This document shows, piece by piece, positions 1 through 64,000 of a stretch of 64,000 nucleotides of DNA (positions are counted from its first letter, which is position 1; every line of letters starts with the position of its first letter). Source of the stretch: an uncultured delta proteobacterium (GTDB lineage Bacteria; Desulfobacterota; Desulfobacteria; Desulfobacterales; SG8-13); assembly GCA_963848135.1 (NCBI GenBank), contig CAWKCK010000009.1:62001-126000 (forward strand), written 5' to 3'. The position numbers and the translations under genes were made by a program. The notes under the pieces were generated by a model. The model had not been told where the DNA came from, made no database searches, and saw nothing but the letters and a program-made list of their open reading frames with translations.

Positions 1-126
1 GGGGGCGATTTCGTGGGTGATATCAATAATGGTGGCCTGTGGATTAATCGAGAGGATCACGCCTTTCATAATGGCCACATAGGCATCCTGGTTGCCAAAG
101 TCTGTCAATAAGGTGATGACCGACAT
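1..126 (-). CDS. SAM hydroxide adenosyltransferase / SAM-dependent chlorinase-fluorinase family protein (DUF62), N-terminal part only; runs off the window start
   Basis: Not in the ORF track. Manual translation from ATG at 126 gives [42 protein letters not shown], the [15 protein letters not shown] / DITH signature of this family. Confidence 0.85.
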
Positions 127-141
127 TATGAGACCTAAAAT

Positions 142-195
142 TTCAATGACCTCCGGAAAGTCGGAGGTATTGTTTGTGGACCGCTCAAAGCGGTC
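142..195. repeat. Double-hairpin element resembling an IS200/IS605-family end; related inverted copy at 30496-30548
   Basis: Hairpins acctccg-gaaagt-cggaggt (149-168) and gaccgct-caa-agcggtc (179-195), preceded by ttcaatga. The same layout occurs on the minus strand at 30496-30548. Confidence 0.5.
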
Positions 196-246
196 TTATT
201 AATCCATTCATTCGGGCAATCGGCCGCGGTCATTGAATGATGATTT

Positions 247-1293
247 TTAGAACAACTTCTTTTGTGTTTTGAAGCCCAGGTGATGGTAGGCCGATTCGGT
301 TGCTTTTCTTCCGGATGATGTGCGCGTAATAAATCCCGCCTTTAGCAGATAGGGTTCGACAACATCCACCAACGTATCGGTTTCTTCCTGAAGTGTTGCC
401 GCAATGGCTTCGATTCCAACCGGCCCACCGTTGTAAAATTCTATAATGGTTGTTATGAATCGTCGATCGAGATCTGTTAATCCTCTTTTATCTACACCTT
501 CCAGGGCCAAGGCGGATTCCACCGTACCCCGTTTTATGGCACCGTCTTCCCGCACTTGAGCATAGTCTCTGACACGTTTGAGAAGTCGATTGACGATCCG
601 CGGCGTTCCGCGTGAACGCTGCGCCAGTTCGGTTGCGCCGGAATCATCCAGGCGGACTTGGAGCAAGGCTGAAGAACGCAGTGAAATTCGAACCAATTCG
701 GCAACGGTATAAAATTCGAGGTTGCGTAAAATGCCGAATCGATCCCGCAGTGGTGAAGAGAGCAACCCAATCCGTGTCGTCGCGCCGATGAGGCTGAAGC
801 GTTTGAGGCGAAACCTGTGACTTCTGGCATGGACGCCTTTGTCAAAAACGAAATCGATCGCGAAATCTTCCATTGCCGGGTAAAGCAATTCTTCTACAAC
901 GCGCGGGATCCGGTGGACTTCATCAACAAACAGCACATCGCCTTCTTCGAGATGTGTGAGAATACCAATAAGGTCGCCACCTTTTTCCAAGGCCGGCCCG
1001 GAAGTTACTGTCAGGTTGCCTCCCATCTCATTGGCAATGATGTGGGCCAGGGTGGTTTTGCCCAAACCGGGTGGGCCGTGAAAGAGAATATGGTCGATAG
1101 GCTCGTTTCGCAATTTAGCGGCCTCAACCGCGATCTTAAGTGTTTCTACGATTTCTTTTTGCCCCACATAGTCGGTGAAACAGTTGGGACGCAAAGAAAG
1201 GATGTTCGAGTCATAATCGACCGGTAGGCACTCTCCGGATACGAGTTCTCGATCTGCGGAAGAATATTTAATCACATCATCAGACATGGTCAT
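247..1293 (-). CDS. ruvB: Holliday junction branch migration helicase RuvB
   Basis: LRP start motif, Walker [26 protein letters not shown]. The ORF opens at 1338 (GTG); ATG at 1293 or 1287 is more likely. Confidence 0.97.
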
Positions 1294-1565
1294 CCCGATA
1301 TCTTTGGTCTCTAATACGGATATATCACCAGAAGTCACCTCAATGAGATTCTTAGCCCCATCCGCCGGAGGCGGACCAGTCTTCCAAAGACGGACAAGTC
1401 TCAGCCTTGGTTCCTCGTTTCACGTCCTCGACATCCTTCAGGATGCGGGCTGCGACCCTTAGAGAAGGATCGATCAGGCGGGAAGTCCCTCACGGCGGGG
1501 AATCTCGGATCCGCCTTGATCCTGGTTCAACATCCTAATTTATGGTATCTTTTGGGCTCTCAGGG

Positions 1566-2177
1566 TCACGATTCTCCGCGGTAGACTTCTTCGAACAGCT
1601 CTTCAGGTGTCTTCAGCGAAGGATTTCGTTCCAAGGCCTCTTTAACCATCCGCCGGGCATTCGATATTTTGTGCCCGAGCTGTGAAACCAAAACATCAAT
1701 GACCGCGTCGAAAGTTTCTTCGGAGATTGACGGCGGTCTTTTTACGGACTTGACCGGCAGGGCAAACCGATCCATTTTGCCCGACAGTGTCGCAATGATC
1801 TTTTTAGCCGTTCGTTCGCCAATCCCTTTTAGGTTTTTTAAAGCGGCATGGTCCTTGGTTTCGATGGCTTGGGCGATTTCCCCGACCGGTATTGTCATGG
1901 CTTTGATTGCTTTGAGGGGGCCGATGTCCCCCACGGAAATGAAATGTTGAAAGAAGTCCTTTTCATCTTCGGTATTAAAGCCGATCAATACTGGTTTGGG
2001 TTGTCTTTCCGTCTGTTGGAAATAGACAAATAGAGCCAGCGGATCCCCGATGCTGTTTGCTTCTAAGTTTTCTAACGCATAGGCCGGTAGGAGAATTTCA
2101 TAGCCGACCTGATTCACCAGAAGCAAAATGCGGTCTTGACCTATTTTCAGCAGATTTCCTTCAAGATAACCGATCAT
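1566..2177 (-). CDS. ruvA: Holliday junction DNA-binding protein RuvA
   Basis: MIGYLEG..VNQVGYEI OB fold, helix-hairpin-helix motifs IGPLKA and GIGERTAKKI; lies between ruvC and ruvB. Confidence 0.95.
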   Translation of the reverse strand: MIGYLEGNLLKIGQDRILLLVNQVGYEILLPAYALENLEANSIGDPLALFVYFQQTERQPKPVLIGFNTEDEKDFFQHFISVGDIGPLKAIKAMTIPVGEIAQAIETKDHAALKNLKGIGERTAKKIIATLSGKMDRFALPVKSVKRPPSISEETFDAVIDVLVSQLGHKISNARRMVKEALERNPSLKTPEELFEEVYRGES

Positions 2178-2426
2178 GATCCCAGACCATCGAATGATTC
2201 GTATGTATTCAAAAGTTGCATTCGGACGGATTCAATACCCCATATCGTTCAAATGGTTGCGTTGCAGGCAGGATCGCTCGGCCCTTTATTTTCTGCGGGG
2301 AGCGTTCGCATTTCATTGATAATGCGGCGCTTATTCATCGGCCGGCACCTCGCGTTCAAACCTGATTCGAGCGATTTAATCCAATTTTCTGTCAGCTGCT
2401 TTTTCTGAAATAGACGTGCATAGTCC

Positions 2427-2903
2427 TCAGCAGCCGTGGCGATAGAGGCCGATCAGAGCGAGGCCAAGGGCGTCGGAGGCATGTAAGGGACGGATCGGGG
2501 ACGGAAGCTTCAGCTGGTGTCGAACCGATTTTTCGAGCTGAATTTTAGACGCGTTCCCGTTGCCGGTCAGAACCTGCTTGGCCTCTCGGACCGGCACTTC
2601 ACGGGCCGTCACGCCGATTTGTTCTGCGGCAAGCAGAATCACTCCTGAAACCTGGCCCAGAACAATCCCGGATTTAGGATATTGCTGGAGTGAAAATATA
2701 TCCTCAATAACCATCAAATCCGGTTTTTCATTCTCTAAAAGCGACGCAATTTTTGTGTAGATTTTTCTCAGCCGACCGGGAAGAGTCATGGTTTTTAAAG
2801 TGTCGACACTGCCGTATGAGAAACCGTCAATGCGGATACCCCTTCCCCGCACAATTCCGATGCCGGTTGAAGACAAGCCGGGATCTATACCGATAATTTT
2901 CAT
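2427..2903 (-). CDS. ruvC: Crossover junction endodeoxyribonuclease RuvC
   Basis: MKIIGIDPGL, IEDIF, TGNGNASK, SDALGLAL catalytic motifs. Confidence 0.96.
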   Translation of the reverse strand: MKIIGIDPGLSSTGIGIVRGRGIRIDGFSYGSVDTLKTMTLPGRLRKIYTKIASLLENEKPDLMVIEDIFSLQQYPKSGIVLGQVSGVILLAAEQIGVTAREVPVREAKQVLTGNGNASKIQLEKSVRHQLKLPSPIRPLHASDALGLALIGLYRHGC

Positions 2904-2973
2904 TCTCCCAGGCACCGCATGTTGGCTTTGGTAGCGGATTCGTCGAAAAGGAGGTAACGCAAGTGCATAACCG

Positions 2974-3822
2974 CTATTTTATCTGGCTCAGTTTTTTAGT
3001 CGCGATCTGAGCCTCGCTTGAATCGGGGTATTTTTTGATCAACTCTTTCAGAATTATTCTGGCATTTGATTTGTCCCCGATGTTTAAAAAGGCATAGCCT
3101 TGTTTTAACAGAGCAGACTTGACCTTGTTTCCGTTCGGGTAGTTCTCAATAACTTTTTGATATTCGACAATGGCTTTTTCGTACCATTTTTCCTGGTAGA
3201 ATATCTCGCCGAGCCAAAATTGGGCATTGTCGGCATTATTGGATTGAGGATAACGCTTGATCATGTCCTGGAAGCCGTTACGGGCAGCGTCCAGATCGCC
3301 GGCATCAAACGCCTGTTTGGCGCGGCTGTACATTTCATGGTCAGAACCACTTGGGCGGTCGGCCTCCGGTGGTGGCATTTGGGGCTGAGTCGGTTTTGCA
3401 GCCACGGGCGCGGTCACCGGTCCCAAATCGAGGTACTTTTCGATGCGGGAGATACGGCTGTCATACTGCGTTATGTTTTCTTGTACCTGCCCGAACTCAG
3501 TCGCTCTGTTTTTACCGCTATCTTCAAGCGTCTTGCGATCCTCCCTGACCAGATGTTCGATTTCTTCGAGTCGACCGTTGAGGGCACCGATCTGCTCCCG
3601 CAGGGATTCGATTTCCACCCTCAGGCTAGCGGATTGGGAGCGAAGATTTTGCTCTTTGGCATCTACAGTCTGGCCGTATTGTTCGATTCGGGATTTCTCC
3701 TGCGCGAGTTGTCCCTCGACGCTTGACAGTCGGTCGTCCAGCACGATAACGTCAGTGCGCCCAGCACAACCTGCAACAATGGCCATACAAAGAATAAAAA
3801 TGCTAATCGGCTGATATTTCAT
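2974..3822 (-). CDS. cpoB: Tol-Pal system protein CpoB/YbgF (coiled coil plus TPR), lipoprotein-type signal
   Basis: Lipobox-like IVAGC, coiled coil, TPR repeats NAQFWLGE / ALLKQG / YPDS; directly downstream of pal. Start moved to ATG 3822. Confidence 0.92.
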   Translation of the reverse strand: MKYQPISIFILCMAIVAGCAGRTDVIVLDDRLSSVEGQLAQEKSRIEQYGQTVDAKEQNLRSQSASLRVEIESLREQIGALNGRLEEIEHLVREDRKTLEDSGKNRATEFGQVQENITQYDSRISRIEKYLDLGPVTAPVAAKPTQPQMPPPEADRPSGSDHEMYSRAKQAFDAGDLDAARNGFQDMIKRYPQSNNADNAQFWLGEIFYQEKWYEKAIVEYQKVIENYPNGNKVKSALLKQGYAFLNIGDKSNARIILKELIKKYPDSSEAQIATKKLSQIK

Positions 3823-3901
3823 GGCGGTCATCCGGTAGATCATAAAGGGTGGTTGGTAAAGGGAATGGCTTACTCGAAAGTATTTTCGAGTGGCAGCATG
3901 C

Positions 3902-3946
3902 AAGAAAGCGGCAAGCGGCTGATGTTAGACCGCTTGCCGCTTTCTT
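3902..3946 (-). terminator. Intrinsic terminator-like hairpin between pal and cpoB
   Basis: Perfect 17-bp inverted repeat aagaaagcggcaagcgg / ccgcttgccgctttctt. Confidence 0.65.
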
Positions 3947-4119
3947 TGAAACTCAGGACCGAATTCTTTCGGCGTGCTTTCCACGAAGCTTTCGGTTGAG
4001 GAAAAAGCCGCCAACGTTAAATTTCACAGGGCAGAATTTCTTCGATCCGTTCTCTATCGAGCATAAGGCACGCCACCGTGGCAGTGGACTGCCATACGGC
4101 GGCATGCCGGCTTAATGAA

Positions 4120-4647
4120 TTAATTGATGACGAACTGATCGCGCCGATTCTTGGCCCAGCAATCTTCGGTTTGCTCCATACAGACCGGGCGTTCTTCACC
4201 GTAGCTGACGGTCGAGATACGGTAGGCTTCAATTCCTAAATCAATCAGGAACGATTTGGCACTATCGGCTCGGCGATCGCCGAGGGCAAGGTTGTATTCA
4301 TTGGTTCCACGTTCGTCGGTGTGACCTTCGATTGTGAAGTAGATGTCCGGATTGGCCTTTAGAAATTCGGCCTTGCTCTTCAGTGTCGCTTGGGCAATAT
4401 CATCCAGAACCGACTTGTCAAAAGCAAAGTAAACGTGCTCGCTCTGGAATTGGTTTTTGGCCGCTTCTAGTGCCCGCTCGGCCGAATCGTCAGCTGGAGC
4501 GGGTGGCGGTGGTGGCGGAGCCGGAGCCGGAGCTGGGGCCGGAGCAGGTTCCTCCTTTTTAATGGTTTTTTTCGCGCATGATACCGTTCCCAGCAAGCCC
4601 GGTAAGACCAGGAACAGTGCCAGAAAAACCCATAATTTCCTTCGCAT
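4120..4647 (-). CDS. pal: Peptidoglycan-associated lipoprotein Pal
   Basis: Lipobox TVSC, Pro/Ala linker, OmpA-like domain IEGHTDERGTNEYNLALGDRRA, SYGEERP. Confidence 0.97.
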   Translation of the reverse strand: MRRKLWVFLALFLVLPGLLGTVSCAKKTIKKEEPAPAPAPAPAPPPPPPAPADDSAERALEAAKNQFQSEHVYFAFDKSVLDDIAQATLKSKAEFLKANPDIYFTIEGHTDERGTNEYNLALGDRRADSAKSFLIDLGIEAYRISTVSYGEERPVCMEQTEDCWAKNRRDQFVIN

Positions 4648-4678
4648 GTTTTTTCCTCCTTTCAGGTTTCAGCAATAC

Positions 4679-6004
4679 TCAATTTGGACTTAAATTCGGC
4701 GACCAACTCGGACTGGATTGATCACCCGGCAAGGTGAGCAATTTCCTTTGATCCGTTCCGAAGGCCGTCATGACGTAAATTCTCGATGGTCCTTCACGTG
4801 TTGAGCTAAAAACGATCAAACTACCATCCGGTGACCAGGAAGGAGATTCGTTGTTGCCGACATCCTGCGTCAGCTGAACCGGTTCCCTTCTCTTCAGATC
4901 AATGACGACGATATTGTTCTGTCCCCCGGTCATGGAAGAATATGCAATTCGATCTCCGGTCGGCGACCAATCCGGCTGGGTGTTATAGTTCCCCTCGAAG
5001 GTCAGACGTTCTTCTCGACCGGAGTTAAAATCCTGAATGTATATTTGCGGTGCCCCGGTTCTATTTGACACGAATGCCATCTTTTTTCCGTCTGGCGACC
5101 AGCTTGGGGATAAATCACTGGCCCAGCTGTTCGTAATCTTTTTAATAATTTTCCCCGCCCCAGTCAACAGATAAATTTCCTGGTTGCCGGAGAAAGAGAG
5201 GGTTGCTGAGAGGGTGAACTGGCCCGGAACCCAGGCCGGCGCGATGTTGATACCCTTCTCGGAAATGACTGCTTTTTCTTTACCATTTGTGCTGCGAATC
5301 AATATATCCGGTTTGTTGTTAACGTAAGACGTATAGGCAATCCATTTGCCATCGGATGACCAGGCAGGGAACATGCTGATGGAGTTGTGACGGGAAAACT
5401 GCACCGGTTTGCTGCCGTCGAATTCACAAAAAAATATTTCTTTGTTGCCGGTTCCATTTGAAACCAAGGCGATTTTACTGTCAAATACGCCACGCTGACC
5501 GGTAAGTTGCATGATAACTTCAGTGCAAAAGCGAAGAATGATTCGCCGCATATCGGAAACGGTACCGTGGTAACGTTTGCCAACGATCCGCTTGCCAGTA
5601 AACGTATCGAAAAGGCGCAGCTCAAGGTCGATAAGTGAACCATTTTGGGACAAGCCGCCCGTCACTAACAATTCGGCCCCGACGGTGGTCCAATTCTTAA
5701 AATTGATTTGATCGGCGGTTAAAATGGGATTTCCGGGCTCCAGAAGAAATCCTTTCGGGTCCAGCATATTGAAATAACCGGTAAAGTCGAGTGCGCTTGT
5801 GAGGATTTCAGTCGCCTGTTTGAGGGGTGGCGCATCCGTTCCGGCCTCACTGAGACGGGAAAATTCCGGTATAGCCATTGGAATTTTACGCAGAAAAGGC
5901 TTGTTGATGTCGATGTATTCGTATTGACCGAACGCGGTTGCCGGTAAGAGAATAACGATGAGAAGTAAGGTCACCTTTACCAGGTTGAAAACCGATCTGA
6001 GCAT
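4679..6004 (-). CDS. tolB: Tol-Pal beta-propeller protein TolB
   Basis: Signal peptide, TolB N-domain, repeated PD40 motifs (P.WSPDG). Confidence 0.96.
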   Translation of the reverse strand: MLRSVFNLVKVTLLLIVILLPATAFGQYEYIDINKPFLRKIPMAIPEFSRLSEAGTDAPPLKQATEILTSALDFTGYFNMLDPKGFLLEPGNPILTADQINFKNWTTVGAELLVTGGLSQNGSLIDLELRLFDTFTGKRIVGKRYHGTVSDMRRIILRFCTEVIMQLTGQRGVFDSKIALVSNGTGNKEIFFCEFDGSKPVQFSRHNSISMFPAWSSDGKWIAYTSYVNNKPDILIRSTNGKEKAVISEKGINIAPAWVPGQFTLSATLSFSGNQEIYLLTGAGKIIKKITNSWASDLSPSWSPDGKKMAFVSNRTGAPQIYIQDFNSGREERLTFEGNYNTQPDWSPTGDRIAYSSMTGGQNNIVVIDLKRREPVQLTQDVGNNESPSWSPDGSLIVFSSTREGPSRIYVMTAFGTDQRKLLTLPGDQSSPSWSPNLSPN

Positions 6005-6049
6005 TCTTTTGATTCCTTGAAATGATGACAGTCTATACCGGGTCCAGTA

Positions 6050-6952
6050 TCATTTGATACCGCCCGGTCCGAACCGGAGCCCTACGGTGAAGTGGGATCC
6101 GAACAACCCCTGGGGGAGCGGTGGCAGTGGATTCGATTTCACGATGGCACGATATGCAGACTCATCCAGATGTCTGTTGCCGGATCTCTGATCGAACCAA
6201 ATGTCTGTGATTTCGCCATCAGGCATGATCTTGATACCTATGGCCGCCATAATATCGGTTCTGCCCCCGGCCAGTTGCTCTGAAAATGCCCAGTTTTTTT
6301 GTACTTGATAAGCGATTTCAGCCTGATATATCCGGACGCGATCTCGTTCTTGGGCGGAAGTCAGACCCGATCCACCCGGTCGGCCTGAGGGAGCCCCCAC
6401 GGGGCCGGTTCTACCGGCGCGAGGTTTTTTGTCTTCCCGTTCGACTTCTCGTTTCAGGCGTTTCAGCGTATCTTCCAGCGTCGGTTGGCGCTTTTCCTCT
6501 ACTTCCTTTTCAAGTTTGCTTACCGATTCCTTGACAACCTGCGAAGGCTTGAATGTTTTGTGCTTTAAAGATTCCTTGTTCTTTTTCGATGCCGTCGGCT
6601 TGGGTTCAATCGACACTTTCTCAACAGGTTTTGGTGGTGGTGGCGGTGGTTTTACCGGTTCCGGCTTGGCTTCAATTTTTTCCGGCACAGCTTCCAGCAC
6701 TTCCGGTTTTTCCGGAACAACGGCTTCGACCGGGGCAGTGCCCTGGGCCGGAAGAGAAACGAGGCTGACGTCTACCACCGTCGGTATATATCTTTTCGCC
6801 GGAGCCAAAGCCGGCACCAGGATAATGCCTGCAATAAATATGAGATGGAGAACCGCCGATATCGCTATGAAAGAGATCAGAATGCGGTTTTCCGGCTTTG
6901 TACTGGCTAACCTGTGAGAGGAAGTTTGGGGCGCTTCCTTTTTATTTTTCAT
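6050..6952 (-). CDS. tolA: TolA/TonB-family energy transducer
   Basis: N-terminal TM with S..LH motif, Pro/Lys/Glu-rich spacer, TonB_2-like C-terminus SGNRHLDESAYRAI..PLPP; lies between tolR and tolB. Confidence 0.88.
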   Translation of the reverse strand: MKNKKEAPQTSSHRLASTKPENRILISFIAISAVLHLIFIAGIILVPALAPAKRYIPTVVDVSLVSLPAQGTAPVEAVVPEKPEVLEAVPEKIEAKPEPVKPPPPPPKPVEKVSIEPKPTASKKNKESLKHKTFKPSQVVKESVSKLEKEVEEKRQPTLEDTLKRLKREVEREDKKPRAGRTGPVGAPSGRPGGSGLTSAQERDRVRIYQAEIAYQVQKNWAFSEQLAGGRTDIMAAIGIKIMPDGEITDIWFDQRSGNRHLDESAYRAIVKSNPLPPLPQGLFGSHFTVGLRFGPGGIK

Positions 6953-6960
6953 TGTCGCGG

Positions 6961-7389
6961 TTATTGTTTTTTATTGCTATTTTTCTCTGTCGGCGGAAGG
7001 GTCACCATTCCCAATTTCTCCACCCCAGCCAATTTTATTTCAGACATGATCCGGACAACCGTTCCATAAGAAATATCCTTGTCCGCCTTCAAATAGACCC
7101 GCCGGTCTTCACGACCGTTTAAAATTCTTTTCAGCTTGTCGCCAAGTTCTTCTACAGAGACCGTAACGTCATTTATAAACACCCGTTCCTGGTTATCGAC
7201 CGAGACCATCAGCTGTTCGGTTTCCGAAGGCAATGCCTCGGATGTCGCCTCCGGAAGAGATACGTCGACACCCTGGGTCATCATGGGTGCTGTCACCATG
7301 AAAATGATCAGGAGCACCAGCATGACGTCGACAAAAGGGGTAACGTTGATCTCGGACATGAAATCGTTTCTATTGTCGCCGGATGTCAA
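6961..7389 (-). CDS. tolR: TolR
   Basis: EINVTPFVDVMLVLLIIFMVTAP, KADKDISYG. Confidence 0.95.
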   Translation of the reverse strand: MTSGDNRNDFMSEINVTPFVDVMLVLLIIFMVTAPMMTQGVDVSLPEATSEALPSETEQLMVSVDNQERVFINDVTVSVEELGDKLKRILNGREDRRVYLKADKDISYGTVVRIMSEIKLAGVEKLGMVTLPPTEKNSNKKQ

Positions 7390-8120
7390 CGATTTCTCCT
7401 TTCAATCCGTAAAATATCTCTTTCGACGATATTCAGGAAATCGGCCGAAAAACTCAGCAGTTCGGTTTCAATAACTTTAATTTTCTGGTTGAAATAGTTA
7501 AAGGCGATAACGGCCGGTATCGCCACAGCCAGTCCGGCCGCTGTTGCAACCAATGCCTCTGAAATGCCTGGTGCAACAACGGCAAGATTCGCAGATCCAC
7601 TGAGACCAATACTTCGAAATGAGGTCATGATCCCCCAGACGGTACCGAACAAGCCGATAAACGGGGTCGTGTTACCGGTCGTCGCCAGGAAGGGCACCAT
7701 CTGGGTGAGGCGCGTCATTTCCGTGTTCATCGCCCGCCGCAATGCGCGCTTGATATTGTCAGTGCCTGTGAATTGGGTCCGCAATGATTGTGAATCTCCA
7801 GACTGCGGTGAGCTGCTTCCCGGTGAAATTTCGGTTTGGCTGATTTTTTTGAGTTCCAAATAAGCCATGCGGAATATTCGCGCGATCGGGCTGGAATCCA
7901 ACTGTTTTGCCTTGACGAACGCATTTGACAAATCCCTGCTTTTCCAGAAAAAATCGATAAATTGGGCCGATTCTTTAAAGGCCCGTCCGATGTAGCGGGA
8001 TTTAACGAGAATAATGGCCCAGGAGGTGATCGAAAAAAACAGAAGCAAAACCAATACCAGCTGGACCACCAGACCGGCATGTAAAAAGATGCTAATGATA
8101 TTTAGATCGGAGTGCGTCAT
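7386..8120 (-). CDS. tolQ: TolQ
   Basis: PFIGLFGTVWGIM, VAPGISEALVATAAGLAVAIPA. Confidence 0.96.
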   Translation of the reverse strand: MTHSDLNIISIFLHAGLVVQLVLVLLLFFSITSWAIILVKSRYIGRAFKESAQFIDFFWKSRDLSNAFVKAKQLDSSPIARIFRMAYLELKKISQTEISPGSSSPQSGDSQSLRTQFTGTDNIKRALRRAMNTEMTRLTQMVPFLATTGNTTPFIGLFGTVWGIMTSFRSIGLSGSANLAVVAPGISEALVATAAGLAVAIPAVIAFNYFNQKIKVIETELLSFSADFLNIVERDILRIERRNR

Positions 8121-8915
8121 TGGGAATCTCCGCGGATGTGGGCTGTGGGCGATGAACGAGCAAGCAGTAAATTGTCAGCTTGTGTGAGATCGACGTATCA
8201 ATAAATTTGACCAATCTAAAATGTTATCTTCTAAGTGTCAAGATATTTAAGGGTTTGGGGGGCACCCGTATGTTTCATCTTGGATTCATCAAATGATAAT
8301 TGGCCGACACAAACGGCGGTAAGCAGTACGGGCCCTGTCGTACCCTTTGATTGTATTCTCCTCTTTCGATTGGCTTGAAATTCAACGCAAGAATAATGCC
8401 ATACTTTCGGAAAATTGGTATTATACTGAAAATATTTAATAATTTTGATAACGGTTGATTTACAGGTATAGCCGTTGATTGAAAAAACCTTCATATTTAA
8501 AAAGTTTTTAATAATCTGTGGCGATATTTAGTTTAATTTCAATAGTTTTGGGCGATTGATAAAACCTGCGCTCCCAGGATTCGTTGGCCATGGCATTCAA
8601 TAAGAGAAGGGCATCCGGCATTACCGCAAGGCGATGAATAGGATGAGGCGCGAAGTTTGATGTTTTTCTGGGTTATACGTTTATCAAATTGTTGCCCGCT
8701 GCCCCATTTTATTGTAGTCAATACCCTGTGTATCTCTTTTTCGATGCCGCCAACAAATGTGACACGCTGAGGACCGGTTCCTCATCCTAAAGGAACTGAA
8801 TATTTGAGGCCATATTTGCCAACAATGCATCTGATTCAATCGTTCCCGAGAAAACCAACAGCGCACCTTTGCACTTATTACGAGGCATACATTCTGGAAG
8901 AATTTGGAGATATTA

Positions 8916-9464
8916 ATGAGTAATATCGTCGATTTGCTTTTTCAGGCCAATCTTTTGAAAGACATTCCCCGATCCGGATTTCAATTCCTCGGGGCAGGGA
9001 ATGAATCTGTGGCTGAACATAGCTACAGCACGACCTTTATTGCCTTTATCCTGGCCAACATCGTCCCCGATATCAATGGCAGCCGGTTGATCAGCATGTG
9101 CCTCGTGCACGATTTGAACGAGGCCCGAATCGGCGATCTGAATACGGTTCACAAAGACTATGTTCGTGCAGATGCTGACAAGGCTCTCCGGGATACGGTT
9201 GCAGGGGTACCTTTTGGTGCCGTACTGGAAGAACTTATCCGTGAATTCGAGGCCAATCAGACCACGGAGGCCAAACTCGCCCGAGACGCAGACCAGCTGG
9301 CCCTGATCATTGACCTCAAAGCGCTGGCCGACATCGGATACAAACCACCGGAAAAATGGCTTCCACCGATAATCGGCCGACTTCAAACGGACGCGGCCCG
9401 AACACTGGCGGATGATATCCTGAAAACACCCTATGACAATTGGTGGTTGAAAAAAATGGGTTGA
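8916..9464 (+). CDS. HD-domain phosphohydrolase (YfbR/5'-deoxynucleotidase-like)
   Basis: R.G..ESVAEHS, LVHDLNEARIGD, DADQL. ATG 8916 follows a ggag SD. Confidence 0.88.
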   Translation: MSNIVDLLFQANLLKDIPRSGFQFLGAGNESVAEHSYSTTFIAFILANIVPDINGSRLISMCLVHDLNEARIGDLNTVHKDYVRADADKALRDTVAGVPFGAVLEELIREFEANQTTEAKLARDADQLALIIDLKALADIGYKPPEKWLPPIIGRLQTDAARTLADDILKTPYDNWWLKKMG

Positions 9465-9536
9465 CAGAAACAAGGGTAGCCTTTAAACAAATTCCTTTGT
9501 CCAAATGCAGAAAGAAAGATTGAAATGGAGGAGTGC

Positions 9537-10175
9537 ATGAACTGGTTTGCACAGACATTTACGTCTTCGATTGGCAAGAAATGGATGATGGCTGTCACAG
9601 GCCTCGGATTTTGCGCCTTTTTGACAACCCATCTTGCCGGTAACCTTTTTATTTATGGTGGCAGAGACGCTTTCAATGCCTACGCCGAGCATCTTCACAG
9701 CCTCGGTCCATTGGTTACGGTGTCAGAATTGGGTCTGCTTGTTTTTGCTATCCTGCATGTTGCCATCGGTCTGGTTCTCTTTTATCAGAATTTCGCATCG
9801 CGACCTGAGCGCTATGCCGTTAAAAAAACCGGCGGTGGCCGTACGATCGGCTCCCGGACCATGCCGTATACCGGCTTGATTATCCTGGCATTCGTCGTTT
9901 TCCACCTAATCAACTTTCACTTCGTCGACAAATCCGGTACCACAATCTATGACATCCTCGCTCAGGCCTTCGCCAGTCCTGTCTATGTTCTGCTGTATGT
10001 CCTGGCAATGGTTGTTACGGCCTTTCATGTCAGCCACGGCTTCTGGAGCGCTTTTCAGACGGTCGGTGTCAATCATCCGAAGTATATGCCGCTTATCATG
10101 GGAGCCAGTATCGCCTTCAGCTTGGTTGTCGGGCTGGGCTTCGGGTTTCTGCCAATCTACCTGGCCATCGTCTAA
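9537..10175 (+). CDS. sdhC: Succinate dehydrogenase/fumarate reductase cytochrome b subunit
   Basis: [32 protein letters not shown] heme ligands; ggaggag SD before ATG 9537. Confidence 0.93.
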
Positions 10176-10186
10176 GGAGGTTTTGC

Positions 10187-12100
10187 ATGCCGCTTGATGG
10201 AAAGATACCCGCCGGTCCCTTAGCGGATAAGTGGGACCGCTATCGATTCGAATTAAAACTGGTCAATCCGGCCAACAAGCGTAAATACGACATCATCGTT
10301 GTCGGTACGGGTTTGGCCGGCGGGTCCGCATCCGCTTCACTGGCCGAATTAGGTTATAATGTCAAAACATTCTGCATCCAGGACTCGCCCCGCCGAGCGC
10401 ACAGCATCGCCGCGCAGGGAGGCATCAATGCCGCCAAGAATTACACCAACGAAGGCGACAGCATCTGGCGTCTGTTCTACGATACCGTCAAAGGTGGCGA
10501 CTTCAGGGCCCGGGAAGCCAATGTTTACCGGTTGGCCCAGATCAGCAACAACATTATCGATCAGTGCGTCGCCCAGGGGGTGCCTTTTGCCCGCGATTAC
10601 GGGGGGTTGCTCGCCAACCGGAGTTTCGGTGGCGCTCAGGTCTCACGGACTTTCTACGCCCGGGGACAAACAGGTCAACAGCTATTGCTGGGAGCATACA
10701 GCGCTTTGATGCGCCAGGTGGCATTAGGCAAAGTACAGATGTTTCCGCGCCGCGAGATGCTGGATGTCGTTGTCGCCAACGGACAAGCGCGCGGCATTGT
10801 GGTTCGTAATTTGATCACCGGAAAAATCGAAACCCATGATGCCCATGCTGTCGTACTATGCACCGGTGGATACGGAAACGTCTTTTTTCTCTCCACAAAT
10901 GCCATGGCCTCAAACGTTTCAGCGTCCTTCAAGGCATACAAACGCGGTGCTGCCTTTGCCAACCCCTGCTTCACCCAGATACATCCGACCTGTATCCCGG
11001 TTCATGGAACCTACCAGTCCAAGTTGACCCTCATGAGTGAAAGCCTGAGAAACGATGGACGGGTGTGGGTGCCGAAAGAACCCGGTGACAAGCGGTCGCC
11101 GCAGCAGTTCAGCGAGACGGAAAGAGACTATTACCTGGAAAGCAAGTATCCGAGCTTCGGCAATCTTGTACCCCGGGATGTGGCCTCGCGCAATGCAAAA
11201 GAGCAGTGCGATATGGGCAAAGGGGTCGGGGACACCGGTTTGGCCGTTTATCTGGACTTTGCTGATGCCATCAAACGGGATGGTGCGGATGTTATTGCCA
11301 GAAAATACGGCAATCTCTTCCAGATGTACGAGAAAATAACTGGTGACGATCCTTATAAAACACCCATGATGATTTATCCGGCGGTGCACTACACCATGGG
11401 AGGGCTATGGGTGGATTACAACCTGATGAGCACGGTTGACGGGCTATTTGTGCTCGGGGAGGCGAATTTCTCCGATCACGGCGCCAACCGCCTTGGTGCC
11501 AGCGCACTGATGCAAGGCCTGGCGGACGGTTATTTTGTTATTCCTTACACTATCGGCGGATATCTGGCTGGAAAATCCTTTAAGGAAATGAACACGGGCC
11601 ATGCGGCTTTCAAAGATACAGCCAAGGAAGCCGGCGAACGGATAAATAAATTACTTACCATCAATGGAAAGCGGACCGTGGATGATTTCCACCGTCAGCT
11701 CGGATTGATCATGTGGGACTACTGCGGTATGGCACGCAACAACGACGGTCTCGAAAAGGCCCGACACATGATCCAGGAGTTGAGAGAGGAATTCTGGGAA
11801 AACGTTATTGTACCGGGAGTTGACAAAGATTTTAACCAGAGCCTCGAGCGCGCCGGCCGGGTGGCCGACTATATGGAATTCGCCGAACTGATGGTGACCG
11901 ATGCCTTGGCTCGGCAAGAATCCTGCGGTGGTCACTTCAACGAGGCCTATCAGACCGATGAAAATGAGGCCCAAAGAGATGACGAAAAATTTTGCCATGT
12001 AGCGGCTTGGTCATACACCGGTCCAGGCAAGGACCCGGAATTTGATAAAGAATCACTGATTTTCGAAAACGTTGAATTGACCCAAAGGAGTTACAAGTGA
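10187..12100 (+). CDS. sdhA: Succinate dehydrogenase/fumarate reductase flavoprotein subunit
   Basis: [19 protein letters not shown] (FAD-His), [27 protein letters not shown]. Confidence 0.97.
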
Positions 12101-12861
12101 CGAATACCATTAATTTAACGTTAAGAATATGGCGTCAAAAGGGTCCGGCAACCACGGGGAAGCTGGAAACCCTTGAAGCCCGTGACATATCGACCGACAT
12201 GTCGTTTCTGGAAATGCTCGATGTCGTCAACGAGGGTTTGACCTTGGTAGGTAAGGAGCCGATCGCCTTCGATCACGACTGCCGTGAAGGGATCTGCGGC
12301 TCTTGCGGTGCGGTGGTCAACGGTCGACCACACGGTCCTCAAAAAGGGACGAGCCTCTGTCAGTTACACATGCGTCACTTTTCTAACGGCGACACGCTCG
12401 TCATAGAACCATGGCGGGCTCGGGCATTCAAGATGGTCAAAGACCTCGTGGTCGACCGCAGCGCGCTTGACAAAATGATCCAGGCCGGTGGTTTCATTTC
12501 CGCCAATACCGGCGGAGCTCCGGATGCCAACGCACTTTTGATTCCAGAGGAAACCGCCGAATTGGCAATGGATGCCGCCGCCTGCATCGGTTGCGGGGCC
12601 TGTGTCGCAGCCTGCCCGAACGCATCGGCGATGCTTTTCCTGGGGGCCAAAGTCTCCCATCTGGCGCTACTACCCCAGGGACGGCCCGAAGCCATGAAGC
12701 GCGCTTCTGCCATGGTGCGTGAGATGGACCGTCTGGGATTCGGTAACTGCACCAACGAAAGGGAGTGTGAGGCCGAATGTCCGAAAGAAATTTCCATCGT
12801 CAACATCGCCCGGCTGAATCGTGAGTATTTAAAATCCCGTATTTTCTCGAACGAGAAATAA
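12097..12861 (+). CDS. sdhB: Succinate dehydrogenase/fumarate reductase iron-sulfur subunit
   Basis: [33 protein letters not shown] cluster motifs. Confidence 0.96.
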
Positions 12862-12916
12862 TGGGTTAACCATAGGGGATAATCTGAGGGGAAGAGTGTT
12901 GTTCCTTAAATTCGGC

Positions 12917-12960
12917 AAACGGGAAACACCGCTTATATCGGTGGCCTCCCGTTTTTTTTT
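12917..12960 (+). terminator. Intrinsic terminator after sdhB
   Basis: aaacggga..caccg / cggtg..tcccg stem followed by a T9 run. Confidence 0.75.
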
Positions 12961-12996
12961 ACTAAATAGATAATAGAGGATGCGACGGTGCCGGTA

Positions 12997-13100
12997 GTAT
13001 AGTGTTTGTAGAAAAAAACGTTCCGTTATTCGAACGTTTTTTTCTACAAACACTTATACCATCCTTTCGTATTTCGGATCTTATTTTTGAAAAGCGGTAA
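12997..13100 (+). repeat. Dispersed ~105-bp intergenic hairpin repeat, copy 1 (best preserved)
   Basis: Perfect 23-bp inverted repeat 13001-13023 / 13032-13054, then tataccatcctttcgtatttcggatcttatttttgaaaagcggta. Related copies at ~53.8, 58.9 and 63.9 kb. Confidence 0.8.
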
Positions 13101-13261
13101 AAACCAGACTCCGAGGGCGCACCGCGTCGTTGGCTGGAGTGTGGTGTTGCATCCGGGTACCCCCGCGGGATTATTTGGCAGGAATCCATATGTCACCTGT
13201 GACGGTATGGTATCGCACCACCGAACCGCTCCGGCATCTGCCGCTTTGAAAGGAGACACGC

Positions 13262-13549
13262 ATGCATACTCATGACCATGGCTCCGGGCCAACCATGAAT
13301 CAGTCCATCTTTGATATCGGTCTTTCCGTGGAAACGATTTCCGTTTACCTGTTGGTGTGCGGATTAACCGATGCCGGACGCAGCGTTACATCAAAGAGCC
13401 TTGCCGAAGTTTGGAATGGAACCAAAGCGGCTCTGGATCAAGGGCTGCAGGACCTTGAAGACAAACACATCATCAGCCGAATCCTTACAGACGGGAAAGA
13501 AAATGCCGCCTTCAAGGTCATGGATATTCATCGCTGGAATGTCGGATAG
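13262..13549 (+). CDS. Small hypothetical protein, possible winged helix-turn-helix
   Basis: ggaga SD. Pattern IF...LSVETISVYLL.C...LAEVWN....L..GL..LE...II resembles HTH proteins. Confidence 0.65.
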   Translation: MHTHDHGSGPTMNQSIFDIGLSVETISVYLLVCGLTDAGRSVTSKSLAEVWNGTKAALDQGLQDLEDKHIISRILTDGKENAAFKVMDIHRWNVG

Positions 13550-13602
13550 GGCCAAAAATGGCTGTTCGGGCACGTGGATTCGAAATCTTGTTCCGGAGCC
13601 GA

Positions 13603-14022
13603 TCACCCCTCATCCTTGGAGTGTTCGCCCCGAAGCTCTTCGCGTACGCGCTGCCTGACAATTTTTTCCGGTGCTTTAGACTGGATTCCGGGACACATGG
13701 AACCCATGATCCGCCAGTTTTCCGTTTCCCTCAACACATTTTCGATATACGGCCACTGACGGCACATGCGGGGTTTAACCGGATGAATTGTGCAAATTCG
13801 ATCCCAGAAAACGCAATATCCATTCGACTTTTGCGCCAGTAGGGGCCTGTTACCCGACATTCGGCAGTGGGTCGACGCGAAGGTTTCAGGGGACATACCG
13901 ATGTAGTCGGCGATTTTGACGATGTCCGCTTTGGAAAGATACGTTCCGCCGTAGCCCTTGCAGCAATCGCCACATTTGCGGCACTCGAAGATGTTCGTTG
14001 ATGTCAAGCTATCTGATGTCAT
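13603..14022 (-). CDS. YkgJ-family cysteine cluster (Fe-S/Zn) protein
   Basis: FECRKCGDCC, CVF, CTIHPVKPRMCRQWPY. The start overlaps the recR stop. Confidence 0.88.
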   Translation of the reverse strand: MTSDSLTSTNIFECRKCGDCCKGYGGTYLSKADIVKIADYIGMSPETFASTHCRMSGNRPLLAQKSNGYCVFWDRICTIHPVKPRMCRQWPYIENVLRETENWRIMGSMCPGIQSKAPEKIVRQRVREELRGEHSKDEG

Positions 14023-14611
14023 GGCGACCTTCCAGGGCACGTTTGAGGGTGACCTGATCGATATATTTCAAATCGCCGCCAATGGGGACTCCCGATGCGA
14101 TACGCGTTATCTTGACCGGGTTGTTCCGCAGACGGTCAGCAATATAAGCGGCAGTCGATTCTCCATCAACGGTGGTGCTGGTTGCCAGGATAACCTCGCC
14201 GATGCTTTCCTTGTTTAAACGGGACAGCAGTTCACTGATCCGGATTTCATCTGGCCCGATGCCGTTTATGGGTGACAGCGCACCGCCCAGGATATGGTAG
14301 CGCCCTTTGAAGGCGCCTGATTTCTCGATGGATACCATGTCGGCCGGCTGCTCAACAACGCATACCAGATGCCGGTCACGACCCGGATTGCTGCAGATGT
14401 GGCAGACTTCGGTATCGCTCAAGCCGAAGCACTGTCCGCACAGTCGCACATTCGCCTTGAGCTCTAAAATGCTCCGGGCCAGCTGTTCGATCTCGATGCG
14501 CGGGGATCGCAACAGGTGCATGGTCAATCGTTCGGCCGTTTTTTCACCAATACCCGGCAGCTTCGAAATGTGCGTGATGACTTTGCGGATAGTTTTAGGG
14601 TAATAATTCAT
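14009..14611 (-). CDS. recR: Recombination mediator RecR
   Basis: [13 protein letters not shown]4 zinc finger, Toprim domain, [17 protein letters not shown]. Confidence 0.97.
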
Positions 14612-14919
14612 GTCAAACCCGGTATGCTCATACCGCCCGTTAGCTTTGCCATTTCAGTCGATACCATTTCCTGGGATTGCGTCAAGGCATCGTTAACGGC
14701 AGCCAGGATAAGATCCTGCAGCATATCTACATCTTCCGGGTCGACCACTTCCTTTTCGATTTGAATGGCCACGACTTGCTGTTTACCGTTGGCGACGACC
14801 CTGACCATACCTCCGCCGGCTGTGGATTCTACCGTTTTCGCAGCCAGTTCATCCTGAAGGCGCAGCATTTTAGCCTGCAGTTTCTGGGCCTGCTTCATCA
14901 TGTTCCCCATGCCTTTCAT
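14608..14919 (-). CDS. ybaB: YbaB/EbfC nucleoid-associated protein
   Basis: [29 protein letters not shown]; dnaX-ybaB-recR synteny. Confidence 0.96.
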
Positions 14920-14979
14920 GAATTATCCTCCTTTAAGATTCTAACATCTATAAGTTTTCCGTTAAATATATCCAGCGCT

Positions 14980-16599
14980 TCAGCGACCAGTGGATGGCTC
15001 AGGGCCTCGCTTTTGAGCTGATTGTACTCTTTTTTTTTTTACATTATCGTTTTGTGATTCGGAGACGGTGCGAACATCGAGGTCCATAACCTTGCCGAAG
15101 ACATCTTTACAAACCCTTTGGATGATTTCAATGTTCTTGCTCTTTTGGATCATGGCAAGATTGAACGCATTGCCGACGACCTCAATAATCAAACGGTTAT
15201 CGTCCAATTGTTTCAACTGACACTTTAATAGATTGGCTGCCAGGGAGGGGTGATCAGCGGAGATGAGCGATTTGATCTTTCCCCAAGCGGATTGAAGGGA
15301 TCCCGGCGCTTCGCCCGGGCCGGCGATCGGGTGGTCCTGTATTACAGCCTTGGCCCCTGGAGGGGGGCTTTCCGCGCTTTGCTCGGATGAATTAAACGAT
15401 GGCAGCGGATCCTGTATGTTATCCGGTCGGCCAGCATCGCTCTGGCGAGTGTCGGCCAGTTCGTTTCGCAGATCATCGAGTTGCTCGATGAGGGTTTCGA
15501 TGCTCAATAGGGGTTTGGCCTGAAGCAGCCTGAAACATACCATTTCCAGGGCGATTTTTGTTTGGGAAGAAAATTTAACTGCGGGTTCTTCCCTGAACAG
15601 TAGATCGAAGAGTTGGTTCAAATGGGCTGTACTTACGAGAGCCACCTGATCGTGCATGCGTTGGATTTCATGGGCTGGCAGATCGACCAAGCGATCGGTC
15701 TGTCGGCTCAGCTTGACAACCACCAGATTTCTGAAATGCTGCACCAGATCGAAATAAAAGCGTTTCAAATCATGACCGCGGTCGTGGATATCGTCCAGAA
15801 TCTGCAGCACAGTGCGAGTATCGCCATCGAGAAGTGCACCCGAAAAGTTGAAAATCGTTTCCCGGTCGATAACACCCAGCAATTCCACGACATCCTTATT
15901 CGTTGCTTCGGTGCCAGAACATGCCATCACCTGGTCCAGCAGGCTGAGTGCATCACGCATACTTCCCCCGGCTTCCCTGGCAATTAGCGTCAGACTTTCG
16001 TCGGTTGTTTCGAAGCTTTCGAGCCGGCAAAGTTCGCGCATGTGCCTGGTAATCGATTCGAGTCCGATACGTTTAAAGTCATGACGTTGACAACGGGAAA
16101 GAATGGTCACCGGAATTTTATGAGGTTCGGTTGTTGCAAAGACGAACAAGACGTGACTGGGGGGTTCTTCAAGCGTTTTCAGCAGAGCATTGAATGCCGG
16201 TGTGCTGAGCATGTGGACTTCATCGATGATGTAGATTTTATAGGGGCTGTGGGCCGGCATGTATTTGACATTGTCCCTCAGTTCCCGAATCTGATCGACA
16301 CTGTTGTTCGAAGCGCCGTCGATTTCAAAAACATCGGCGCCTCTGCCTGTCGTGATTTCGCGGCAGGACCGACATACATCGCATGGTACCGCGGTCGGCC
16401 CCTCGGCACAGTTCATTGATTTGGCAAGGATGCGGGCGACAGTCGTCTTTCCCGTGCCGCGCGGCCCGGTGAACAGGATCGCGTGGGCCATGCGATCTGC
16501 CGCAATGGCATTGGACAGGGTCCGGGTAACATGGTCCTGGTCGATGACCGTATCGAATTTCTGAGGACGGTATTTACGCGCAAGAACCAGATAGGACAT
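14980..16599 (-). CDS. dnaX: DNA polymerase III subunit gamma/tau; the probable true C-terminus continues in another frame to 14916 after an A11 run
   Basis: LARKYRP, GPRGTGKTT, EIDGAS, DEVHML, TILSRCQ, GSMRDALSLLDQ. See the frameshift finding. Confidence 0.96.
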   Translation of the reverse strand: MSYLVLARKYRPQKFDTVIDQDHVTRTLSNAIAADRMAHAILFTGPRGTGKTTVARILAKSMNCAEGPTAVPCDVCRSCREITTGRGADVFEIDGASNNSVDQIRELRDNVKYMPAHSPYKIYIIDEVHMLSTPAFNALLKTLEEPPSHVLFVFATTEPHKIPVTILSRCQRHDFKRIGLESITRHMRELCRLESFETTDESLTLIAREAGGSMRDALSLLDQVMACSGTEATNKDVVELLGVIDRETIFNFSGALLDGDTRTVLQILDDIHDRGHDLKRFYFDLVQHFRNLVVVKLSRQTDRLVDLPAHEIQRMHDQVALVSTAHLNQLFDLLFREEPAVKFSSQTKIALEMVCFRLLQAKPLLSIETLIEQLDDLRNELADTRQSDAGRPDNIQDPLPSFNSSEQSAESPPPGAKAVIQDHPIAGPGEAPGSLQSAWGKIKSLISADHPSLAANLLKCQLKQLDDNRLIIEVVGNAFNLAMIQKSKNIEIIQRVCKDVFGKVMDLDVRTVSESQNDNVKKKRVQSAQKRGPEPSTGR

Positions 16600-16738
16600 G
16601 AATTCCCTCGACGAGTCGAAACAGGAGCCGCATGCTCAACAATATTCGTTCAGTCGCTGATCATACGGGGAGGCGGTTGTTGGGTTGCTGTCGGCTGTGT
16701 ACCGACAGAATCTATCGGTAGGGTTTTCTGGCAATTGA

Positions 16739-16832
16739 TGGCGGAGAGAGAGGGATTCGAACCCTCGGTGCCGCTTGTGACAGCACACACGATTTCCAGT
16801 CGTGCTCCTTCAGCCAGCTCGGACATCTCTCC
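16739..16832 (-). tRNA. tRNA-Ser(GGA)
   Basis: Minus strand GGAGAGATGTCCGAG...cacga-ct-GGA-aa-tcgtg, long variable arm, GGTTCGAATCC, ends in CCA. Confidence 0.95.
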
Positions 16833-16956
16833 GCATTTCAGCGGGCTAGCGATTCGCGACAGTCATGAGGCGGGGGGATCCTGGAAGCATTTTCTGCAGA
16901 TCGCGCCAATGGCGCCATTCCCCAAAGTGTATGGTGTATCAAATGTATTGTTATAA

Positions 16957-17049
16957 TGGCGGAGAGGGTGGGATTCGAACCCACGATCCCGTTTTTGACA
17001 GGATACCGCTTTTCGAGAGCGGGGCCTTCAGCCGCTCGGCCACCTCTCC
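16957..17049 (-). tRNA. tRNA-Ser(CGA)
   Basis: Minus strand GGAGAGGTGGCCGAG...ccgct-ct-CGA-aa-agcgg, long variable arm, GGTTCGAATCC, ends in CCA. Confidence 0.95.
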
Positions 17050-17369
17050 TGATCCCTCCATCAACCCTACGCGGATGCCCTGAATAACGTTTTTGGAATA
17101 TTCTGTCAACTGCCTTCTTTCTAAATGGGGCGATTGTGGAAGGTACCGCAGATAAAGGGACTTTACGCTTCAACTTTTCAAATATAGCGCGAGATTCATG
17201 AAATGTGCGGGTTAAGCTCTTTTACCTTGAACTGCCCCCGTCTTTTTAGTATCAGACTGGGCAATCATGCGTCGCAGGTTGTCGTAGGGCAGCAGCTGTC
17301 TTACATGCGAAGGTGGCCCTCCCATCGCCTGGCATGTCTACGCTGACAAACTGTAAAGGAAAATTAACC

Positions 17370-18704
17370 ATGGCCGAAGTTTTTCCGTTCGAGGGATTAC
17401 GATATAATCCGGAAAAAGTAAATCATCTTGCCGATGTCATCACGCCGCCTTTCGACGTTATCTCGAGCAAAGAGAAGGACCGCTACTACGAAAGCAGTCC
17501 TTTCAATATGATCCGGCTTATTCTCGGAAAGAAGACTGCCTATGATACCCGCAGCAACAATCCATATAGCCGCGCCGCCGACTACATGTCAACCTGGCTC
17601 AGCGATGGAATCTTCATTCCTGACCGGGAGCCGGCGTTCTATTTGACGACCCTGGATTTTAGGGCCGGCGGGAAGGCGTATAAGCGCTACGGCCTGATCG
17701 CTCGGGTGAAGCTTAGCCCCTATGATGCCGGCATTATACTGCCCCATGAGCGGACTTTTACCAATGTCAAATCGGAACGGTTGGCGCTGATGAAGGCCTG
17801 TCATGCGAATTTCAGCCCGATTTTCTCGATGGTTCCGGATGATGATGGGGGGGTGTTCGATGCCATGCGGCAATTAACCAAGAGAAGTGGGCCAGCAGTG
17901 GACTTCACGGCCGATGATGGTTGTCGGCACAAGCTTTGGCGACTCGTGGACCCCAGTGTCACGCAGAATCTGGCCGACATGATCCGTTCCAGAAAACTCT
18001 ATATCGCTGACGGCCATCATCGCTACGAGACGGCTTTAAATTACGGCCAATGGATGCACGAAACGAATCCCGGGTTATCCGCTGAGCACCCGGCCAATTT
18101 TGTTATGATGTACCTTTGCAGCATGGCTGATCCTGGCCTTGTCATCCGGCCGGCCCATCGTCTGCTCAAGGAAGTGCCGCCTTCGGCGCTGGATCAACTC
18201 ATTGAAAAAGCGCAACCGCAATTTCAGGTTGAAACCATTTCGTTTCGGGAGGATGAACGTGATGCTGCCCTTCGGCGGCTTGTGGCCACTATGCAAGGCA
18301 ACACCATGCGGAGAACAATAGGCATGTATATGAGGGGGCGAAGGACGTTCTATCGTTTGACCATGAATAAAACCGAATCAGTGGACGACCCGTTCGGGTC
18401 GGATTTGCCGGGTGCCTTGCGACAATTGGACGTTATGGTCCTGACACACCTGTTATTGATTGATTTTTTAAGTTTCGATCAGGCGCGGCTCGACAATGAA
18501 AAACTGATCGCATACACCACCGATGCGAGGGAGGCGGTATCGAGAGTCACCCGCGGGGAGTTCGATGTCTGTTTTCTACTGAATCCCACCAGCGTGCAGC
18601 AGGTTCGCGATGTGGCCGACAGTGGACAGGTCATGCCCAGAAAAGCAACCTATTTCTATCCAAAGGTCACCACCGGTTTGGTCATCAATCGTCTCACCGC
18701 GTGA
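17370..18704 (+). CDS. DUF1015 family protein (ParB/SpoOJ-like fold)
   Basis: PF.GLRY, PPFDVIS, ILPHERT, YIADGHHRYETA, MPRKATYFYPK. ATG 17370 follows an aagga SD. Confidence 0.9.
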   Translation: MAEVFPFEGLRYNPEKVNHLADVITPPFDVISSKEKDRYYESSPFNMIRLILGKKTAYDTRSNNPYSRAADYMSTWLSDGIFIPDREPAFYLTTLDFRAGGKAYKRYGLIARVKLSPYDAGIILPHERTFTNVKSERLALMKACHANFSPIFSMVPDDDGGVFDAMRQLTKRSGPAVDFTADDGCRHKLWRLVDPSVTQNLADMIRSRKLYIADGHHRYETALNYGQWMHETNPGLSAEHPANFVMMYLCSMADPGLVIRPAHRLLKEVPPSALDQLIEKAQPQFQVETISFREDERDAALRRLVATMQGNTMRRTIGMYMRGRRTFYRLTMNKTESVDDPFGSDLPGALRQLDVMVLTHLLLIDFLSFDQARLDNEKLIAYTTDAREAVSRVTRGEFDVCFLLNPTSVQQVRDVADSGQVMPRKATYFYPKVTTGLVINRLTA

Positions 18705-18739
18705 ACAGATTGATGTACCCGAATAAGTCGGGGTGACGC

Positions 18740-19462
18740 TCACAAGCGAAACATCTTCTCGATCTCCTCAGTGTAGTCGCCATTCCCCTGATAGATCGTC
18801 AGCGGCGGGGCAATGACAACGCCCGGGCGTGCACCTTTGATCCCTTTGATCAGTACCATTTTGGCGTTGGTCGTTTTGGCGGAGTGAATCATGCGGCAGT
18901 ACTTCGGTTCGATTCCCGCTGAATGCATGTGAACCATCGCCTCTATCGATCGATCAGCCGTATAAATTGTCAGGAATCTGCCTCCCGTGTGCATCGTTCT
19001 GGCGGAAGTAGTGACAATGTCTTCGAATCTTACTTCGATTTCGTGTCGGGCGACCGCCTTTTGGCGATTCGGGTTCAGGCGTCCGGCATTGTTTTTGTGA
19101 TAGGGCGGATTCGATACGACCCAGTTTACCGGTTGGGGGAGGTCGGTCGCAGATAGACCTTTCATGTCGCAATGTAAAATGCGGACGCGGTTCTGCATCT
19201 TGTTGGCATGCGTATTGCTGCGAGCGAGGTCAGCCAACTCACGCTGAATTTCAACCCCGATGACAGTCGATCCCGGGTGTCGGTATGCCATTACCAGCGC
19301 GATAATCCCACATCCTGTCCCCAGGTCCATTACGGTTTCACCGGGACGAGGGCGAACGTGATACGCAAGGATGATGGAATCGATCGAGAAGCGATAGCCG
19401 TTTCGGAATTGTCGCACCTGGAGCCGACCGTTGAAAAAAGTGTCTGAAGTATACGTATCCAT
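18740..19462 (-). CDS. trmN6: tRNA1(Val) adenine(37)-N6 methyltransferase family
   Basis: GYRFSIDSIIL, DLGTGCG, NPPY, ARHE. Confidence 0.85.
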   Translation of the reverse strand: MDTYTSDTFFNGRLQVRQFRNGYRFSIDSIILAYHVRPRPGETVMDLGTGCGIIALVMAYRHPGSTVIGVEIQRELADLARSNTHANKMQNRVRILHCDMKGLSATDLPQPVNWVVSNPPYHKNNAGRLNPNRQKAVARHEIEVRFEDIVTTSARTMHTGGRFLTIYTADRSIEAMVHMHSAGIEPKYCRMIHSAKTTNAKMVLIKGIKGARPGVVIAPPLTIYQGNGDYTEEIEKMFRL

Positions 19463-19592
19463 ACCCTAACCCAGAAAAGAATTCACCCAAGCTCCGGGAT
19501 AGTGAAACAAGCTCTTCTACCGCCGGACGGGAGTCCGCTGTCCTCAAACGGTTTATCAGCAACCATCCACTGGCGGCGTATTGAAACCACCG

Positions 19593-19913
19593 TCATACCA
19601 AAGGGCCGATCTTGAATTTAATGTCATCGATCGATTCATCATTCAAGGCGGCATTGACCTTCTTGATGATGTCTTTTTTCAAAAACTGCAATTGGTGTAA
19701 CCAGGGAGAACTGTTGACATGCACCAAAAGGATTTTATCTTTGAAAGCTGCCGGCTTGGCATTTGCGGCAATGATCTCTCCCACCGCGCGTTCCCAGAGC
19801 TGAAAGACCCGCGCCACCCCTGCGGCCCTTTTCGGTTTTCGGCCGTCCAGAATCCTTTCGATAATACTGCCGATCGGAACCGCTGTACCAGTATTTTCTC
19901 TTTTATCGTTCAT
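19593..19913 (-). CDS. dciA: DUF721/DciA-family helicase loader
   Basis: W..AVG..IA..A.P....L.V.V.SS.W..QL.F.K..II.K.N pattern. Confidence 0.8.
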   Translation of the reverse strand: MNDKRENTGTAVPIGSIIERILDGRKPKRAAGVARVFQLWERAVGEIIAANAKPAAFKDKILLVHVNSSPWLHQLQFLKKDIIKKVNAALNDESIDDIKFKIGPLV

Positions 19914-20370
19914 GGCGAGTTGCTGATTGTTTGCTCGTGAGACGCATGATATGAATTCAGCCTCAGGGGTAACGCAAACGTCACGGCGCTAATGTATATT
20001 AAGGTTGCTGAGCGCCAGCGAAGTGGATATGTATCCACAGAATGCCAAGCCGGTCGCTTCATAATAAAACGGTCGAGTGAACCTTATAGCGCCCATCACC
20101 GTTTGAGGCAACCGTCTTTCGAGTGAGAGGGGGATAACCGGACCTGCTAAGCTGCCATCCGGCGTTGCATGAATTGGCGGTGCATCGCTTTTTGCTTGAC
20201 TTAAAGGGATATGGATTTATACTAATGCTTTATCTCGGACGCGCAATTCAGGGTGATCGCCTTCGGCTATTCACACCGCGTTGCCGGTCAGTCCGTCTGG
20301 GGGCGCCATCGGGGCAAACCAGAAATCGGCTATCCGATTATTTAGCAGTGCATAACAACAGGTAAGAAAA

Positions 20371-21408
20371 ATGAGCTGGGATTGGGATCGATTGAAAGAT
20401 CAACAGCAGAAATCGGGCGGCGGTGTGCCCCCGAATGTGGATGAGCTGGTCAAAAAGATGAAAAACTTCAAGTTGCCGGGCGGCCCGATTATCATTGTTA
20501 TTGCCTTGGTCGTTGCGGCCGCATACTCGTCCGTATTCACCGTCAAACAGGACGAAGTGGGTATCGTGCAGCTCTTTGGTCGCTATGTACGGACTGCCCA
20601 ACCGGGTCTAAGCTTCAAAATGCCTCTCGGTATCGAAAAGGTCACAAAGGTCAATGTCAAAGGTATTCGCACGGAAGAATTCGGTTTCAGTTCTGAGGGG
20701 GCGTCTTCACGATCACGCTTCGGTGGCGGTGAAGCCGAAAGCGTGTCATTGATGCTGACCGGTGACCTCAATGTCGCCGTGGTACCCTGGATCGTTCAGT
20801 ACCGCGTGAAAGACCCTTATAATTACCTTTTTAAAGTGCGCGATGTTCGTCGGCTTCTGGTGGACATGTCGGAAGCGGCGATGCGGTTGATCGTTGGCGA
20901 CCGCAGCATCAATGAGGTTATCAACAAACGCGGCGAAATTGCCATTGCCGCCAGAGAAATGTTGCAGCAAGAGATCGACCTGGCCGAGTCCGGGTTACAT
21001 ATCGTCACCATCGAAATGAAGAAAACAAATGTTCCGGCACCGGTGCAGCCATCCTTCAACGAGGTCAACCAATCGGTTCAGGAGAAGGAACAGATGATCT
21101 ACCAGGCCCGGGAGGACTACAACAAGGCCATTCCGGCGGCCCGGGGTGAGGCGGAACGAACCATCCGCACGGCAGAAGGGTATGCTGTTGACCGTGTCAA
21201 CCGCGCCAAGGGCGATGCCTCCCGATTCACGGCCCTTTTTACTGAATACGTCAAAGCCAAGGATGTCACCAAACGAAGACTCTACCTCGAGACACTGAGC
21301 GAGGTCTGGCCGAGAATCGGGGATAAGTATATCGTCGATTCCGAGCAGAAGAATTTGCTGCCCCTCCTTAATCTTGGTCAACCGAAACAGAACGGTATCG
21401 TAAAATGA
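20371..21408 (+). CDS. hflK: FtsH protease activity modulator HflK
   Basis: N-terminal MSWDW, TM, SPFH domain MLTGDLN, IPAARGEA, RRLYLETL. Confidence 0.95.
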   Translation: MSWDWDRLKDQQQKSGGGVPPNVDELVKKMKNFKLPGGPIIIVIALVVAAAYSSVFTVKQDEVGIVQLFGRYVRTAQPGLSFKMPLGIEKVTKVNVKGIRTEEFGFSSEGASSRSRFGGGEAESVSLMLTGDLNVAVVPWIVQYRVKDPYNYLFKVRDVRRLLVDMSEAAMRLIVGDRSINEVINKRGEIAIAAREMLQQEIDLAESGLHIVTIEMKKTNVPAPVQPSFNEVNQSVQEKEQMIYQAREDYNKAIPAARGEAERTIRTAEGYAVDRVNRAKGDASRFTALFTEYVKAKDVTKRRLYLETLSEVWPRIGDKYIVDSEQKNLLPLLNLGQPKQNGIVK

Positions 21409-22349
21409 AAACCAAAGGACCAGTTCTAATCGTCATCCTGCTGGCTGTCGCTGTGCTCATTTACCAGTCGGCATATATCGTCACCGAAACCGAGCAGGTG
21501 GTGGTGACCCAGTTCGGCCGAATCGTTGGCAATCCGGTTACATCACCCGGGTTGAAGTTCAAACTGCCCTTCATCCAGAATGCCAATTTTTTTCCCAAAA
21601 ACCTGTTGGATTGGGACGGTGATCCGGGGCAGATTCCCACACTGGACAAAACGTTCATCTGGGTGGATACCTTTGCGCGTTGGAAAATCGGCGAACCGAT
21701 TAAATTTTTTCAGACCGTAAATAACCCTTTCAATGCTATCGGCCGACTCAACGACATCATCGATCCGGCGGTCAGGGATTACATCACATCCAATCGGCTT
21801 ATAGAAGTGGTTCGCAACAGCAACCGTGAATTGGACATAGCTGAACTTGGACGCGAAGATGAACAGTATCAAAGGGTACCGTCACGCAGGATTTACATCG
21901 GACGGCAGAAAATCACTGATGGCATCTTGAAACAGTCGCAGCCCAAATTGGAGAAGTTCGGTATCGAGCTGGTCGATGTCAAAATCAAAAGAATTAACTA
22001 TGTCGAAGAAGTCCGTCAATCCGTTTACGACCGCATGATCGCAGAGCGGAAGCAGATTGCCGAAAAATTCAGATCGGAGGGAAAAGGGGAAGCCCAGAAA
22101 ATTCGGGGCGAAAAGGAGCGTCTTCTGAAAGAAATCACTTCCGAGGCGTATCGTAAAGCCCAGGAAATAAAGGGAAAAGCCGATGCTGAGGCCACAAGTC
22201 TTTACGCCAGTTCCTTCGGCGTTGACCCGGAGTTTTACTCATTTGTCCGTACCCTTGAAATATACCGCGAGAATCTGGACGCCAAGAATACCTTGGTTCT
22301 ATCCACCGATTCTGAGTTTTTGAAGTATTTTAAGTCACTGCCAGAATGA
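21405..22349 (+). CDS. hflC: FtsH protease activity modulator HflC
   Basis: SPFH domain, DVKIKRI, RMIAER..IAE.FRSEG, DPEFYSF.R. Confidence 0.95.
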   Translation: MKTKGPVLIVILLAVAVLIYQSAYIVTETEQVVVTQFGRIVGNPVTSPGLKFKLPFIQNANFFPKNLLDWDGDPGQIPTLDKTFIWVDTFARWKIGEPIKFFQTVNNPFNAIGRLNDIIDPAVRDYITSNRLIEVVRNSNRELDIAELGREDEQYQRVPSRRIYIGRQKITDGILKQSQPKLEKFGIELVDVKIKRINYVEEVRQSVYDRMIAERKQIAEKFRSEGKGEAQKIRGEKERLLKEITSEAYRKAQEIKGKADAEATSLYASSFGVDPEFYSFVRTLEIYRENLDAKNTLVLSTDSEFLKYFKSLPE

Positions 22350-22368
22350 TTGGCGGAAATCGCAGAAG

Positions 22369-22408
22369 AACATCACCGGCCGCTGGTTTCAGGCGGCCGG
22401 CGATGTTT
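22369..22408. terminator. Hairpin between convergent hflC and the small bS22-like gene, probably a bidirectional terminator
   Basis: aacatcaccggccgc / gcggccggcgatgtt inverted repeat with one mismatch. Confidence 0.55.
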
Positions 22409-22441
22409 TGGTGACCAGAGAGAATCGCTGTGAGGGGTGCA

Positions 22442-22540
22442 TTATTTACCCTTTCTTCTCTGATGGCGTGTTTTGGCCAACAGCTTGCGATGTTTGTGCT
22501 TCCTCATTTTTTTCCTTCGTTTTTTGACGACGCTGCCCAA
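22442..22540 (-). CDS. 30S ribosomal protein bS22 / AURKAIP1-COX24 (DUF1713) family small basic protein, 32 aa
   Basis: Not in the ORF track. A strong SD aggaggt precedes TTG; translation MGSVVKKRRKKMRKHKHRKLLAKTRHQRRKGK matches the MGSV.KKRRK.M.K.KHRKLL..TR family signature. Confidence 0.92.
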   Translation of the reverse strand: MGSVVKKRRKKMRKHKHRKLLAKTRHQRRKGK

Positions 22541-22726
22541 CAGACCACCTCCTTTCAGCTAATATTATATGAAAGAACGGTATTGTCTAACATGCTGATA
22601 AACGGCTTGTCCACTATTTTTTTATAATGCCAAAGTATCGTTCCGACGGGTAAAAAGACAAAATATGCTTGACACCGATAAAAATATTATCTAAAAAGGG
22701 CGATTCTTCAAGATAGGAGAGATGAT

Positions 22727-23161
22727 GTGAAAAAGTATACTTATAGTGCAAAAAGTAGCGACAACGAAGGCAAATGGTGGGTTGTCGATGCTCAGGATGC
22801 CGTGCTCGGAAGGCTGGCCTCCCAGGTCGCTTCGCGACTCAGAGGCAAACACAACCCGCTTTTCACCCCTCATGTCGACATGGGTGATTGGGTGATCGTC
22901 GTGAATGCCGACAAGGTCAAGCTCACCGGACGGAAATGGGACCAGAAAATCTATTACCGGCACAGCGGTTTCATCGGCGGTCTCAAGGAAATTACAGCCA
23001 AGAAGCTTCTTGAAAAACGGCCGGAAGACATCATTCGTTTTGCTGTGAGAGGCATGCTGCCGAAAAACCGACTCGGCCGGAAACTTATTAAAAAGTTAAA
23101 GGTTTACACGGGTGCAGAGCACCCTCATGCGGCACAACAACCCGATGTGTGGGCGCCTTAA
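22727..23161 (+). CDS. rplM: 50S ribosomal protein L13
   Basis: VVDA...[38 protein letters not shown]. Confidence 0.98.
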
Positions 23162-23231
23162 TCCGCTGGGAGGAGCTCTCGGCCACCAGCGCTTGAAAAG
23201 AACATCGTTCTAATGCAGTAAGAGGACATTC

Positions 23232-23627
23232 ATGGCACAAGAAAACGTTTACTATGCGACAGGAAAACGAAAAACGGCTATTGCCAGGACCTGGTTGACC
23301 CCCGGTAACGGTGACGTCACCATCAATGATCGACCGATTGATGACTACTTCAAGGTCGAATCTGCCAAGACCGAATTGCTCCAGCCCTTTGTCATCACAA
23401 ATACCGCCGGCAAATATGACGTCAAAGTGAGAGTTCTGGGCGGCGGTGTCAGCGGGCAGTCGGGCGCTATCCGCCACGGTATAACCAAGGCGTTGATTCA
23501 GGTTAATCAGGAGTTTCGGCAACCGCTAAAACGGGCCGGTTTCGTTAAACGTGATCCGCGGGCCAAGGAACGGAAAAAATACGGCCAGCGCGGCGCCAGA
23601 GCACGATTTCAGTTTTCCAAACGGTAA
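23232..23627 (+). CDS. rpsI: 30S ribosomal protein S9
   Basis: YATGKRKTAIAR, GGGVSGQSGAIRHG, ERKKYG..ARARFQFSKR. Confidence 0.98.
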   Translation: MAQENVYYATGKRKTAIARTWLTPGNGDVTINDRPIDDYFKVESAKTELLQPFVITNTAGKYDVKVRVLGGGVSGQSGAIRHGITKALIQVNQEFRQPLKRAGFVKRDPRAKERKKYGQRGARARFQFSKR

Positions 23628-23663
23628 CATTAGCCGCATACAGTACACCGTTGATTATGATAT

Positions 23664-23698
23664 GGGGGCCGGGAAATTATCCCGCCCCCGTTTTTTTT
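23664..23698 (+). terminator. Intrinsic terminator after rpsI
   Basis: gggggccggga / tcccgccccc stem followed by T8. Confidence 0.8.
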
Positions 23699-23775
23699 AA
23701 GAATTTGAAAATTTGTTTTTCATGTGGCATAAAAAATGATCTTTCTTTAAAAATAACTACGGAAAGGTAGCAGAC

Positions 23776-24558
23776 ATGATTGCCCATCGAATCGATCTCA
23801 ATTCGGATGTCGGCGAGAGTTTTGGAAACTATAAGCTGGGGCTCGATGAGGAGGTCATCCCCATGATCAGCTCCGCCAATATCGCTTGCGGATTTCATGC
23901 CGGTGACCCGACCGTATTGCGGCGGACCGTCGCACTGGCCCGTGATCATAAAGTGGCAGTTGGCGCTCATCCCGGCTTGCCCGATCTGATGGGATTCGGG
24001 CGGCGCGCGATGGATGTTACTCCATCAGAAATCAAAGACTATGTCACCTACCAGGTCGGAGCCATTCAGGGCTTTGCAGCTGCCGAAGGGGTGGATGTCC
24101 AACACGTCAAGCCGCACGGAGCCCTTTATAACATGGCGGTACAAAATCCGGCCATCTGGGAAACTGTCGTTGCTGCGCTCTCCGAACTGGACAAAAACCT
24201 GATTCTCTTTGTGCTTGGTGGTGCCAACAAAAATGAACTCAGCGCAATGGCGGCGCATTACGGAATTCGGGTCGCCTTTGAATTTTTCGCCGATCGGGCC
24301 TACAATCCCGACGGCAGCCTGGTTTCCCGCAAAACACCCGGCGCGGTCATCAAGGATCATGGCCTGGCGGCTAAACGTGTGCTTAAAATGGCAACCGAGG
24401 GTAAGGTCACGTGCGTCGATGGATCTGAGATCGAACTTCCGGCCGACACTATATGCGTTCATGGCGACAACCCGGCAGCCCTGCAGCTGGTCCAAAAAAT
24501 CAGGCAGACCCTGACCGAAGCCGGAGTTGATATCCGGGCACCGCGAACGTTTCTCTAG
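23776..24558 (+). CDS. pxpA: 5-oxoprolinase subunit A (LamB/YcsF)
   Basis: IDLNSDVGES, SANIACGFHAGDP, HVKPHGALYN, FADRAY, TICVHGD. Confidence 0.95.
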   Translation: MIAHRIDLNSDVGESFGNYKLGLDEEVIPMISSANIACGFHAGDPTVLRRTVALARDHKVAVGAHPGLPDLMGFGRRAMDVTPSEIKDYVTYQVGAIQGFAAAEGVDVQHVKPHGALYNMAVQNPAIWETVVAALSELDKNLILFVLGGANKNELSAMAAHYGIRVAFEFFADRAYNPDGSLVSRKTPGAVIKDHGLAAKRVLKMATEGKVTCVDGSEIELPADTICVHGDNPAALQLVQKIRQTLTEAGVDIRAPRTFL

Positions 24559-24667
24559 CCCTTGTTTCTCTTGATTCGTGTCGGCAAGGCTGGTGGGGCA
24601 CTCGGTTGTCTTCGTTCACCACCAAGCTTTTTTTATTAGGCCCCCGACGCTTTTCAAAAATAAAGAC

Positions 24668-25384
24668 ATGAACAATACGGAATTCTTTCAATCGCCGATG
24701 ATATACGATCATCCAAAATTTCTCCTCATGGGCGATCGTTCGCTGCTGGTGGAACTGAGCGCTGAGATCAGCCTTGAGGTGAACCGTCGCGTCCGGTCGC
24801 TTTATTACAGCTTGAGTCACCGAAAGCATTACGGCATCGTCGAGCTGCTCCCCAGCTACACATCACTGCTCATCGTGTTTGATCCTTTGATGGTATCCTT
24901 TTCGGCTCTGCGGACGATTGTGACGTACCTGTTCGACAATCCCGCCCAGACCCGGATACCGGAGCCGAAAACGGTCGAGATTCCCGTTGTGTATGGCGGT
25001 GATTTCGGGCCGGATCTCGATTGGGTGGCTGACTACCACCGGCTGAGCCCGGGCGATGTGATTCGCCATCACTCCACAACCGTCTATCATGTCTACATGA
25101 TCGGATTTACCCCCGGATATCCCTATATGGGCGAGGTGCCGAGTGAGATCGCAACGCCACGGCGGGAGACGCCCCGGACGCATGTCCCCAGAGGTTCCGT
25201 GGGAATTGCTCAGAAGCAAACCGGCATTTACCCTGTAGAGAGCCCCGGCGGATGGCAGATTATCGGCCGCACGCCTTTGACGCTGTTCGACCCCCATTCA
25301 ACGCCGCCGACGCTCCTTGAAGCCGGTGATGTGGTAACCTTCTATCCTATAAAGAAGGAGGCATTCGAAAATTGGCGGCAATAA
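24668..25384 (+). CDS. pxpB: 5-oxoprolinase subunit B (allophanate hydrolase subunit 1-like)
   Basis: IPVVYGGDFGPDL, IGFTPGYPY, PRRETPR, SPGGWQIIGRT. Start is 24668 or 24698. Confidence 0.93.
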   Translation: MNNTEFFQSPMIYDHPKFLLMGDRSLLVELSAEISLEVNRRVRSLYYSLSHRKHYGIVELLPSYTSLLIVFDPLMVSFSALRTIVTYLFDNPAQTRIPEPKTVEIPVVYGGDFGPDLDWVADYHRLSPGDVIRHHSTTVYHVYMIGFTPGYPYMGEVPSEIATPRRETPRTHVPRGSVGIAQKQTGIYPVESPGGWQIIGRTPLTLFDPHSTPPTLLEAGDVVTFYPIKKEAFENWRQ

Positions 25385-26331
25385 ACGCGCTCGAAATCAT
25401 GGCTCCAGGCCTGCTGACAACCGTCCAGGACCGGGGCCGGGTCGGTTTCGGTCGATTCGGCGTCGCCCCGAGTGGTGCGCTTGACAGCGTTGCCTTGCGC
25501 GTCGGCAACCTGTTGGTCGATAACCCCGAATCGGAAGCCGTGCTCGAAATTACCTTGCCGGGTTTCAAGGCTAAGATACTTTCCGATGTGGTTGTGGCCC
25601 TGACAGGTGCTGACCTTGGATTGCACATTAATGGGGAGCCGTTCGGTCCATGGCGGTCATACCGGTTAGGCGTCGGGGATACCCTGTCCTTGGAATCGCT
25701 GAACAGTGGCTGCCGTTCTTATCTGGCACTGGGGGGAGGTATATTGGTGCCTGAGGTCCTCGGCAGCAAATCGACCAATATCACCTCTGGATTCGGCGGC
25801 CTGGAAGGCCGTCCGTTGCGTCGCGGGGATATTTTAAAGGTCGATTCACCACAGTACTATTTGCATGCCGGTGGGCGAAAATTCGACGGTAATACGGTTC
25901 CGTCCTATCGCAACCACTGGGAATTGCGGGTCATTATGGGACCGCAGAATGAACATTTTAAAGAGGCGTCCTGCGATCGATTTCTAAATGCTGTCTACCA
26001 GGTGACGGCCAAGTCGGATCGCACCGGTGTCAGACTGCAGGGGCCAAGGGTTATAATCAATGAAGGTCAGGCAGAATCGATTGTATCGGAGGGCATTATC
26101 TCCGGTGCGATTCAAATTCCAGGTGACGGGCAACCGATCATCGTTCTGGGCGAAACGGTGAGCGGCGGTTATCGCAAAATTGCCACCGTAATTTCAGCCG
26201 ATCTTCACCTGCTTGGCCAGGTTCTGCCGGGAGACCGGATGCAGTTCCAGGCCGTAAATCCTCGCGAAGCTCGCCAGGCGTTGTGGCGCCTGGAAGAGGG
26301 GATCGGCCGGTTCCGCGACAGTCTGGCATGA
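25372..26331 (+). CDS. pxpC: 5-oxoprolinase subunit C (biotin-dependent carboxyltransferase family)
   Basis: TTVQDRGR.G, SGALD, SDRTG.RL, GAIQIPGDGQPI, GGY.KIA. Confidence 0.93.
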   Translation: MAAINALEIMAPGLLTTVQDRGRVGFGRFGVAPSGALDSVALRVGNLLVDNPESEAVLEITLPGFKAKILSDVVVALTGADLGLHINGEPFGPWRSYRLGVGDTLSLESLNSGCRSYLALGGGILVPEVLGSKSTNITSGFGGLEGRPLRRGDILKVDSPQYYLHAGGRKFDGNTVPSYRNHWELRVIMGPQNEHFKEASCDRFLNAVYQVTAKSDRTGVRLQGPRVIINEGQAESIVSEGIISGAIQIPGDGQPIIVLGETVSGGYRKIATVISADLHLLGQVLPGDRMQFQAVNPREARQALWRLEEGIGRFRDSLA

Positions 26332-26445
26332 CACCCGAAGAAACAATCCGAAAAGAGAACCACATTGGGGCCCTGGCTTATCAGTCGTTATTGACGGGGG
26401 CCCTATTTGCTGCCGCATTAACCTTGTCTGCCGGTACAGAGTCCT

Positions 26446-26856
26446 ATGTCGAAAGATTATGAAGTCAAACTGCGTGTACCATTCCACGATCTTGATCCTC
26501 TCCAGATCGTTTGGCACGGAAATTACATGAAATATTTTGACATGGCCCGATTCGGCCTTTTCAAACAGGCGGGTTTGGATCTGTACGAGTATTTTGTCAA
26601 TCAGCAGATTGTTTTTCCAGTTACCCGTTTTTCTTCCAAGCATATTATTCCCCTCCGCTATGACGACGAGTTTGTATGCAAGGCGACCGTTGTAGAAGCC
26701 GTGTATAAAATCGGCATATCGTTTGAAATCCGGTTGACCGCAAACGGACAGCTCTGCACTCGGGGAACCAGCGAACAGGTTGCCGTTAAAATGCCGGAAA
26801 TGGAGATGCAGTTTGAGATTCCGAGCGATATTACCACGGCATTGGGGTGCGCCTGA
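26446..26856 (+). CDS. Acyl-CoA/acyl-ACP thioesterase (4HBT/YbgC hot-dog fold, type found in APE clusters)
   Basis: VPFHDLDPLQIVWHGNYMKYFDMAR, PLRYDD. Confidence 0.88.
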   Translation: MSKDYEVKLRVPFHDLDPLQIVWHGNYMKYFDMARFGLFKQAGLDLYEYFVNQQIVFPVTRFSSKHIIPLRYDDEFVCKATVVEAVYKIGISFEIRLTANGQLCTRGTSEQVAVKMPEMEMQFEIPSDITTALGCA

Positions 26857-28598
26857 TGGATCTTAAGTTGCAAGATGCCTTTGCTGCCGGGTACGAACGG
26901 CTTTCGGCATGGGCGGATCTTCTGGACACCATCAATCTGTTTCCGGTTGCCGATCGCGATACCGGCCGAAACCTGTTGATCAGCCTCGCTCCATTGCATC
27001 GATTCGATTCGCGCTCGGAACACATTGCCAACAAACTGCTCCTTGGCGCCACCGGCAATTCCGGCAATATTGCGGCGTGTTTTTTCGCAGGCCTTGTTGA
27101 GGGAAAACCGGCTGCGAACATGTGCCGGGCCGTGAAGATCGGTAGAGATAGGGCGTGGCAGTCGATTGCTGATCCTAAGTCCGGCACCATGCTCACTGTT
27201 TTTGATGTCCTGCTGGACCATTTCGAGAACATGTCATCGATTCAAGGGGATGAGGGTTACACGACTTTGATCGATCGTTTGGAGAACGCTGTTCACTCAA
27301 CCGCTGAAACGCTGCCACGATTAAAGGCCGCCGGAGTCGTCGATGCCGGTGCACTGGGAATGTTCATTTTTCTGGAGGGCTTTTACGGTGTCCTTACCGG
27401 TTGGCCAAAGGACTTTCGCTCGATAACGGCAGCCTTCAATGACAAACTGCGGTTGCCTTCCGACTATATCACCGTTGAAGAAAAGGGCTATTGCGTCGAT
27501 ACACTCATTGAGATGGCCGCAGATTCCGATTCCTCGTTAGCAGGGTTGGCCGATTATGGAGAAAGCATCGTCGTTCATCGTGACGATGAGAACGTTAAAA
27601 TTCACCTCCATACGGAACATCGCGAAACCGTGCGCAAGCAGCTTGAAAGCCTGGGCAAAGTTGTGCAGTGGACGGAAGAGGACATGGGCGCTCGGAGCGG
27701 AAATCAGCCCGCACCCGGTATGCCGCCGGCGCTTCATATTGTTACCGATGCGGCCGGATCCGTTACACGGGACGATGCGGCCGGGCTTGGCATGACGTTG
27801 CTTGACAGCTATATTGTTTTTGACGGGGGCACGTCGCTGCCTGAAACATTGATAGCCCCAGAAGAGCTTTATGCGTTGATGCGAAAGGGGGCGCGGGTAA
27901 CCACGGCCCAGGCATCGGTATTCGAGCGTAACCAACGTTACCAGAGTATCATCAGTCGTTTTGGCTCAGCCCTTTACCTGTGTGTCGGTTCGGTTTACAC
28001 AGGAAACTTCCAGGCGGTGGCTACATGGAAAGAACATAACGATTCGTCCGACCAGTTGACTGTCATCGACACCGGCCTGGCATCTGGGCGCCTCGGTATC
28101 GTCGCCATCGCCACCGCCCGATATTCCTTTCAGGCCGACAGTGCTCAAGAGGTCATTGCGTTTGCTGAAGATGCCTTACGCCGAAGCGAGGAATATATCT
28201 TTCTTGACCGGCTTCAGTACCTCGCTGCCGGTGGAAGACTGTCAAAAACCAAAGGCTTTTTCGGGGACTTTTTCGGGGTTAAACCCATCATCAGCCCCAC
28301 GGTTGAAGGGGCTGTAAAGGCAGGCACCGTTCGAAATCGCAGCGAGCAGGTGGCTTTCGCACTGGAAAAACTCGAGCAGGGCCTGGGGCAGGATGTCGGA
28401 TCCACTATCATGCTGGAATATTCTGATAATCGCCGGTGGGTTGAAGATACGGTTCTGGGGGAAATTACGCGTCGCTACGCGTCGGCCGAGGTTGTCCTCC
28501 AGCCCCTCTCTCTGACTTCCGGTGCCCATATGGGTCCAGGGACCTGGGCAGTGGCGTTTTTGCCATGCCGCAGGCCTCCTCAACCCGTTAAAAAGTAA
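26847..28598 (+). CDS. DAK2 (FakA-like) - DegV (FakB-like) fusion protein
   Basis: N-terminal INLFPVADRDTG.N, GNSG, GTMLTV, GVVDAGA (DAK2/FakA). C-terminal IVTD, TTAQ.S, LAAGGRLS, GAHMGPG (DegV). Start is 26847 (GTG) or 26856. Confidence 0.85.
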   Translation: MRLMDLKLQDAFAAGYERLSAWADLLDTINLFPVADRDTGRNLLISLAPLHRFDSRSEHIANKLLLGATGNSGNIAACFFAGLVEGKPAANMCRAVKIGRDRAWQSIADPKSGTMLTVFDVLLDHFENMSSIQGDEGYTTLIDRLENAVHSTAETLPRLKAAGVVDAGALGMFIFLEGFYGVLTGWPKDFRSITAAFNDKLRLPSDYITVEEKGYCVDTLIEMAADSDSSLAGLADYGESIVVHRDDENVKIHLHTEHRETVRKQLESLGKVVQWTEEDMGARSGNQPAPGMPPALHIVTDAAGSVTRDDAAGLGMTLLDSYIVFDGGTSLPETLIAPEELYALMRKGARVTTAQASVFERNQRYQSIISRFGSALYLCVGSVYTGNFQAVATWKEHNDSSDQLTVIDTGLASGRLGIVAIATARYSFQADSAQEVIAFAEDALRRSEEYIFLDRLQYLAAGGRLSKTKGFFGDFFGVKPIISPTVEGAVKAGTVRNRSEQVAFALEKLEQGLGQDVGSTIMLEYSDNRRWVEDTVLGEITRRYASAEVVLQPLSLTSGAHMGPGTWAVAFLPCRRPPQPVKK

Positions 28599-28611
28599 GG
28601 TATTGCCTTTC

Positions 28612-29358
28612 ATGGCGCAAGTGACCGATATACCGATCGGCGGCATTAACCGCTGCAGGTTCGCCGTTGTTATCCCTGTTTACAACCATGATCGAACGAT
28701 TGTCGATGTGGTGCAACGAACACTGAATCTCGGTCTACCGGTAATTGTTGTGGACGATGGATCGACCGACGCAACGTTCAATAAGTTAAGCACCATCGAA
28801 GGGGTGCGGGTTCTGCGTCATCGCTATAACAGGGGCAAGGGAGCGGCCCTTTTGACCGGATTTACGGAGGCTGTTAAGATCGCCGATTGGGCGATGACCC
28901 TGGATGCAGACGGTCAGCACGACCCGGCGGATGCCAAGCACCTGATGCGTGCGATACCTGCGAGCCAACGGCCGATTGTCATCGGAAACCGTCAAGGCAT
29001 GGCCGGCGTTCATGTGCCGTGGACGAGCCGCTTTGGTCGCAAGTTTTCCAATTTCTGGGTCCGCGCTTCCGGCGGTCCGGTTGTGTCCGACTCTCAAAGC
29101 GGGTTCAGAGTGTATCCCCTTCCCGAAAGCCTCCGATTGGATGTTCGTTCCCGGCGATTTCAGTTCGAAGTTGAAATTCTGGCCAAAGCCAGGTGGAACC
29201 ATATTCCTGTTGTGGAAGCACCGGTCAGTGTGTCGTACCGGCCCGGTACACCCCGAATATCGCATTTCCACCCCTTTTTTGATTTTTTACGAAACTTCGG
29301 TCTCTTCAGCCGGTTAATCACCTATCGGGTTCTCACTCTGCGATTTTTGCAGGACTGA
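28612..29358 (+). CDS. Glycosyltransferase family 2 (APE/flexirubin-cluster type)
   Basis: VVIPVYNH, VVDDGSTD, NRGKGAAL, DADGQH, DSQSGFRVYPL, SHF.PF.DF. Confidence 0.92.
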   Translation: MAQVTDIPIGGINRCRFAVVIPVYNHDRTIVDVVQRTLNLGLPVIVVDDGSTDATFNKLSTIEGVRVLRHRYNRGKGAALLTGFTEAVKIADWAMTLDADGQHDPADAKHLMRAIPASQRPIVIGNRQGMAGVHVPWTSRFGRKFSNFWVRASGGPVVSDSQSGFRVYPLPESLRLDVRSRRFQFEVEILAKARWNHIPVVEAPVSVSYRPGTPRISHFHPFFDFLRNFGLFSRLITYRVLTLRFLQD

Positions 29359-29374
29359 ATCGCCAGCGACGCTT

Positions 29375-30262
29375 ATGTCAGGCATTTTCTATCGGTTTCT
29401 AACATTTATATCCCGCATATTCGGGCTATGGATTTTCGACCTCACTGCCAAGGGTATCGCCGCAGGATATTATCTCCTGTCGCCACGCAGGGTATCGATC
29501 AGCGTTCGTTTTTATCGGGCGCTCTTTCCTGAAAGAAATCGATTATATCATCTGTGGTGTACCTGGAGACAGTTTCAAAACTTTACCTCCGTGTATGTGG
29601 ACCGGTTTTTGGTCAATGAAACCGATGGTATTACTTGTACCCACACGGGATGGGAGCATATCGAAGACGCCATTGAACGGAATACCGGCGGAATTATCGT
29701 GATGTCCCACCTTGGAAATTGGGAGATCGCCGCGCATTTGATGACCCGGAAATGGGGACAAATTCGGCTGATTTTGTACATGGGTATCCGCGCTAAGGCA
29801 GAGATCGAGCGCATTCAGAAAAACGATCTCGCAAAAAGGGGCGTGCGAATCATCGCGGTTGAAAAAGGATGGAGGACACCGTTCGATCTGATGGAAGGAT
29901 TGCGCTTTATCAAGTCAGGAGGATTGGTATCGATGACCGGCGACCTCGCGAGAGATCCCACTCAGCGGGTTGTTCCGGCGGCTTTCCTCGGGCGTGAAGT
30001 TCATCTGCCGGAGACACCCCATTTACTCGCCATGCTTACCGGCGCGCCGATTTTTTTCTTCTTTTCGCGCCGTGTCGGTAAAAAGCGCTATCATGTGACC
30101 CTGTCAGAGCCAAATACCATCCAGAAGGTGCCTCGTTCCGAAAGATCCGCTGTTCTGCACCGATCTGTTCAGAAATATGCGGATCTTCTCGAGATGAATC
30201 TCCATAAAAATCCTTTGGAATGGTATCATTTCGATAAGTTTCTTGGCTCGAGACTGAAATGA
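29375..30262 (+). CDS. Lipid A-type (LpxL family) lysophospholipid acyltransferase
   Basis: SHLGNWE, MTGD, FLGR, P.EWYHF motifs. Confidence 0.85.
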   Translation: MSGIFYRFLTFISRIFGLWIFDLTAKGIAAGYYLLSPRRVSISVRFYRALFPERNRLYHLWCTWRQFQNFTSVYVDRFLVNETDGITCTHTGWEHIEDAIERNTGGIIVMSHLGNWEIAAHLMTRKWGQIRLILYMGIRAKAEIERIQKNDLAKRGVRIIAVEKGWRTPFDLMEGLRFIKSGGLVSMTGDLARDPTQRVVPAAFLGREVHLPETPHLLAMLTGAPIFFFFSRRVGKKRYHVTLSEPNTIQKVPRSERSAVLHRSVQKYADLLEMNLHKNPLEWYHFDKFLGSRLK

Positions 30263-30343
30263 GGTGCAATCGTTTCTGTGCCCCCGTCGATATTTTTTGA
30301 ATTCAGCGGTGAATTGGTGTATGGATAGCCCTTACCATTATCT

Positions 30344-30548
30344 AAACTGATCGGTTTCCCGCCCAGGCGGGATTCAGGGTTAAAGGCTCAAGGGTTTTAA
30401 CATTCTTTTAAACTCCATTGTTTGGATTGGCCGCTTACACCCATTGGGTGAAACATGGAATTCCACCTGTTCGATTGAAATAATGGTTTTAAAATACCGT
30501 TTTGAGGGTCAACGAGTAATTTCTCCGGCTTTGCCGGAGATCATTGAA
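30344..30548 (+). mobile_element. Possible internally deleted IS200/IS605-derived miniature element, no transposase
   Basis: Left hairpin tcccgcc-ca-ggcggga after aaactgatcgg. Right end accgttttgagggtc..tctccggc-ttt-gccggaga-tcattgaa matches the reverse complement of 142-195. Confidence 0.4.
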
Positions 30549-30567
30549 TTAGGCGATGAGACGCTAT

Positions 30568-30870
30568 ATGAAACGCGATGAGATAGAATCGGCTATTTTA
30601 AAGATTTTCAGCGAGAATTTTGAAATCGATGCCCCTGACGTCAATGAGGATTTGAGGGATGTTTACGAATTCGACAGTATCGATGCTATAGAACTTCTGC
30701 GCGAGATCGAGATCCTTCTCGAGACCCAACTGACCCGGCCGGAAAAGAAAAATGCCATGGAAATTCGAACCATCAACCAGATTGTTGACTATATAGAAAC
30801 ACTGGCCCTTGCGCGACGTTCTTCGGTATCGGACAATTCCGAAGAAGGTCAGAAAATAACGGAAATATGA
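30568..30870 (+). CDS. Acyl carrier protein (ACP-1)
   Basis: Acidic, ~100 aa, FDSIDAIELL phosphopantetheine-Ser motif, RTINQIVDYI. Start is 30556 or 30568. Confidence 0.88.
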   Translation: MKRDEIESAILKIFSENFEIDAPDVNEDLRDVYEFDSIDAIELLREIEILLETQLTRPEKKNAMEIRTINQIVDYIETLALARRSSVSDNSEEGQKITEI

Positions 30871-32108
30871 CGGCAAGACGGGTTGTCATTACAGGCCTCG
30901 GCGCGATAACGCCGATCGGCCGGACCCGGACAGATATACTTCGCCATCTGGTTGAAGGGATTTCCGGGGTCAAGAAGCTCCGTTCCGACGGGCTCCTCAC
31001 CGACCATATCCACTCCGGTGTTTACGGCACGGTGGACTATCCCCTCGATTACGATTTCAAACGCACCCACAGGAAAACCATGGGCCCGGTTTCCTATTAT
31101 GCCTGCCAGGTTGCAAAGGAGGCGCTGGAATCATCGGGACTCGATTCGGCGTTTATCACCTCGGGACGTCTCGGGGTTGCCTTTGGGTCGACCCACGGGA
31201 GTCCGTCGGTCCAGCGGAATATCTACAAAACATTTTTCAACGCATCCAATCGGCAATTTTCTTCCATCGGTGCGGTCGATTATCTCAAATCCATGGTTCA
31301 CACCACGGCGGTCAACATCACCAAGATGTTCGGTATCACCGGAAGGGTCATATCTTCTTCGACAGCCTGCACCACGAGCAGTCAGTCTATCGGGTTCGGA
31401 TATGAAACAGTAAAATACGGCATGCAGGATGCCATGCTTTGTGGTGGCGCCGATGAGTACGATACGACCACCGTGGCGGTGTTTGACAATCTTCTGGCGT
31501 GCTCAACGGAATTTAACCAAACGCCGCATATGACACCACGGCCATTCGACGAAAAGCGCGATGGATTGGTGGTCGGCGAAGGCGCCGGCGCTGTTTTGCT
31601 CGAAGAATTTGAGCATGCCAAAAAGCGGGGCGCCGACATCCTTGGGGAAGTGATCGGTTTCTCCTGCAACAATAACGGTGGTGACCTGATCCTGCCGAAC
31701 AGCCAGGGAATCACAGCGACCATTAAATTGGCCTTGCAAGATGCCGTCATTGATCCAGAATCGGTCGATTTTATCAGTGCTCACGCCACGGCCACCAAAA
31801 TGGGCGACGTGATCGAGGCCCAGGCCATCGGCAGTATATATGGAGACACAGCGCTGGTTGCAGGATTGAAAAGCTACATGGGGCATACCATGGGGTCCTG
31901 CGGCGCCATTGAAACCATTATCACCCTGTTTCTGATGGCGGAAGGATTTGTTCCTCCGACGCTGAACCTGGATAATGTCGATCGACGCTGTGCCATGATT
32001 CGGCACGCGGTTGAAATTATGGAGAAAAAGGTCCGGATCGCCGCTGTTCAAAATTTCGCCTTCGGCGGTGTGAATACCTGCATCATAATCCAAAAATTCG
32101 ACGCATAA
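30867..32108 (+). CDS. Beta-ketoacyl-ACP synthase (FabF/APE-type KS)
   Basis: RRVVITGLG, STACTTS (Cys), RPFD..RDGLVVGEGAG, SAHATAT, GHTMG, NFAFGG. Confidence 0.93.
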   Translation: MTARRVVITGLGAITPIGRTRTDILRHLVEGISGVKKLRSDGLLTDHIHSGVYGTVDYPLDYDFKRTHRKTMGPVSYYACQVAKEALESSGLDSAFITSGRLGVAFGSTHGSPSVQRNIYKTFFNASNRQFSSIGAVDYLKSMVHTTAVNITKMFGITGRVISSSTACTTSSQSIGFGYETVKYGMQDAMLCGGADEYDTTTVAVFDNLLACSTEFNQTPHMTPRPFDEKRDGLVVGEGAGAVLLEEFEHAKKRGADILGEVIGFSCNNNGGDLILPNSQGITATIKLALQDAVIDPESVDFISAHATATKMGDVIEAQAIGSIYGDTALVAGLKSYMGHTMGSCGAIETIITLFLMAEGFVPPTLNLDNVDRRCAMIRHAVEIMEKKVRIAAVQNFAFGGVNTCIIIQKFDA

Positions 32109-32125
32109 TACCCCGGACGATAGAA

Positions 32126-32914
32126 ATGAACGGCAGCGACTATTCCAGGTATCATCGACGGCTGCAACCCACCGTCGACTTTTCTCTTACCGTCTTGCTT
32201 TGGACTTATTTCACGGTCGGATTTGTCTTCTTCTTCTCTCCATTTTATCTATGTGCGCTGTTCTTTTCTTCGAACCGTGAGCAGACCTTCCAACATCTCA
32301 ATAGTCGGTTCTACAGAGGTTTTTTCGCTTTAACACGGGTGCTTATGCCGGGACATCGGTGGCGGATACCGCCTGAAGTGAAAGACATCCGTTCATCGGT
32401 TGTAGTTTGTAATCATCGATCGTACCTCGATTCGATCCTGTTGATCTCTTTATACGAAAAGCACAATACGATCGTAAAGCGTCGTTTGTTCGATATACCG
32501 CTCTTTGGGAAGATGTTGCAATGGTCCGGCTATATACCCTCATCCGCGGACGGTCGATTCGCCGAATTGATGATCCAACGGATCGAAACCGTGGATATAT
32601 TCCTGGCCGAAGGCGGGAATTTGATTATCTTTCCCGAAGGTACCCGGAGCAAATCAGGAAGGATCGGTAAACTCAACAAGGGGGCATTCAAAATCGCCCG
32701 CCGCTGTCGGGTACCGATCAAAGTTCTTTTTATCCGCAACACCGAGAAAATGTTTCGACCCGGATCTTTTTCCTTTGATACCCGGGGGCCCAACACCATC
32801 AGTCTCGATTTGATCGGCAGTATCGACACGGCGGAGGTGAGCCAGGCCGATGGCTTGAAAGAAATGATGACCCGGGTGCGGTCGATGCTTGAAACCGAGA
32901 ATAACTCTGGCTGA
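32126..32914 (+). CDS. 1-acyl-sn-glycerol-3-phosphate acyltransferase (PlsC family)
   Basis: NHRSYLD and IFPEGTRS motifs, KGAF. Confidence 0.9.
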   Translation: MNGSDYSRYHRRLQPTVDFSLTVLLWTYFTVGFVFFFSPFYLCALFFSSNREQTFQHLNSRFYRGFFALTRVLMPGHRWRIPPEVKDIRSSVVVCNHRSYLDSILLISLYEKHNTIVKRRLFDIPLFGKMLQWSGYIPSSADGRFAELMIQRIETVDIFLAEGGNLIIFPEGTRSKSGRIGKLNKGAFKIARRCRVPIKVLFIRNTEKMFRPGSFSFDTRGPNTISLDLIGSIDTAEVSQADGLKEMMTRVRSMLETENNSG

Positions 32915-33045
32915 GCGCAAACCCGAGAAGAATAAAAAAGAAGGGCCGGGGAGTTTCTCCATTCTTGATAACCCTTCCGCTCAAATATTAACGGAACCGT
33001 TCCGAATACGCATACGAATTCAACCCTTCTGAAGGGGGGAAAAAA

Positions 33046-34536
33046 ATGAAAATCTTGTTGATGTCCATGCCAGATGCCGCCCCGGTCATTATGCACGAGA
33101 GTGCTTTTCATATGCCAAACCACGGCATTGCCAGTATCGGCGGCAACGTCGATGACGGGCACTCGGTCTATATCGTCGATTTGATCCGCAAGCGCAGGCG
33201 GGTGGGGAAATATGTGGCCAGAACGCTACGGAAAATACAACCGGATCTGGTCGGTCTGTCGGCCATGGCCTGGCAGTACACTACCTGTATCAAGCTCATC
33301 AAGCTGATCAAGAAAGTGATGCCGAATACCAAAATCGTCATCGGTGGATACCATGCCACGTTGATGTATGAGGAAATTGCGGCTTCGGAGGATTCGTCCC
33401 TGATCGATTTCATCGTCCAGGGGGAAGGCGAAGAGGCGTTTCGACGCCTGGTCAACGCACTCGACGGCAGCGACAGCCTGGCGGATATACCGTCGCTGTC
33501 GTTTAAGACGGACAATCGATTCTGCCACAATCCGCGCGGAGAACTTCTCGACCTGACGCATCTGAAACCTCCCATACGGGACAGGCGACGGCTGACATGG
33601 GGCTACCACATCATGAATAACAAAGTTGAAATGATAGAGACCTCCAGAGGATGCACCCGCGCTTGCAGTTTTTGCAGCATGAAACACATGTACGGCCGCA
33701 CCTTCCGTCCCTTCCCGATGGAACGGATCCTGGCCGACATCGATGATATCTACTACAAACGCAAATGCCGTTGGATTTTCGTGGTCGACGACAATCTGGT
33801 GCTGGAGCCGGATAGGATCATGACACTCTGCGATGGAATAATCGCTCGAAGGTACCGTAACGTGAACTTCGTCGTCCAGGCGGATTGCGTGACCATGTCC
33901 AGGAACGAAACGATGGTGCGCAGGATGGCCCGAGCGGGGTTTCGGACCATTTTCCTCGGGATTGAAAACGTCTCGCGCAAAAACCTGAAATCGGCAGGAA
34001 AGGGAGATATTGTCGATGCCTCCCGTAAGGCCGTGGCCCTTTGCCACAAGTACGGTATTATGGTGGTAGGCGGTATGATTTTCGGCTTCCCGGATGACAA
34101 CGAGGAAGACATCGTCGAAAACTATCGTTTTCTCAAATCGATCAAGGCCGATACATCTTACTGCCAGATATTGACCCCCTATCCGAAAACAGCCATGCGC
34201 CAGCAACTGATCGATCAGGAGCTGGTCACCAACCGGGATGATTTTTCCCGCTATAACGGTATGTGGGCCAATGTGAAAACCCGCCACCTCAGCTCGGAGC
34301 AGCTGCAATACTTGGTGTGGTATCACCGGCAGAAGGTGCTCGGATGGTGGGAGCCGTCGGAAAGAGTTCGAGAGCGCGGCCGGTTGTGGACTTCGATCTG
34401 GTTATACGGATTTAAACCATTTTTAAAAATCTATCTCGGCCGCAGGCAAAGGAAAATAGGGTGGCAGGGGCGGTACGAGATGGAATTGAAACGGATGCCG
34501 GAGATCAACCGGTTCCCGGATCTTGAGCAGGTATAA
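33046..34536 (+). CDS. B12-binding-domain radical SAM protein
   Basis: N-terminal Rossmann-like B12 domain (PDLVGLS, VIGGYHAT, GEGE), ETSRGCTRACSFC, VDDN, GIE, LTPYP.T. Confidence 0.92.
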   Translation: MKILLMSMPDAAPVIMHESAFHMPNHGIASIGGNVDDGHSVYIVDLIRKRRRVGKYVARTLRKIQPDLVGLSAMAWQYTTCIKLIKLIKKVMPNTKIVIGGYHATLMYEEIAASEDSSLIDFIVQGEGEEAFRRLVNALDGSDSLADIPSLSFKTDNRFCHNPRGELLDLTHLKPPIRDRRRLTWGYHIMNNKVEMIETSRGCTRACSFCSMKHMYGRTFRPFPMERILADIDDIYYKRKCRWIFVVDDNLVLEPDRIMTLCDGIIARRYRNVNFVVQADCVTMSRNETMVRRMARAGFRTIFLGIENVSRKNLKSAGKGDIVDASRKAVALCHKYGIMVVGGMIFGFPDDNEEDIVENYRFLKSIKADTSYCQILTPYPKTAMRQQLIDQELVTNRDDFSRYNGMWANVKTRHLSSEQLQYLVWYHRQKVLGWWEPSERVRERGRLWTSIWLYGFKPFLKIYLGRRQRKIGWQGRYEMELKRMPEINRFPDLEQV

Positions 34537-34551
34537 CACGGGTAACTTGCC

Positions 34552-35667
34552 ATGCAGGACGTCTATATTGTCAAAAATGCCATTGTGACGGGCTTGGGAA
34601 ACAGTCTTGCGGAGAATTGGGCTAAACTGTTGGATGGTTGCAGCGCCATCGATATTGTCGATCGTTTTCAAACGGAAGGACTGAGCAGCCGGAAGGCGTC
34701 CTGCACCACCCATTTGCCGGCTCCGGGGGAAAACCGGGTGTGTGCTCTGGTGCGTGATGTGCTTGCCCAGGTTAAGCCGGTCCCTTCCGGGACGGGAATC
34801 GTTTGGGCGGGCATCAAAGGCGGGGCCGAATTTATTGAAACCGGCTGGAAAAAGGAGATGCCCTACCTGCCAGAGCACTACCGTCATTGGGTGGCTGAGA
34901 TTCTGGGTATTGCCAACCGGGGATTTGAAGTCAATGCCGCCTGCGCGTCTTCAACCGTTGGGATGGCCTTGGGGGCCCTTAAAATTGCCCGAGGGGAGTT
35001 CGGCGCTATCCTGGTTTGTGCTGCAGATGTCGTCACCGCTTTCGTCTTTAACGGGTTTTCAGCCCTGAAAGCTCTCACGCCAAGCGTATGCCGCCCCTTT
35101 GACCGCAACAGAAACGGAATGAGCATCGGTGATGGCGCTGTGGCTATTTTGCTGGCAGATGCGGCCACTGCGCGGAAACACAATCTGGAAAGACTGGCGC
35201 GGGTTTCCGGCTGGGGTATATCCAACGATGCCAATCATATCACGGGGCCGGCACGCGACGGCAGCGGTCTGGCTGTGGCCCTCGAAACAGCCTTGAATCG
35301 CGCGGCGATACGAGCGGATGATGTTCAGGCCTATTGCGCCCACGGAACCGGTACCGTTTTCAACGACGCCATGGAACTGGCAGCCATCAAGACGACTTTC
35401 GGCGATCGTCGTTTGCCGGTCTTTTCGGTCAAAGGGGCGGTCGGACACACCCTGGGTGCGGCCGGGGGCATTGATGCCTCTATATGCGTGCGGGCTCTGT
35501 CCAGCAAGCGTGTGCCGCCCACCGTGGGGTTGAAGAAACCGGAAAGGGGGGGCGCAGACAGGGTGGCAAACCAGGCGCAGTCTTTCGGCGGACAGAACAT
35601 TTTAACCTCCAATTCAGGTTTTGGCGGGGTCAACGCTGCAGTGTTTTTAAGCGCAGTGCCATCCTGA
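34552..35667 (+). CDS. Beta-ketoacyl-ACP synthase (flexirubin-cluster-type KS)
   Basis: NAACASS, CRPFD.NR.G, NDANHITGP, AHGTGT..ND, GHTLGAAG, SGFGG.NAA. Confidence 0.92.
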   Translation: MQDVYIVKNAIVTGLGNSLAENWAKLLDGCSAIDIVDRFQTEGLSSRKASCTTHLPAPGENRVCALVRDVLAQVKPVPSGTGIVWAGIKGGAEFIETGWKKEMPYLPEHYRHWVAEILGIANRGFEVNAACASSTVGMALGALKIARGEFGAILVCAADVVTAFVFNGFSALKALTPSVCRPFDRNRNGMSIGDGAVAILLADAATARKHNLERLARVSGWGISNDANHITGPARDGSGLAVALETALNRAAIRADDVQAYCAHGTGTVFNDAMELAAIKTTFGDRRLPVFSVKGAVGHTLGAAGGIDASICVRALSSKRVPPTVGLKKPERGGADRVANQAQSFGGQNILTSNSGFGGVNAAVFLSAVPS

Positions 35668-35708
35668 AAATTCGGGTTAGATTTGTGCAACCGGTTCAAA
35701 AAAAAACC

Positions 35709-36413
35709 ATGGACGTCAACGTTATCGGAGGCGGTTGGGTTACCGCCGGCAGTTTCGGCAGAATGACGGCGACCACCGAACAGAACAGACCGATCCTGTG
35801 CGCAGGGGAGCCAGAGATTCCCCCGCCAACCCAGATCTATTCGGTTCAGCCGGTTCGATATCGACGATTTGACACTTATTCAAGGGCGGGTTGTGCGGCG
35901 ATTGCCCTGGCATTAGCAGACGCCGGTTTGGACCGGGACGGTAACCGGCAACCCATTGGCATCGTTGCCGGAACCCGATACGGGTGTTCCGAGACTGACC
36001 TGGAATATTTCGATACCACAAAAGATCACACGGGTGCTTTTGCGAGCCCGAATCTATTTTCATTCACGCTCCCTGGCATCGCCATCGGCGAGGCCGCGAT
36101 CCACTTCAAACTCACCGGGCCGGTGTTTACCGTGGGCGAAACTGTTGAGAATAGAGGGTGCACGGCCCTGGCGGTTGCCGTCGACCTGCTTGCCTCTGGA
36201 ACCTGCCGCACGATTGTTGCCGGCTGGCTCGATGTCTGGAAGCGGCCATTGCAAACCAAACCGGCAGAAGCAGGGGCCTTGCAGGGGGCTATTTTCGTTG
36301 TTCTTTCGACGGGCCATCCGGAGAAAATCATCCGCAGAATCCGGCAGGAGAACTTCGTGCTGTACGCGGCGTCCGGGATAAGGATTCGCACGATAGTGGA
36401 CCTGTTTCCTTGA
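35709..36413 (+). CDS. Chain-length-factor-like ketosynthase partner (short, KS N-domain only)
   Basis: RYRRFD.YSR and ASPNLFSFTLPGIAIGE, typical of CLF-like partners; no His/His motifs. Real start is ATG 35709. Confidence 0.75.
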   Translation: MDVNVIGGGWVTAGSFGRMTATTEQNRPILCAGEPEIPPPTQIYSVQPVRYRRFDTYSRAGCAAIALALADAGLDRDGNRQPIGIVAGTRYGCSETDLEYFDTTKDHTGAFASPNLFSFTLPGIAIGEAAIHFKLTGPVFTVGETVENRGCTALAVAVDLLASGTCRTIVAGWLDVWKRPLQTKPAEAGALQGAIFVVLSTGHPEKIIRRIRQENFVLYAASGIRIRTIVDLFP

Positions 36414-36435
36414 TGGCGTCAGCCCTCTGGGAGGT

Positions 36436-37701
36436 TCAATCGTCAATCGATTTGCCGAAGGCTTTTTTAATCAGACGACGGTTCCGTGGACGGAACGTAT
36501 CGTCCTCTAATTCTTTTCGAACCACCTGTTGAAACAGGTTGAACATTTTGATCTGTTGGGATTGGTCCCTGTAGAAGGTATCCCAGGCATAGGACAGCAG
36601 TTCCTGGAGTTTCTCAGGCGACATGTGCTTGGGTTGGAATACGACCTTGTCGGCAGAGTAGTCATTCCAATCAAAGGAAAAAATCCGATTTTGCCGTAGC
36701 AGGTCGTTATACACCCGTGTGTGGGGGAAAGGTGTCAGCACCGTGAATTCCGCAAGATCGAGCTCTATCTCCAGGAGAAAATCGATCAATCGTTTAATGC
36801 CGTCTTCCGTGTGATCATCCAGCCCCAGTAGAATCGTGCCCTCAACGGCGATACCATAGTCGTGGTACCGCTTGATCCGCTCCCGAATGACGTCCGACGT
36901 GTCGAATACCGCCTGGTAAACATACCACGCACCGGCGCGTGCCGCCAGGTCGAGGACCTCGGGTTTGTCTTCTATCGGGTGGCTGCACCATTTTTTCTTC
37001 AAGGGGATCATCTCCCGGAAAAGATCCAATTCCCACTGCGTGTCCTGGGCGAGAGAGTTGTCGACCAGGAAAAGGCGGTTGTTATCGATGCCGGCCATCT
37101 CTGCGATGGACTTTTCGATCGGCCGGGGTCGGAAATGCCTTCCTCCCAGGTAAGCCACCGCGCAGGGATAACAGTTGTAACGGCATCCGCGTGAAGCGTG
37201 CACCAGGTCGACCATCTGGATGCCGCGGTAGTTATATAGTTCTTTCTTTAAAATATCGCGCCTGGCGGAGCCCACGATTTCTATCGGCGGCCGGTCGTTA
37301 AGATAATCGTATACTTTCTTCAGATCACCGTTACGCCAGTCCGCACAAACCTCTGGCATCCGTCCTTCGGCTTCACCGAGGAAAACTGCATCAGCATGGG
37401 TTTGTGTTTCCTCGGCATGGAGCATAGTGGCGATGCCGCCGAAGATGACCTTTATGCCTTTATCACGATAGATGTCGGCAATTTCCCAGCCCCGATTGAC
37501 CTGAAGCGTAAGCATCATCGATATGCCCACAAAATCGACCGGCTCATCGAAATCGATGCTGTCCACGTTTTCATCAATAAAGTCCACTGCGACCCCATCC
37601 GGCAATGCGGCAGCAAAAACCACCGGGCCGTGAGGCGGCAAATGAAATTCGGTCTGCCGATTCAGCTTCGGCCACTTGGGATAAATCAGGCGAAATTTCA
37701 T
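36436..37701 (-). CDS. B12-binding-domain radical SAM protein
   Basis: DENV, VIFGG, GEAE, SRGCRYNCYPC, VDN, LTPFPHT. Confidence 0.9.
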   Translation of the reverse strand: MKFRLIYPKWPKLNRQTEFHLPPHGPVVFAAALPDGVAVDFIDENVDSIDFDEPVDFVGISMMLTLQVNRGWEIADIYRDKGIKVIFGGIATMLHAEETQTHADAVFLGEAEGRMPEVCADWRNGDLKKVYDYLNDRPPIEIVGSARRDILKKELYNYRGIQMVDLVHASRGCRYNCYPCAVAYLGGRHFRPRPIEKSIAEMAGIDNNRLFLVDNSLAQDTQWELDLFREMIPLKKKWCSHPIEDKPEVLDLAARAGAWYVYQAVFDTSDVIRERIKRYHDYGIAVEGTILLGLDDHTEDGIKRLIDFLLEIELDLAEFTVLTPFPHTRVYNDLLRQNRIFSFDWNDYSADKVVFQPKHMSPEKLQELLSYAWDTFYRDQSQQIKMFNLFQQVVRKELEDDTFRPRNRRLIKKAFGKSIDD

Positions 37702-37767
37702 GTGTCAGCTCAAAATCAAATAGTCAGTTTCTTTAGAGATTGATCGCGGCAATATTCCAAAGGGTTG

Positions 37768-38430
37768 TCAATGCGATGCCGCAATGGCTTCAACCAGGGT
37801 CATACCGAGTTTGTAGTTTCGGTTGTCGCGAGCGGTCAGCTCGATGGTTTCCGGAAAATCGGTGTTGTTCCATTTATCGGCCTGCACCTTGACCGTGCGC
37901 GTCAAACGCCGTTCACGACTATAGCGCCGCAATTCCCAGGTATTATCCGGGTTGAGGACGATGTCGACGAAACGGCCATCTGGGTTCTCATGACGGCAAA
38001 CGATAGATCCCTCCGCCGATTCACCGAACGCCACCACCGGGCCTTCGGGTTTAAAAAAGATCAACTGGATGTCATCCATGAGGCCTTCGGCAAATTCAGG
38101 GGAGTCAAAGGGTGCAAAAGCTCGGTGTACCGTGAGCTGTTGATCATACTCGCCATCGAAAACCACCAGGCCCTCGAGGGTCATTATTATGCTCCGGGCC
38201 GTTCGGAGCCGGGAAGATATCACTGTGAGGCCCATCGCAATCAGGATGTTGCCTCCCGGAAGTTCGGCTTTGACCGTATGCAGGAACTGCCAGTTTCCAT
38301 CCGGAAAAATCCGGTGGCATTCTGCTGCCGGATCGGACAAAGGCTTTGCTGTCAGCGGCGTAATCGTCGGGAGGTGAGTGCATGACAGCAGCAACAAGAG
38401 GGCTGCGGGTACCAGGAACTGACCTTTCAC
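37768..38430 (-). CDS. Lipoprotein, DUF3261/LolB-like candidate
   Basis: Lipobox LLLLSC, beta-rich sequence, coupled to the lolA-like gene as in APE clusters. Confidence 0.6.
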   Translation of the reverse strand: MKGQFLVPAALLLLLSCTHLPTITPLTAKPLSDPAAECHRIFPDGNWQFLHTVKAELPGGNILIAMGLTVISSRLRTARSIIMTLEGLVVFDGEYDQQLTVHRAFAPFDSPEFAEGLMDDIQLIFFKPEGPVVAFGESAEGSIVCRHENPDGRFVDIVLNPDNTWELRRYSRERRLTRTVKVQADKWNNTDFPETIELTARDNRNYKLGMTLVEAIAASH

Positions 38431-39083
38431 GACAGGGTCCTGAATAGGGCGTCATTGAGGGGCTTATTGAGAACCGTGTTTTTGAATATGAGCCTGGTAA
38501 ACGAATCGTCGGTTTCATAGATCGTGACGGTGTCGATGACGCCGGCCCGTTGGGAAAGCTCGAGTTCGATACGCCGAATCATCTTGGCAAATGCCTCTTC
38601 CTTTGGGGTTAGGATGATTTTGGAGCCGGGTTCCAGTTTGGCCGAAAACATCGGATTCTCATCAAACCGGCCGCCGAGCCATTGCGAGATTTGCTCAAGC
38701 ACCACCTGCATGGCCTGGAGGTTGCCCCCCGATTCCTTGATAATCCCGTCTTCGGTCACGACGTAGCGCTCGATGCGGTTTCCGTGCATGATAAGAATAT
38801 TTTTCAGAGGTTTCTGATATTCCCAACGCAGAGATGCCGGCGCTTGAAAATAAAAAACACCCGAAGAAACGAGCGGGCGCACGAGAATTCGCATGTGTTT
38901 TTCCTGAATGAACTCAGCACTGACCGAGTCCACAATGCCCGTGGTAGATTTCAATTCCTCCCAACTGGATCCCCAGCCAATGGAAATAAAGGCGATGATC
39001 AAGACCGCAGTAACCTGTAGCCGTTTACCCAGTCTATCGTTTATCATCGATTTTCCGTTCCCCTCATCAGCACATACCGCCAT
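38427..39083 (-). CDS. LolA-family outer membrane lipoprotein/lipid carrier
   Basis: SAEFIQEK...L..PLVSSG.FYF..P..LRWEY.KP, D.TR..F.N. The start may be ~39046. Confidence 0.88.
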   Translation of the reverse strand: MAVCADEGNGKSMINDRLGKRLQVTAVLIIAFISIGWGSSWEELKSTTGIVDSVSAEFIQEKHMRILVRPLVSSGVFYFQAPASLRWEYQKPLKNILIMHGNRIERYVVTEDGIIKESGGNLQAMQVVLEQISQWLGGRFDENPMFSAKLEPGSKIILTPKEEAFAKMIRRIELELSQRAGVIDTVTIYETDDSFTRLIFKNTVLNKPLNDALFRTLS

Positions 39084-39822
39084 TTACTGCGATGACCTGT
39101 CCGGTGATATAGGACGCATCCTCCGAGCAGAGAAATCGCACCGTTTTGGCAACTTCTTCCGGTCGGCCGATCCGGGCCATGGGGATCAGGTGTTTGATGT
39201 TTTTCAAAGGGATGTCCTTTATCATTTCCGTATCGATAAGACCCGGCGCAACGACATTGATGCGTACGCCCAATCGCGCAACTTCAGACGCAATGGCCCG
39301 GCTGGCTCCGATTAATCCGGCCTTGGCGGCCGCATAGTTGGCCTGTCCCCGGTTACCGATAAGTGCGGAGACAGAGGCCATGGAGACAATCGCGCCTTTT
39401 TTTTTCACGACCATATTCTCGAGCACCGGGCGGGTGATATTAAAAAAGCCATGCAGGCTTGTATCGATTACCGAATGCCATTTTTTTCGCGACAGCATGA
39501 CGAACAGTTCGTCGGCTGTGTTACCGGCATTGTTGACCAGGACATCAATGGGCCCATGCTCGGCAACGATGTGGGCAACGGCCGCTTGAGTGGCATCAAA
39601 ATCGATGACGTCGAATTGCATAATCCGTCCACCGGCGCCTTGCTTTTCGACCGTTAAAAGGGTTTCTTCAGCAGCCGCAGTGTTAGATCGATAAGTGACG
39701 ATCACAAAATAACCGCTGCGTGCCAGTTCGATGCACACGGCCCGGCCGATGCCCCGGCTTCCACCGGTGACGATGGCAATTTTATTATCTGATTTTTCCG
39801 TCATCCGTATCCTCGTATTCAT
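39067..39822 (-). CDS. fabG: 3-oxoacyl-ACP reductase (FabG, APE-type)
   Basis: VTGGSRGIG, NNAG, NYAAAK, VAPGLIDT, C-terminal VNGGMC. Confidence 0.93.
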   Translation of the reverse strand: MNTRIRMTEKSDNKIAIVTGGSRGIGRAVCIELARSGYFVIVTYRSNTAAAEETLLTVEKQGAGGRIMQFDVIDFDATQAAVAHIVAEHGPIDVLVNNAGNTADELFVMLSRKKWHSVIDTSLHGFFNITRPVLENMVVKKKGAIVSMASVSALIGNRGQANYAAAKAGLIGASRAIASEVARLGVRINVVAPGLIDTEMIKDIPLKNIKHLIPMARIGRPEEVAKTVRFLCSEDASYITGQVIAVNGGMC

Positions 39823-39883
39823 GCGGTCCGCCGGCGGTAAAGACGGTGAAAATAAGGGATCGAATCACAGTACCAGCGGTGCT

Positions 39884-40330
39884 TTACAGTGTTTTTTCTG
39901 CGGTATCGGCACGCAGCAGTTGCAGCGTTATTGCAGCCACTATTTTATTTTGCGTTTCAACCGTACCGTATATTTCGCGAAAACCCTCGAATGCCATCCG
40001 GTTTTCCGCCTTTGAAATGAGCCTGGTGCCGATAGGCAGGGTGTCCACCGATAGTCGGGCTTGGCTGATACCCACAATCCAGCCCTTTTTATCTGCCCCG
40101 GCACCGTGCCGTTTCTCCCTGATCCAACCGTTGTGAATGCCAGCCGTTTGGGCCACCAGTTCGATCAATATGAGGCCCAGTACACCCTGACCGTTGCACA
40201 ACGGCCAAGTCGGTTTAACTACCGAACGGGTTACGGCACTGCTGTCATCGACCTCAAGGATTTCGTCAATCAGCAACATGTGATCCCGGTGCGGCAGGAT
40301 TCTTTCGGGTGTCATACCCGTTGGGTGCAT
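39884..40330 (-). CDS. Hot-dog 3-hydroxyacyl-ACP dehydratase (ApeP/FabZ-like)
   Basis: LPHR..MLLID, LIELVAQTAG, G.IVGI. The ORF opens at 40381 (TTG); ATG 40330 or 40315 is more likely. Confidence 0.82.
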   Translation of the reverse strand: MHPTGMTPERILPHRDHMLLIDEILEVDDSSAVTRSVVKPTWPLCNGQGVLGLILIELVAQTAGIHNGWIREKRHGAGADKKGWIVGISQARLSVDTLPIGTRLISKAENRMAFEGFREIYGTVETQNKIVAAITLQLLRADTAEKTL

Positions 40331-40427
40331 GGAGAACCTGTTGTTTGAGAAAAAAAGATTGAAAAGAGAGATGTTATTCAATAAAATGACAAGTTCCGGT
40401 CAAAACCCTATAGGGCTAACATTTTGT

Positions 40428-40450
40428 AATAATTGATAAAATCAATTATT
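40428..40450. promoter_or_regulatory. Perfect AT-rich palindrome in a divergent promoter region, candidate operator
   Basis: aataattgat-aaa-atcaattatt: 10-bp arms with a 3-nt spacer. Confidence 0.45.
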
Positions 40451-40567
40451 TTTCTTCCAATAGGGCGAAATGATACAACAAAATTTCGATGGTGTAAAGA
40501 ATGGGCCGGCTCTGGTGAGTGAACTTTATTAAACTTTACCTATTACGGATGGAAATCGGTACGCCTA

Positions 40568-40834
40568 ATGGAAAAACTGATCGACGAACTTAAGGTGAAG
40601 ATAATCGATGTTCTGGATCTGTCCGACGTTGGGCCCGAGAAGATCGATGCCGACGGCCCGTTTGTGGGCGGTGAATTAGAACTCGATTCGATCGATGTTC
40701 TGGAAATGGTTATTATGATTGAAAAGGAATACGGGGTCCGCATAGAAAATCGTGAACTCGGTGAGAAAGTCTTTTCGAGCTTGAGAACCCTGGCGACATA
40801 TATCTCCGAACACTCCCCGGGACTGCATAAATGA
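40568..40834 (+). CDS. Acyl carrier protein (ACP-2, APE/flexirubin type)
   Basis: LK..II..L.L.D..PE.ID, LELDSIDVLE, EKEYGVRI. Confidence 0.92.
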   Translation: MEKLIDELKVKIIDVLDLSDVGPEKIDADGPFVGGELELDSIDVLEMVIMIEKEYGVRIENRELGEKVFSSLRTLATYISEHSPGLHK

Positions 40835-42999
40835 CCGGAGTGCGGGCATTCATAACCGGATGGGGAATTGTCAGTGCTCTCGGGTCCGGTGTCTCAGCAA
40901 CCCAATCGCACCTCGCCGCGGGACGCAAGGGTATCCAGCCGTTGAGCCTTTTTCCCACCCCGGGCAACGCACCGCTTCCCGTGGGGCAGGTCGATGTCCC
41001 TCTAAAAGAACATTCCATACCCAGAACGCATCAGTTGGCACGTATGGCTGCGGACCAGGCCATGGCGGATGCCCGGCGGATGCCCGATGCTGTGGTGGTG
41101 GGCACGACGACCGGCGGAATGCATACCACAGAGCGATTGCTGGAATCCAATGTTAATGATCCCGCTGCGTATCGCTGGCATGCCGCGGGTTCAGTGGCTG
41201 AAGATCTGGCCGCTCGGTTCAATTGTAAGGGTGCCGTGGTGACCGTTTCCACGGCGTGTTCTTCGGGGGCTGTCGCGATCAAGATCGCGCTGGAAATGAT
41301 CAGAACCGGGATGGCACGTTGCGTCCTCACCGGCGGAGCCGACGCCTTGTGCCGATTGACGTATTATGGATTCAATGTGCTTCAGCTTATCGATCCACAA
41401 GGCGCCCGTCCTTTGGACAAGAACCGGCGGGGGATGTCCGTGGCCGAAGGGGCAGCGATGCTGTTGCTCACGGCTGATGATTCCCGCAATGCCGTTGCCG
41501 AACTCCTTGGCGCCGGTCTGTCCTGCGATGCGTATCACCCGGCGGCCCCTGAACCAGAGGGCAGGGGAGCTTATCAGGCCATGATCTCGGCCCTCGGGGA
41601 TGCCGGCTTTTCAGCCTCAGAAATCGACTATATCAATCTTCATGGTACGGGTACGCCGGATAACGATCTTGCGGAAGCCAGAGCCGTTACGCGGTTGTTC
41701 AAGGATCGACAGCCGCCGGCATCTTCGGTCAAGGGCGCCCTCGGGCATCCGTTGGCTGCTGCCGGTGCTGTCGAAGCGGTGATTTCAGGGATCTGCCTTT
41801 CCGGGCAATGGATACCCGCTAACACCGGTACCGATTCACCCGATCCCGCGCTGGGGTTGCATCCCGTGATGACACCTCGGAAAATCCCGGTCCGCACGGT
41901 GCTGTCCAATTCTTTCGGGTTTGGCGGGAACAACGCTGCCGTGGTGATCGGCTCGCCGGCGGCGCATGGTCGCCACTCCACACGGCGGACGACCGGACCG
42001 ATGCCGGTGAGGGCAAGTGCTTGTATGACCGGCGCCGGTGCCACGGACAGGACATTGGCGTGCATAAAATCCGGAGAAATTTGCGCGGGCACACTCACGG
42101 CTGGAGAGATGGCCAGCCGCCTTCCCGGAAGGATTGTCAGGCGGTTGAAATGCCTGCCGCGGCTTGTGATGGCGCTGGCTGACGAGGCCTATCGTAATTC
42201 GGGGGACCTCGAGCCGCCGACCGATATCTTTTTCGGCACCGGTTGGGGCGCCCTGTCGGAAACCTATGGATTTTTAGAAAGTCTTTTTAATACTGGTGAT
42301 AAATTTTCCAGTCCAACAGATTTTATCGGTTCGGTGCACAACGCTCCCGCCGGTCAGGTGGCAATGATGTTCGGTGCCACCGGTACCAACGTGACCACGA
42401 CCGGTGGGGATTATTCGTTTGAACAGGCGTTGATGTCGGCCGGTCTTCTGGGACCCGTGACAGGCAAAACAGCCCTGGTTGTCGGTGCAGACGAAAATCA
42501 TGAAAAGCTATCGGGGCTTTTCGACCCATCCGTGATGGCCGGCGGAACGCCCGCAGCCGGCGGCGGTGCACTCATTATAGGCCCCGGCGCATCTGCAGCC
42601 GAGGTGACCATCTTTGCGACTTTTTACGCCCTGACGGATAACCAGCCGGATATTGTTGACGCTCTGGTTCAGCAACTTGGGGGACCGGCGCGAATCAATG
42701 CCGCATTCGGCGCCGTTCTGGTTGGAATACCCGCGGCTTTTAAAAAAGCCGGAACGGCACAACAGGTGGCTTTTATTTCCCGAACCGAATTCAATCGACC
42801 CGTGATCGGATATCGAAAATTCACCGGTGAGTTTGCCTCCGCCTCTGCCGTCGCAGCCATTATGGCCGTAGAATTTACAAAAGAAGGTCAAGTCCCCGAT
42901 GCCATCTGCCACGGCCGGACCGGCTCATTGGCCGGCAGAGGGATCCTCGTTCTGGGGCTTGGCAGTGCCGTCACGGCCGTTGAGGTGATGCGTCGGTGA
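40831..42999 (+). CDS. Ketosynthase - chain-length-factor fusion (722 aa)
   Basis: N-half is an active KS (STACSSG, NLHGTGT, GHPL, SNSFGFGGNN). C-half is CLF-like (RRL.., SPTDFIGSVHNAPAG; GGDYSFEQAL where the Cys would be). Confidence 0.88.
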   Translation: MTGVRAFITGWGIVSALGSGVSATQSHLAAGRKGIQPLSLFPTPGNAPLPVGQVDVPLKEHSIPRTHQLARMAADQAMADARRMPDAVVVGTTTGGMHTTERLLESNVNDPAAYRWHAAGSVAEDLAARFNCKGAVVTVSTACSSGAVAIKIALEMIRTGMARCVLTGGADALCRLTYYGFNVLQLIDPQGARPLDKNRRGMSVAEGAAMLLLTADDSRNAVAELLGAGLSCDAYHPAAPEPEGRGAYQAMISALGDAGFSASEIDYINLHGTGTPDNDLAEARAVTRLFKDRQPPASSVKGALGHPLAAAGAVEAVISGICLSGQWIPANTGTDSPDPALGLHPVMTPRKIPVRTVLSNSFGFGGNNAAVVIGSPAAHGRHSTRRTTGPMPVRASACMTGAGATDRTLACIKSGEICAGTLTAGEMASRLPGRIVRRLKCLPRLVMALADEAYRNSGDLEPPTDIFFGTGWGALSETYGFLESLFNTGDKFSSPTDFIGSVHNAPAGQVAMMFGATGTNVTTTGGDYSFEQALMSAGLLGPVTGKTALVVGADENHEKLSGLFDPSVMAGGTPAAGGGALIIGPGASAAEVTIFATFYALTDNQPDIVDALVQQLGGPARINAAFGAVLVGIPAAFKKAGTAQQVAFISRTEFNRPVIGYRKFTGEFASASAVAAIMAVEFTKEGQVPDAICHGRTGSLAGRGILVLGLGSAVTAVEVMRR

Positions 43000-44345
43000 A
43001 GGTACTGCTGGTTTCTGCAAATACACACGCACAGCCCTATCCGGTGTATCCCCTCGGACTCGATTATGTCGCCGGAGCAATCGAAAAGCGTCACCGGGTT
43101 CAGATCGTGGATATGAATGCTCTGGGCGACAATAGTGCCCTGCGCGACCGCATCGCCGGGTTTACACCCGATATCATCGGCCTGTCCATTCGCAATATCG
43201 ACAATACGGATACGACATCGCCGAAAGGGTTTCTCGCCGACCACCGGCGACTGACCGATACGATCCGCACCTGTTCCCAGGCAACCCTTGTGCTTGGCGG
43301 CAGCGGGTTCACCATTTTTCCCTTCGAAACGGTTCATGCCCTAGCGGCCGACTACGGAATTATCGGCGAAGGCGAGCGGTTGTCCGTGTTGTTGGACGCC
43401 CTCGAAAATCGGCAAGACGTTTCTATGATTCCCGGCATCGTCACGCGGCGATCCCAGGGGGTCATTCCCCCGCCGTGGAAGAAGGGTATCCGCAGGCGCT
43501 TCGACCCGAATCAGCCCCATGTCGCCCATTACCTTGAAAAGGGCGGCATGCTCAACCTTCAGTCCAAACGCGGCTGCTGTTTCAACTGTATCTATTGCAC
43601 CTATCCGCACATCGAAGGCCGGGCGCCGAGGCTTTTTGCCCCGGAAGAGGTCGCAGGGAACGCACGCCGTCTGCAGGAGGCTGGGGCCAAATACTTTTTC
43701 GTGACCGACTCGGCCTTCAATTCGAGTCCATCTCACAGCCTCGCGGTGGCACTGGCCTTCCGGAGAGCCGGAGTATCGATACCTTGGGGGGCCTTTTTTG
43801 CCCCAGTGACCCCGCCTGGGGATTATTTCCGAATTCTGTCCGATTCCGGCTTGACCCATGTCGAATTCGGTACCGAATCCCTTTCCGATCCGGTACTCAG
43901 AGCGTATCGCAAACCTTTTCAGGCCGGGGACGTCTTCAAGGCCCACAACGCCGCAATCGATGTTGGCCTTTATGTCGGGCATTACTTCCTACTGGGTGGG
44001 CCCGGTGAAACCACCGCTACCGTGGACCAAACCCTGGAACGCACCGCCCGACTCGATAAATGCGTGCTGTTTTTTTTCTGTGGGATGCGGATTTATCCCC
44101 AAACCGAGCTTTTTAACATCGCTCGTGCTGAGGGGCAGGCAAACGGGTCGGAGACACTGCTGGATCCGGTTTTCTACCGGTCGACATCGATAGACAGCCG
44201 GGAAATACTGGCCAGGGTGCAGGAAAAGGCCGCTGGACAGCCGAACTGGATTATCGGGGATGGCGGAGAGCAGACGGCCGAAGTCCTTTCGCGGTTGTAT
44301 CGTCGCGGGCATACAGGGCCACTCTGGGAGTACCTGATCCGTTGA
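42996..44345 (+). CDS. Lipid-biosynthesis-type B12-binding radical SAM protein
   Basis: PYPVYPLGL.Y, GLSIRNIDN, LGGSGF, QSKRGCCFNCIYCTYP.IEG, FVTDSAFN, GGPGET, GMRIYP.T. Confidence 0.9.
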   Translation: MKVLLVSANTHAQPYPVYPLGLDYVAGAIEKRHRVQIVDMNALGDNSALRDRIAGFTPDIIGLSIRNIDNTDTTSPKGFLADHRRLTDTIRTCSQATLVLGGSGFTIFPFETVHALAADYGIIGEGERLSVLLDALENRQDVSMIPGIVTRRSQGVIPPPWKKGIRRRFDPNQPHVAHYLEKGGMLNLQSKRGCCFNCIYCTYPHIEGRAPRLFAPEEVAGNARRLQEAGAKYFFVTDSAFNSSPSHSLAVALAFRRAGVSIPWGAFFAPVTPPGDYFRILSDSGLTHVEFGTESLSDPVLRAYRKPFQAGDVFKAHNAAIDVGLYVGHYFLLGGPGETTATVDQTLERTARLDKCVLFFFCGMRIYPQTELFNIARAEGQANGSETLLDPVFYRSTSIDSREILARVQEKAAGQPNWIIGDGGEQTAEVLSRLYRRGHTGPLWEYLIR

Positions 44346-44440
44346 CATTTCGCGCGACCGTACCAACTTATGTGCATGTCGCTCTTTGTGGGGGTTGAGG
44401 GTTGAACTTTTTTCAATAATCGATTAATTTACCAAATTCT

Positions 44441-44821
44441 ATGTGGCATGTGATTGATCGCATTGAAACGTCTGATACGGGCGAAATATCTACCCAAGTA
44501 TGTGTGCCTTCGGGTTCCTTATGGTATTCCGGTCATTTTCCTGACGCACCGATTCTGCCGGGAATTGCCCAACTCGGGATCGTGTATGAGGCGATACGCA
44601 GGGTTATCGGGCGAGAATTCTGCCTTGTCGGTGTCCGGCGGATAAAATTCAAGAAGATGATCAGGCCTCACGAGTCTCTTAACATTTCGATAACGCCCAA
44701 GAAGGACAAAGTAGGGACCTACGCCTTTCAAATACATATAGGAAACGACCTGGCTTGCAGCGGAAACCTCACGTTGGAAAAATGCGACGGCATTCGTGAT
44801 CTTGAGGTTAGAAAAATTTAA
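44441..44821 (+). CDS. ApeI/FabA-like dehydratase
   Basis: WYSGHFPDAPILPGIAQL, IKFK..IRP. Confidence 0.85.
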   Translation: MWHVIDRIETSDTGEISTQVCVPSGSLWYSGHFPDAPILPGIAQLGIVYEAIRRVIGREFCLVGVRRIKFKKMIRPHESLNISITPKKDKVGTYAFQIHIGNDLACSGNLTLEKCDGIRDLEVRKI

Positions 44822-44841
44822 AGAACAAGGAGTGCGCAGCA

Positions 44842-45132
44842 ATGACGACGGACATGACTATAGATAAAATTATTCTTCGGGTGGCTGAAATTACGATTCA
44901 GGAATTGAAACTCGAAGACGTGACGCCGGAGACATTCGAGCCGACAATCGACCTTGTCGATGAAGTCGGTGTCGATAGCATGGATTTGGCCACTGTAGCA
45001 CTGGTGATCCGCGATGAGTATGCCATCAGAATCGATGAGGATGACTATCCGAAACTGACCAACATTCAATTGATCGCGGAATATATCGAACGCAAGTTAA
45101 AGGAGAAAGCCGCCGAAGGGGCTGCTGCCTGA
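44842..45132 (+). CDS. Acyl carrier protein (ACP-3)
   Basis: Acidic, 96 aa, GVDSMDLATV, EY.IRIDE; aggag SD. Confidence 0.88.
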   Translation: MTTDMTIDKIILRVAEITIQELKLEDVTPETFEPTIDLVDEVGVDSMDLATVALVIRDEYAIRIDEDDYPKLTNIQLIAEYIERKLKEKAAEGAAA

Positions 45133-45145
45133 CCTGGAGAATCTT

Positions 45146-46237
45146 TTGTTGAATAAACCCGACATAGCAGGCGACAGGGGAAGCCAGGCACCGGAAAAAG
45201 AATGGAAATTTTCGGACATTCTGACAGACCCCCTGATACAGGCGCGCTGGCAGAAAGTCAAAAAGTGGTTTTTTCTGCGGGAATCGACTTACGATATGAC
45301 CAATCGCTGCAATATCCGTTGCAGCGGATGCTACTACTATGAGGGTGAGAAACAGTTTGCCCGCGAAAATAGGGATCCGCAAGCATGGCGCCGATTGATG
45401 CAGGCGGAAAAAAAACGGGGTATAACCTACGTTGTACTCGCTGGCGCAGAACCGGCGCTGGTGCCGGATCTCTGCGAGGTTTGCTACCAGGAAATGCCCC
45501 TGGGGGCCATTGCCACCAACGGTTTGATTTTCTTTCCGAAATCGATTCAATACCGGATTCATATTTCCGTGTGGGGCACAGATGAAACCAGCCTGAAAAT
45601 CCGCAAAGCCCAAAACATGCTTCACAAGCAGCTTGAAAACTACCGCAATGATCCCAGAGCTGTTTTTGTCTATACATTCACGCGCACGAATATTACCCAA
45701 GCCTCTCAGGTGGCTGAGATTCTGGCCAATGACGGGGTGCGAATGACGTTTAACATGTTTTCAGCGCCGGTGGGCTACACTGGTGATTTGGGCCACACAG
45801 ACGATTCACTCAAGGAGTGCCGGCAGACCATGGTCGACCTGTTGGAGACGTATCCGGACACGATCCTGTTTTCAAAATATAACGCCGTTGTCCACACCCA
45901 AACGGTAGGGTTGCACGAATTGTTCAGCTGTCCCTATCCGCGCATGAACCCGTCCACTGCGGTCGGACTCGGAAGATCTTTCCGTCAGTATCGGACCGAC
46001 CTGAACTGGAACCGAAGTGCGGCCTGTTGTGTCCCGGGTACCGATTGCAACGACTGCCGTCATTATGCTTCGGGAAGTGCTGTTGTCACGGCGCGGATGT
46101 TTCGCCACGCGACAAACCCTGATACCTTTAGAGCCTGGCTTGATTATGTGGATACGTACCTTGCCGTCTGGGTCATGGGTTATGAAAAAGGCCCCAACCT
46201 TTCCGATGCCCTGATTGCGCCACCCGGGCACGGGTAA
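45146..46237 (+). CDS. Radical SAM protein (no B12 domain) with C-terminal Cys motif; paralog A
   Basis: YDMTNRCNIRCSGCYY, AGAEP, ATNG, C-terminal CCVPGTDCNDC. Confidence 0.88.
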   Translation: MLNKPDIAGDRGSQAPEKEWKFSDILTDPLIQARWQKVKKWFFLRESTYDMTNRCNIRCSGCYYYEGEKQFARENRDPQAWRRLMQAEKKRGITYVVLAGAEPALVPDLCEVCYQEMPLGAIATNGLIFFPKSIQYRIHISVWGTDETSLKIRKAQNMLHKQLENYRNDPRAVFVYTFTRTNITQASQVAEILANDGVRMTFNMFSAPVGYTGDLGHTDDSLKECRQTMVDLLETYPDTILFSKYNAVVHTQTVGLHELFSCPYPRMNPSTAVGLGRSFRQYRTDLNWNRSAACCVPGTDCNDCRHYASGSAVVTARMFRHATNPDTFRAWLDYVDTYLAVWVMGYEKGPNLSDALIAPPGHG

Positions 46238-46340
46238 ATATAGCGTTACCTCCAGAGATGCTGTCATCCATCACCAGAGTATTGAAAAACCATTTTTCAA
46301 CCTCTTGGTACTCCCCAGCAGGTGTTTAAGGAGTGTTCGT

Positions 46341-47339
46341 ATGAAGACCGTCAGCTCGTTGCTGAATCCAGAATGGTATGAGCGCTACAAAAGAATTTCA
46401 AAGCTGAATATCAGAAGCTCTATTTATGATGTCACCAACCGGTGCAATCTGCGCTGTAAGGGCTGTTTTTTCTTCTCGTCAGGCGAACACAAAGTGGCGC
46501 CAGAGGAGATGGATATCAAAAAATGGGAAGCATTCATCGAGAATGAAAAGAAGCGTGGTGTCAACCTTGCGATTCTGATTGGCGGAGAACCGACACTTTG
46601 CCTTGACAGGGTTGAGGCATTTTACAAACGCCTGCCCACATTCTGCGCCACTAACGGCGTGATCAAGGTCCCCCGGGAGCGGTTTCCGGACATGATGATC
46701 GGTATTTCTCTATGGGGTGATGAACAGGATGAAAAGACCCTGCGCGGCAAAGACACTTTTCGTATCTCGAGTAAAAACTATGCCGGTGATCCCTACGTTT
46801 ACTATCTCTATACGGTCACGCCCCATCAGATCGGTAAAACAGAGAGAATCATCCGCAAGATCAGAGATGCAGGCCTCAAAGTGCACATGCAGCTTCTTTC
46901 CAACGATGAAGGCGTCGACGGGTTTTCCTGGACAACGAATCAGCTCGAAGCCATCCGCCTGGAAATGGATGCCATGCTTGATGCCTATCCGGAAACCATG
47001 ATTTCTTCGAAATATTACCACGAGATTATTACATCCGGCAAAATGGCAGGCCGCCGCTTCGGCTGGGATGAGTGCCCGTCGGTTACGCTACCGCTGGACA
47101 ACCGCAATCCGCGCCCCAAGCGCCTGATCGATTTCATCCGCTGGGCATCGGATCTCAACACCATGCATCGCTGTTGCACGTCCGAGACCAGGGATTGCGG
47201 CACCTGCAAAGATGGCGCCGCCCATATGAGTTGGGTGATGGTGAACAAACGCGCCCACATTCGTACGACCAAAAGTCTGCAGAACTGGATCGAGGTCTAT
47301 GAAATGTTTGCCAAACTTTATCAGTTTATCCCCTGGTAA
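46341..47339 (+). CDS. Radical SAM protein (no B12 domain) with C-terminal Cys motif; paralog B
   Basis: YDVTNRCNLRCKGCFF, IGGEP, ATNG, C-terminal CCTSETRDCGTC. ATG 46341 follows an aggag SD. Confidence 0.88.
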   Translation: MKTVSSLLNPEWYERYKRISKLNIRSSIYDVTNRCNLRCKGCFFFSSGEHKVAPEEMDIKKWEAFIENEKKRGVNLAILIGGEPTLCLDRVEAFYKRLPTFCATNGVIKVPRERFPDMMIGISLWGDEQDEKTLRGKDTFRISSKNYAGDPYVYYLYTVTPHQIGKTERIIRKIRDAGLKVHMQLLSNDEGVDGFSWTTNQLEAIRLEMDAMLDAYPETMISSKYYHEIITSGKMAGRRFGWDECPSVTLPLDNRNPRPKRLIDFIRWASDLNTMHRCCTSETRDCGTCKDGAAHMSWVMVNKRAHIRTTKSLQNWIEVYEMFAKLYQFIPW

Positions 47340-47464
47340 ACGCGACCGTTTGACCATAAACCATTGCTGAAGAGTTTCGGTGGGTCGCCAAGTCCTGAAT
47401 TGGTCGCCATTTGGATCGATTGATCGAATACGCCGGGTGAAATCGACCCTAAATAGGGTGCTGT

Positions 47465-48715
47465 ATGTCATCGAAGGACGTAGTCATTGTCGGTTATGAT
47501 GCCGTGTCTGCCCTGGGAACGGACCTTGATACCCAGTGGGATCGTGCTGCAGATGGACAAAGTGGTATCGGACGGTTGAGCCGATTCCCTGTTTGCGATG
47601 ATTTCCCGGTGCATATCGCCGGAGAAGTGCCTGATATCGATACGGCGCCATACCCCTTCCTCAGCCCTCGCAGCCTTGCCCTTTGGCCGTCACCGATATT
47701 CAAATATGCCATGTTGGTGGTCCACCGGGCCCTCGTCAAAACCGGTATTGAGATTACGCCGGAACTTTCACCCAGAGTCGCCGTCACTTTCAGTTCAGCT
47801 GTCGGGGGGCAGGATGCCCTCCTGGCTGCCGACAGGCAAATGGTCGCAGCAGGCAAACTGCCGCCACCCTATGCCAATCCGAATTCGTGCATCAACATGG
47901 TCGGTGGGAAAATATCGATTTTGACCGGGGCGACCGGACCCATCACTGCCACGATCACGGCCTGTGCCACCGGGGTAACCTCCGCGATCGTCGGAGCGAT
48001 GCTTCTCGAGGCTGGCCGGGCCGATGTGGTTATCAGCGGCGCGGTTGACTTCGCGCTGGTCGAGCCGATCGTGGCCGGGTTTGCGACAATGAACGGTGCC
48101 TACCAGACCCATCCCGAACGACCACCGGAAGTGCCGGCAAGGGCCAGTCGCCCCTTCTCCATCGATCGACGCGGTTTTGTTATCTCCGAAGGCGCCGGTT
48201 GCATCATTCTGGCCACGCGGGAGTTCGCCAATACCAACAATTTGGCTTACAATTTCAGGATCGCCGGTTGGAGCATGACCTCGGATGCCCATCATTTCGT
48301 GGCCCCACGCCTTGAGACGATTGCCCGATGCATGGCCGAAAGCATTGACATGGCAGGGATATCGATGCATGATGTCGCTTCCGTCAATGCGCACGCGGCT
48401 TCCACGAGAGTCGGTGACAAGGTGGAACACCAGGCCTTAAAAACGGTATTTGGTAAGAATATTCCCCCGGTAACCGCCAATAAATCCTTGATCGGTCATG
48501 CAATGGGCGCCTCCAGTGCCATAGAGTCCGTTTTTGCCATGGAAGGGATGCGCAGAGACACCATTCTGCCGACGATTAATTATACGCCGGACCCCGAAAT
48601 GATCCTCGATTGTGTGCCGGAAGGATCGCGTTGTCTCGAGCAGGAGTTTGTTTTGAAGAATTCATTCGGTTTCGGTGGCTGCAACGCATGCATGGTCCTG
48701 CACAGGATCGCCTGA
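47465..48715 (+). CDS. Beta-ketoacyl-ACP synthase (FabF-like)
   Basis: ITACATG, SRPFS.DR.GFV.SEGAG, SDAHH, NAHAAST, GHAMGAS, NSFGFGG. Confidence 0.92.
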   Translation: MSSKDVVIVGYDAVSALGTDLDTQWDRAADGQSGIGRLSRFPVCDDFPVHIAGEVPDIDTAPYPFLSPRSLALWPSPIFKYAMLVVHRALVKTGIEITPELSPRVAVTFSSAVGGQDALLAADRQMVAAGKLPPPYANPNSCINMVGGKISILTGATGPITATITACATGVTSAIVGAMLLEAGRADVVISGAVDFALVEPIVAGFATMNGAYQTHPERPPEVPARASRPFSIDRRGFVISEGAGCIILATREFANTNNLAYNFRIAGWSMTSDAHHFVAPRLETIARCMAESIDMAGISMHDVASVNAHAASTRVGDKVEHQALKTVFGKNIPPVTANKSLIGHAMGASSAIESVFAMEGMRRDTILPTINYTPDPEMILDCVPEGSRCLEQEFVLKNSFGFGGCNACMVLHRIA

Positions 48716-48716
48716 A

Positions 48717-49982
48717 ATGAAAGCATCCCTGAACAGACGTGTTTTCGTTGTCGGTTATGGAGCGGCCACGGCGTTGGGTAAGTCGTTTGAAACGACCTGG
48801 CAGAGAGCGGTGAGTGGGCATGCGGGTTTCAGGAGACTCACCCGTTTCCAGATGGATTCAGATGCCCCTATCGTGGGAGAGATTCCGGAATGGGATCCAA
48901 CCAGCCTCGATTTCGTGGTCCCCAGAGACGCTTACAATTGGAATGCCAGTTACGTCTTCCTGACCATGGCCGTATGCCGGGAGGCCCTGGCACACGCCGG
49001 TCTTGAAATCAACGGCGAAACCGGCCCCAGAACGGCTTGTCTGATCGGTTCGGCGCTTAACGGTACGGATGCCTTTCGGGTCGCCAGCGACAACTACCTC
49101 AATCGTGGGCCCCTCAAGGTGAGCCCCTATCTGCTTCCCAATCTGTGCGCCAATCTTCCATCCGGCAAAGCCGGTATGCTGATGGGTTTTACCGGCCCGA
49201 TATTTTCGCCGCAGGGTGCCTGTGCTTCCGGCAACCACGCCATCGGTATCGGTGCCAGGATGATAAGGGACGGGGATTGCGATTTTGCCCTCGCGGGCGG
49301 CGTCGACACCTGTTTGATTCCTGAAATCTTACAGGGGTTCGCCAATATGCTTGCGACGATTTACGTCGGCCCCCAGGACCGCGCCTATGACGATCCGACT
49401 CAGGCCTCCCGCCCTTTCAGCATTGACCGCAAGGGAATCGTTCTTTCAGAAGGGGCGGGGGTGGTTGTGCTGGCCGCCGAAGATAAAATGGCTTCTTGGG
49501 GCCTGAGGCCGAGGGCCGAAGTGGCCGGTGTTGGGTGGACATCCGATGCTCATCATTTCACTTTACCCAATGCTGCAACGATTATCCGGGCCATCCGGGA
49601 GGCCATAGACGATGCCGGATTGACGGCAGATGATATCGGTTACGTCAGCGCCCACGGCACATCGACTCAAAAGGGCGACAAGGTTGAAGTTGAGTGTTTA
49701 AGGGAGGTGTTCGGCCGCAAACTGGCGAAAATACCGGTGTCTTCGAACAAATCCCAAATCGGTCACACGCTCGGGGCATCCGCAGCCATAGAAGCGGCTC
49801 TGGGGATCGAAGCGATGCAACAGGGGCTGATCTTGCCCACGGTCAATCATATCCCTGATCCTGAACTGGCGGACGTGGATGTGGTTCCACATACGGCCCG
49901 CAGACACGCCCATGAATTTTTCCTGTCCAATGCGTTCGGTTTTGGCGGCACCAACTGCTGTATCGTGTTCAGAGGAGTATGA
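48717..49982 (+). CDS. Beta-ketoacyl-ACP synthase (FabF-like), tandem paralog
   Basis: QGACASG, SRPFS.DR.G, SDAHH, SAHGTST, GHTLGAS, NAFGFGG. ATG 48717. Confidence 0.92.
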   Translation: MKASLNRRVFVVGYGAATALGKSFETTWQRAVSGHAGFRRLTRFQMDSDAPIVGEIPEWDPTSLDFVVPRDAYNWNASYVFLTMAVCREALAHAGLEINGETGPRTACLIGSALNGTDAFRVASDNYLNRGPLKVSPYLLPNLCANLPSGKAGMLMGFTGPIFSPQGACASGNHAIGIGARMIRDGDCDFALAGGVDTCLIPEILQGFANMLATIYVGPQDRAYDDPTQASRPFSIDRKGIVLSEGAGVVVLAAEDKMASWGLRPRAEVAGVGWTSDAHHFTLPNAATIIRAIREAIDDAGLTADDIGYVSAHGTSTQKGDKVEVECLREVFGRKLAKIPVSSNKSQIGHTLGASAAIEAALGIEAMQQGLILPTVNHIPDPELADVDVVPHTARRHAHEFFLSNAFGFGGTNCCIVFRGV

Positions 49983-49983
49983 T

Positions 49984-50463
49984 TTGAGACCGAAACCCTT
50001 CGTTCCGACGCCTCTTGATGGAGACAACGGCTACTACCGGGATGAAACCGAGGGATTTGCCTGGCATTGCAGCCGTCTGAGAACCCTTTATGCGGATACA
50101 GACCGCTCACAAGTGGTTTATCATTCCAATTTTCTGCGCTATTTCGAGTTCGGACGGGCCTCACTGATGCGCGATACCGGTTACCCGTACAAGGAGATTG
50201 AAGACAGCGGCACCATTTATCCGATCATAGAAATCGGCGTTAACTACTACAACCCGGTTCACTATGACGATGCGATGTGCATTTATACCCGACCGTCAAT
50301 TCTTGAAAGGGTCAAACTTCGTTTCGACTACGTCATTACCAAAGAAAAGACCCGCGAAATCGCCTGTAAGGGCTTCACGCGACACTGTGCCATCAATACC
50401 AAAGGCACTCCGGTTGAAGTCGATGAGAAGACGGCCCACTTATGGAAGACATTTCCCAAATAA
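49984..50463 (+). CDS. Acyl-CoA/ACP thioesterase (YbgC/FadM family)
   Basis: RTLYADTD...VVYHSNFLRYFE.GR, P..YDD. TTG start at 49984. Confidence 0.88.
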   Translation: MRPKPFVPTPLDGDNGYYRDETEGFAWHCSRLRTLYADTDRSQVVYHSNFLRYFEFGRASLMRDTGYPYKEIEDSGTIYPIIEIGVNYYNPVHYDDAMCIYTRPSILERVKLRFDYVITKEKTREIACKGFTRHCAINTKGTPVEVDEKTAHLWKTFPK

Positions 50464-51968
50464 TTGAATCCGCGCGATTACCCCTTGATATCCCGATCCG
50501 ATCGCACCTGATCGACCACTGCTTTAGAAATCGTTCAGTTCTGCCCGCCGTTGAGGCAGCTGAGATCATGGCTCAGGCGGTCAAAGGATTTCAACCAGCT
50601 GTGGATGTGACCACAATGTGCGATCAGCAGTTTGACAAATTCCTTTACCTCGATCCACAGGCGGGAAAATTTACCGCACACTGCGATATATCCGTTTACG
50701 CGGGTGGTGATATCAAAGCCGTACTGGCGACCCGGACCGTATCGAAAGCCGCCGGTTTTGCTAGGGTCAAAGTGCATGCTGCCGCCATCTTTCCGAGGGA
50801 AAAGCATCCGATTCAAAAACGCGCCCTGGATTTGACATCTGCCCTTGAGGGGATCTGTTTTTCAGTGTCTAGTGAAAGTATATACCGCGATCTTGTTCCG
50901 TTCGGACCGGCCTTTCGTAACGTGACCATACTGCACCTTTCGTCTGAAGGGGCGATCGCCGAGATTCGTTCACCTCAGAACCATAGCGCTACAGATCTGA
51001 CACGGCATTTGGGCTCGCCATTTGTCCTCGATGCTGCCTTTCATGCGGCCTGTATCTGGGGTCAGCGATTTAGCGGGGTCGTTGCGTTTCCCGTGGGGAT
51101 TGATCGCCGACAGATCGTTAAACCGACCGGCGCCGGAGAAACTTTTTTTGCACATGTTGCCCCAATCCGCATCGATCCGGAATTCTTAATATTTGACCTG
51201 CGGATTTATGATTCAAAAGGCGTTTTTCATGAGATTGCCACCGGAGTTCGCATGCGGGATGTCAGCGGTGGAACGATCAAACCGCCACCATGGATTGCAG
51301 CTGGGGTAGAGAACCAAACGGCAGCCCGGATTGACAAACGGTGTAAAGCCACGTCCCTGATCGACCTCGCGAGCGTGGTGCCGTTTGCCGACAGGGTCCT
51401 ATCCGCTGAAGAAAGAGACCGTCTTAATACAATGGGTCCTAAACGCAGGAAAAGTTTTCTGTCCGGGCGTTTGGCGTGTAAACGGGTTTCCCGGCAACTT
51501 TCGGGTCAAGATACCGTGATCGATCCGCGGGCGATTACCACCATTACGCCTGGCAGCCCCCGACCACGCTGTCCCCTGACCGATGAACGGTCCTTCGTTT
51601 CGTGTTCGGTGGCCCATGACAACCGTTTCGCCATTGCCGTTGCTTCCGACCGACGAGTGGGGGTGGATGTCGAGAAGGTTTCCGAACGGGTGTTGAAATC
51701 GCAGCGATTGTACATGAGCGATTCTGAGGCCGCTCTGGTTAAGGCATCCGTGCCCGCTGAGAGGATAGAAACCGCCGTTCGAATCTGGTCCATCAAGGAA
51801 GCGGTGACCAAAGCACTCGATATCAGTCTTGCCGATGCGTGGCATCGGGTGCGGGTGACAGTCGTCGGACCATATGAAAGCTTTTTTCAGATCGGTGATG
51901 ATGTCCCGAATGTTGCCTTTCACGATGTCATTGAAAAACATATCATTACACTCGTAACGTTGTCTTGA
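50442..51968 (+). CDS. PKS-type dehydratase domain fused to a 4'-phosphopantetheinyl transferase (Sfp/ACPS) domain
   Basis: N-terminal HLIDH......LPAV, FGPAFR, LDAAFH (double hot-dog DH His/Asp). C-terminal SVAHD, VGVDVE, WSIKEAVTKA (PPTase). Confidence 0.85.
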   Translation: MEDISQIIESARLPLDIPIRSHLIDHCFRNRSVLPAVEAAEIMAQAVKGFQPAVDVTTMCDQQFDKFLYLDPQAGKFTAHCDISVYAGGDIKAVLATRTVSKAAGFARVKVHAAAIFPREKHPIQKRALDLTSALEGICFSVSSESIYRDLVPFGPAFRNVTILHLSSEGAIAEIRSPQNHSATDLTRHLGSPFVLDAAFHAACIWGQRFSGVVAFPVGIDRRQIVKPTGAGETFFAHVAPIRIDPEFLIFDLRIYDSKGVFHEIATGVRMRDVSGGTIKPPPWIAAGVENQTAARIDKRCKATSLIDLASVVPFADRVLSAEERDRLNTMGPKRRKSFLSGRLACKRVSRQLSGQDTVIDPRAITTITPGSPRPRCPLTDERSFVSCSVAHDNRFAIAVASDRRVGVDVEKVSERVLKSQRLYMSDSEAALVKASVPAERIETAVRIWSIKEAVTKALDISLADAWHRVRVTVVGPYESFFQIGDDVPNVAFHDVIEKHIITLVTLS

Positions 51969-52289
51969 AGAATAGAAGGGTGCAGAGCGTTTTTCAATTC
52001 CTATTTTGGTTTGAATCTGAGAGCCGGGTTTGTCGCCATTCTTTCCCAGGGCTGCTATTGCGTTCAGATCCCGCCATGGCGGGACCCGCCTGCGCTGCTG
52101 ATCATTCCCTCCGCTCTGGTTCAGCAATTGCGGGAAAAACTCACCGAAACAGTAATTAAAATAAAAATTAAATAACAGTAACTTAGATTTGATAATTTAA
52201 CTTAATTATTGAAGTATTATCAGACAGTCCCGTGTTCTTGTGAGGGGCGTATTCCAGGACCCATTAATCAAAAATTACGGAGAGCAAAG

Positions 52290-53276
52290 ATGGCACGTTT
52301 CACGAATATAATGGGCGGATGGGGCGGGGTCGTTTTACTCTTTGCCTGCCTGTTTGCAATTGGTTGTACACCCAATCTGCCGCGGCGAAATCATGTTGTA
52401 GGACCGAAAACCTATCAGGGCTCGGTGGACATCCGCATAAACGGGTTTCGCCGCACTTACCAGGTCCATATTCCCCCCAAATATAAACCGGAAACACCGT
52501 TACCGCTGGTTGTCGTTGTTCACGGAGCTTTCGACACGGCCGAGGGCATGGAAAAATTTTCCGGTTTCAGCCGATTGGCCGACAGTGAAAATTTTATCGT
52601 CCTTTATCCCAACGGGTTTGGAATCATGGGTTTTCTGCAGCACTGGAATGCCGGACACTGTTGTGGAAAGGCTGCCGACGACCAATTGGACGATGTTGGT
52701 TTTATCGCCATGGCCATCGCGGATGTCAGCGACCGATTAAAGATCGATAGCGACCGAATTTACATGGTCGGTTTCTCCAACGGCGGCATGCTGACGTACC
52801 GCTTTGCTGCAGAGCGGGGGGATCTCTTGGCGGCCATTGCGCCACTCGCCGCTACCATCGGTGGCAGATCTGCTGCGGATGCGCCGGAATGGCGTATCCC
52901 GCAGCCGGTAAAACCGCTTTCTGTTATCGCCTTTCACGGCCTGGCGGATGATGACGTGCCCTATGAGGGTGGTGTCAGTCGTCACAGGGGTGGCAGCCGC
53001 ACCTACTGGTCGGTGGAAGATTCGGTTGATTTCTGGGTTAAACATAACGGATGCGCCTCCCAGCCGGACACGCAAACAGTGAGGAACGGAAAAGTGCTGA
53101 TCAAATCATGGGAGAATTGTACAAACGAAACCGCAGTCGCCCTCTGGTTGATTGAGGGTTGGGGTCATGTGTGGCCCGGTCAATATTTCACGGCCGATCT
53201 GGCCGAAGACAACCCGCTGAAAGATTTTGACGCCGCAGCGATCATCTGGCAATTTTTCAAATCCCGCCGGCGTTAA
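52290..53276 (+). CDS. PHB-depolymerase/LpqC-family alpha/beta hydrolase esterase, probable lipoprotein
   Basis: Lipobox AIGC, PLVVVVHG, WNAGHCCG, DDVGFI, GFSNGG nucleophile, FHG.AD..VP, GHVWPG. Confidence 0.87.
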   Translation: MARFTNIMGGWGGVVLLFACLFAIGCTPNLPRRNHVVGPKTYQGSVDIRINGFRRTYQVHIPPKYKPETPLPLVVVVHGAFDTAEGMEKFSGFSRLADSENFIVLYPNGFGIMGFLQHWNAGHCCGKAADDQLDDVGFIAMAIADVSDRLKIDSDRIYMVGFSNGGMLTYRFAAERGDLLAAIAPLAATIGGRSAADAPEWRIPQPVKPLSVIAFHGLADDDVPYEGGVSRHRGGSRTYWSVEDSVDFWVKHNGCASQPDTQTVRNGKVLIKSWENCTNETAVALWLIEGWGHVWPGQYFTADLAEDNPLKDFDAAAIIWQFFKSRRR

Positions 53277-53328
53277 ACCTTTGGCAGGTTCCCGTCGGAC
53301 ATCGTGACGTCCGGGTGACTGCAAATTT

Positions 53329-53682
53329 TCATTTGGGCATGAATTTTTCCACTGCCATCCGGGCGGCCCACCGCAGAAAAATCCGGGTATACTCGGCCCC
53401 GGCCAGATACATCCCCGCTAAAAAAACCAAGTGTGACAGACCATACGTCAAGGGACCACCGATAACCGCCACAAGAGGTTCCTGCAAATAGACAGCCAGG
53501 GTCGTCAAGGCACCAACGGCTGGCCAACCGATGACATAGCTAAAGCCGATGAGACATATCCCGAGAACAATCCTGGCGGAGGGGCGCTGTTTGAAGGCCT
53601 CCAAGTCCGCCTTTTCCTCAACCGCCTTGCGTACGAATTCGGTTTCCGTAATTTTTTTGATGAGTCCTGATGTCATCCGCAC
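53329..53682 (-). CDS. Small hypothetical membrane protein
   Basis: Two hydrophobic segments; SY.IGWP and YGLSH..F..G.YLAG pattern. Confidence 0.7.
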   Translation of the reverse strand: MRMTSGLIKKITETEFVRKAVEEKADLEAFKQRPSARIVLGICLIGFSYVIGWPAVGALTTLAVYLQEPLVAVIGGPLTYGLSHLVFLAGMYLAGAEYTRIFLRWAARMAVEKFMPK

Positions 53683-53822
53683 CCGTTGACCCCAGCATTA
53701 CGCTGCCGTTCTTTATGCCAGTTCTGTACATTTATGAATCCGATGGGCGATAATATGCCATTCGATGGCCTGCTATCAAGTCTTTAACCCGCGTTGACAT
53801 ACTTTCGTAAATTGAAACGCTC

Positions 53823-53930
53823 AGTAATAGTGGCTGTCAAGATATCGTTCCGTGATTCGAATGTTTTTTTCATCAATCACTTATACCACGCTTCCGTATT
53901 TCGGTATTTATTTTTGAAAAGAGGTATTAC
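53823..53930 (+). repeat. Dispersed ~105-bp repeat, copy 2
   Basis: cgttccgtgattcgaatgtttttttc..cacttataccacgcttccgtatttcggtatttatttttgaaaagaggta aligns colinearly with 12997-13100. Confidence 0.8.
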
Positions 53931-54041
53931 CGAAATTGGACTTGGGCTTACGCATTGAAAGTGGCCTGTCAACCTGTTATTAAGCCTCTCTGAATATAGA
54001 GTCGTCATACATGGGTTGCGATTTATTTATCGAACGAAGAC

Positions 54042-54791
54042 ATGTTGCCATCTAACGTGGACAAAACCAGGATCTCACCGTCAGTCGATGAGCTTTGGGC
54101 TTACTTCGATCGCATCTTCTGCATATCTCTGGAAGATCGCCCAGACCGGCGCCAATCGGCCCGGGATCAGTTTCGCAAAATTGGTTTGGCGGACAGAGTC
54201 GAGTTCGTCATCGTCAACAAACACCCGACCAACAGCGAGCAGGGGATATTTGAATCCCACATGAAATGCATCAGAATGGGTATCAAGGCCGCCGCTCAAA
54301 CCACTCTCATTTTTGAAGATGACGTCGTCTTTGACAGATTTAACACCTGTGTGCTGGAAGAATGTATACGTTTCTTGTCTTCGAAGATTTCGTGGAACAT
54401 CTTTTTCCTCGGTTGCCTCGCAGATGCCAGCCAAAAAACCGAATACGGGTCCGTTTTAAAAGTGCGTTACCGCGGCTTATCGCATGCGTACGTCATCAAC
54501 CGCAATTTTGCCGAATCCCTGGCCAGGCAGATCTGGAAAAATACGCCTTTCGACACGATGTTGCGGAAGCTGTCTCCTTACTATTATGCTGTTTACCCGG
54601 CATTTGCCTTTCAGAGCAATGCGCGCACGGACAATATGCGGCTGCTGAAGCGTGACCGAATGCGGCGGCTCTTTGGGGGACTTAAAAGAATCCAAAAGTT
54701 AAATGAATGGTATCTTCGCCACCGGTCAGTCGTCATCGGCATTCATATTTTCCTGATCCTGATTCTGCTGATACTGGTGGCCGCGCACTGA
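54042..54791 (+). CDS. Glycosyltransferase family 25-like protein
   Basis: IFCISLEDRPDRR, GIFESH, LIFEDD, HAYVI, C-terminal TM. Confidence 0.8.
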   Translation: MLPSNVDKTRISPSVDELWAYFDRIFCISLEDRPDRRQSARDQFRKIGLADRVEFVIVNKHPTNSEQGIFESHMKCIRMGIKAAAQTTLIFEDDVVFDRFNTCVLEECIRFLSSKISWNIFFLGCLADASQKTEYGSVLKVRYRGLSHAYVINRNFAESLARQIWKNTPFDTMLRKLSPYYYAVYPAFAFQSNARTDNMRLLKRDRMRRLFGGLKRIQKLNEWYLRHRSVVIGIHIFLILILLILVAAH

Positions 54792-54811
54792 GCTGTGGAT
54801 TGTTTCCAACA

Positions 54812-57800
54812 ATGAAAAGAACATCGATAAACTGGCTTTTCCTGGCTGTGACCATTCTGCTGGTAAGCGGTCTGTTCGGGATCGGATGGCACCGGATTCA
54901 GATCGATACCGATATCGTCGGCGCTCTTCCGGATAGTGATCCCGTGATTGCGGACGCCGCCTATCTGTTTCGTCATCACCCCATGCAGGGCCAGGTGGTT
55001 ATCGACGTCTTCCTCGATAAGACCGATTTAGAGGCTCTGATAGCCTGTGCCCGAAAGGTTCAAAAACGTTTGAAGGCCAGCGGACTGTTTAAAGCGGTCG
55101 GTATCGAGGACACCGGAAAACTCATGCCGGATCTGCTCGATTATGTATCTGTCAACCTGCCGGTGCTCTTTACGGCCGATGAATTGCGAGATCTGATTCA
55201 ACCGCTCCTGCAGCCGGCTATGATCAATCAACAGCTTGAACAGATCCGCTCCAGCCTGCTGGGGCTCGACAGCATCGGCCAAACGGCCCTGATCGCAAAA
55301 GATCCATTGGATTTTCGGCGTCTGGTGCTCGCACGGTTATCGCATCTGGCTCCATCAACCGGTGCCCGCATCTATCGGGGCCAACTCCTCTCCGCCGATG
55401 ACCGGCATATTCTGATCGTTGCCAGACCGGTTGCTTCCGGCACGGACACGGTTTATGCCAGCCAGTTAACCGAATTAATGAATGACCTGTCGGTAGAACT
55501 CAACCGGGAGTATCGGCCGGCCGGACAGCGGGTGACGCTGACACCGGTTGGTGCATACCGTTCCGCCCTCGACAATGAGCAGATAATCAGGAAGGATGTC
55601 ACTTACGCCATCGCCCTGGCCACCCTCGGTATCGCCATGCTGCTATTATTTGCTTTTCCGCGGCCGGCCATCGGTCTTTTTTCCCTGGTGCCGGCTGTTG
55701 CCGGAACCATGCTAGCCCTCTTTGTCTTCTCCCTGTTTCATAAGTCCCTATCGATCATGGTTCTCGGCTTTGGGGGGGCCATCATATCGATCACCGTCGA
55801 CCAGGGAATCGCCTATCTCTTGTTTCTTGATCGACCCTACGATACCAGCGGGCGGGAGGCCTCAGAAGAAGTGTGGAACATCGGTCTGCTGGCCGTTTTG
55901 ACCAGCATCGGCGCCTTTGGCGCGCTCTGCTTCAGTGGGTTTTCCGTGTTTGTTCAGTTGGGGCAGTTTACAATGCTCGGTATCGCGCTATCCTTTCTTT
56001 TCGTGCATGTCATTTTTCCCCACATTTTCCCGCGCATGCCGGCGGGCCGACCACGATCCCTGCACCTGCAGAAGGTGGCTGACGCCTTAGCCCGAACAGG
56101 GACGAGAGGACTGTGGGTCGCGGTCGTATTCGCCTCTGTTATGCTGATATTCGCCCAACCCGAGTTTAATGTCAGCATGCGGACCATGAACACCGTGGGC
56201 GCCGATACCATTGCCGCCGAGAAATTGCTCGCTGATGTTTGGGGTGATATATTCTCCAAAGTTCATTTGCTGGCGGAAGGCCAGAGTATTGCAGCGCTTC
56301 AGGCCAAGGACGATATCCTTCTCGATCAGTTGGATCGTGATTTGGCCTCCGGGGTTCTTTCATCGGGGTTTGTGCCTTCCATGCTCTTTCCCAGTCACGA
56401 GCGTCGGAAAAACAATTTTAACGCCTGGAAGCAATTCTGGAATGGTGAAAGAGTTGAGAGCCTCGAGAGAACAATCGGGGAACAATCGGCGGCGCTTGGT
56501 TTTGCCCCAGGGGCTTTCTCGCCCTTCTATGAAATGTTGAGTGCGGTTAAAGCCCCCGGAATGAACGTTCCAATTCCTGCCGAATTTCTCAGTTTTCTGG
56601 GAATTTCAGAACTTGCGGGCGAATCGAAATGGATCCAGGTATCGACCTTCACCACCGGCCCGGCATATGACGCCAAGCAGTTTCATGATACTTACGGGGC
56701 ATCGGGCCGGTTGTTCGATCCGGCGTTCTTTTCGGAGCGACTCGGGAAGCACCTGTTCGATACGTTCTCGAAGCTGTTTCTCATTATTGCGGTCAGTGTC
56801 ATCATTCTGCTCATTTTTTTCTTTCTTGACCCCGTGCTGGTTATCATCTGCTTGTTGCCGGTGGCGTTTGCTTTAATTTCGACCCTTGGAACGTTGAATA
56901 TCATCGGGCATCCCCTGGACATCCCGGGACTGATGCTGTCCATTATCGTTTTAGGTATGGGCATCGATTATTCGCTCTTTTTTGTGCGGTCGTTTCAACG
57001 TTACGGGGCGTTGGCTCATCCGTCATTTGGTCTGATTCGATTGGCCGTTTTCATGTCGGCAGTTTCCACCATGATCGGTTTCGGTGTCTTGTGCGGTGCC
57101 GATCATACACTACTGAAAAGCGCCGGCATCACCTCTCTTTTAGGCATCACATATTCGGTGATCGGCGCCTATGTCATTCTGCCGCCGGCACTCAGTTATG
57201 TTCAGCGGCGGCGCCGCTCGAAAACGATCAAGAGTGGTCGTTTGCGGGATCGGGTCTTGAGCCGCTATCAGGGCCTGGAAGCCTATCCGAGATTATTTGC
57301 GCGGTTCAAAATGCGCCTCGATCCCATGTTCTTAGAAATAGCGGAGATTTTTAAGACCAGTGGCGATATTAAAACGATCATTGACATCGGTTGCGGATTT
57401 GGTGTGCCGTCGTGTTGGCTTCTCGAAAGGTTCCCGCATGCGGAGCTGTTCGGTATCGAGCCGTCTGCCGGCCGTGTCAGGGTTGCCTCCGTTGTGGTGG
57501 GTGGAAGAGGGGACATCACTCAGGGCCGGGCACCGGATATACCTGCGGTCTCGCGGGCAGCCGACCTGGCCATGATGCTCGATATGGTTCATTTTTTAAA
57601 CGATGAAGACCTGGTTCTGACCCTGGGAAGATTGCATGATCGCCTGCTGGATAACGGTCGGTTAGTCATTCGGGCGGCCGTCCGTCCGCGACGGCGTTTT
57701 CCATGGGCATGGTGGCTGGAGAATTTTAAGCTCTGGCTGTCCCATGTTCCCGTCTGCTACCGATCACCGGAACGATTGAAAGTCATGGTGTCCCAGGCGG

Positions 57801-57907
57801 GATTTCGCATCGAGAATACGCTGCCTTCCGGCAATCACCAAGAACTCGTCTGGCTCATCGGGTGCGTTGACGCTGGTTCTGGTCCACGATTGACAGGCCA
57901 ATGCTGA
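54812..57907 (+). CDS. MMPL/RND-family exporter fused to a C-terminal class I SAM methyltransferase
   Basis: Two TM bundles with SITVD / GMGIDY, STMIGFGVL; C-terminal IDIGCGFG, LDMVHFL. ATG 54812. Confidence 0.88.
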   Translation: MKRTSINWLFLAVTILLVSGLFGIGWHRIQIDTDIVGALPDSDPVIADAAYLFRHHPMQGQVVIDVFLDKTDLEALIACARKVQKRLKASGLFKAVGIEDTGKLMPDLLDYVSVNLPVLFTADELRDLIQPLLQPAMINQQLEQIRSSLLGLDSIGQTALIAKDPLDFRRLVLARLSHLAPSTGARIYRGQLLSADDRHILIVARPVASGTDTVYASQLTELMNDLSVELNREYRPAGQRVTLTPVGAYRSALDNEQIIRKDVTYAIALATLGIAMLLLFAFPRPAIGLFSLVPAVAGTMLALFVFSLFHKSLSIMVLGFGGAIISITVDQGIAYLLFLDRPYDTSGREASEEVWNIGLLAVLTSIGAFGALCFSGFSVFVQLGQFTMLGIALSFLFVHVIFPHIFPRMPAGRPRSLHLQKVADALARTGTRGLWVAVVFASVMLIFAQPEFNVSMRTMNTVGADTIAAEKLLADVWGDIFSKVHLLAEGQSIAALQAKDDILLDQLDRDLASGVLSSGFVPSMLFPSHERRKNNFNAWKQFWNGERVESLERTIGEQSAALGFAPGAFSPFYEMLSAVKAPGMNVPIPAEFLSFLGISELAGESKWIQVSTFTTGPAYDAKQFHDTYGASGRLFDPAFFSERLGKHLFDTFSKLFLIIAVSVIILLIFFFLDPVLVIICLLPVAFALISTLGTLNIIGHPLDIPGLMLSIIVLGMGIDYSLFFVRSFQRYGALAHPSFGLIRLAVFMSAVSTMIGFGVLCGADHTLLKSAGITSLLGITYSVIGAYVILPPALSYVQRRRRSKTIKSGRLRDRVLSRYQGLEAYPRLFARFKMRLDPMFLEIAEIFKTSGDIKTIIDIGCGFGVPSCWLLERFPHAELFGIEPSAGRVRVASVVVGGRGDITQGRAPDIPAVSRAADLAMMLDMVHFLNDEDLVLTLGRLHDRLLDNGRLVIRAAVRPRRRFPWAWWLENFKLWLSHVPVCYRSPERLKVMVSQAGFRIENTLPSGNHQELVWLIGCVDAGSGPRLTGQC

Positions 57908-58818
57908 ATACCGTTAAAAAGACATCAGATGATTGCCTGCCGCTATCCATTGGGGACCGGGTCGGTGGCGGTGCGTTTATAATTGCCACTCTGCTGGCCT
58001 TGGTGGATATCCGTCTGGCGGCGATCCCACTGGCGGGATTTGTTATCCTGTGTTTTGTGGCACCGTTTTTACCGGGCGTCGGCTTTTTTCTCCCTATTGT
58101 CAGTCGGGGGTCATCCGGCCGGGACGCGGTGGCCTTAACCTTCGATGACGGGCCCGACCCACTGACCACACCGGAACTCTTAAGGCTGCTAAAAAAACAC
58201 GGGGCGACAGGCACGTTTTTTGTTAATGGCCGTAAGGCCAGCGAATATCCTCAGTTGATAAAGAAAATCCTCAGCGATGGGCATTGTGTGGCCAATCACA
58301 CATTCAACCATGACGTGTTTATGGCATTCAAGGACAAACAAACTGTGATGAGCGATATCGACGCTGTCCAGAATGTGCTGCGCAAACACGGTATCGTGCC
58401 GCTCGCATTTCGTCCACCGGCGGGAATAACCGGCCCAAGGCTCCAGCCGGTTTTGCAGGCAAAGGGGATGTATACCGTGAATTTCAGTTGCCGGGCGCGG
58501 GATGGCGGTAACCGGTGGCTGAGACATCTGTCCGAAAAAATCCTGCGACGCATCAAGCCTGACGATATCGTTCTCCTGCACGACATCCCACCCCAATCCG
58601 ACGCCTTGTTTTCTTTCTGGATTGAAGAAGTCGACCGTATTTTAGACGGCATCCGAGCGAAGGGTCTGGTTGTTCTCCCGTTGGCAGAGCTTATTGGTCG
58701 GCCGGTGATGAAAATGTTCGCCGAGACGGAAATGGGGGGCGCCGTTTCCGAGAGGCATACAGAAAGCATAGAGTCAAAATCCGGAAACACTCCCAACGAA
58801 GACATGGCGTCTTCTTGA
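57901..58818 (+). CDS. Polysaccharide deacetylase (NodB/CE4 family), membrane anchored
   Basis: VALTFDDGP, TFFV.G, NHTFNH, FRPPAG, IVLLHD. Confidence 0.92.
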   Translation: MLNTVKKTSDDCLPLSIGDRVGGGAFIIATLLALVDIRLAAIPLAGFVILCFVAPFLPGVGFFLPIVSRGSSGRDAVALTFDDGPDPLTTPELLRLLKKHGATGTFFVNGRKASEYPQLIKKILSDGHCVANHTFNHDVFMAFKDKQTVMSDIDAVQNVLRKHGIVPLAFRPPAGITGPRLQPVLQAKGMYTVNFSCRARDGGNRWLRHLSEKILRRIKPDDIVLLHDIPPQSDALFSFWIEEVDRILDGIRAKGLVVLPLAELIGRPVMKMFAETEMGGAVSERHTESIESKSGNTPNEDMASS

Positions 58819-58864
58819 TTTGATTTGGTTGGTGTTCATAATCACCGACCGGCTTATTTATGAA

Positions 58865-58954
58865 GGTTGTTAAAAAAACGTTCCGGTGAACGTTTTCTCC
58901 ACATCCACCGATACGCCCTGCCGAATTTCAGAATAAAATTTATGAAGCGGTGTA
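58865..58954 (+). repeat. Dispersed repeat, copy 3 (diverged)
   Basis: aaaaaaacgttcc..gaacgtttt hairpin, then ccgaatttcagaa..aagcggt. Confidence 0.6.
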
Positions 58955-59085
58955 CTATGGTAGCGGTGATTTGAGGGGAGCAACCTGGGGGCGATGGTAA
59001 TACAGACTATCCGATCTGCAGTGGTTTGTAAATATCTCGGGACAAGCATCTGTGAAGCGTTTGACAGGCAATTTTCCGGATGGGC

Positions 59086-60423
59086 CTATTTGTCGTTCCG
59101 TCCGCGATGATGGAAATATAACCAACTCAGCAGGACGGTGCCAGTAAAAAAAATCAGCAGCATTGCCGTTTCAGGAAATACGCTCTGGATGGTCCCATTG
59201 CGGGCAAACAGATCGACAAGGGCGTTCAGCCCCCAAGCCAGAGGTGACGCCTGGCTGATCTGCTGCATCAGTTTTGGCATGGCATAAACCGGTACCATGA
59301 TGCCGCCAATGGCCGCTGCAATTACGACTGAAACGGCACCAAACATGGACGCCTGCTCGTATGACCGGGCGATTGTCCCCAAAAGAATGCCGTAGCCCGC
59401 AGCGGCCAGAGCGGCGCTGGTGACGACGACAGCGATCGCCAGGGGTGCGGCGCCGATTTCCAGGACCGGTGTTCCCAAAAGCGGCAAAAAGAGCTTACCC
59501 ACTGCCAGGATAAGGGCAAACTGGATACAACAGACCAGTACATATGCGCAGACTTTTCCGCCGAGAATGGTCAAATAAGAAACTGGAAAACTCATCAGCC
59601 GCAGCAGAGTGCCATCCTGTTTCTCCCTGATCAGTGAGCCGCCCATTGGCACAACAATAAAGAACATCCCGAAGAGGGCCCAGGCCGGTACGTTTTGCTG
59701 AACCGATGAGGGAAGCTTCCCGGTGCCTCCGCGTCCTGCTTGCAGGGATTCGATTTCTAGAAGCCGCTCCCGGCCCCACTCCGGGTTCATCGCCGGGAAG
59801 GGGGCGCTGACAGCACCGGCGTTCTTCGGGCCAACGGTGTTCAGCAGGATTTTCTCCATTTGACGCGGAAATATTTCGGAAACAGCCCGGGCCTTCATTT
59901 CCAATTCAAGGGTGAGCAATATTCTGTAGAGGGCATTTGTCACGGATGTTCGGAACGTCCCTTGCACTAGAGGGTCGAAGAGAACCATCACGCGCGGCAT
60001 TTCGCTGGTTCCTTCCGCTGCGCTGTCTCCAGCGTCGAAGGCCGATAAGATCTGCCGGTTGAGACGGTCTTGAACGGCCTCGGTGGCCCCGGCGGGGATG
60101 ACGACGGCAAACTGAAAATCACCGTCTTCTAACGCCGCGTGGGCGGTTTTCTCATCCACCGTCCGTCCGACAATCTCTTTCGTCATTTCGATCGTACCCG
60201 ACTGCTGCAATTGTTCCTCTATGACCTTTCCCAGCCGCTGGCGATCCTGGTCGACAAACAGGACCCGGATGGTCGTTTCGCCCGTTACCTTGAGGATGTT
60301 TTCCTGTACCAGCGACACCACCACAACGAGTACGGCTGGCATGAGAAACAGGACCAGCAGGCCGGCTCTATCCCGCCTGAGTATCAGGAGTTCCTTTAGT
60401 ACAGTGGCCATGAGCCGTGTCAT
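59086..60423 (-). CDS. ABC-2 type transporter permease (flexirubin/DAR-cluster type)
   Basis: KEL.IL.RD..GL..LFLMP, SVQQNVPAWALFGMFF, GGIMVP...MP. Confidence 0.9.
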   Translation of the reverse strand: MTRLMATVLKELLILRRDRAGLLVLFLMPAVLVVVVSLVQENILKVTGETTIRVLFVDQDRQRLGKVIEEQLQQSGTIEMTKEIVGRTVDEKTAHAALEDGDFQFAVVIPAGATEAVQDRLNRQILSAFDAGDSAAEGTSEMPRVMVLFDPLVQGTFRTSVTNALYRILLTLELEMKARAVSEIFPRQMEKILLNTVGPKNAGAVSAPFPAMNPEWGRERLLEIESLQAGRGGTGKLPSSVQQNVPAWALFGMFFIVVPMGGSLIREKQDGTLLRLMSFPVSYLTILGGKVCAYVLVCCIQFALILAVGKLFLPLLGTPVLEIGAAPLAIAVVVTSAALAAAGYGILLGTIARSYEQASMFGAVSVVIAAAIGGIMVPVYAMPKLMQQISQASPLAWGLNALVDLFARNGTIQSVFPETAMLLIFFTGTVLLSWLYFHHRGRNDK

Positions 60424-60429
60424 AGTAAC

Positions 60430-61191
60430 TCAATCCCTCAGTTGTTTGCCCGTGAGCAAAAGAAAAAGCCCGCCCAAGTCTACACAGCCTGGGTGCCGGG
60501 CGACCAATTTCGACGGCGGTCCTTGGATGATGATATTTCCCTGATCGATGACGGCCACACGCGAGCACAACGACTGGGCCTCTTCCATGTAATGGGTGGT
60601 GTATATCATGCCGGTTCCTTGCTTTTTGAACCTGTTCAGCATCTCCAGAATCATATTACGCGACTGGGCGTCGATACCAACCGTCGGTTCATCCAAGAAC
60701 AGAAGGTCCGGATCATGAAGAATGCCTGCGGCGATGTTGGCCCGCCGTTTCATGCCGCCGGAATAGGTAACCACCCGTTTGTCAGCGCTGGTCGTCAGAC
60801 CGACCAGGTCAATGCATTCATCGGTACGGTCTTTGAGCTTTCGCCCTTTTAATCCGGCCATTCGACCGAAGAAACTTAGATTTTCGCGACAAGTCAGGTT
60901 TGGATAAAGAGCGATCTCCTGGGGCACCAGGCCAAAATGTTTTTTGGCCTTGCGGGTTTTTTTGAATAAATCGATTCCGCATATCGTCACATCACCGCTA
61001 TCGGGTTGCATCAGGCCGCTCATAATAGATATCGCCGTGGTTTTACCGGCGCCGTTGGGGCCCAGCAGGCCCAGGGCCTCACCCTCTTCGACATGCAGGT
61101 CTATATTCTGGAGCGCAGGTATGGCCTCACCTGGATATGTTTTTCGCAGCCGTTTCGCAACGAGAGGTCGCCTTGGCCGTGTTTCCACCAT
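60430..61191 (-). CDS. ABC transporter ATP-binding protein
   Basis: GPNGAGKTT, YSGGMKRR, LDEPTVG, YTTHYMEEA. The real start is probably ATG 61191. Confidence 0.93.
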   Translation of the reverse strand: MVETRPRRPLVAKRLRKTYPGEAIPALQNIDLHVEEGEALGLLGPNGAGKTTAISIMSGLMQPDSGDVTICGIDLFKKTRKAKKHFGLVPQEIALYPNLTCRENLSFFGRMAGLKGRKLKDRTDECIDLVGLTTSADKRVVTYSGGMKRRANIAAGILHDPDLLFLDEPTVGIDAQSRNMILEMLNRFKKQGTGMIYTTHYMEEAQSLCSRVAVIDQGNIIIQGPPSKLVARHPGCVDLGGLFLLLTGKQLRD

Positions 61192-61450
61192 GCTAAAGTA
61201 CTTTCCTTGGGGTTGACTTTTTGGTCGGAACCTATAAAAAAGCTCCTTTTTAGTGTATATATAACCCAAACCCTGCCGATATCGAAGCAGAAAAATTTCA
61301 TATATCTGAATCACACCCGTTTGATCCCTGCCGACAGTTCCCACCTCGCGGAGCCAGGTGGGCATGATATGATAAAAAATTTTTCACCGTCAGGGCTAAC
61401 ACGAGAGACCCTGTTTCGCCAATGGGCCGGTTCAAGGTGCTATCAAACCG

Positions 61451-62746
61451 ATGAAGATACTGCTCATAAACCCACCCAATAGCGGCAAGAGCATTCCTGA
61501 GGAAGTCTACGGTATTCGTAGTATCAAGATGATTTTCAGGGGTGAGCCTCTATCGCTTGAGGTTCTTGCCGGAAACCTATCCGGTCACGAGGTTCGTATC
61601 GTCGATTTAAAGGCCGATCCGGAGGCCCTGGAGGTCTGTTACACCGCGTTCGACCCCGAAGTGGTCGGTATTACAGGGGTTACCTGTGAGGCAAATGCGG
61701 TTCTAAAGATCGCTGCGGACATTAAGCAGCATTCAAATCCGGTTGTCGTCGTCGGCGGGCACCATGCTTCGTGCGATCCTGAATTCTTCAACCGCGAAGT
61801 TGTCGACTATATTGTCACGGGTCTGGGTAAGCTGAGCTTTCGCGAACTGGTGGATACGCTGGAGCACGAAGATGCTACCGCCGATATCGCCGGTGTCGCT
61901 AAAACTGAACCGGGGCGACCCCTTTTTTTCCGGCCGCGCCGGTTCACGGCCGCGGATCTGGTAGACGACGCAGCACCACGCTATGATCTGGTCGAACATC
62001 ACCGGGCCCTGTATGTCATGAGCGGTGTCGGTGGAAAAGCCGGATTCGTGGCCACGGCTTTCGGATGCACCCATAGCTGTCTTTTCTGCTCGATACCTAA
62101 CATGACCGGTGGCCGTTACCTGACTCACAGTGTCGAAGCGGTCTTACGTGACATGCGGTTGTTGAAGGATGTGCCCCTTATCCGCCTGGTAGACGCCAAC
62201 ACTTTCGGTGATGCCAAGACTGCCAAAATGCTCGGTCAACGGATCATCACAGCCGACCTCAAAAAGCACATCGTGGCGGATGTGCGCGCGGACACGGTGG
62301 TTCGACATCCGGACCTCTTTAAAATATGGCGGCAAGCCGGTCTTACGGCAGCGGTCATCGGCTTTGAGGAAATCAGTGATGAGCGCCTCGCCTACCTAAA
62401 CAAGCGCACCGATGTTTCCACCAATATCGCCGCCATGGCGATTCTCAAGGAACTCGGCATAAAGATCATCGGTGATTTCATTATTTCGCCAGACTATTCG
62501 GAAACTGATTTCGACCGTCTCGAACAGTTTGTCAGCGCCAACGCCATCGATTTGCCGCTGCCTGCCATCCTGACGCCACTTCCCGGAACACCGCTCTACG
62601 AAATATGGCGAGAGAAAATCACCATCCCCGATCTGGATTATTATACCTTTACCAACGCCGTGATACCAACGCGGATGGATGAAAAGGAATTCTACCAGGT
62701 ATATTCAGATCTTTTGGAAAAATTTATCGGACATTTAAAACACTGA
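61451..62746 (+). CDS. B12-binding-domain radical SAM protein
   Basis: MKILLINPP, EPL.LE.LA, VVGGHHAS, GCTHSCLFC, GFE, LTPLPGT. Confidence 0.9.
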   Translation: MKILLINPPNSGKSIPEEVYGIRSIKMIFRGEPLSLEVLAGNLSGHEVRIVDLKADPEALEVCYTAFDPEVVGITGVTCEANAVLKIAADIKQHSNPVVVVGGHHASCDPEFFNREVVDYIVTGLGKLSFRELVDTLEHEDATADIAGVAKTEPGRPLFFRPRRFTAADLVDDAAPRYDLVEHHRALYVMSGVGGKAGFVATAFGCTHSCLFCSIPNMTGGRYLTHSVEAVLRDMRLLKDVPLIRLVDANTFGDAKTAKMLGQRIITADLKKHIVADVRADTVVRHPDLFKIWRQAGLTAAVIGFEEISDERLAYLNKRTDVSTNIAAMAILKELGIKIIGDFIISPDYSETDFDRLEQFVSANAIDLPLPAILTPLPGTPLYEIWREKITIPDLDYYTFTNAVIPTRMDEKEFYQVYSDLLEKFIGHLKH

Positions 62747-62764
62747 AGAGGACAAAGACCTTTA

Positions 62765-63913
62765 ATGGACGTATTTATAAACGACATCGCTGCATTTCTG
62801 CCGAATGATCCTGTCGACAACGATACCATCGAGGACGTTCTCGGCCGAATCAATAATATCCCTTCGAAAGCCAAGCGGATTGTATTGAAAAACAACAAGA
62901 TCGAAACGCGCTATTATGCGCTTGACGCAGCCACCCGACGCTTGACCCACAACAACGCCCAGTTGACGGCTGCCGCCATCCGCGGGCTGAAACCCTATGC
63001 TACGTTCAGTCCGGCAGATATCGAGTGCCTTTGCTGCGGCACCACTAGTCCGGACTTTCTTTTTCCGGGTCATGCGCTGATGGTTTTAGGTGAGTTGGGG
63101 ATTGCTGAATGTGAAGCTGTGACGACTGCCGGCATCTGTATTTGCGGCATGACCGCTTTGAAGTTCGCGTTTATGAACATTGCCGCCGGCTTGTCCACCA
63201 ACGCAGTGGCCACCGGGTCCGAGTTGGCGGCTTCTTTTTTAAGAGCCGATTTTATGACCCCTTTTCTCACCGAAGGGGACGAGACCGACTTGACCCGCCA
63301 ACCTGTGCGTGCCTTTGACGCCGATTTCCTGCGCTGGATGCTTTCGGATGGTGCCGGGGCGGTGTTTTTGTCCAATCGGCCGAATCCCGACCGGATTTCA
63401 CTTAAAATCGAATGGATTGATCACAGCTCCTATGCTGGGAAGTTGGAAACCTGCATGTATTCCGGCGGCTTCAAAGCAGAAGACGGGCGGGCCATCGGCT
63501 GGCGTGAGAACGAGGACATCGGCCCCGAATCACGTCCCTATCTGTTCGCCGTGCGGCAGGACATCAAGCTGCTTGACAAACATATAGTGGCTACCATGGG
63601 AAAGGCGCTGTCGTCCGTGGTGACCAAACGCCGAATAACTCCGGAGGAGATCGACTGGTTCCTGCCGCATTATTCCTCGGCCTATTTCCGGCCGAAGTTT
63701 TACGATGAGATGAAACGGATCGGGTTCCATATCCCTTACGACAAATGGTTCACCAACCTGGCACAAAAGGGTAACACGGGCAGCGCGGCCATCTTCATCA
63801 TTCTGGAGGAGATTTTCAAATCGGGGAACCTGCAAAAGGGGCAGAAGCTGCTCTGCTTCATACCGGAAAGTGGGCGTTTTTCACATTGTTTTATGTTGGT
63901 GACGGTCGTGTGA
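62765..63913 (+). CDS. darB: DarB/StlD-family beta-ketoacyl-ACP synthase III
   Basis: VFIN..A.FLPN.PV.N, R.VL..N.I..RYYA, AGICICG, FDADFLRWMLSDGAGA, LPHYSS.YF, WFTNL...GNTGSA, PESGRFS: signatures of the dialkylresorcinol/stilbene-pathway KSIII. Confidence 0.88.
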   Translation: MDVFINDIAAFLPNDPVDNDTIEDVLGRINNIPSKAKRIVLKNNKIETRYYALDAATRRLTHNNAQLTAAAIRGLKPYATFSPADIECLCCGTTSPDFLFPGHALMVLGELGIAECEAVTTAGICICGMTALKFAFMNIAAGLSTNAVATGSELAASFLRADFMTPFLTEGDETDLTRQPVRAFDADFLRWMLSDGAGAVFLSNRPNPDRISLKIEWIDHSSYAGKLETCMYSGGFKAEDGRAIGWRENEDIGPESRPYLFAVRQDIKLLDKHIVATMGKALSSVVTKRRITPEEIDWFLPHYSSAYFRPKFYDEMKRIGFHIPYDKWFTNLAQKGNTGSAAIFIILEEIFKSGNLQKGQKLLCFIPESGRFSHCFMLVTVV

Positions 63914-63933
63914 AGGCGTTGGATGCGTGGGTA

Positions 63934-63991
63934 TTTTTCCATATACACTTATACTTCCCTTCCGCATTTCAGAATTTAATAATCATCGGTA
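63934..63991 (+). repeat. Dispersed repeat, copy 4 (3' half only, diverged)
   Basis: tttttcc..acacttatac..ccttccgcatttcagaattta..cggta resembles the 3' half of copies 1-3. Confidence 0.5.
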
Positions 63992-64000
63992 GACCCCCAG

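Follow-up and report, generated by a model that had tools for sequence, protein, structure and literature searches.

The window, a stretch of 64,000 nucleotides from an uncultured delta proteobacterium, carries an island of lipid-building genes from position 26,446 to 63,913. The contig of the source genome (G000; completeness 98.65%) carries the island some 4.5 kb beyond the window's end, where G000:C9:126344-130471 encodes a CLF, a KS, a fourth ACP (ACP4), DarH and DarG, giving about 42 kb in total. All genes listed by the first-pass annotation were recovered in place: three ACPs within the window (30556, 40568 and 44842), seven ketosynthase-family genes (30867, 34552, the CLF at 35484, the KS-CLF fusion at 40831, 47465, 48675 and the StlD/DarB member at 62765), three dehydratase units (39884, 44441 and 50442), FabG, two thioesterases, two acyltransferases, two glycosyltransferases, LolA, MMPL, an ABC exporter, a deacetylase and six proteins with a CxxxCxxC motif (33046, 36436, 42996, 45146, 46215 and 61451). 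Four of these six have a Pfam B12-binding domain, which 45146 and 46215 lack. We further found a FakA/FakB-like fusion (26847), a PPTase domain on the PKS-type dehydratase, a methyltransferase domain on the MMPL protein, a PHB-depolymerase-type esterase (52209) and two conserved proteins of no assigned family (37768 and 53329).

Gene order from 26446 to 58818 is mostly kept in five of the eight relatives fetched (G001, G003, G008, G035 and G030), partly in G029 and G037, and for the central block only in G027; since it recurs in relatives, the island is no chance grouping. Radical SAM and FAS-II genes, whose co-conservation the first-pass annotation had singled out for checking, occur together both in these relatives and in a 300-genome phylum sample. 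We conclude that the island is real and widely conserved in sulfate-reducer-type bacteria. Clusters of this general type have been on record since 2009 (PMC2649909) and, in line with the uncharacterised product supposed earlier, our searches turned up no characterised product. What did not hold was a single pathway with a battery of six radical SAM enzymes: the island is a composite of separable modules, namely an Ape-type scaffold, a twin radical SAM cassette and a dar module, and darB is found in 6 of the 23 phylum-sample genomes with the twin cassette versus 15 of the 277 without it.

The scaffold region contains the following features (window positions):

26446..26856, + strand: TE1, ApeK-like thioesterase (Pfam 4HBT; top G000 match of E. 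coli ApeK, 30%)
26847..28598, + strand: FakA/FakB-like fatty-acid kinase fusion, Dak2 plus DegV (Pfam Dak2, FakA-like_M, DegV)
28522..29358, + strand: GT2 glycosyltransferase, N-terminal half of the ApeJ equivalent (top G000 match of E. coli ApeJ, 32% over 227 aa)
29375..30262, + strand: LpxL-type acyltransferase, second half of the ApeJ equivalent
30556..30870, + strand: ACP1, ApeF-like (Pfam PP-binding; weak PRK05350 match; DSID motif)
30867..32108, + strand: KS1, ApeR-like, Cys-His-His intact (40% to E. coli ApeR)
32126..32914, + strand: PlsC-type acyltransferase, ApeD-like
33046..34536, + strand: B12a, B12-type radical SAM
34552..36413, + strand: KS2 (triad intact) and CLF2 (without the catalytic His)
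36436..37701, - strand: B12b, B12-type radical SAM of a very large, highly conserved family
37768..38430, - strand: putative lipoprotein beside LolA, syntenic
38427..39083, - strand: LolA-like chaperone (ApeL / LolA2_flexi, under cut-off)
39067..39822, - strand: FabG/ApeQ ketoreductase
39884..40381, - strand: ApeP-like dehydratase (Pfam ApeP-like)
40568..40834, + strand: ACP2, ApeE / PRK09184 type
40831..42999, + strand: KS3-CLF fusion, ApeO/ApeC-like, highly reducing type II KS (PRK09185, 314 bits)
42996..44345, + strand: B12c, B12-type radical SAM, TIGR04072 member (378 bits, cut-off 360)
44441..44821, + strand: ApeI-like dehydratase
52209..53276, + strand: PHB-depolymerase-type esterase
53329..53682, - strand: small conserved hydrophobic protein
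54042..54791, + strand: GT25 glycosyltransferase
54707..57907, + strand: MMPL/RND exporter, ApeM-like, with a C-terminal class I methyltransferase domain
57901..58818, + strand: polysaccharide deacetylase in the FlxP-type position (position as in excerpts of PMC3992019)

Of the E. coli Ape proteins, 12 (D, E, F, I, J, K, L, M, O, P, Q and R) matched island proteins, weakly for ApeL and ApeM (ApeM 23% over 149 aa). For eight of these queries (D, E, I, J, K, O, Q and R) the island gene outranked every other G000 protein; no island protein matched ApeA, B, C, G, H or N. KS1 and E. coli ApeR are reciprocal best matches among the KS proteins compared, KS1 scoring 404 bits against PRK09116 (cut-off 470). 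The aryl polyene core set is represented by KS (ApeO, ApeR), CLF, ACPs, ApeI/ApeP, ApeQ and an ApeM-type transporter, the CLF being the C-terminal half of the KS3 fusion, in which both His are absent, and not an ApeC match. These matches bear out the Ape/flexirubin-type scaffold proposed earlier. A 563-aa form in G035 suggests that the GT2 and LpxL-type proteins are fused there. The FakA/FakB-like fusion, which scores under the FakA/FakB1 cut-offs and is syntenic in relatives, is a candidate source of acyl phosphate, and the 37768..38430 protein, without a match in Pfam or NCBIfam, would take an ApeN/LolB-like position. B12a is an optional partner whose neighbour is most often PlsC in neighbour counts; the B12b family numbers at least 6113 proteins at E<=1e-100. 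The esterase is a sporadic passenger (10 of 80 loci), and the 53329..53682 protein, with no Pfam match, is kept in 29 of 80. For aryl starter loading of the ApeH or FlxA/FlxY type, we found no ApeH match among island proteins; a relative's island ligase had a best G000 match of 29%, partial, and a lyase search of G000 gave a single match (33%) on another contig.

The second module lies within this region:

44842..45132, + strand: ACP3, carrier dedicated to the twin radical SAM cassette
45146..46237, + strand: rSA, radical SAM without a B12 domain (twitch-like C-terminal Cys set; AGAEP replaces GGEP)
46341..47339, + strand: rSB, paralog of rSA (30%), the cassette's most conserved gene (332 aa from the conserved start at 46341, not the ORF start at 46215)
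47465..49982, + strand: KS4 and KS5, paralogous FabF-like ketosynthases (42%), both Cys-His-His
49879..50463, + strand: TE2 thioesterase, YbgC/FadM family, over cut-off
50442..51968, + strand: PKS-type dehydratase-phosphopantetheinyl transferase fusion (Pfam PS-DH, 4PPT_N, ACPS; His motif)

This arrangement of ACP, twin radical SAM, twin KS, thioesterase and dehydratase is almost invariant. Among the top 80 loci, rSB is retained in 75, ACP3 in 74 and KS4 in 65; the ACP3 gene (mean identity 74%) directly precedes rSA in 73. rSA and rSB share a contig in all 23 positive genomes of the phylum sample. The island family is common: relatives of rSA are encoded on 590 or more genome stretches, and Desulfobacter vibrioformis DSM 8776 is among the carriers as a named strain. 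Orthologs of B12c (at least 50% identity) occur in 19 of the 23 twin-cassette genomes versus none of the 277 others. Five auxiliary Cys, in the pattern C..CC-x5/6-CxxC, are invariant in 87 of 87 rSA and 87 of 87 rSB rows, with no match to the SPASM Pfam model. The folds nearest to the rSA model, whose Cys region has a pLDDT below 50, are anSME, BlsE and SkfB (Z 13.0-13.3, rmsd 3.6-4.0, 230-255 aligned residues, 9-17% identity). In some relatives, genes for an aromatic amino acid lyase, an AMP ligase, a phytoene-desaturase-like enzyme and PlsY flank the cassette (PlsY in 18 + 3 of 102 loci). G000 has no island-type genes of these four flanking types, which leaves starter and anchor uncertain.

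The third module closes the window:

59086..61365, - strand: dar-module ABC-2 permease and ATPase (beside darB/darH in relatives)
61451..62746, + strand: B12d, B12-type radical SAM occupying the darA slot, proposed to substitute for DarA
62765..63913, + strand: StlD/DarB-family condensing ketosynthase (NF005293, 529 bits, cut-off 450; narrower NF053539, 452 bits, under the cut-off of 550)

The dar accessory set is present (DarG, DarH, the ABC pair and KS/CLF/ACP), with DarG and DarH over their NCBIfam cut-offs (NF053550, 465 versus 300; NF053536, 148 versus 70). What is new here is the B12d gene in the darA slot before darB; the first-pass annotation had noted neither the absence of darA nor the radical SAM gene that occupies its position. 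A DarA query from G016, so labelled by an ESM Atlas feature match (0.98, automatic names) and position and itself without a Pfam or NCBIfam match, found no DarA aromatase in G000 at E<=1e-5 (best tblastn E 0.98), whereas it recovered DarA at 35-59% in other families. Across 77 darB-bearing genomes, B12d is present in 40 (one copy broken) and darA in 37, four of the darA calls being fragments at contig ends (G017, G019, G128 and G479), and none clearly has both. Two genomes count against a clean exchange: G360, with darB, no darA and only the broken B12d copy elsewhere, and G317, with B12d plus a distant, weak and partial DarA-like match (31% over 202 aa). In the phylum sample, the 21 darB genomes divide into 9 with B12d and 12 with darA, and the 279 darB-negative genomes have no B12d ortholog; a test set of 41 further genomes picked on darB alone divided into 20 with darA and 21 with B12d, overlap 0. 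In 38 of 40 genomes B12d is the gene immediately upstream of darB; in metagenome loci where the gene after B12d is visible, it is darB in 15 of 15. A quick DarB tree has seven partner changes, at least four of them forced by well-supported branches. DarG, DarH and the ABC pair are present in both B12d-type and darA-type modules. Excerpts of reviews describe DarA-less darB clusters as of unknown product (PMC6836626, PMC10088813).

We think it likely that B12d acts on the DarB product, and slightly favour the more specific view that it replaces DarA, aromatising carboxy-cyclohexanedione by radical oxidative decarboxylation. DarB would condense two acyl chains to carboxy-cyclohexanedione; B12d would then most likely abstract a hydrogen beta to the carboxylate, and loss of CO2 and one electron would yield the resorcinol, to which DarH may attach a polyene acyl chain. 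Partial texts provide precedents: StlC aromatisation is accompanied by decarboxylation (review PMC6836626), CgdH/AhbD performs radical SAM oxidative decarboxylation (PMC10114771) and BchE is a B12 radical SAM oxidase without methylation (PMC13598231). B12d scores 53.5 bits for Pfam B12-binding (cut-off 32.1) and far below every curated NCBIfam cut-off, including all named methylase models. Counting against an aromatase, most B12-type radical SAM enzymes are methylases; according to excerpts of PMC12931638, methylating and non-methylating members are not separable by sequence or structure.

For the island as a whole, our best explanation, which we hold somewhat more likely than not, is that the merged modules build an exported polyene-containing lipid, tailored by O2-independent radical enzymes and probably located in the outer membrane, with B12d doing the work of DarA. 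By analogy with APEL genetics, KS3-CLF, FabG and the ApeI/ApeP-like dehydratases would extend a chain on ACP2 to a polyene, there being no enoyl reductase; KS1 would build a second chain on ACP1, which the PlsC-type enzyme would place onto a lysolipid; the GT2 and LpxL-type enzymes would add and then acylate a sugar; and MMPL and LolA would export the product. In the cassette, KS4/KS5 and the PKS-type dehydratase would make a chain on ACP3 that rSA/rSB may oxidise, desaturate or cyclise before it leaves the carrier; TE2 would release it, and the FakAB-like fusion with a PlsY could transfer it to glycerol phosphate. More tentatively, at somewhat less than even chance, B12d as a radical SAM aromatase yielding dialkylresorcinols and repeatedly exchanged with DarA in Desulfobacterota, and rSA/rSB forming a ring-bearing or cross-linked acyl chain on a dedicated ACP, would together define an undescribed class of anaerobic envelope lipid.

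Separability of the modules limits the case for one merged product, and it is a serious possibility, again short of even, that they make separate products merely clustered in this lineage: a radical-modified membrane acyl chain, an APEL-like glycolipid and a free or esterified resorcinol. The phylum-wide darB counts fit this, as do a dar module that tens of kb separate from the core in G001 and G008, and Smithella loci (L084, L109 and L111) with cassette and PlsY but no MMPL/LolA nearby. However, within the genus darB accompanies rSA in 9 of 10 genomes and is absent from all 5 without rSA, one locus (L071) has rSA-rSB-B12d-darB as consecutive genes, and the only PPTase domain of the island is located in the cassette. 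Separate products would be compatible with B12d as a DarA substitute.

The main rival for B12d itself, which we consider unlikely though well short of negligible, is a cobalamin-dependent C-methylase acting on the cyclohexanedione or its alkyl chains and diverting the intermediate to a non-aromatic product, to the exclusion of darA. Mutual exclusion would follow equally if B12d and DarA competed for one intermediate to give different products, so the complementary distribution fits both readings. The B12-binding domain, a top NCBIfam match to the methylase HpnR (165 bits, cut-off 650), homologs automatically named 'hopanoid C-3 methylase' in some sources, and structural neighbours including MgmA, TsrM and CysS are consistent with methylation. 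Yet the B12d model is closest to the dehydratase AprD4 (Z 34.4 versus 30.1 for MgmA; rmsd 2.9, 400 aligned, 19% identity), a methylase could coexist with darA although no genome of the 77 clearly has the two, and retention of DarG, DarH and the ABC pair in both module types points to a shared downstream acceptor.

An ordinary aryl polyene or flexirubin pigment, to which the radical SAM genes add only methyl groups, is improbable: the Ape scaffold is near-complete and joined by dar genes, and lyase and ligase genes lie beside the island in some relatives, but G000 lacks island-type copies of both as well as darA, rSA and rSB lack a B12 domain, the rSA model being nearest in fold to the SPASM/twitch group, and the cassette comes with an ACP, two KS, a dehydratase and a thioesterase of its own. 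The ladderane link of the first-pass annotation stood for the 'ladderane-type' B12 radical SAM enzyme (B12c near the TIGR04072 cut-off; copies in G317 and G235 score 607 and 672) and, from anammox Cluster I (kuste3603-3608), for a B12-type radical SAM encoded in a FAS-II cluster alongside a dead FabF paralog; it failed for several other Cluster I features, such as a phytoene-desaturase-like enzyme, for which the island had no Pfam match and two relatives' copies no G000 tblastn match at E<=1e-8. KS3-CLF best matched 9s5h_B, 6kxd, 7f28, 1j3n and 6qsp in the PDB, and PDB sequence searches for amxACP and amxFabZ counterparts, run with ACP3 (the one carrier covered) and the 44441 dehydratase, returned no chain recognisable as anammox from the listed names. 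A ladderane-type pathway to cyclobutane or other ring-bearing fatty acids is very improbable: despite the TIGR04072 member, flanking phytoene-desaturase-like genes in relatives and a best PDB match of KS3 and KS2 to 9s5h_B, presumably amxFabF2 by its equal spacing of catalytic residues, the lead of this match over Iga11 and ordinary FabF is slim (199 versus 186 bits; 149 versus 148 bits), G000 lacks that desaturase-like gene, the dehydratase is ApeI-like and, under the conditions tested, ladderanes were not made by Desulfotalea psychrophila, which carries a related island (PMC2649909).

The exchange gives one orphan enzyme a specific candidate substrate and reaction, and B12d in place of DarA points to an undescribed route to resorcinol lipids. 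If true, this would be a new radical SAM reaction and would predict resorcinol lipids in many sediment anaerobes; the joint reading would add a culturable system in which to study radical chemistry on fatty acyl chains of the sort proposed for ladderanes. DarB/DarA assays with SNAC substrates are established, according to excerpts of PMC13748660.

Among known systems, the APEL clusters (apeA-R in Xenorhabdus doucetiae and E. coli; see bioRxiv 10.1101/2020.12.19.423268 for APEL structure and what the genes do) share with the island the 12 Ape counterparts, the lack of an enoyl reductase and LolA/MMPL export; the island differs in its six unmatched Ape proteins, its CLF fused to KS3 and its split ApeJ, and adds ACPs, KS pairs, the FakAB fusion, six radical SAM genes and the dar module. 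The extended FAS-II 'ladderane candidate' clusters known from Kuenenia stuttgartiensis and from Desulfotalea psychrophila (PMC2649909; TIGR04072), compared here at protein level through PDB chains only, share dead FabF/CLF paralogs, the TIGR04072 enzyme, a deacetylase, a glycosyltransferase and an MMPL-like membrane protein, whereas G000 has neither a phytoene-desaturase-like gene nor an island-type acyl-CoA ligase, and its dehydratases are of the ApeI/P type. The SPASM/twitch enzymes anSME, BlsE and SkfB are nearest in fold to the rSA model, and rSA, like them, has a C-terminal Cys set; unlike them, rSA/rSB are a tandem paralog pair behind an ACP with another Cys pattern. The non-methylating AprD4, BchE and CgdH/AhbD offer the nearest model (AprD4) and a parallel for the proposed step (CgdH/AhbD-like oxidative decarboxylation), although B12d is at 19% identity, below curated cut-offs and would act on another substrate class. 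The flexirubin/arcuflavin flx and dar clusters of Chitinophaga pinensis, Flavobacterium johnsoniae and Azoarcus BH72 have in common with the island the DarB-family KS, DarG, DarH, the ABC pair, a dedicated KS/CLF/ACP and, in excerpted descriptions, deacetylase, LolA and exporter; in G000, no FlxA/FlxY-type starter genes were found, the place of darA is taken by a radical SAM gene, and the twin cassette is present. As in DarA/DarB and StlC/StlD, a DarB/StlD member (over the NF005293 cut-off) stands directly behind its partner gene, but in the island that partner, a B12-type radical SAM protein, has no relation to DarA.

Every gene that the first-pass annotation had listed for the island is present in an ORF listing and in Pfam and NCBIfam scans of the window, positions 62001-126000 of contig C9 in the source genome G000, and the six CxxxCxxC radical SAM enzymes it had counted are matched by six island proteins with that motif. 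The island, put there at 37 kb or more, comes to about 42 kb in total; its left edge is pxpABC, and it runs on beyond the window, where CLF6, KS6, ACP4, DarH and DarG belong to it. A B12-binding-type domain occurs in four of the six CxxxCxxC proteins and is absent from the twin paralogs rSA and rSB:

33046: B12a, radical SAM protein with a B12-binding-type domain
36436-37701, minus strand: B12b, of the same domain composition
42996: B12c, likewise, of family TIGR04072
45146-46237: rSA, radical SAM protein
46341: rSB, radical SAM paralog of rSA
61451: B12d, radical SAM protein with a B12-binding-type domain
62765: darB

The Cys-His-His residues are kept in KS1, KS2, the N-terminal half of KS3, KS4, KS5 and KS6, and are not kept in CLF2, the C-terminal half of KS3 or CLF6. 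The close homologs of the island's proteins are in records named Desulfobacterales, so the source organism most likely belongs to that order. GC content (53% versus 50-51%) gives no sign of recent transfer. Between 58700 and 64000 of the window, promoter-like sites were at chance level (6 versus 4.0, s.d. 2.1) and terminator-like sites exceeded those in shuffled sequence (17 versus 6.7). The orphan family to which B12b belongs is highly conserved and very large, with at least 6113 members at E<=1e-100; among them an Allochromatium palmeri protein matches B12b at 80%. A FakA/FakB-like fusion (Dak2 plus DegV; window 26847-28598) is a regular component of such islands in Desulfobacterota; the FakA/FakB system is familiar from Gram-positive bacteria. 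Elsewhere in the window, two short ORFs of 95 and 94 aa (13262-13842) without a match in Pfam lie between fumarate reductase/succinate dehydrogenase genes and recR. Behind darG, two TRL-like small proteins (L001:12826-13525, that is, G000:C9:130826-131525 of the source genome) are syntenic in three relatives (G001, G003 and G008).

The new, testable feature of the island is that darA has been swapped, repeatedly, for a B12-type radical SAM gene. In G016 and G037, two of the genomes compared, a 306-aa protein stands directly before darB; it has no match in Pfam or NCBIfam, and falls with ESM Atlas clusters named DarA (score 0.98). The NCBIfam models LolB2_flexi, NF053538 and NF053537 are not DarA models and have no bearing on DarA. 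In the source genome that slot is occupied by B12d, and a search with the G016 DarA found nothing there. Among 40 relatives, darB was present in 14, nine with B12d and no darA and five with darA and no B12d. In the phylum sample darB was found in 21 of 300 genomes, with B12d directly upstream in nine, darA directly upstream in 11 and a fragment of darA at the end of a contig in G128; B12d orthologs (52-57% identity, next tier at most 38%) occurred in none of the 279 darB-negative genomes. A test set of 41 further darB genomes, taken from an even 300-genome sample of the order, divided into 20 with darA and 21 with B12d, none with both.

Including the source genome, 77 darB genomes thus comprise 40 with B12d and 37 with darA, four of the darA calls being fragments at contig ends and G323 having been read without 72 kb of its sequence. 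In 38 of the 40, B12d immediately precedes darB. The exceptions are G004, which has a contig break, and G360, in which the sole B12d copy has stops and is on another contig, with darB behind an unrelated signalling gene. One B12d carrier, G317, has a weak, partial DarA-like match distant from darB. On metagenome contigs we found 24 loci with B12d at 50% identity or more; darB was next in all 15 with a visible next gene and no darA was seen at these loci, two of which carry a DarB identical to that of genomes already counted. In other organisms a carbamoyltransferase and a beta-lactamase-fold protein stand directly behind B12d-darB (L187:8499-10352 and L284:4870-6702) and are candidate tailoring enzymes.

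Since kin share labels, the 77 genomes are not independent, and repeated partner changes are a stronger point than the count. A DarB tree made by a quick method (LG+G4, no bootstrap) from 75 of the 77 genomes, leaving out the partial G017 and G600, requires seven changes of partner; branches whose support is 95 or higher force four or more of these. These anaerobes include DarA carriers as well, and oxygen independence is thus not established as what drove the exchange.

The predicted structure of B12d (pLDDT 89) is nearest to AprD4 (Z 34.4), followed by MgmA, TsrM and OxsB. AprD4 works without cobalamin, and the AprD4-like fold of the model, being shared, does not show function. The available parts of three papers describe DarB products as carboxy-cyclohexanediones that DarA-type enzymes aromatise with loss of CO2 (PMC6836626, PMC10088813, PMC13748660). 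Reasoning from this reaction, the DarB intermediate would carry a ring C-H beside the carboxyl-bearing carbon, that is, beta to the carboxylate. B12d could abstract hydrogen at this position; loss of CO2 and one electron would then give an ene-dione, which would tautomerise to the resorcinol. Such oxidative decarboxylation of propionates is described for CgdH and AhbD in the accessible text of PMC10114771, and BchE, in that of PMC13598231, illustrates that a B12 radical SAM oxidase can replace an unrelated enzyme. A real, if rather unlikely, rival is that B12d methylates the dione instead. A review, in its available portion, finds no clear structural mark that parts methylating from other B12 radical SAM members (PMC12931638). 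Aromatisation by B12d seems to us somewhat the better-favoured role.

A second conserved unit is the cassette that includes rSA, rSB, ACP3, KS4 and KS5. Orthologs of rSA at 65% identity or more are found in 18 of the 40 relatives, and rSA relatives in at least 590 stretches of species genomes. Among the best 80 of these, a sample that leans to close relatives because only the best were kept, rSB occurs in 75, ACP3 in 74, KS4 in 65, B12c in 59 and KS5 in 58; rSA is directly preceded by ACP3 in 73 (3 contig ends) and directly followed by rSB in 70 (5 contig ends). In the even phylum sample of 300 genomes, rSA and rSB share a contig in 23, and one further genome, G078, has just one distant relative and was not counted among the cassette genomes. 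That gene (L126:9897, on contig C23) lies one gene behind DNA polymerase III alpha, with no FAS-II cassette. With a protein query, B12c orthologs at 50% or more were found in 19 of the 23 cassette genomes versus 0 of the 277 others. Co-conservation of radical SAM and FAS-II genes, whose lack would have refuted the reading in the first-pass annotation, is borne out by this recurring cassette and its B12c companion.

The twins are 30% identical (KS4 and KS5, 42%), and each has five C-terminal cysteines invariant in 87 of 87 aligned rows. The rSA model (pLDDT 76 overall, below 50 in the cysteine region) is nearest to anSME, BlsE and SkfB (Z about 13). A relationship of rSA to the tetraether synthases (Tes/Mss) was rejected: the score was 32 bits where the cut-off is 450, and in the fold search the match ranked 15th. 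Where rSB, like most radical SAM enzymes, has GGEP, rSA has AGAEP, a change invariant in 85 homologs. In Desulfobacter vibrioformis DSM 8776 (L090) the cassette is rearranged, with some 7 kb between rSA and rSB and neither KS4 nor KS5 within the 21 kb read. A PlsY gene lies near the cassette in 18 + 3 of 102 loci. We infer that the cassette makes an acyl chain, modified by radical chemistry, that is destined for a glycerolipid.

The modules can be separated. In the phylum sample darB occurs in 6 of 23 cassette genomes versus 15 of 277 others, and G317, G235, G191, G088 and G125 have islands of KS2-CLF2-B12b-TIGR04072 plus dar genes in which the stretches read contain no twin cassette. At genus level the modules co-occur, darB being present in 9 of the 10 rSA-bearing genomes and in none of the 5 that lack rSA, and a single merged product in the source organism is plausible. 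In five other FAS-II islands (L136, L137, L142, L146 and L153) an ACP and an LpxL-type gene accompany between two and four genes for B12-type radical SAM enzymes, and the stretch read contains no twin cassette.

Twelve proteins of an E. coli ape cluster (locus L132) have counterparts among the island proteins at 23-45%, those of ApeL and ApeM being weak: ApeD, E, F, I, J, K, L, M, O, P, Q and R. Eight of them (ApeD, E, I, J, K, O, Q and R) find their best match in the whole source-genome proteome within the island. No island protein matched ApeA, B, C, G, H or N. In Xenorhabdus, ape genes build a glycerol-phosphate-GalNAc lipid, its conjugated acyl chain attached by ApeD and its aryl polyene by ApeJ (bioRxiv 10.1101/2020.12.19.423268, PMC8253772). 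Pfam annotates no enoyl reductase in the island, which fits polyene chains. Some relatives' islands are flanked by starter or anchor genes, namely an aromatic amino acid lyase, an AMP ligase, a phytoene-desaturase-like flavoprotein and PlsY, all absent from the present island. In the source genome the lyase is best matched at 33%, on contig C17 and among hut-operon-like genes (judged by eye), and the AMP ligase at 29%, in part of its length; the flavoprotein has no match there. With starter genes missing and their best matches poor or elsewhere, an aryl head group is not supported in the source genome. Both PlsY genes lie away from the island; they are similar, on separate contigs (C8:8603-17510 and C17:603083-605502), each near ispH-like sequence, and the C8 copy adjoins apparent squalene-hopene cyclase and HpnN-like genes (by eye).

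The island works in logic like the aryl-polyene-lipid and flexirubin clusters, and departs from them in two defining features, aryl starter genes and DarA. The Ape/flexirubin-type scaffold proposed earlier is supported; flexirubin and arcuflavin gene tables were consulted in the available parts of PMC3992019 and PMC3949708. In the published literature covered, which includes few subscription journals (the Fuchs 2013 DarAB survey and the StlC structure paper through reviews), no product is reported for the island and no radical SAM partner for darB. TIGR04072 and dead FabF paralogs are common to this island and those of Kuenenia and Desulfotalea, as far as the accessible text of the sources goes (PMC2649909, PMC4790861, PMC10139942, bioRxiv 10.64898/2026.05.19.726425); D. 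psychrophila yielded no ladderanes when studied (PMC2649909). The best PDB match of KS3 and KS2 is 9s5h_B, by a narrow lead over Iga11 and ordinary FabF, and its catalytic spacing appears to be that reported for amxFabF2. We conclude that the island is real, conserved and uncharacterised, and of a kind noted since 2009.

What the first reader, a model, noticed from the sequence alone, without database searches (positions are those of the whole stretch)
44842..51968. Self-contained cassette: ACP - rSAM - rSAM - KS - KS - thioesterase - DH/PPTase
Seen: seven co-oriented, tightly spaced genes (gaps 1 to ~125 bp, one overlap) giving a carrier, its activating PPTase, two paralogous FabF-like KSs that both keep Cys-His-His, a dehydratase domain, a release thioesterase and two paralogous radical SAM enzymes. 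This block is not part of the Ape/flexirubin gene sets I know. Inference: it is a separate mini assembly line in which the rSAM pair acts on an ACP-tethered chain (desaturation, ring closure or C-C coupling) to make an unusual starter or acyl unit. It could replace the aromatic starter machinery that is missing from the window.
Basis: partly seen in the sequence, partly recalled or inferred. Interest (0 to 1): 0.85.

Follow-up and report, generated by a model that had tools for sequence, protein, structure and literature searches.

The report
Twin radical-SAM fatty-acyl lipid module
This is a real, strongly conserved gene block in anaerobic sulfate-reducer relatives that most likely builds a fatty chain on its own carrier protein, alters it with two sister radical enzymes of an unstudied family, and feeds it into a larger membrane-lipid pathway whose product is still unknown.

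Summary
All seven genes, their spacing and their catalytic motifs are as described. The block travels as a unit. ACP lies upstream of the rSAM pair in 97 of 98 related loci, and pair + KS + KS + DH is complete in 68 of 73 long loci. The pair occurs in 30 of 401 sampled genomes of the phylum. It is not self-contained: there is no ketoreductase or malonyl transacylase, a FabZ/ApeI-like gene starts 20 bp upstream, and the PPTase fusion is seen in only 12 of 73 loci. It does not generally replace an aromatic starter, since 12 of 29 other pair-carrying genomes have a cluster ammonia-lyase. New clue: a single-chain FakA-FakB fatty-acid kinase with intact catalytic residues is in 30 of 30 pair-carrying genomes versus 1 of 80 others, and PlsY follows the block in 38 of 73 loci. 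Best model: chain on ACP, radical tailoring, thioesterase release, acyl-phosphate, then a glycerolipid of an aryl-polyene-lipid/'ladderane-like' cluster. The rSAMs pass no curated family and resemble SPASM/twitch enzymes in fold; their chemistry is untested. The cluster kind has been known since 2009, and this scan already reported the block in other genomes.

The parts
44441..44821 (+). FabZ/ApeI-like hot-dog dehydratase; not in the finding, but upstream of the block in most relatives
   Evidence: Pfam ApeI-like/FabA; upstream of the block in 81 of 95 loci; GHFP..PILPG motif
44842..45132 (+). Dedicated acyl carrier protein (DSM motif)
   Evidence: PF00550; G-[IV]-D-S-M in all listed variants of 98 rows; upstream of rSAM1 in 97 of 98 loci
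45146..46237 (+). Radical SAM enzyme 1: CxxxCxxC plus five invariant C-terminal Cys (auxiliary Fe-S site inferred)
   Evidence: PF04055; invariant C55/C59/C62 and C262/C294/C295/C301/C304 in 36 sequences; model pLDDT 94.9
46341..47339 (+). Radical SAM enzyme 2, paralogue of enzyme 1 (29%)
   Evidence: invariant C35/C39/C42 and C245/C278/C279/C286/C289 in 36 sequences
47465..48715 (+). FabF-like ketosynthase a (Cys-His-His; HA[AT]ST variant)
48717..49982 (+). FabF-like ketosynthase b (Cys-His-His; HGTST)
49984..50463 (+). YbgC/4HBT-type hot-dog thioesterase
   Evidence: PF13279; TIGR00051 78.6 bits, cut-off 68.7; downstream in 67 of 73 long loci
50442..51968 (+). PKS-type double-hot-dog dehydratase fused to an AcpS/Sfp-type PPTase; the fusion is optional
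   Evidence: PF14765 + PF01648; DH in 68 of 73 long loci, PPTase half in 12 of 73
26847..28598 (+). Single-chain FakA-FakB (DAK2-DegV) fatty-acid kinase; functionally coupled partner outside the finding
   Evidence: Pfam Dak2/FakA-like_M/DegV; catalytic residues kept; 30 of 30 pair-carrying vs 1 of 80 other genomes
36436..37701 (-). B12-binding radical SAM enzyme of the wider cluster; co-occurs with the pair
   Evidence: Homologue in all 30 pair-carrying genomes; all 26 genomes with a hit of 69% or more carry the pair
42996..44345 (+). TIGR04072 'ladderane-cluster' B12 radical SAM gene in the same transcriptional run
   Evidence: 378 bits, cut-off 360

Best explanation
The block is the special-fatty-acyl arm of a larger aryl-polyene-lipid/'ladderane-like' membrane-lipid pathway of Desulfobacterota. 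SHOWN: gene content, intact catalytic motifs, conserved order, and co-occurrence with a fatty-acid kinase fusion, a B12-rSAM and (often) PlsY. INFERRED: (1) KSa and KSb elongate a chain on the dedicated ACP, helped by the FabZ-like and PKS-type dehydratases and by FabG and malonyl supply from outside the block. (2) The two rSAMs, probably as a pair, abstract H from the ACP-bound chain without oxygen and use the C-terminal Fe-S site to handle the electron or radical. (3) The hot-dog thioesterase releases the free acid. (4) The FakA-FakB fusion turns it into acyl-phosphate, which PlsY puts on glycerol-3-phosphate; PlsC, GT2/LpxL, MMPL and LolA finish and export the lipid. My split for the radical step, given an acyl substrate: oxidative desaturation/dehydrogenation about 0.35, C-C ring or cross-link about 0.3, redox-neutral isomerisation/dehydration/epimerisation about 0.25, other about 0.1.
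For: Synteny: ACP upstream 97/98, rSAM2 downstream 93/93, core complete 68/73, PlsY downstream 38/73 (PlsY named). Fatty-acid kinase fusion in 30/30 vs 1/80 genomes. It keeps the N-x5-D-x-D-T, Cys, H-phi-H and GGR motifs, which match the S. aureus FakA/FakB catalytic residues (PMC9136124, passages). FakAB makes acyl-phosphate and PlsY uses it (abstracts of PMC9136124 and PMC12594616 in the listing). APE lipids carry a cluster-made conjugated acyl chain on glycerol (10.1101/2020.12.19.423268, first half read). The wider enzyme family is fused to a PKS-type thioesterase or an AMP-binding domain (P0172, P0213), sits beside hot-dog thioesterases/dehydratases or an ACP on plasmids, and has an acyltransferase within 3 kb in 11 of 28 distant groups. 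Nearest folds are SPASM/twitch rSAMs: BlsE Z 17.9 (rmsd 3.6, 261 aligned), SkfB 17.5, anSME 17.4, all tied.
Against: No product, activity, expression or binding was shown. This genome has no cassette-type PlsY: its two PlsY genes lie on other contigs at 28-31% identity, and 35 of 73 long loci lack it downstream. Co-occurrence among related genomes is not independent and can reflect inheritance of one large cluster. G290 has the kinase, PlsY and anchor genes without the pair. 17 of 28 distant groups showed no identified acyltransferase, and I identified no ACP or KS next to the single-copy metagenome relatives (not every small ORF was scanned). The nearest solved folds act on nucleosides, sugars or peptides, not acyl chains.
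Confidence: 0.55

Rival explanations
1. The block makes a starter or short acyl unit that is handed, still on a carrier, to the KS/CLF polyene synthases of the wider cluster. The kinase then activates an imported acid or serves another arm.
For: This genome has no cluster ammonia-lyase (only a 34% homologue on another contig) and no cluster-type acyl ligase (best 21-26%, other contigs). 18 of 30 pair-carrying genomes have no cluster-type lyase hit. The KS-CLF fusion gene lies in the same run.
Against: The lyase coexists with the pair in 12 of 29 other genomes, next to the kinase and B12-rSAM. The KS-CLF fusion was seen in only 14 of 29 genomes within the regions fetched (a lower bound). A release thioesterase and a downstream PlsY fit an end product better than a starter.
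Confidence: 0.22
2. The rSAM pair does not touch the acyl chain but modifies another part of the lipid (sugar head group, glycerol) or a small molecule, as BlsE-, BtrN- and DesII-type enzymes do on carbinol carbons; the position behind the ACP is historical.
For: The best structural matches are sugar/nucleoside and peptide enzymes. The cluster has a GT2 and a deacetylase. Distant relatives often sit by MBOAT/SGNH, sulfotransferase, TPR and autotransporter genes.
Against: In the four loci where the KSs are lost or moved (L005, L009, L023, L112) the ACP stays with the pair. The ACP is as conserved as the KSs (median 68% vs 67-70% to the window). The structural matches are remote (12-19% identity).
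Confidence: 0.13
3. The block is a truly stand-alone mini assembly line making a small secreted acid.
For: It occurs away from the other cluster genes in several loci (L028, L049, L062, L070, L113) and has its own ACP, KSs, dehydratases and thioesterase.
Against: No KR or malonyl transacylase; PPTase optional; in three of those stand-alone loci PlsY follows directly; all 30 genomes also carry the kinase and the B12-rSAM, even when these lie on other contigs.
Confidence: 0.1

Closest known systems
Extended FAS II / 'ladderane' candidate clusters of Kuenenia stuttgartiensis and Desulfotalea psychrophila (Rattray 2009, PMC2649909)
   Same: FAS II genes with several FabF paralogues and B12-radical SAM genes in an anaerobe; the window has a TIGR04072 member above cut-off; product unknown.
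   Different: The parts read describe B12-rSAM, phytoene-dehydrogenase-like and CoA-ligase genes, not a twin non-B12 rSAM block. In my sample, the genomes with a 59-65% homologue of 36436 and top-scoring TIGR04072 hits mostly lack the pair (27 of the 57 genomes with a 36436 match have no pair).
Anammox Cluster I, kuste3603-3608 (PMC10139942; 10.64898/2026.05.19.726425)
   Same: Dedicated ACP + FabZ + two FabF paralogues + radical enzyme in one compact block.
   Different: Cluster I has one FabF with a dead triad (KS/CLF-like heterodimer), a phytoene-dehydrogenase-like enzyme and one B12-rSAM. Here both KSs keep Cys-His-His, both rSAMs lack a B12 domain, and there is a thioesterase and a PKS-type DH.
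Aryl polyene lipid (ape) and flexirubin (flx/dar) clusters
   Same: The surrounding genes match ApeI/ApeP dehydratases, KS/CLF, FabG, PlsC-type and LpxL-type acyltransferases, GT2, MMPL and LolA; DarB, DarH and DarG-family genes lie at and beyond the window end.
   Different: 'radical' does not occur in the E. coli ape paper. No ApeH-type ligase or ammonia-lyase here; fatty-acid kinase fusion and six rSAM genes added; DarB is in only 9 of 29 other pair-carrying genomes.
SPASM/twitch radical SAM enzymes (BlsE 7vob, SkfB 6efn, anSMEcpe 4k36; Tes 7tom more distant)
   Same: Partial-barrel rSAM core with a C-terminal Cys-rich extension; Z 17-18, Tes Z 13.1.
   Different: 12-19% identity; no Pfam SPASM hit and no NCBIfam cut-off reached; different Cys spacing (C..CC-x5/6-CxxC); occurs as a paralogous pair behind an ACP.
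Firmicute fatty acid kinase FakA/FakB with PlsY
   Same: All reported catalytic residues are kept.
   Different: Single-chain fusion, in Gram-negative anaerobes, confined to genomes with this cluster rather than general fatty-acid scavenging.

Membership tests
Anammox ladderane Cluster I | FabF pair in which one partner has a mutated catalytic triad | tested here: not met
   Both KSs keep Cys-His-His in the window and homologues; definition
Anammox ladderane Cluster I | Phytoene-dehydrogenase-like enzyme and one B12-rSAM inside the block | tested here: not met
   Block rSAMs have no B12-binding domain and no PDH gene is in the window; PDH occurs nearby in 9 of 29 other genomes
Anammox ladderane Cluster I | Ladderane lipids produced / anammox host | not testable with these tools
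   No lipid data; relatives are Desulfobacterales, Smithellaceae, Syntrophales. Anammox genomes were not searched for the pair.
'Ladderane-like' FAS II + B12-rSAM clusters (wider cluster) | TIGR04072 B12-rSAM among ACP/FabF/FabG genes | tested here: met
   42996-44345 scores 378 bits, cut-off 360
Aryl polyene (ape) cluster | KS, CLF, ACPs, ApeI/ApeP dehydratases, KR and ApeM-type transporter | tested here: met
   All found in the wider cluster; core list
Aryl polyene (ape) cluster | Aromatic starter loading (ApeH ligase or ammonia-lyase + ligase) | tested here: not met
   None among 62 window proteins or on the rest of the contig; only distant homologues on other contigs
Radical SAM superfamily | CxxxCxxC and GGE-type motif | tested here: met
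   Invariant in both paralogues; GAEP of enzyme 1 is also the consensus of distant relatives
SPASM/twitch subgroup | C-terminal auxiliary Fe-S domain | tested here: inconclusive
   Five invariant Cys in each orthologue set, three across 75 family members; fold matches extend into the C-terminal part; no Pfam SPASM hit; cluster binding not measurable
Tetraether synthase Tes | NF045702 score and four-domain architecture | tested here: not met
   about 32 bits against a cut-off of 450; 332-363 aa, no rubredoxin domain
Fatty acid kinase FakAB (26847-28598) | ATP/Mg residues, Cys-His-His triad, FakB arginine | tested here: met
   below the full-length FakA and FakB1 equivalog cut-offs, DegV domain above cut-off
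Self-contained assembly line | Encodes its own KR, malonyl loading and constant PPTase | tested here: not met

The most novel reading that the evidence does not exclude
The two enzymes are a heterodimeric radical machine of a new family that forms C-C bonds (a small ring or a chain-chain cross-link) or double bonds on an ACP-bound fatty chain without oxygen, giving an undescribed membrane lipid that is routed through thioesterase, fatty-acid kinase and PlsY. If it closes rings, it would be a culturable, non-anammox model for ladderane-type chemistry; Desulfatitalea alkaliphila M08but carries the block (L073).
Probability: 0.2. Interest if true: 0.85.

Novelty: new variant of a known kind. Interest (0 to 1): 0.58.

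Why it matters
How anaerobes put double bonds, rings or cross-links into fatty chains is an open question: ladderane enzymes are unknown, and 'ladderane-like' clusters in Desulfobacterota have no assigned product (PMC13459092 section 5; PMC9902471 passages). This block offers a compact test case: one ACP, two soluble B12-free rSAMs, and a predicted exit route (thioesterase, kinase, PlsY) that says where to look for the product. About 7% of sampled Desulfobacterota genomes (30 of 401), including Smithella syntrophs, carry it, so the product could be a sediment or digester biomarker. Assigning a reaction would also open a wider enzyme family (428 representatives at E<=1e-10, many of them fragments). 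The score is moderate because the cluster kind has been known since 2009 and no chemistry is shown.

Tried and rejected
Identity with anammox Cluster I: my first guess from memory, rejected on the papers' gene lists and the KS motifs. Replacement of the aromatic starter: rejected as a general rule. Link to dialkylresorcinol synthesis or a DarA substitute: DarB is in only 9 of 29 genomes. A guessed accession for DarA turned out to be another family, so DarA presence is untested. Comparison with pair-free TIGR04072 clusters (20 loci; further loci): their genes are only about 20-50% identical (up to 65% for the 36436 homologue), so they are not sister clusters and say little about replacement. 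One search was meant to sample another phylum but returned the same genomes; it only confirmed 31 of 401. Complex prediction for the rSAM pair was not available, so there is no verdict on the dimer. No RNA holder was listed, which is no evidence on expression. Solved-structure sequence searches found only remote rSAMs, ordinary FabFs and generic ACPs. ESM Atlas gave only generic names. The tree was the quick one and was used only to choose alignments. One search had a script bug and was redone. Paper searches showed no paper describing this pair by title or abstract; subscription journals, figures (including Rattray Fig. 4) and supplements were not seen, so a mention could have been missed.
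Full report
OBSERVATION. The seven genes are at the stated place and strand. Starts with Shine-Dalgarno-like support give gaps of 13, 103, 125, 1, 1 and -22 bp. Pfam and NCBIfam identify an ACP, two radical SAM proteins, two FabF-like KSs, a YbgC-type thioesterase (above the TIGR00051 cut-off) and a PS-DH/ACPS fusion. The rSAMs are 29% identical, the KSs 42%. Neither rSAM comes near any NCBIfam cut-off (best 34 bits against 340). GC of the block (51-57%) matches the flanks.

CONTEXT IN THE WINDOW. The block ends a co-oriented run ACP(40568), KS-CLF fusion, B12-rSAM (TIGR04072, 378 bits, cut-off 360), FabZ/ApeI-like gene, block. The last of these ends 20 bp before the block's ACP, with no promoter- or terminator-like site in that gap. 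The whole cluster runs from about 26.4 kb to beyond the window end. It holds a second thioesterase, a DAK2-DegV fusion, GT2, LpxL- and PlsC-type acyltransferases, further ACPs and KS/CLFs, FabG, ApeP, LolA, MMPL-methyltransferase, a deacetylase, four B12-rSAMs, and DarB, DarH and DarG-family genes. No ammonia-lyase or acyl ligase is in it; the genome has only distant homologues on other contigs.

DOES IT TRAVEL AS A UNIT? 281 genome stretches encode a relative of rSAM1; the best 80 were kept (records named Desulfobacterales, Smithella, Syntrophaceae, Desulfatitalea). I analysed these plus 19 regions from the phylum sample and one metagenome locus (100 loci, some the same genome twice). ACP is upstream in 97 of 98, the ApeI-like gene in 81 of 95, and rSAM2 downstream in 93 of 93. 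Of 73 loci with 8 kb or more downstream, KSa is in 69, KSb 69, thioesterase 67, DH 68, the full core 68, PlsY 38, and a fused PPTase only 12. Four loci keep ACP + pair without KSs, and two interleave rSAM1-KSa-rSAM2-KSb. One genome has a second copy with the pair in a single 707-residue frame; as a single case this is weak support for a heterodimer. In 401 genomes of the phylum, 36 matched rSAM2 at E<=1e-10: 30 carry the pair, one a single 32% relative, five weak partial hits.

IS IT SELF-CONTAINED? No. It lacks KR and malonyl loading, and the PPTase is optional. All 30 pair-carrying genomes have a homologue of B12-rSAM 36436, and all 26 genomes with a hit of 69% or more carry the pair; 27 genomes with a 50-65% homologue do not. 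The DAK2-DegV fusion is in 30 of 30 pair-carrying genomes and in 1 of 80 pair-free ones (those 27 plus 53 others by handle number; the other 291 were not tested). The exception, G290, has the anchor genes and PlsY but no pair. The fusion keeps N-x5-D-x-D-T in 30 of 30 aligned rows, and in the variants printed the Cys, H-phi-H and GGR motifs. These match the residues shown essential in S. aureus FakA/FakB (PMC9136124, passages). Kin are not independent, but the 30 genomes span 11 families besides this one.

AROMATIC STARTER? A cluster ammonia-lyase (Pfam Lyase_aromatic) has 52-60% orthologues in 11 other pair-carrying genomes plus the one it came from, 12 of 29, mostly beside the kinase, and 4-coumarate-ligase-like genes also occur. 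The pair and the aromatic route therefore coexist; 'replacement' can hold at most for some lineages.

THE ENZYMES. Both keep CxxxCxxC and five invariant C-terminal cysteines in 36 sequences each; three of these are invariant across 75 family members. The rSAM1 model is confident (pLDDT 94.9, pTM 0.93), rSAM2 less so (78.2). Best folds are BlsE (Z 17.9, rmsd 3.6, 261 aligned), SkfB (17.5) and anSME (17.4), tied, with Tes at 13.1; Foldseek agrees. They are SPASM/twitch-like in architecture but remote, which gives no function. A profile search found 138 representatives at E<=1e-30 and 428 at 1e-10. Distant members are single-copy. On plasmids they sit with a PaaA-like di-iron protein and hot-dog thioesterase/dehydratase (Burkholderia, Alteromonas, Tistrella) or with ACP, TauD and an NRPS (Methylomagnum). 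Two are fused to a thioesterase or an AMP-binding domain. Of 80 metagenome loci I examined 58 longer ones; excluding one that is this same cassette, they form 28 groups at 70% identity. 11 groups have an acyltransferase (MBOAT, AT3, GNAT, HlyC, LuxI/FeeM) within 3 kb and 4 an oxygenase; I identified no ACP or KS there. This leans towards acyl-thioester substrates but does not prove it.

MECHANISM. I favour a dedicated acyl arm: elongation on ACP3, radical tailoring, thioesterase release, phosphorylation by the kinase fusion, transfer by PlsY, then assembly into an APEL-like glycolipid. In Xenorhabdus the APE lipid has GalNAc-phosphate-glycerol with a cluster-made conjugated acyl chain (10.1101/2020.12.19.423268, first half read). 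Gene presence, motifs and co-occurrence are shown; every reaction step is inferred. The weak point is that this genome's only PlsY genes are distant ones on other contigs.

KNOWN VERSUS NEW. FAS II + rSAM clusters in deltaproteobacteria were noted in 2009, and D. psychrophila made no ladderanes (PMC2649909, parts 1-3 and passages). 'Ladderane' clusters in Desulfobacterota MAGs have unknown function (PMC9902471, passages). Anammox Cluster I differs in having a dead FabF, a PDH and one B12-rSAM (PMC10139942 and 10.64898/2026.05.19.726425, first part of each). The 2026 review of lipid rSAMs lists Tes, Mss, Gms, Grs, Gmm, Cds, HpnH/J/P/R, Jaw5 and ladderanes (PMC13459092, outline and sections 2.1 and 5) and no heading for this family. 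E. coli ape gene roles are from passages of PMC8253772. Nine paper searches showed no description of the pair; figures and supplements were not seen. Earlier notes of this scan report the same block in other genomes.

VERDICT. Real and conserved, but a module rather than an independent line. New variant of a known orphan cluster kind, carrying an uncharacterised rSAM family; interest 0.58.

Noticed in passing
window 26847-28598 +: Single-chain FakA-FakB fatty-acid kinase in a Gram-negative anaerobe; near-perfect marker of pair-carrying genomes (30/30 vs 1/80).
   Followed up: yes
window 61451-63913 + and G000:C9:126344-130471 (L215): HpnR-like B12-rSAM, DarB (above PRK06816 cut-off), KS/CLF, ACP, DarH and DarG-family genes: a flexirubin/dialkylresorcinol-like sub-cluster. 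No DarA was identified, but it was not properly searched.
   Followed up: partly
window 53329-53682 -: 117-aa hydrophobic hypothetical protein with no Pfam or NCBIfam hit; its family recurs in 52 of the pair-carrying loci examined.
   Followed up: partly
L112:9843-11957 (G384:C29): Second copy of the pair read as one 707-aa frame, behind an ACP, without KSs and adjoining a different B12-rSAM cluster.
   Followed up: partly
L131 14246-17052; L132 14174-16529; L133 12319-18960: Recurrent module PaaA-like di-iron protein + single rSAM of this family + hot-dog enzyme on plasmids of Burkholderia, Alteromonas (beside Tn3; similar hit on an Enterobacter hormaechei plasmid) and Tistrella. In Burkholderia it lies next to halogenase, carrier, adenylation and AHL-synthase genes. 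Product not found in papers.
   Followed up: partly
L146, L149, L153, L165, L196, L199, L207 and others: Single rSAM of this family directly beside an MBOAT + SGNH-like pair in 14 metagenome loci.
   Followed up: partly
window 40831-42999 + and 54707-57907 +: KS-CLF fused in one chain (722 aa); MMPL transporter fused to a C-terminal methyltransferase (1066 aa).
   Followed up: no
L029-L080 (Smithella-type loci): A FabA-like dehydratase/isomerase gene heads the operon upstream of the block in 24 loci, hinting at unsaturated intermediates.
   Followed up: no
L019 / G401: Record titled Gammaproteobacteria, but the genome search treated it as the same phylum as the window (one search returned the same genomes).
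   Followed up: no
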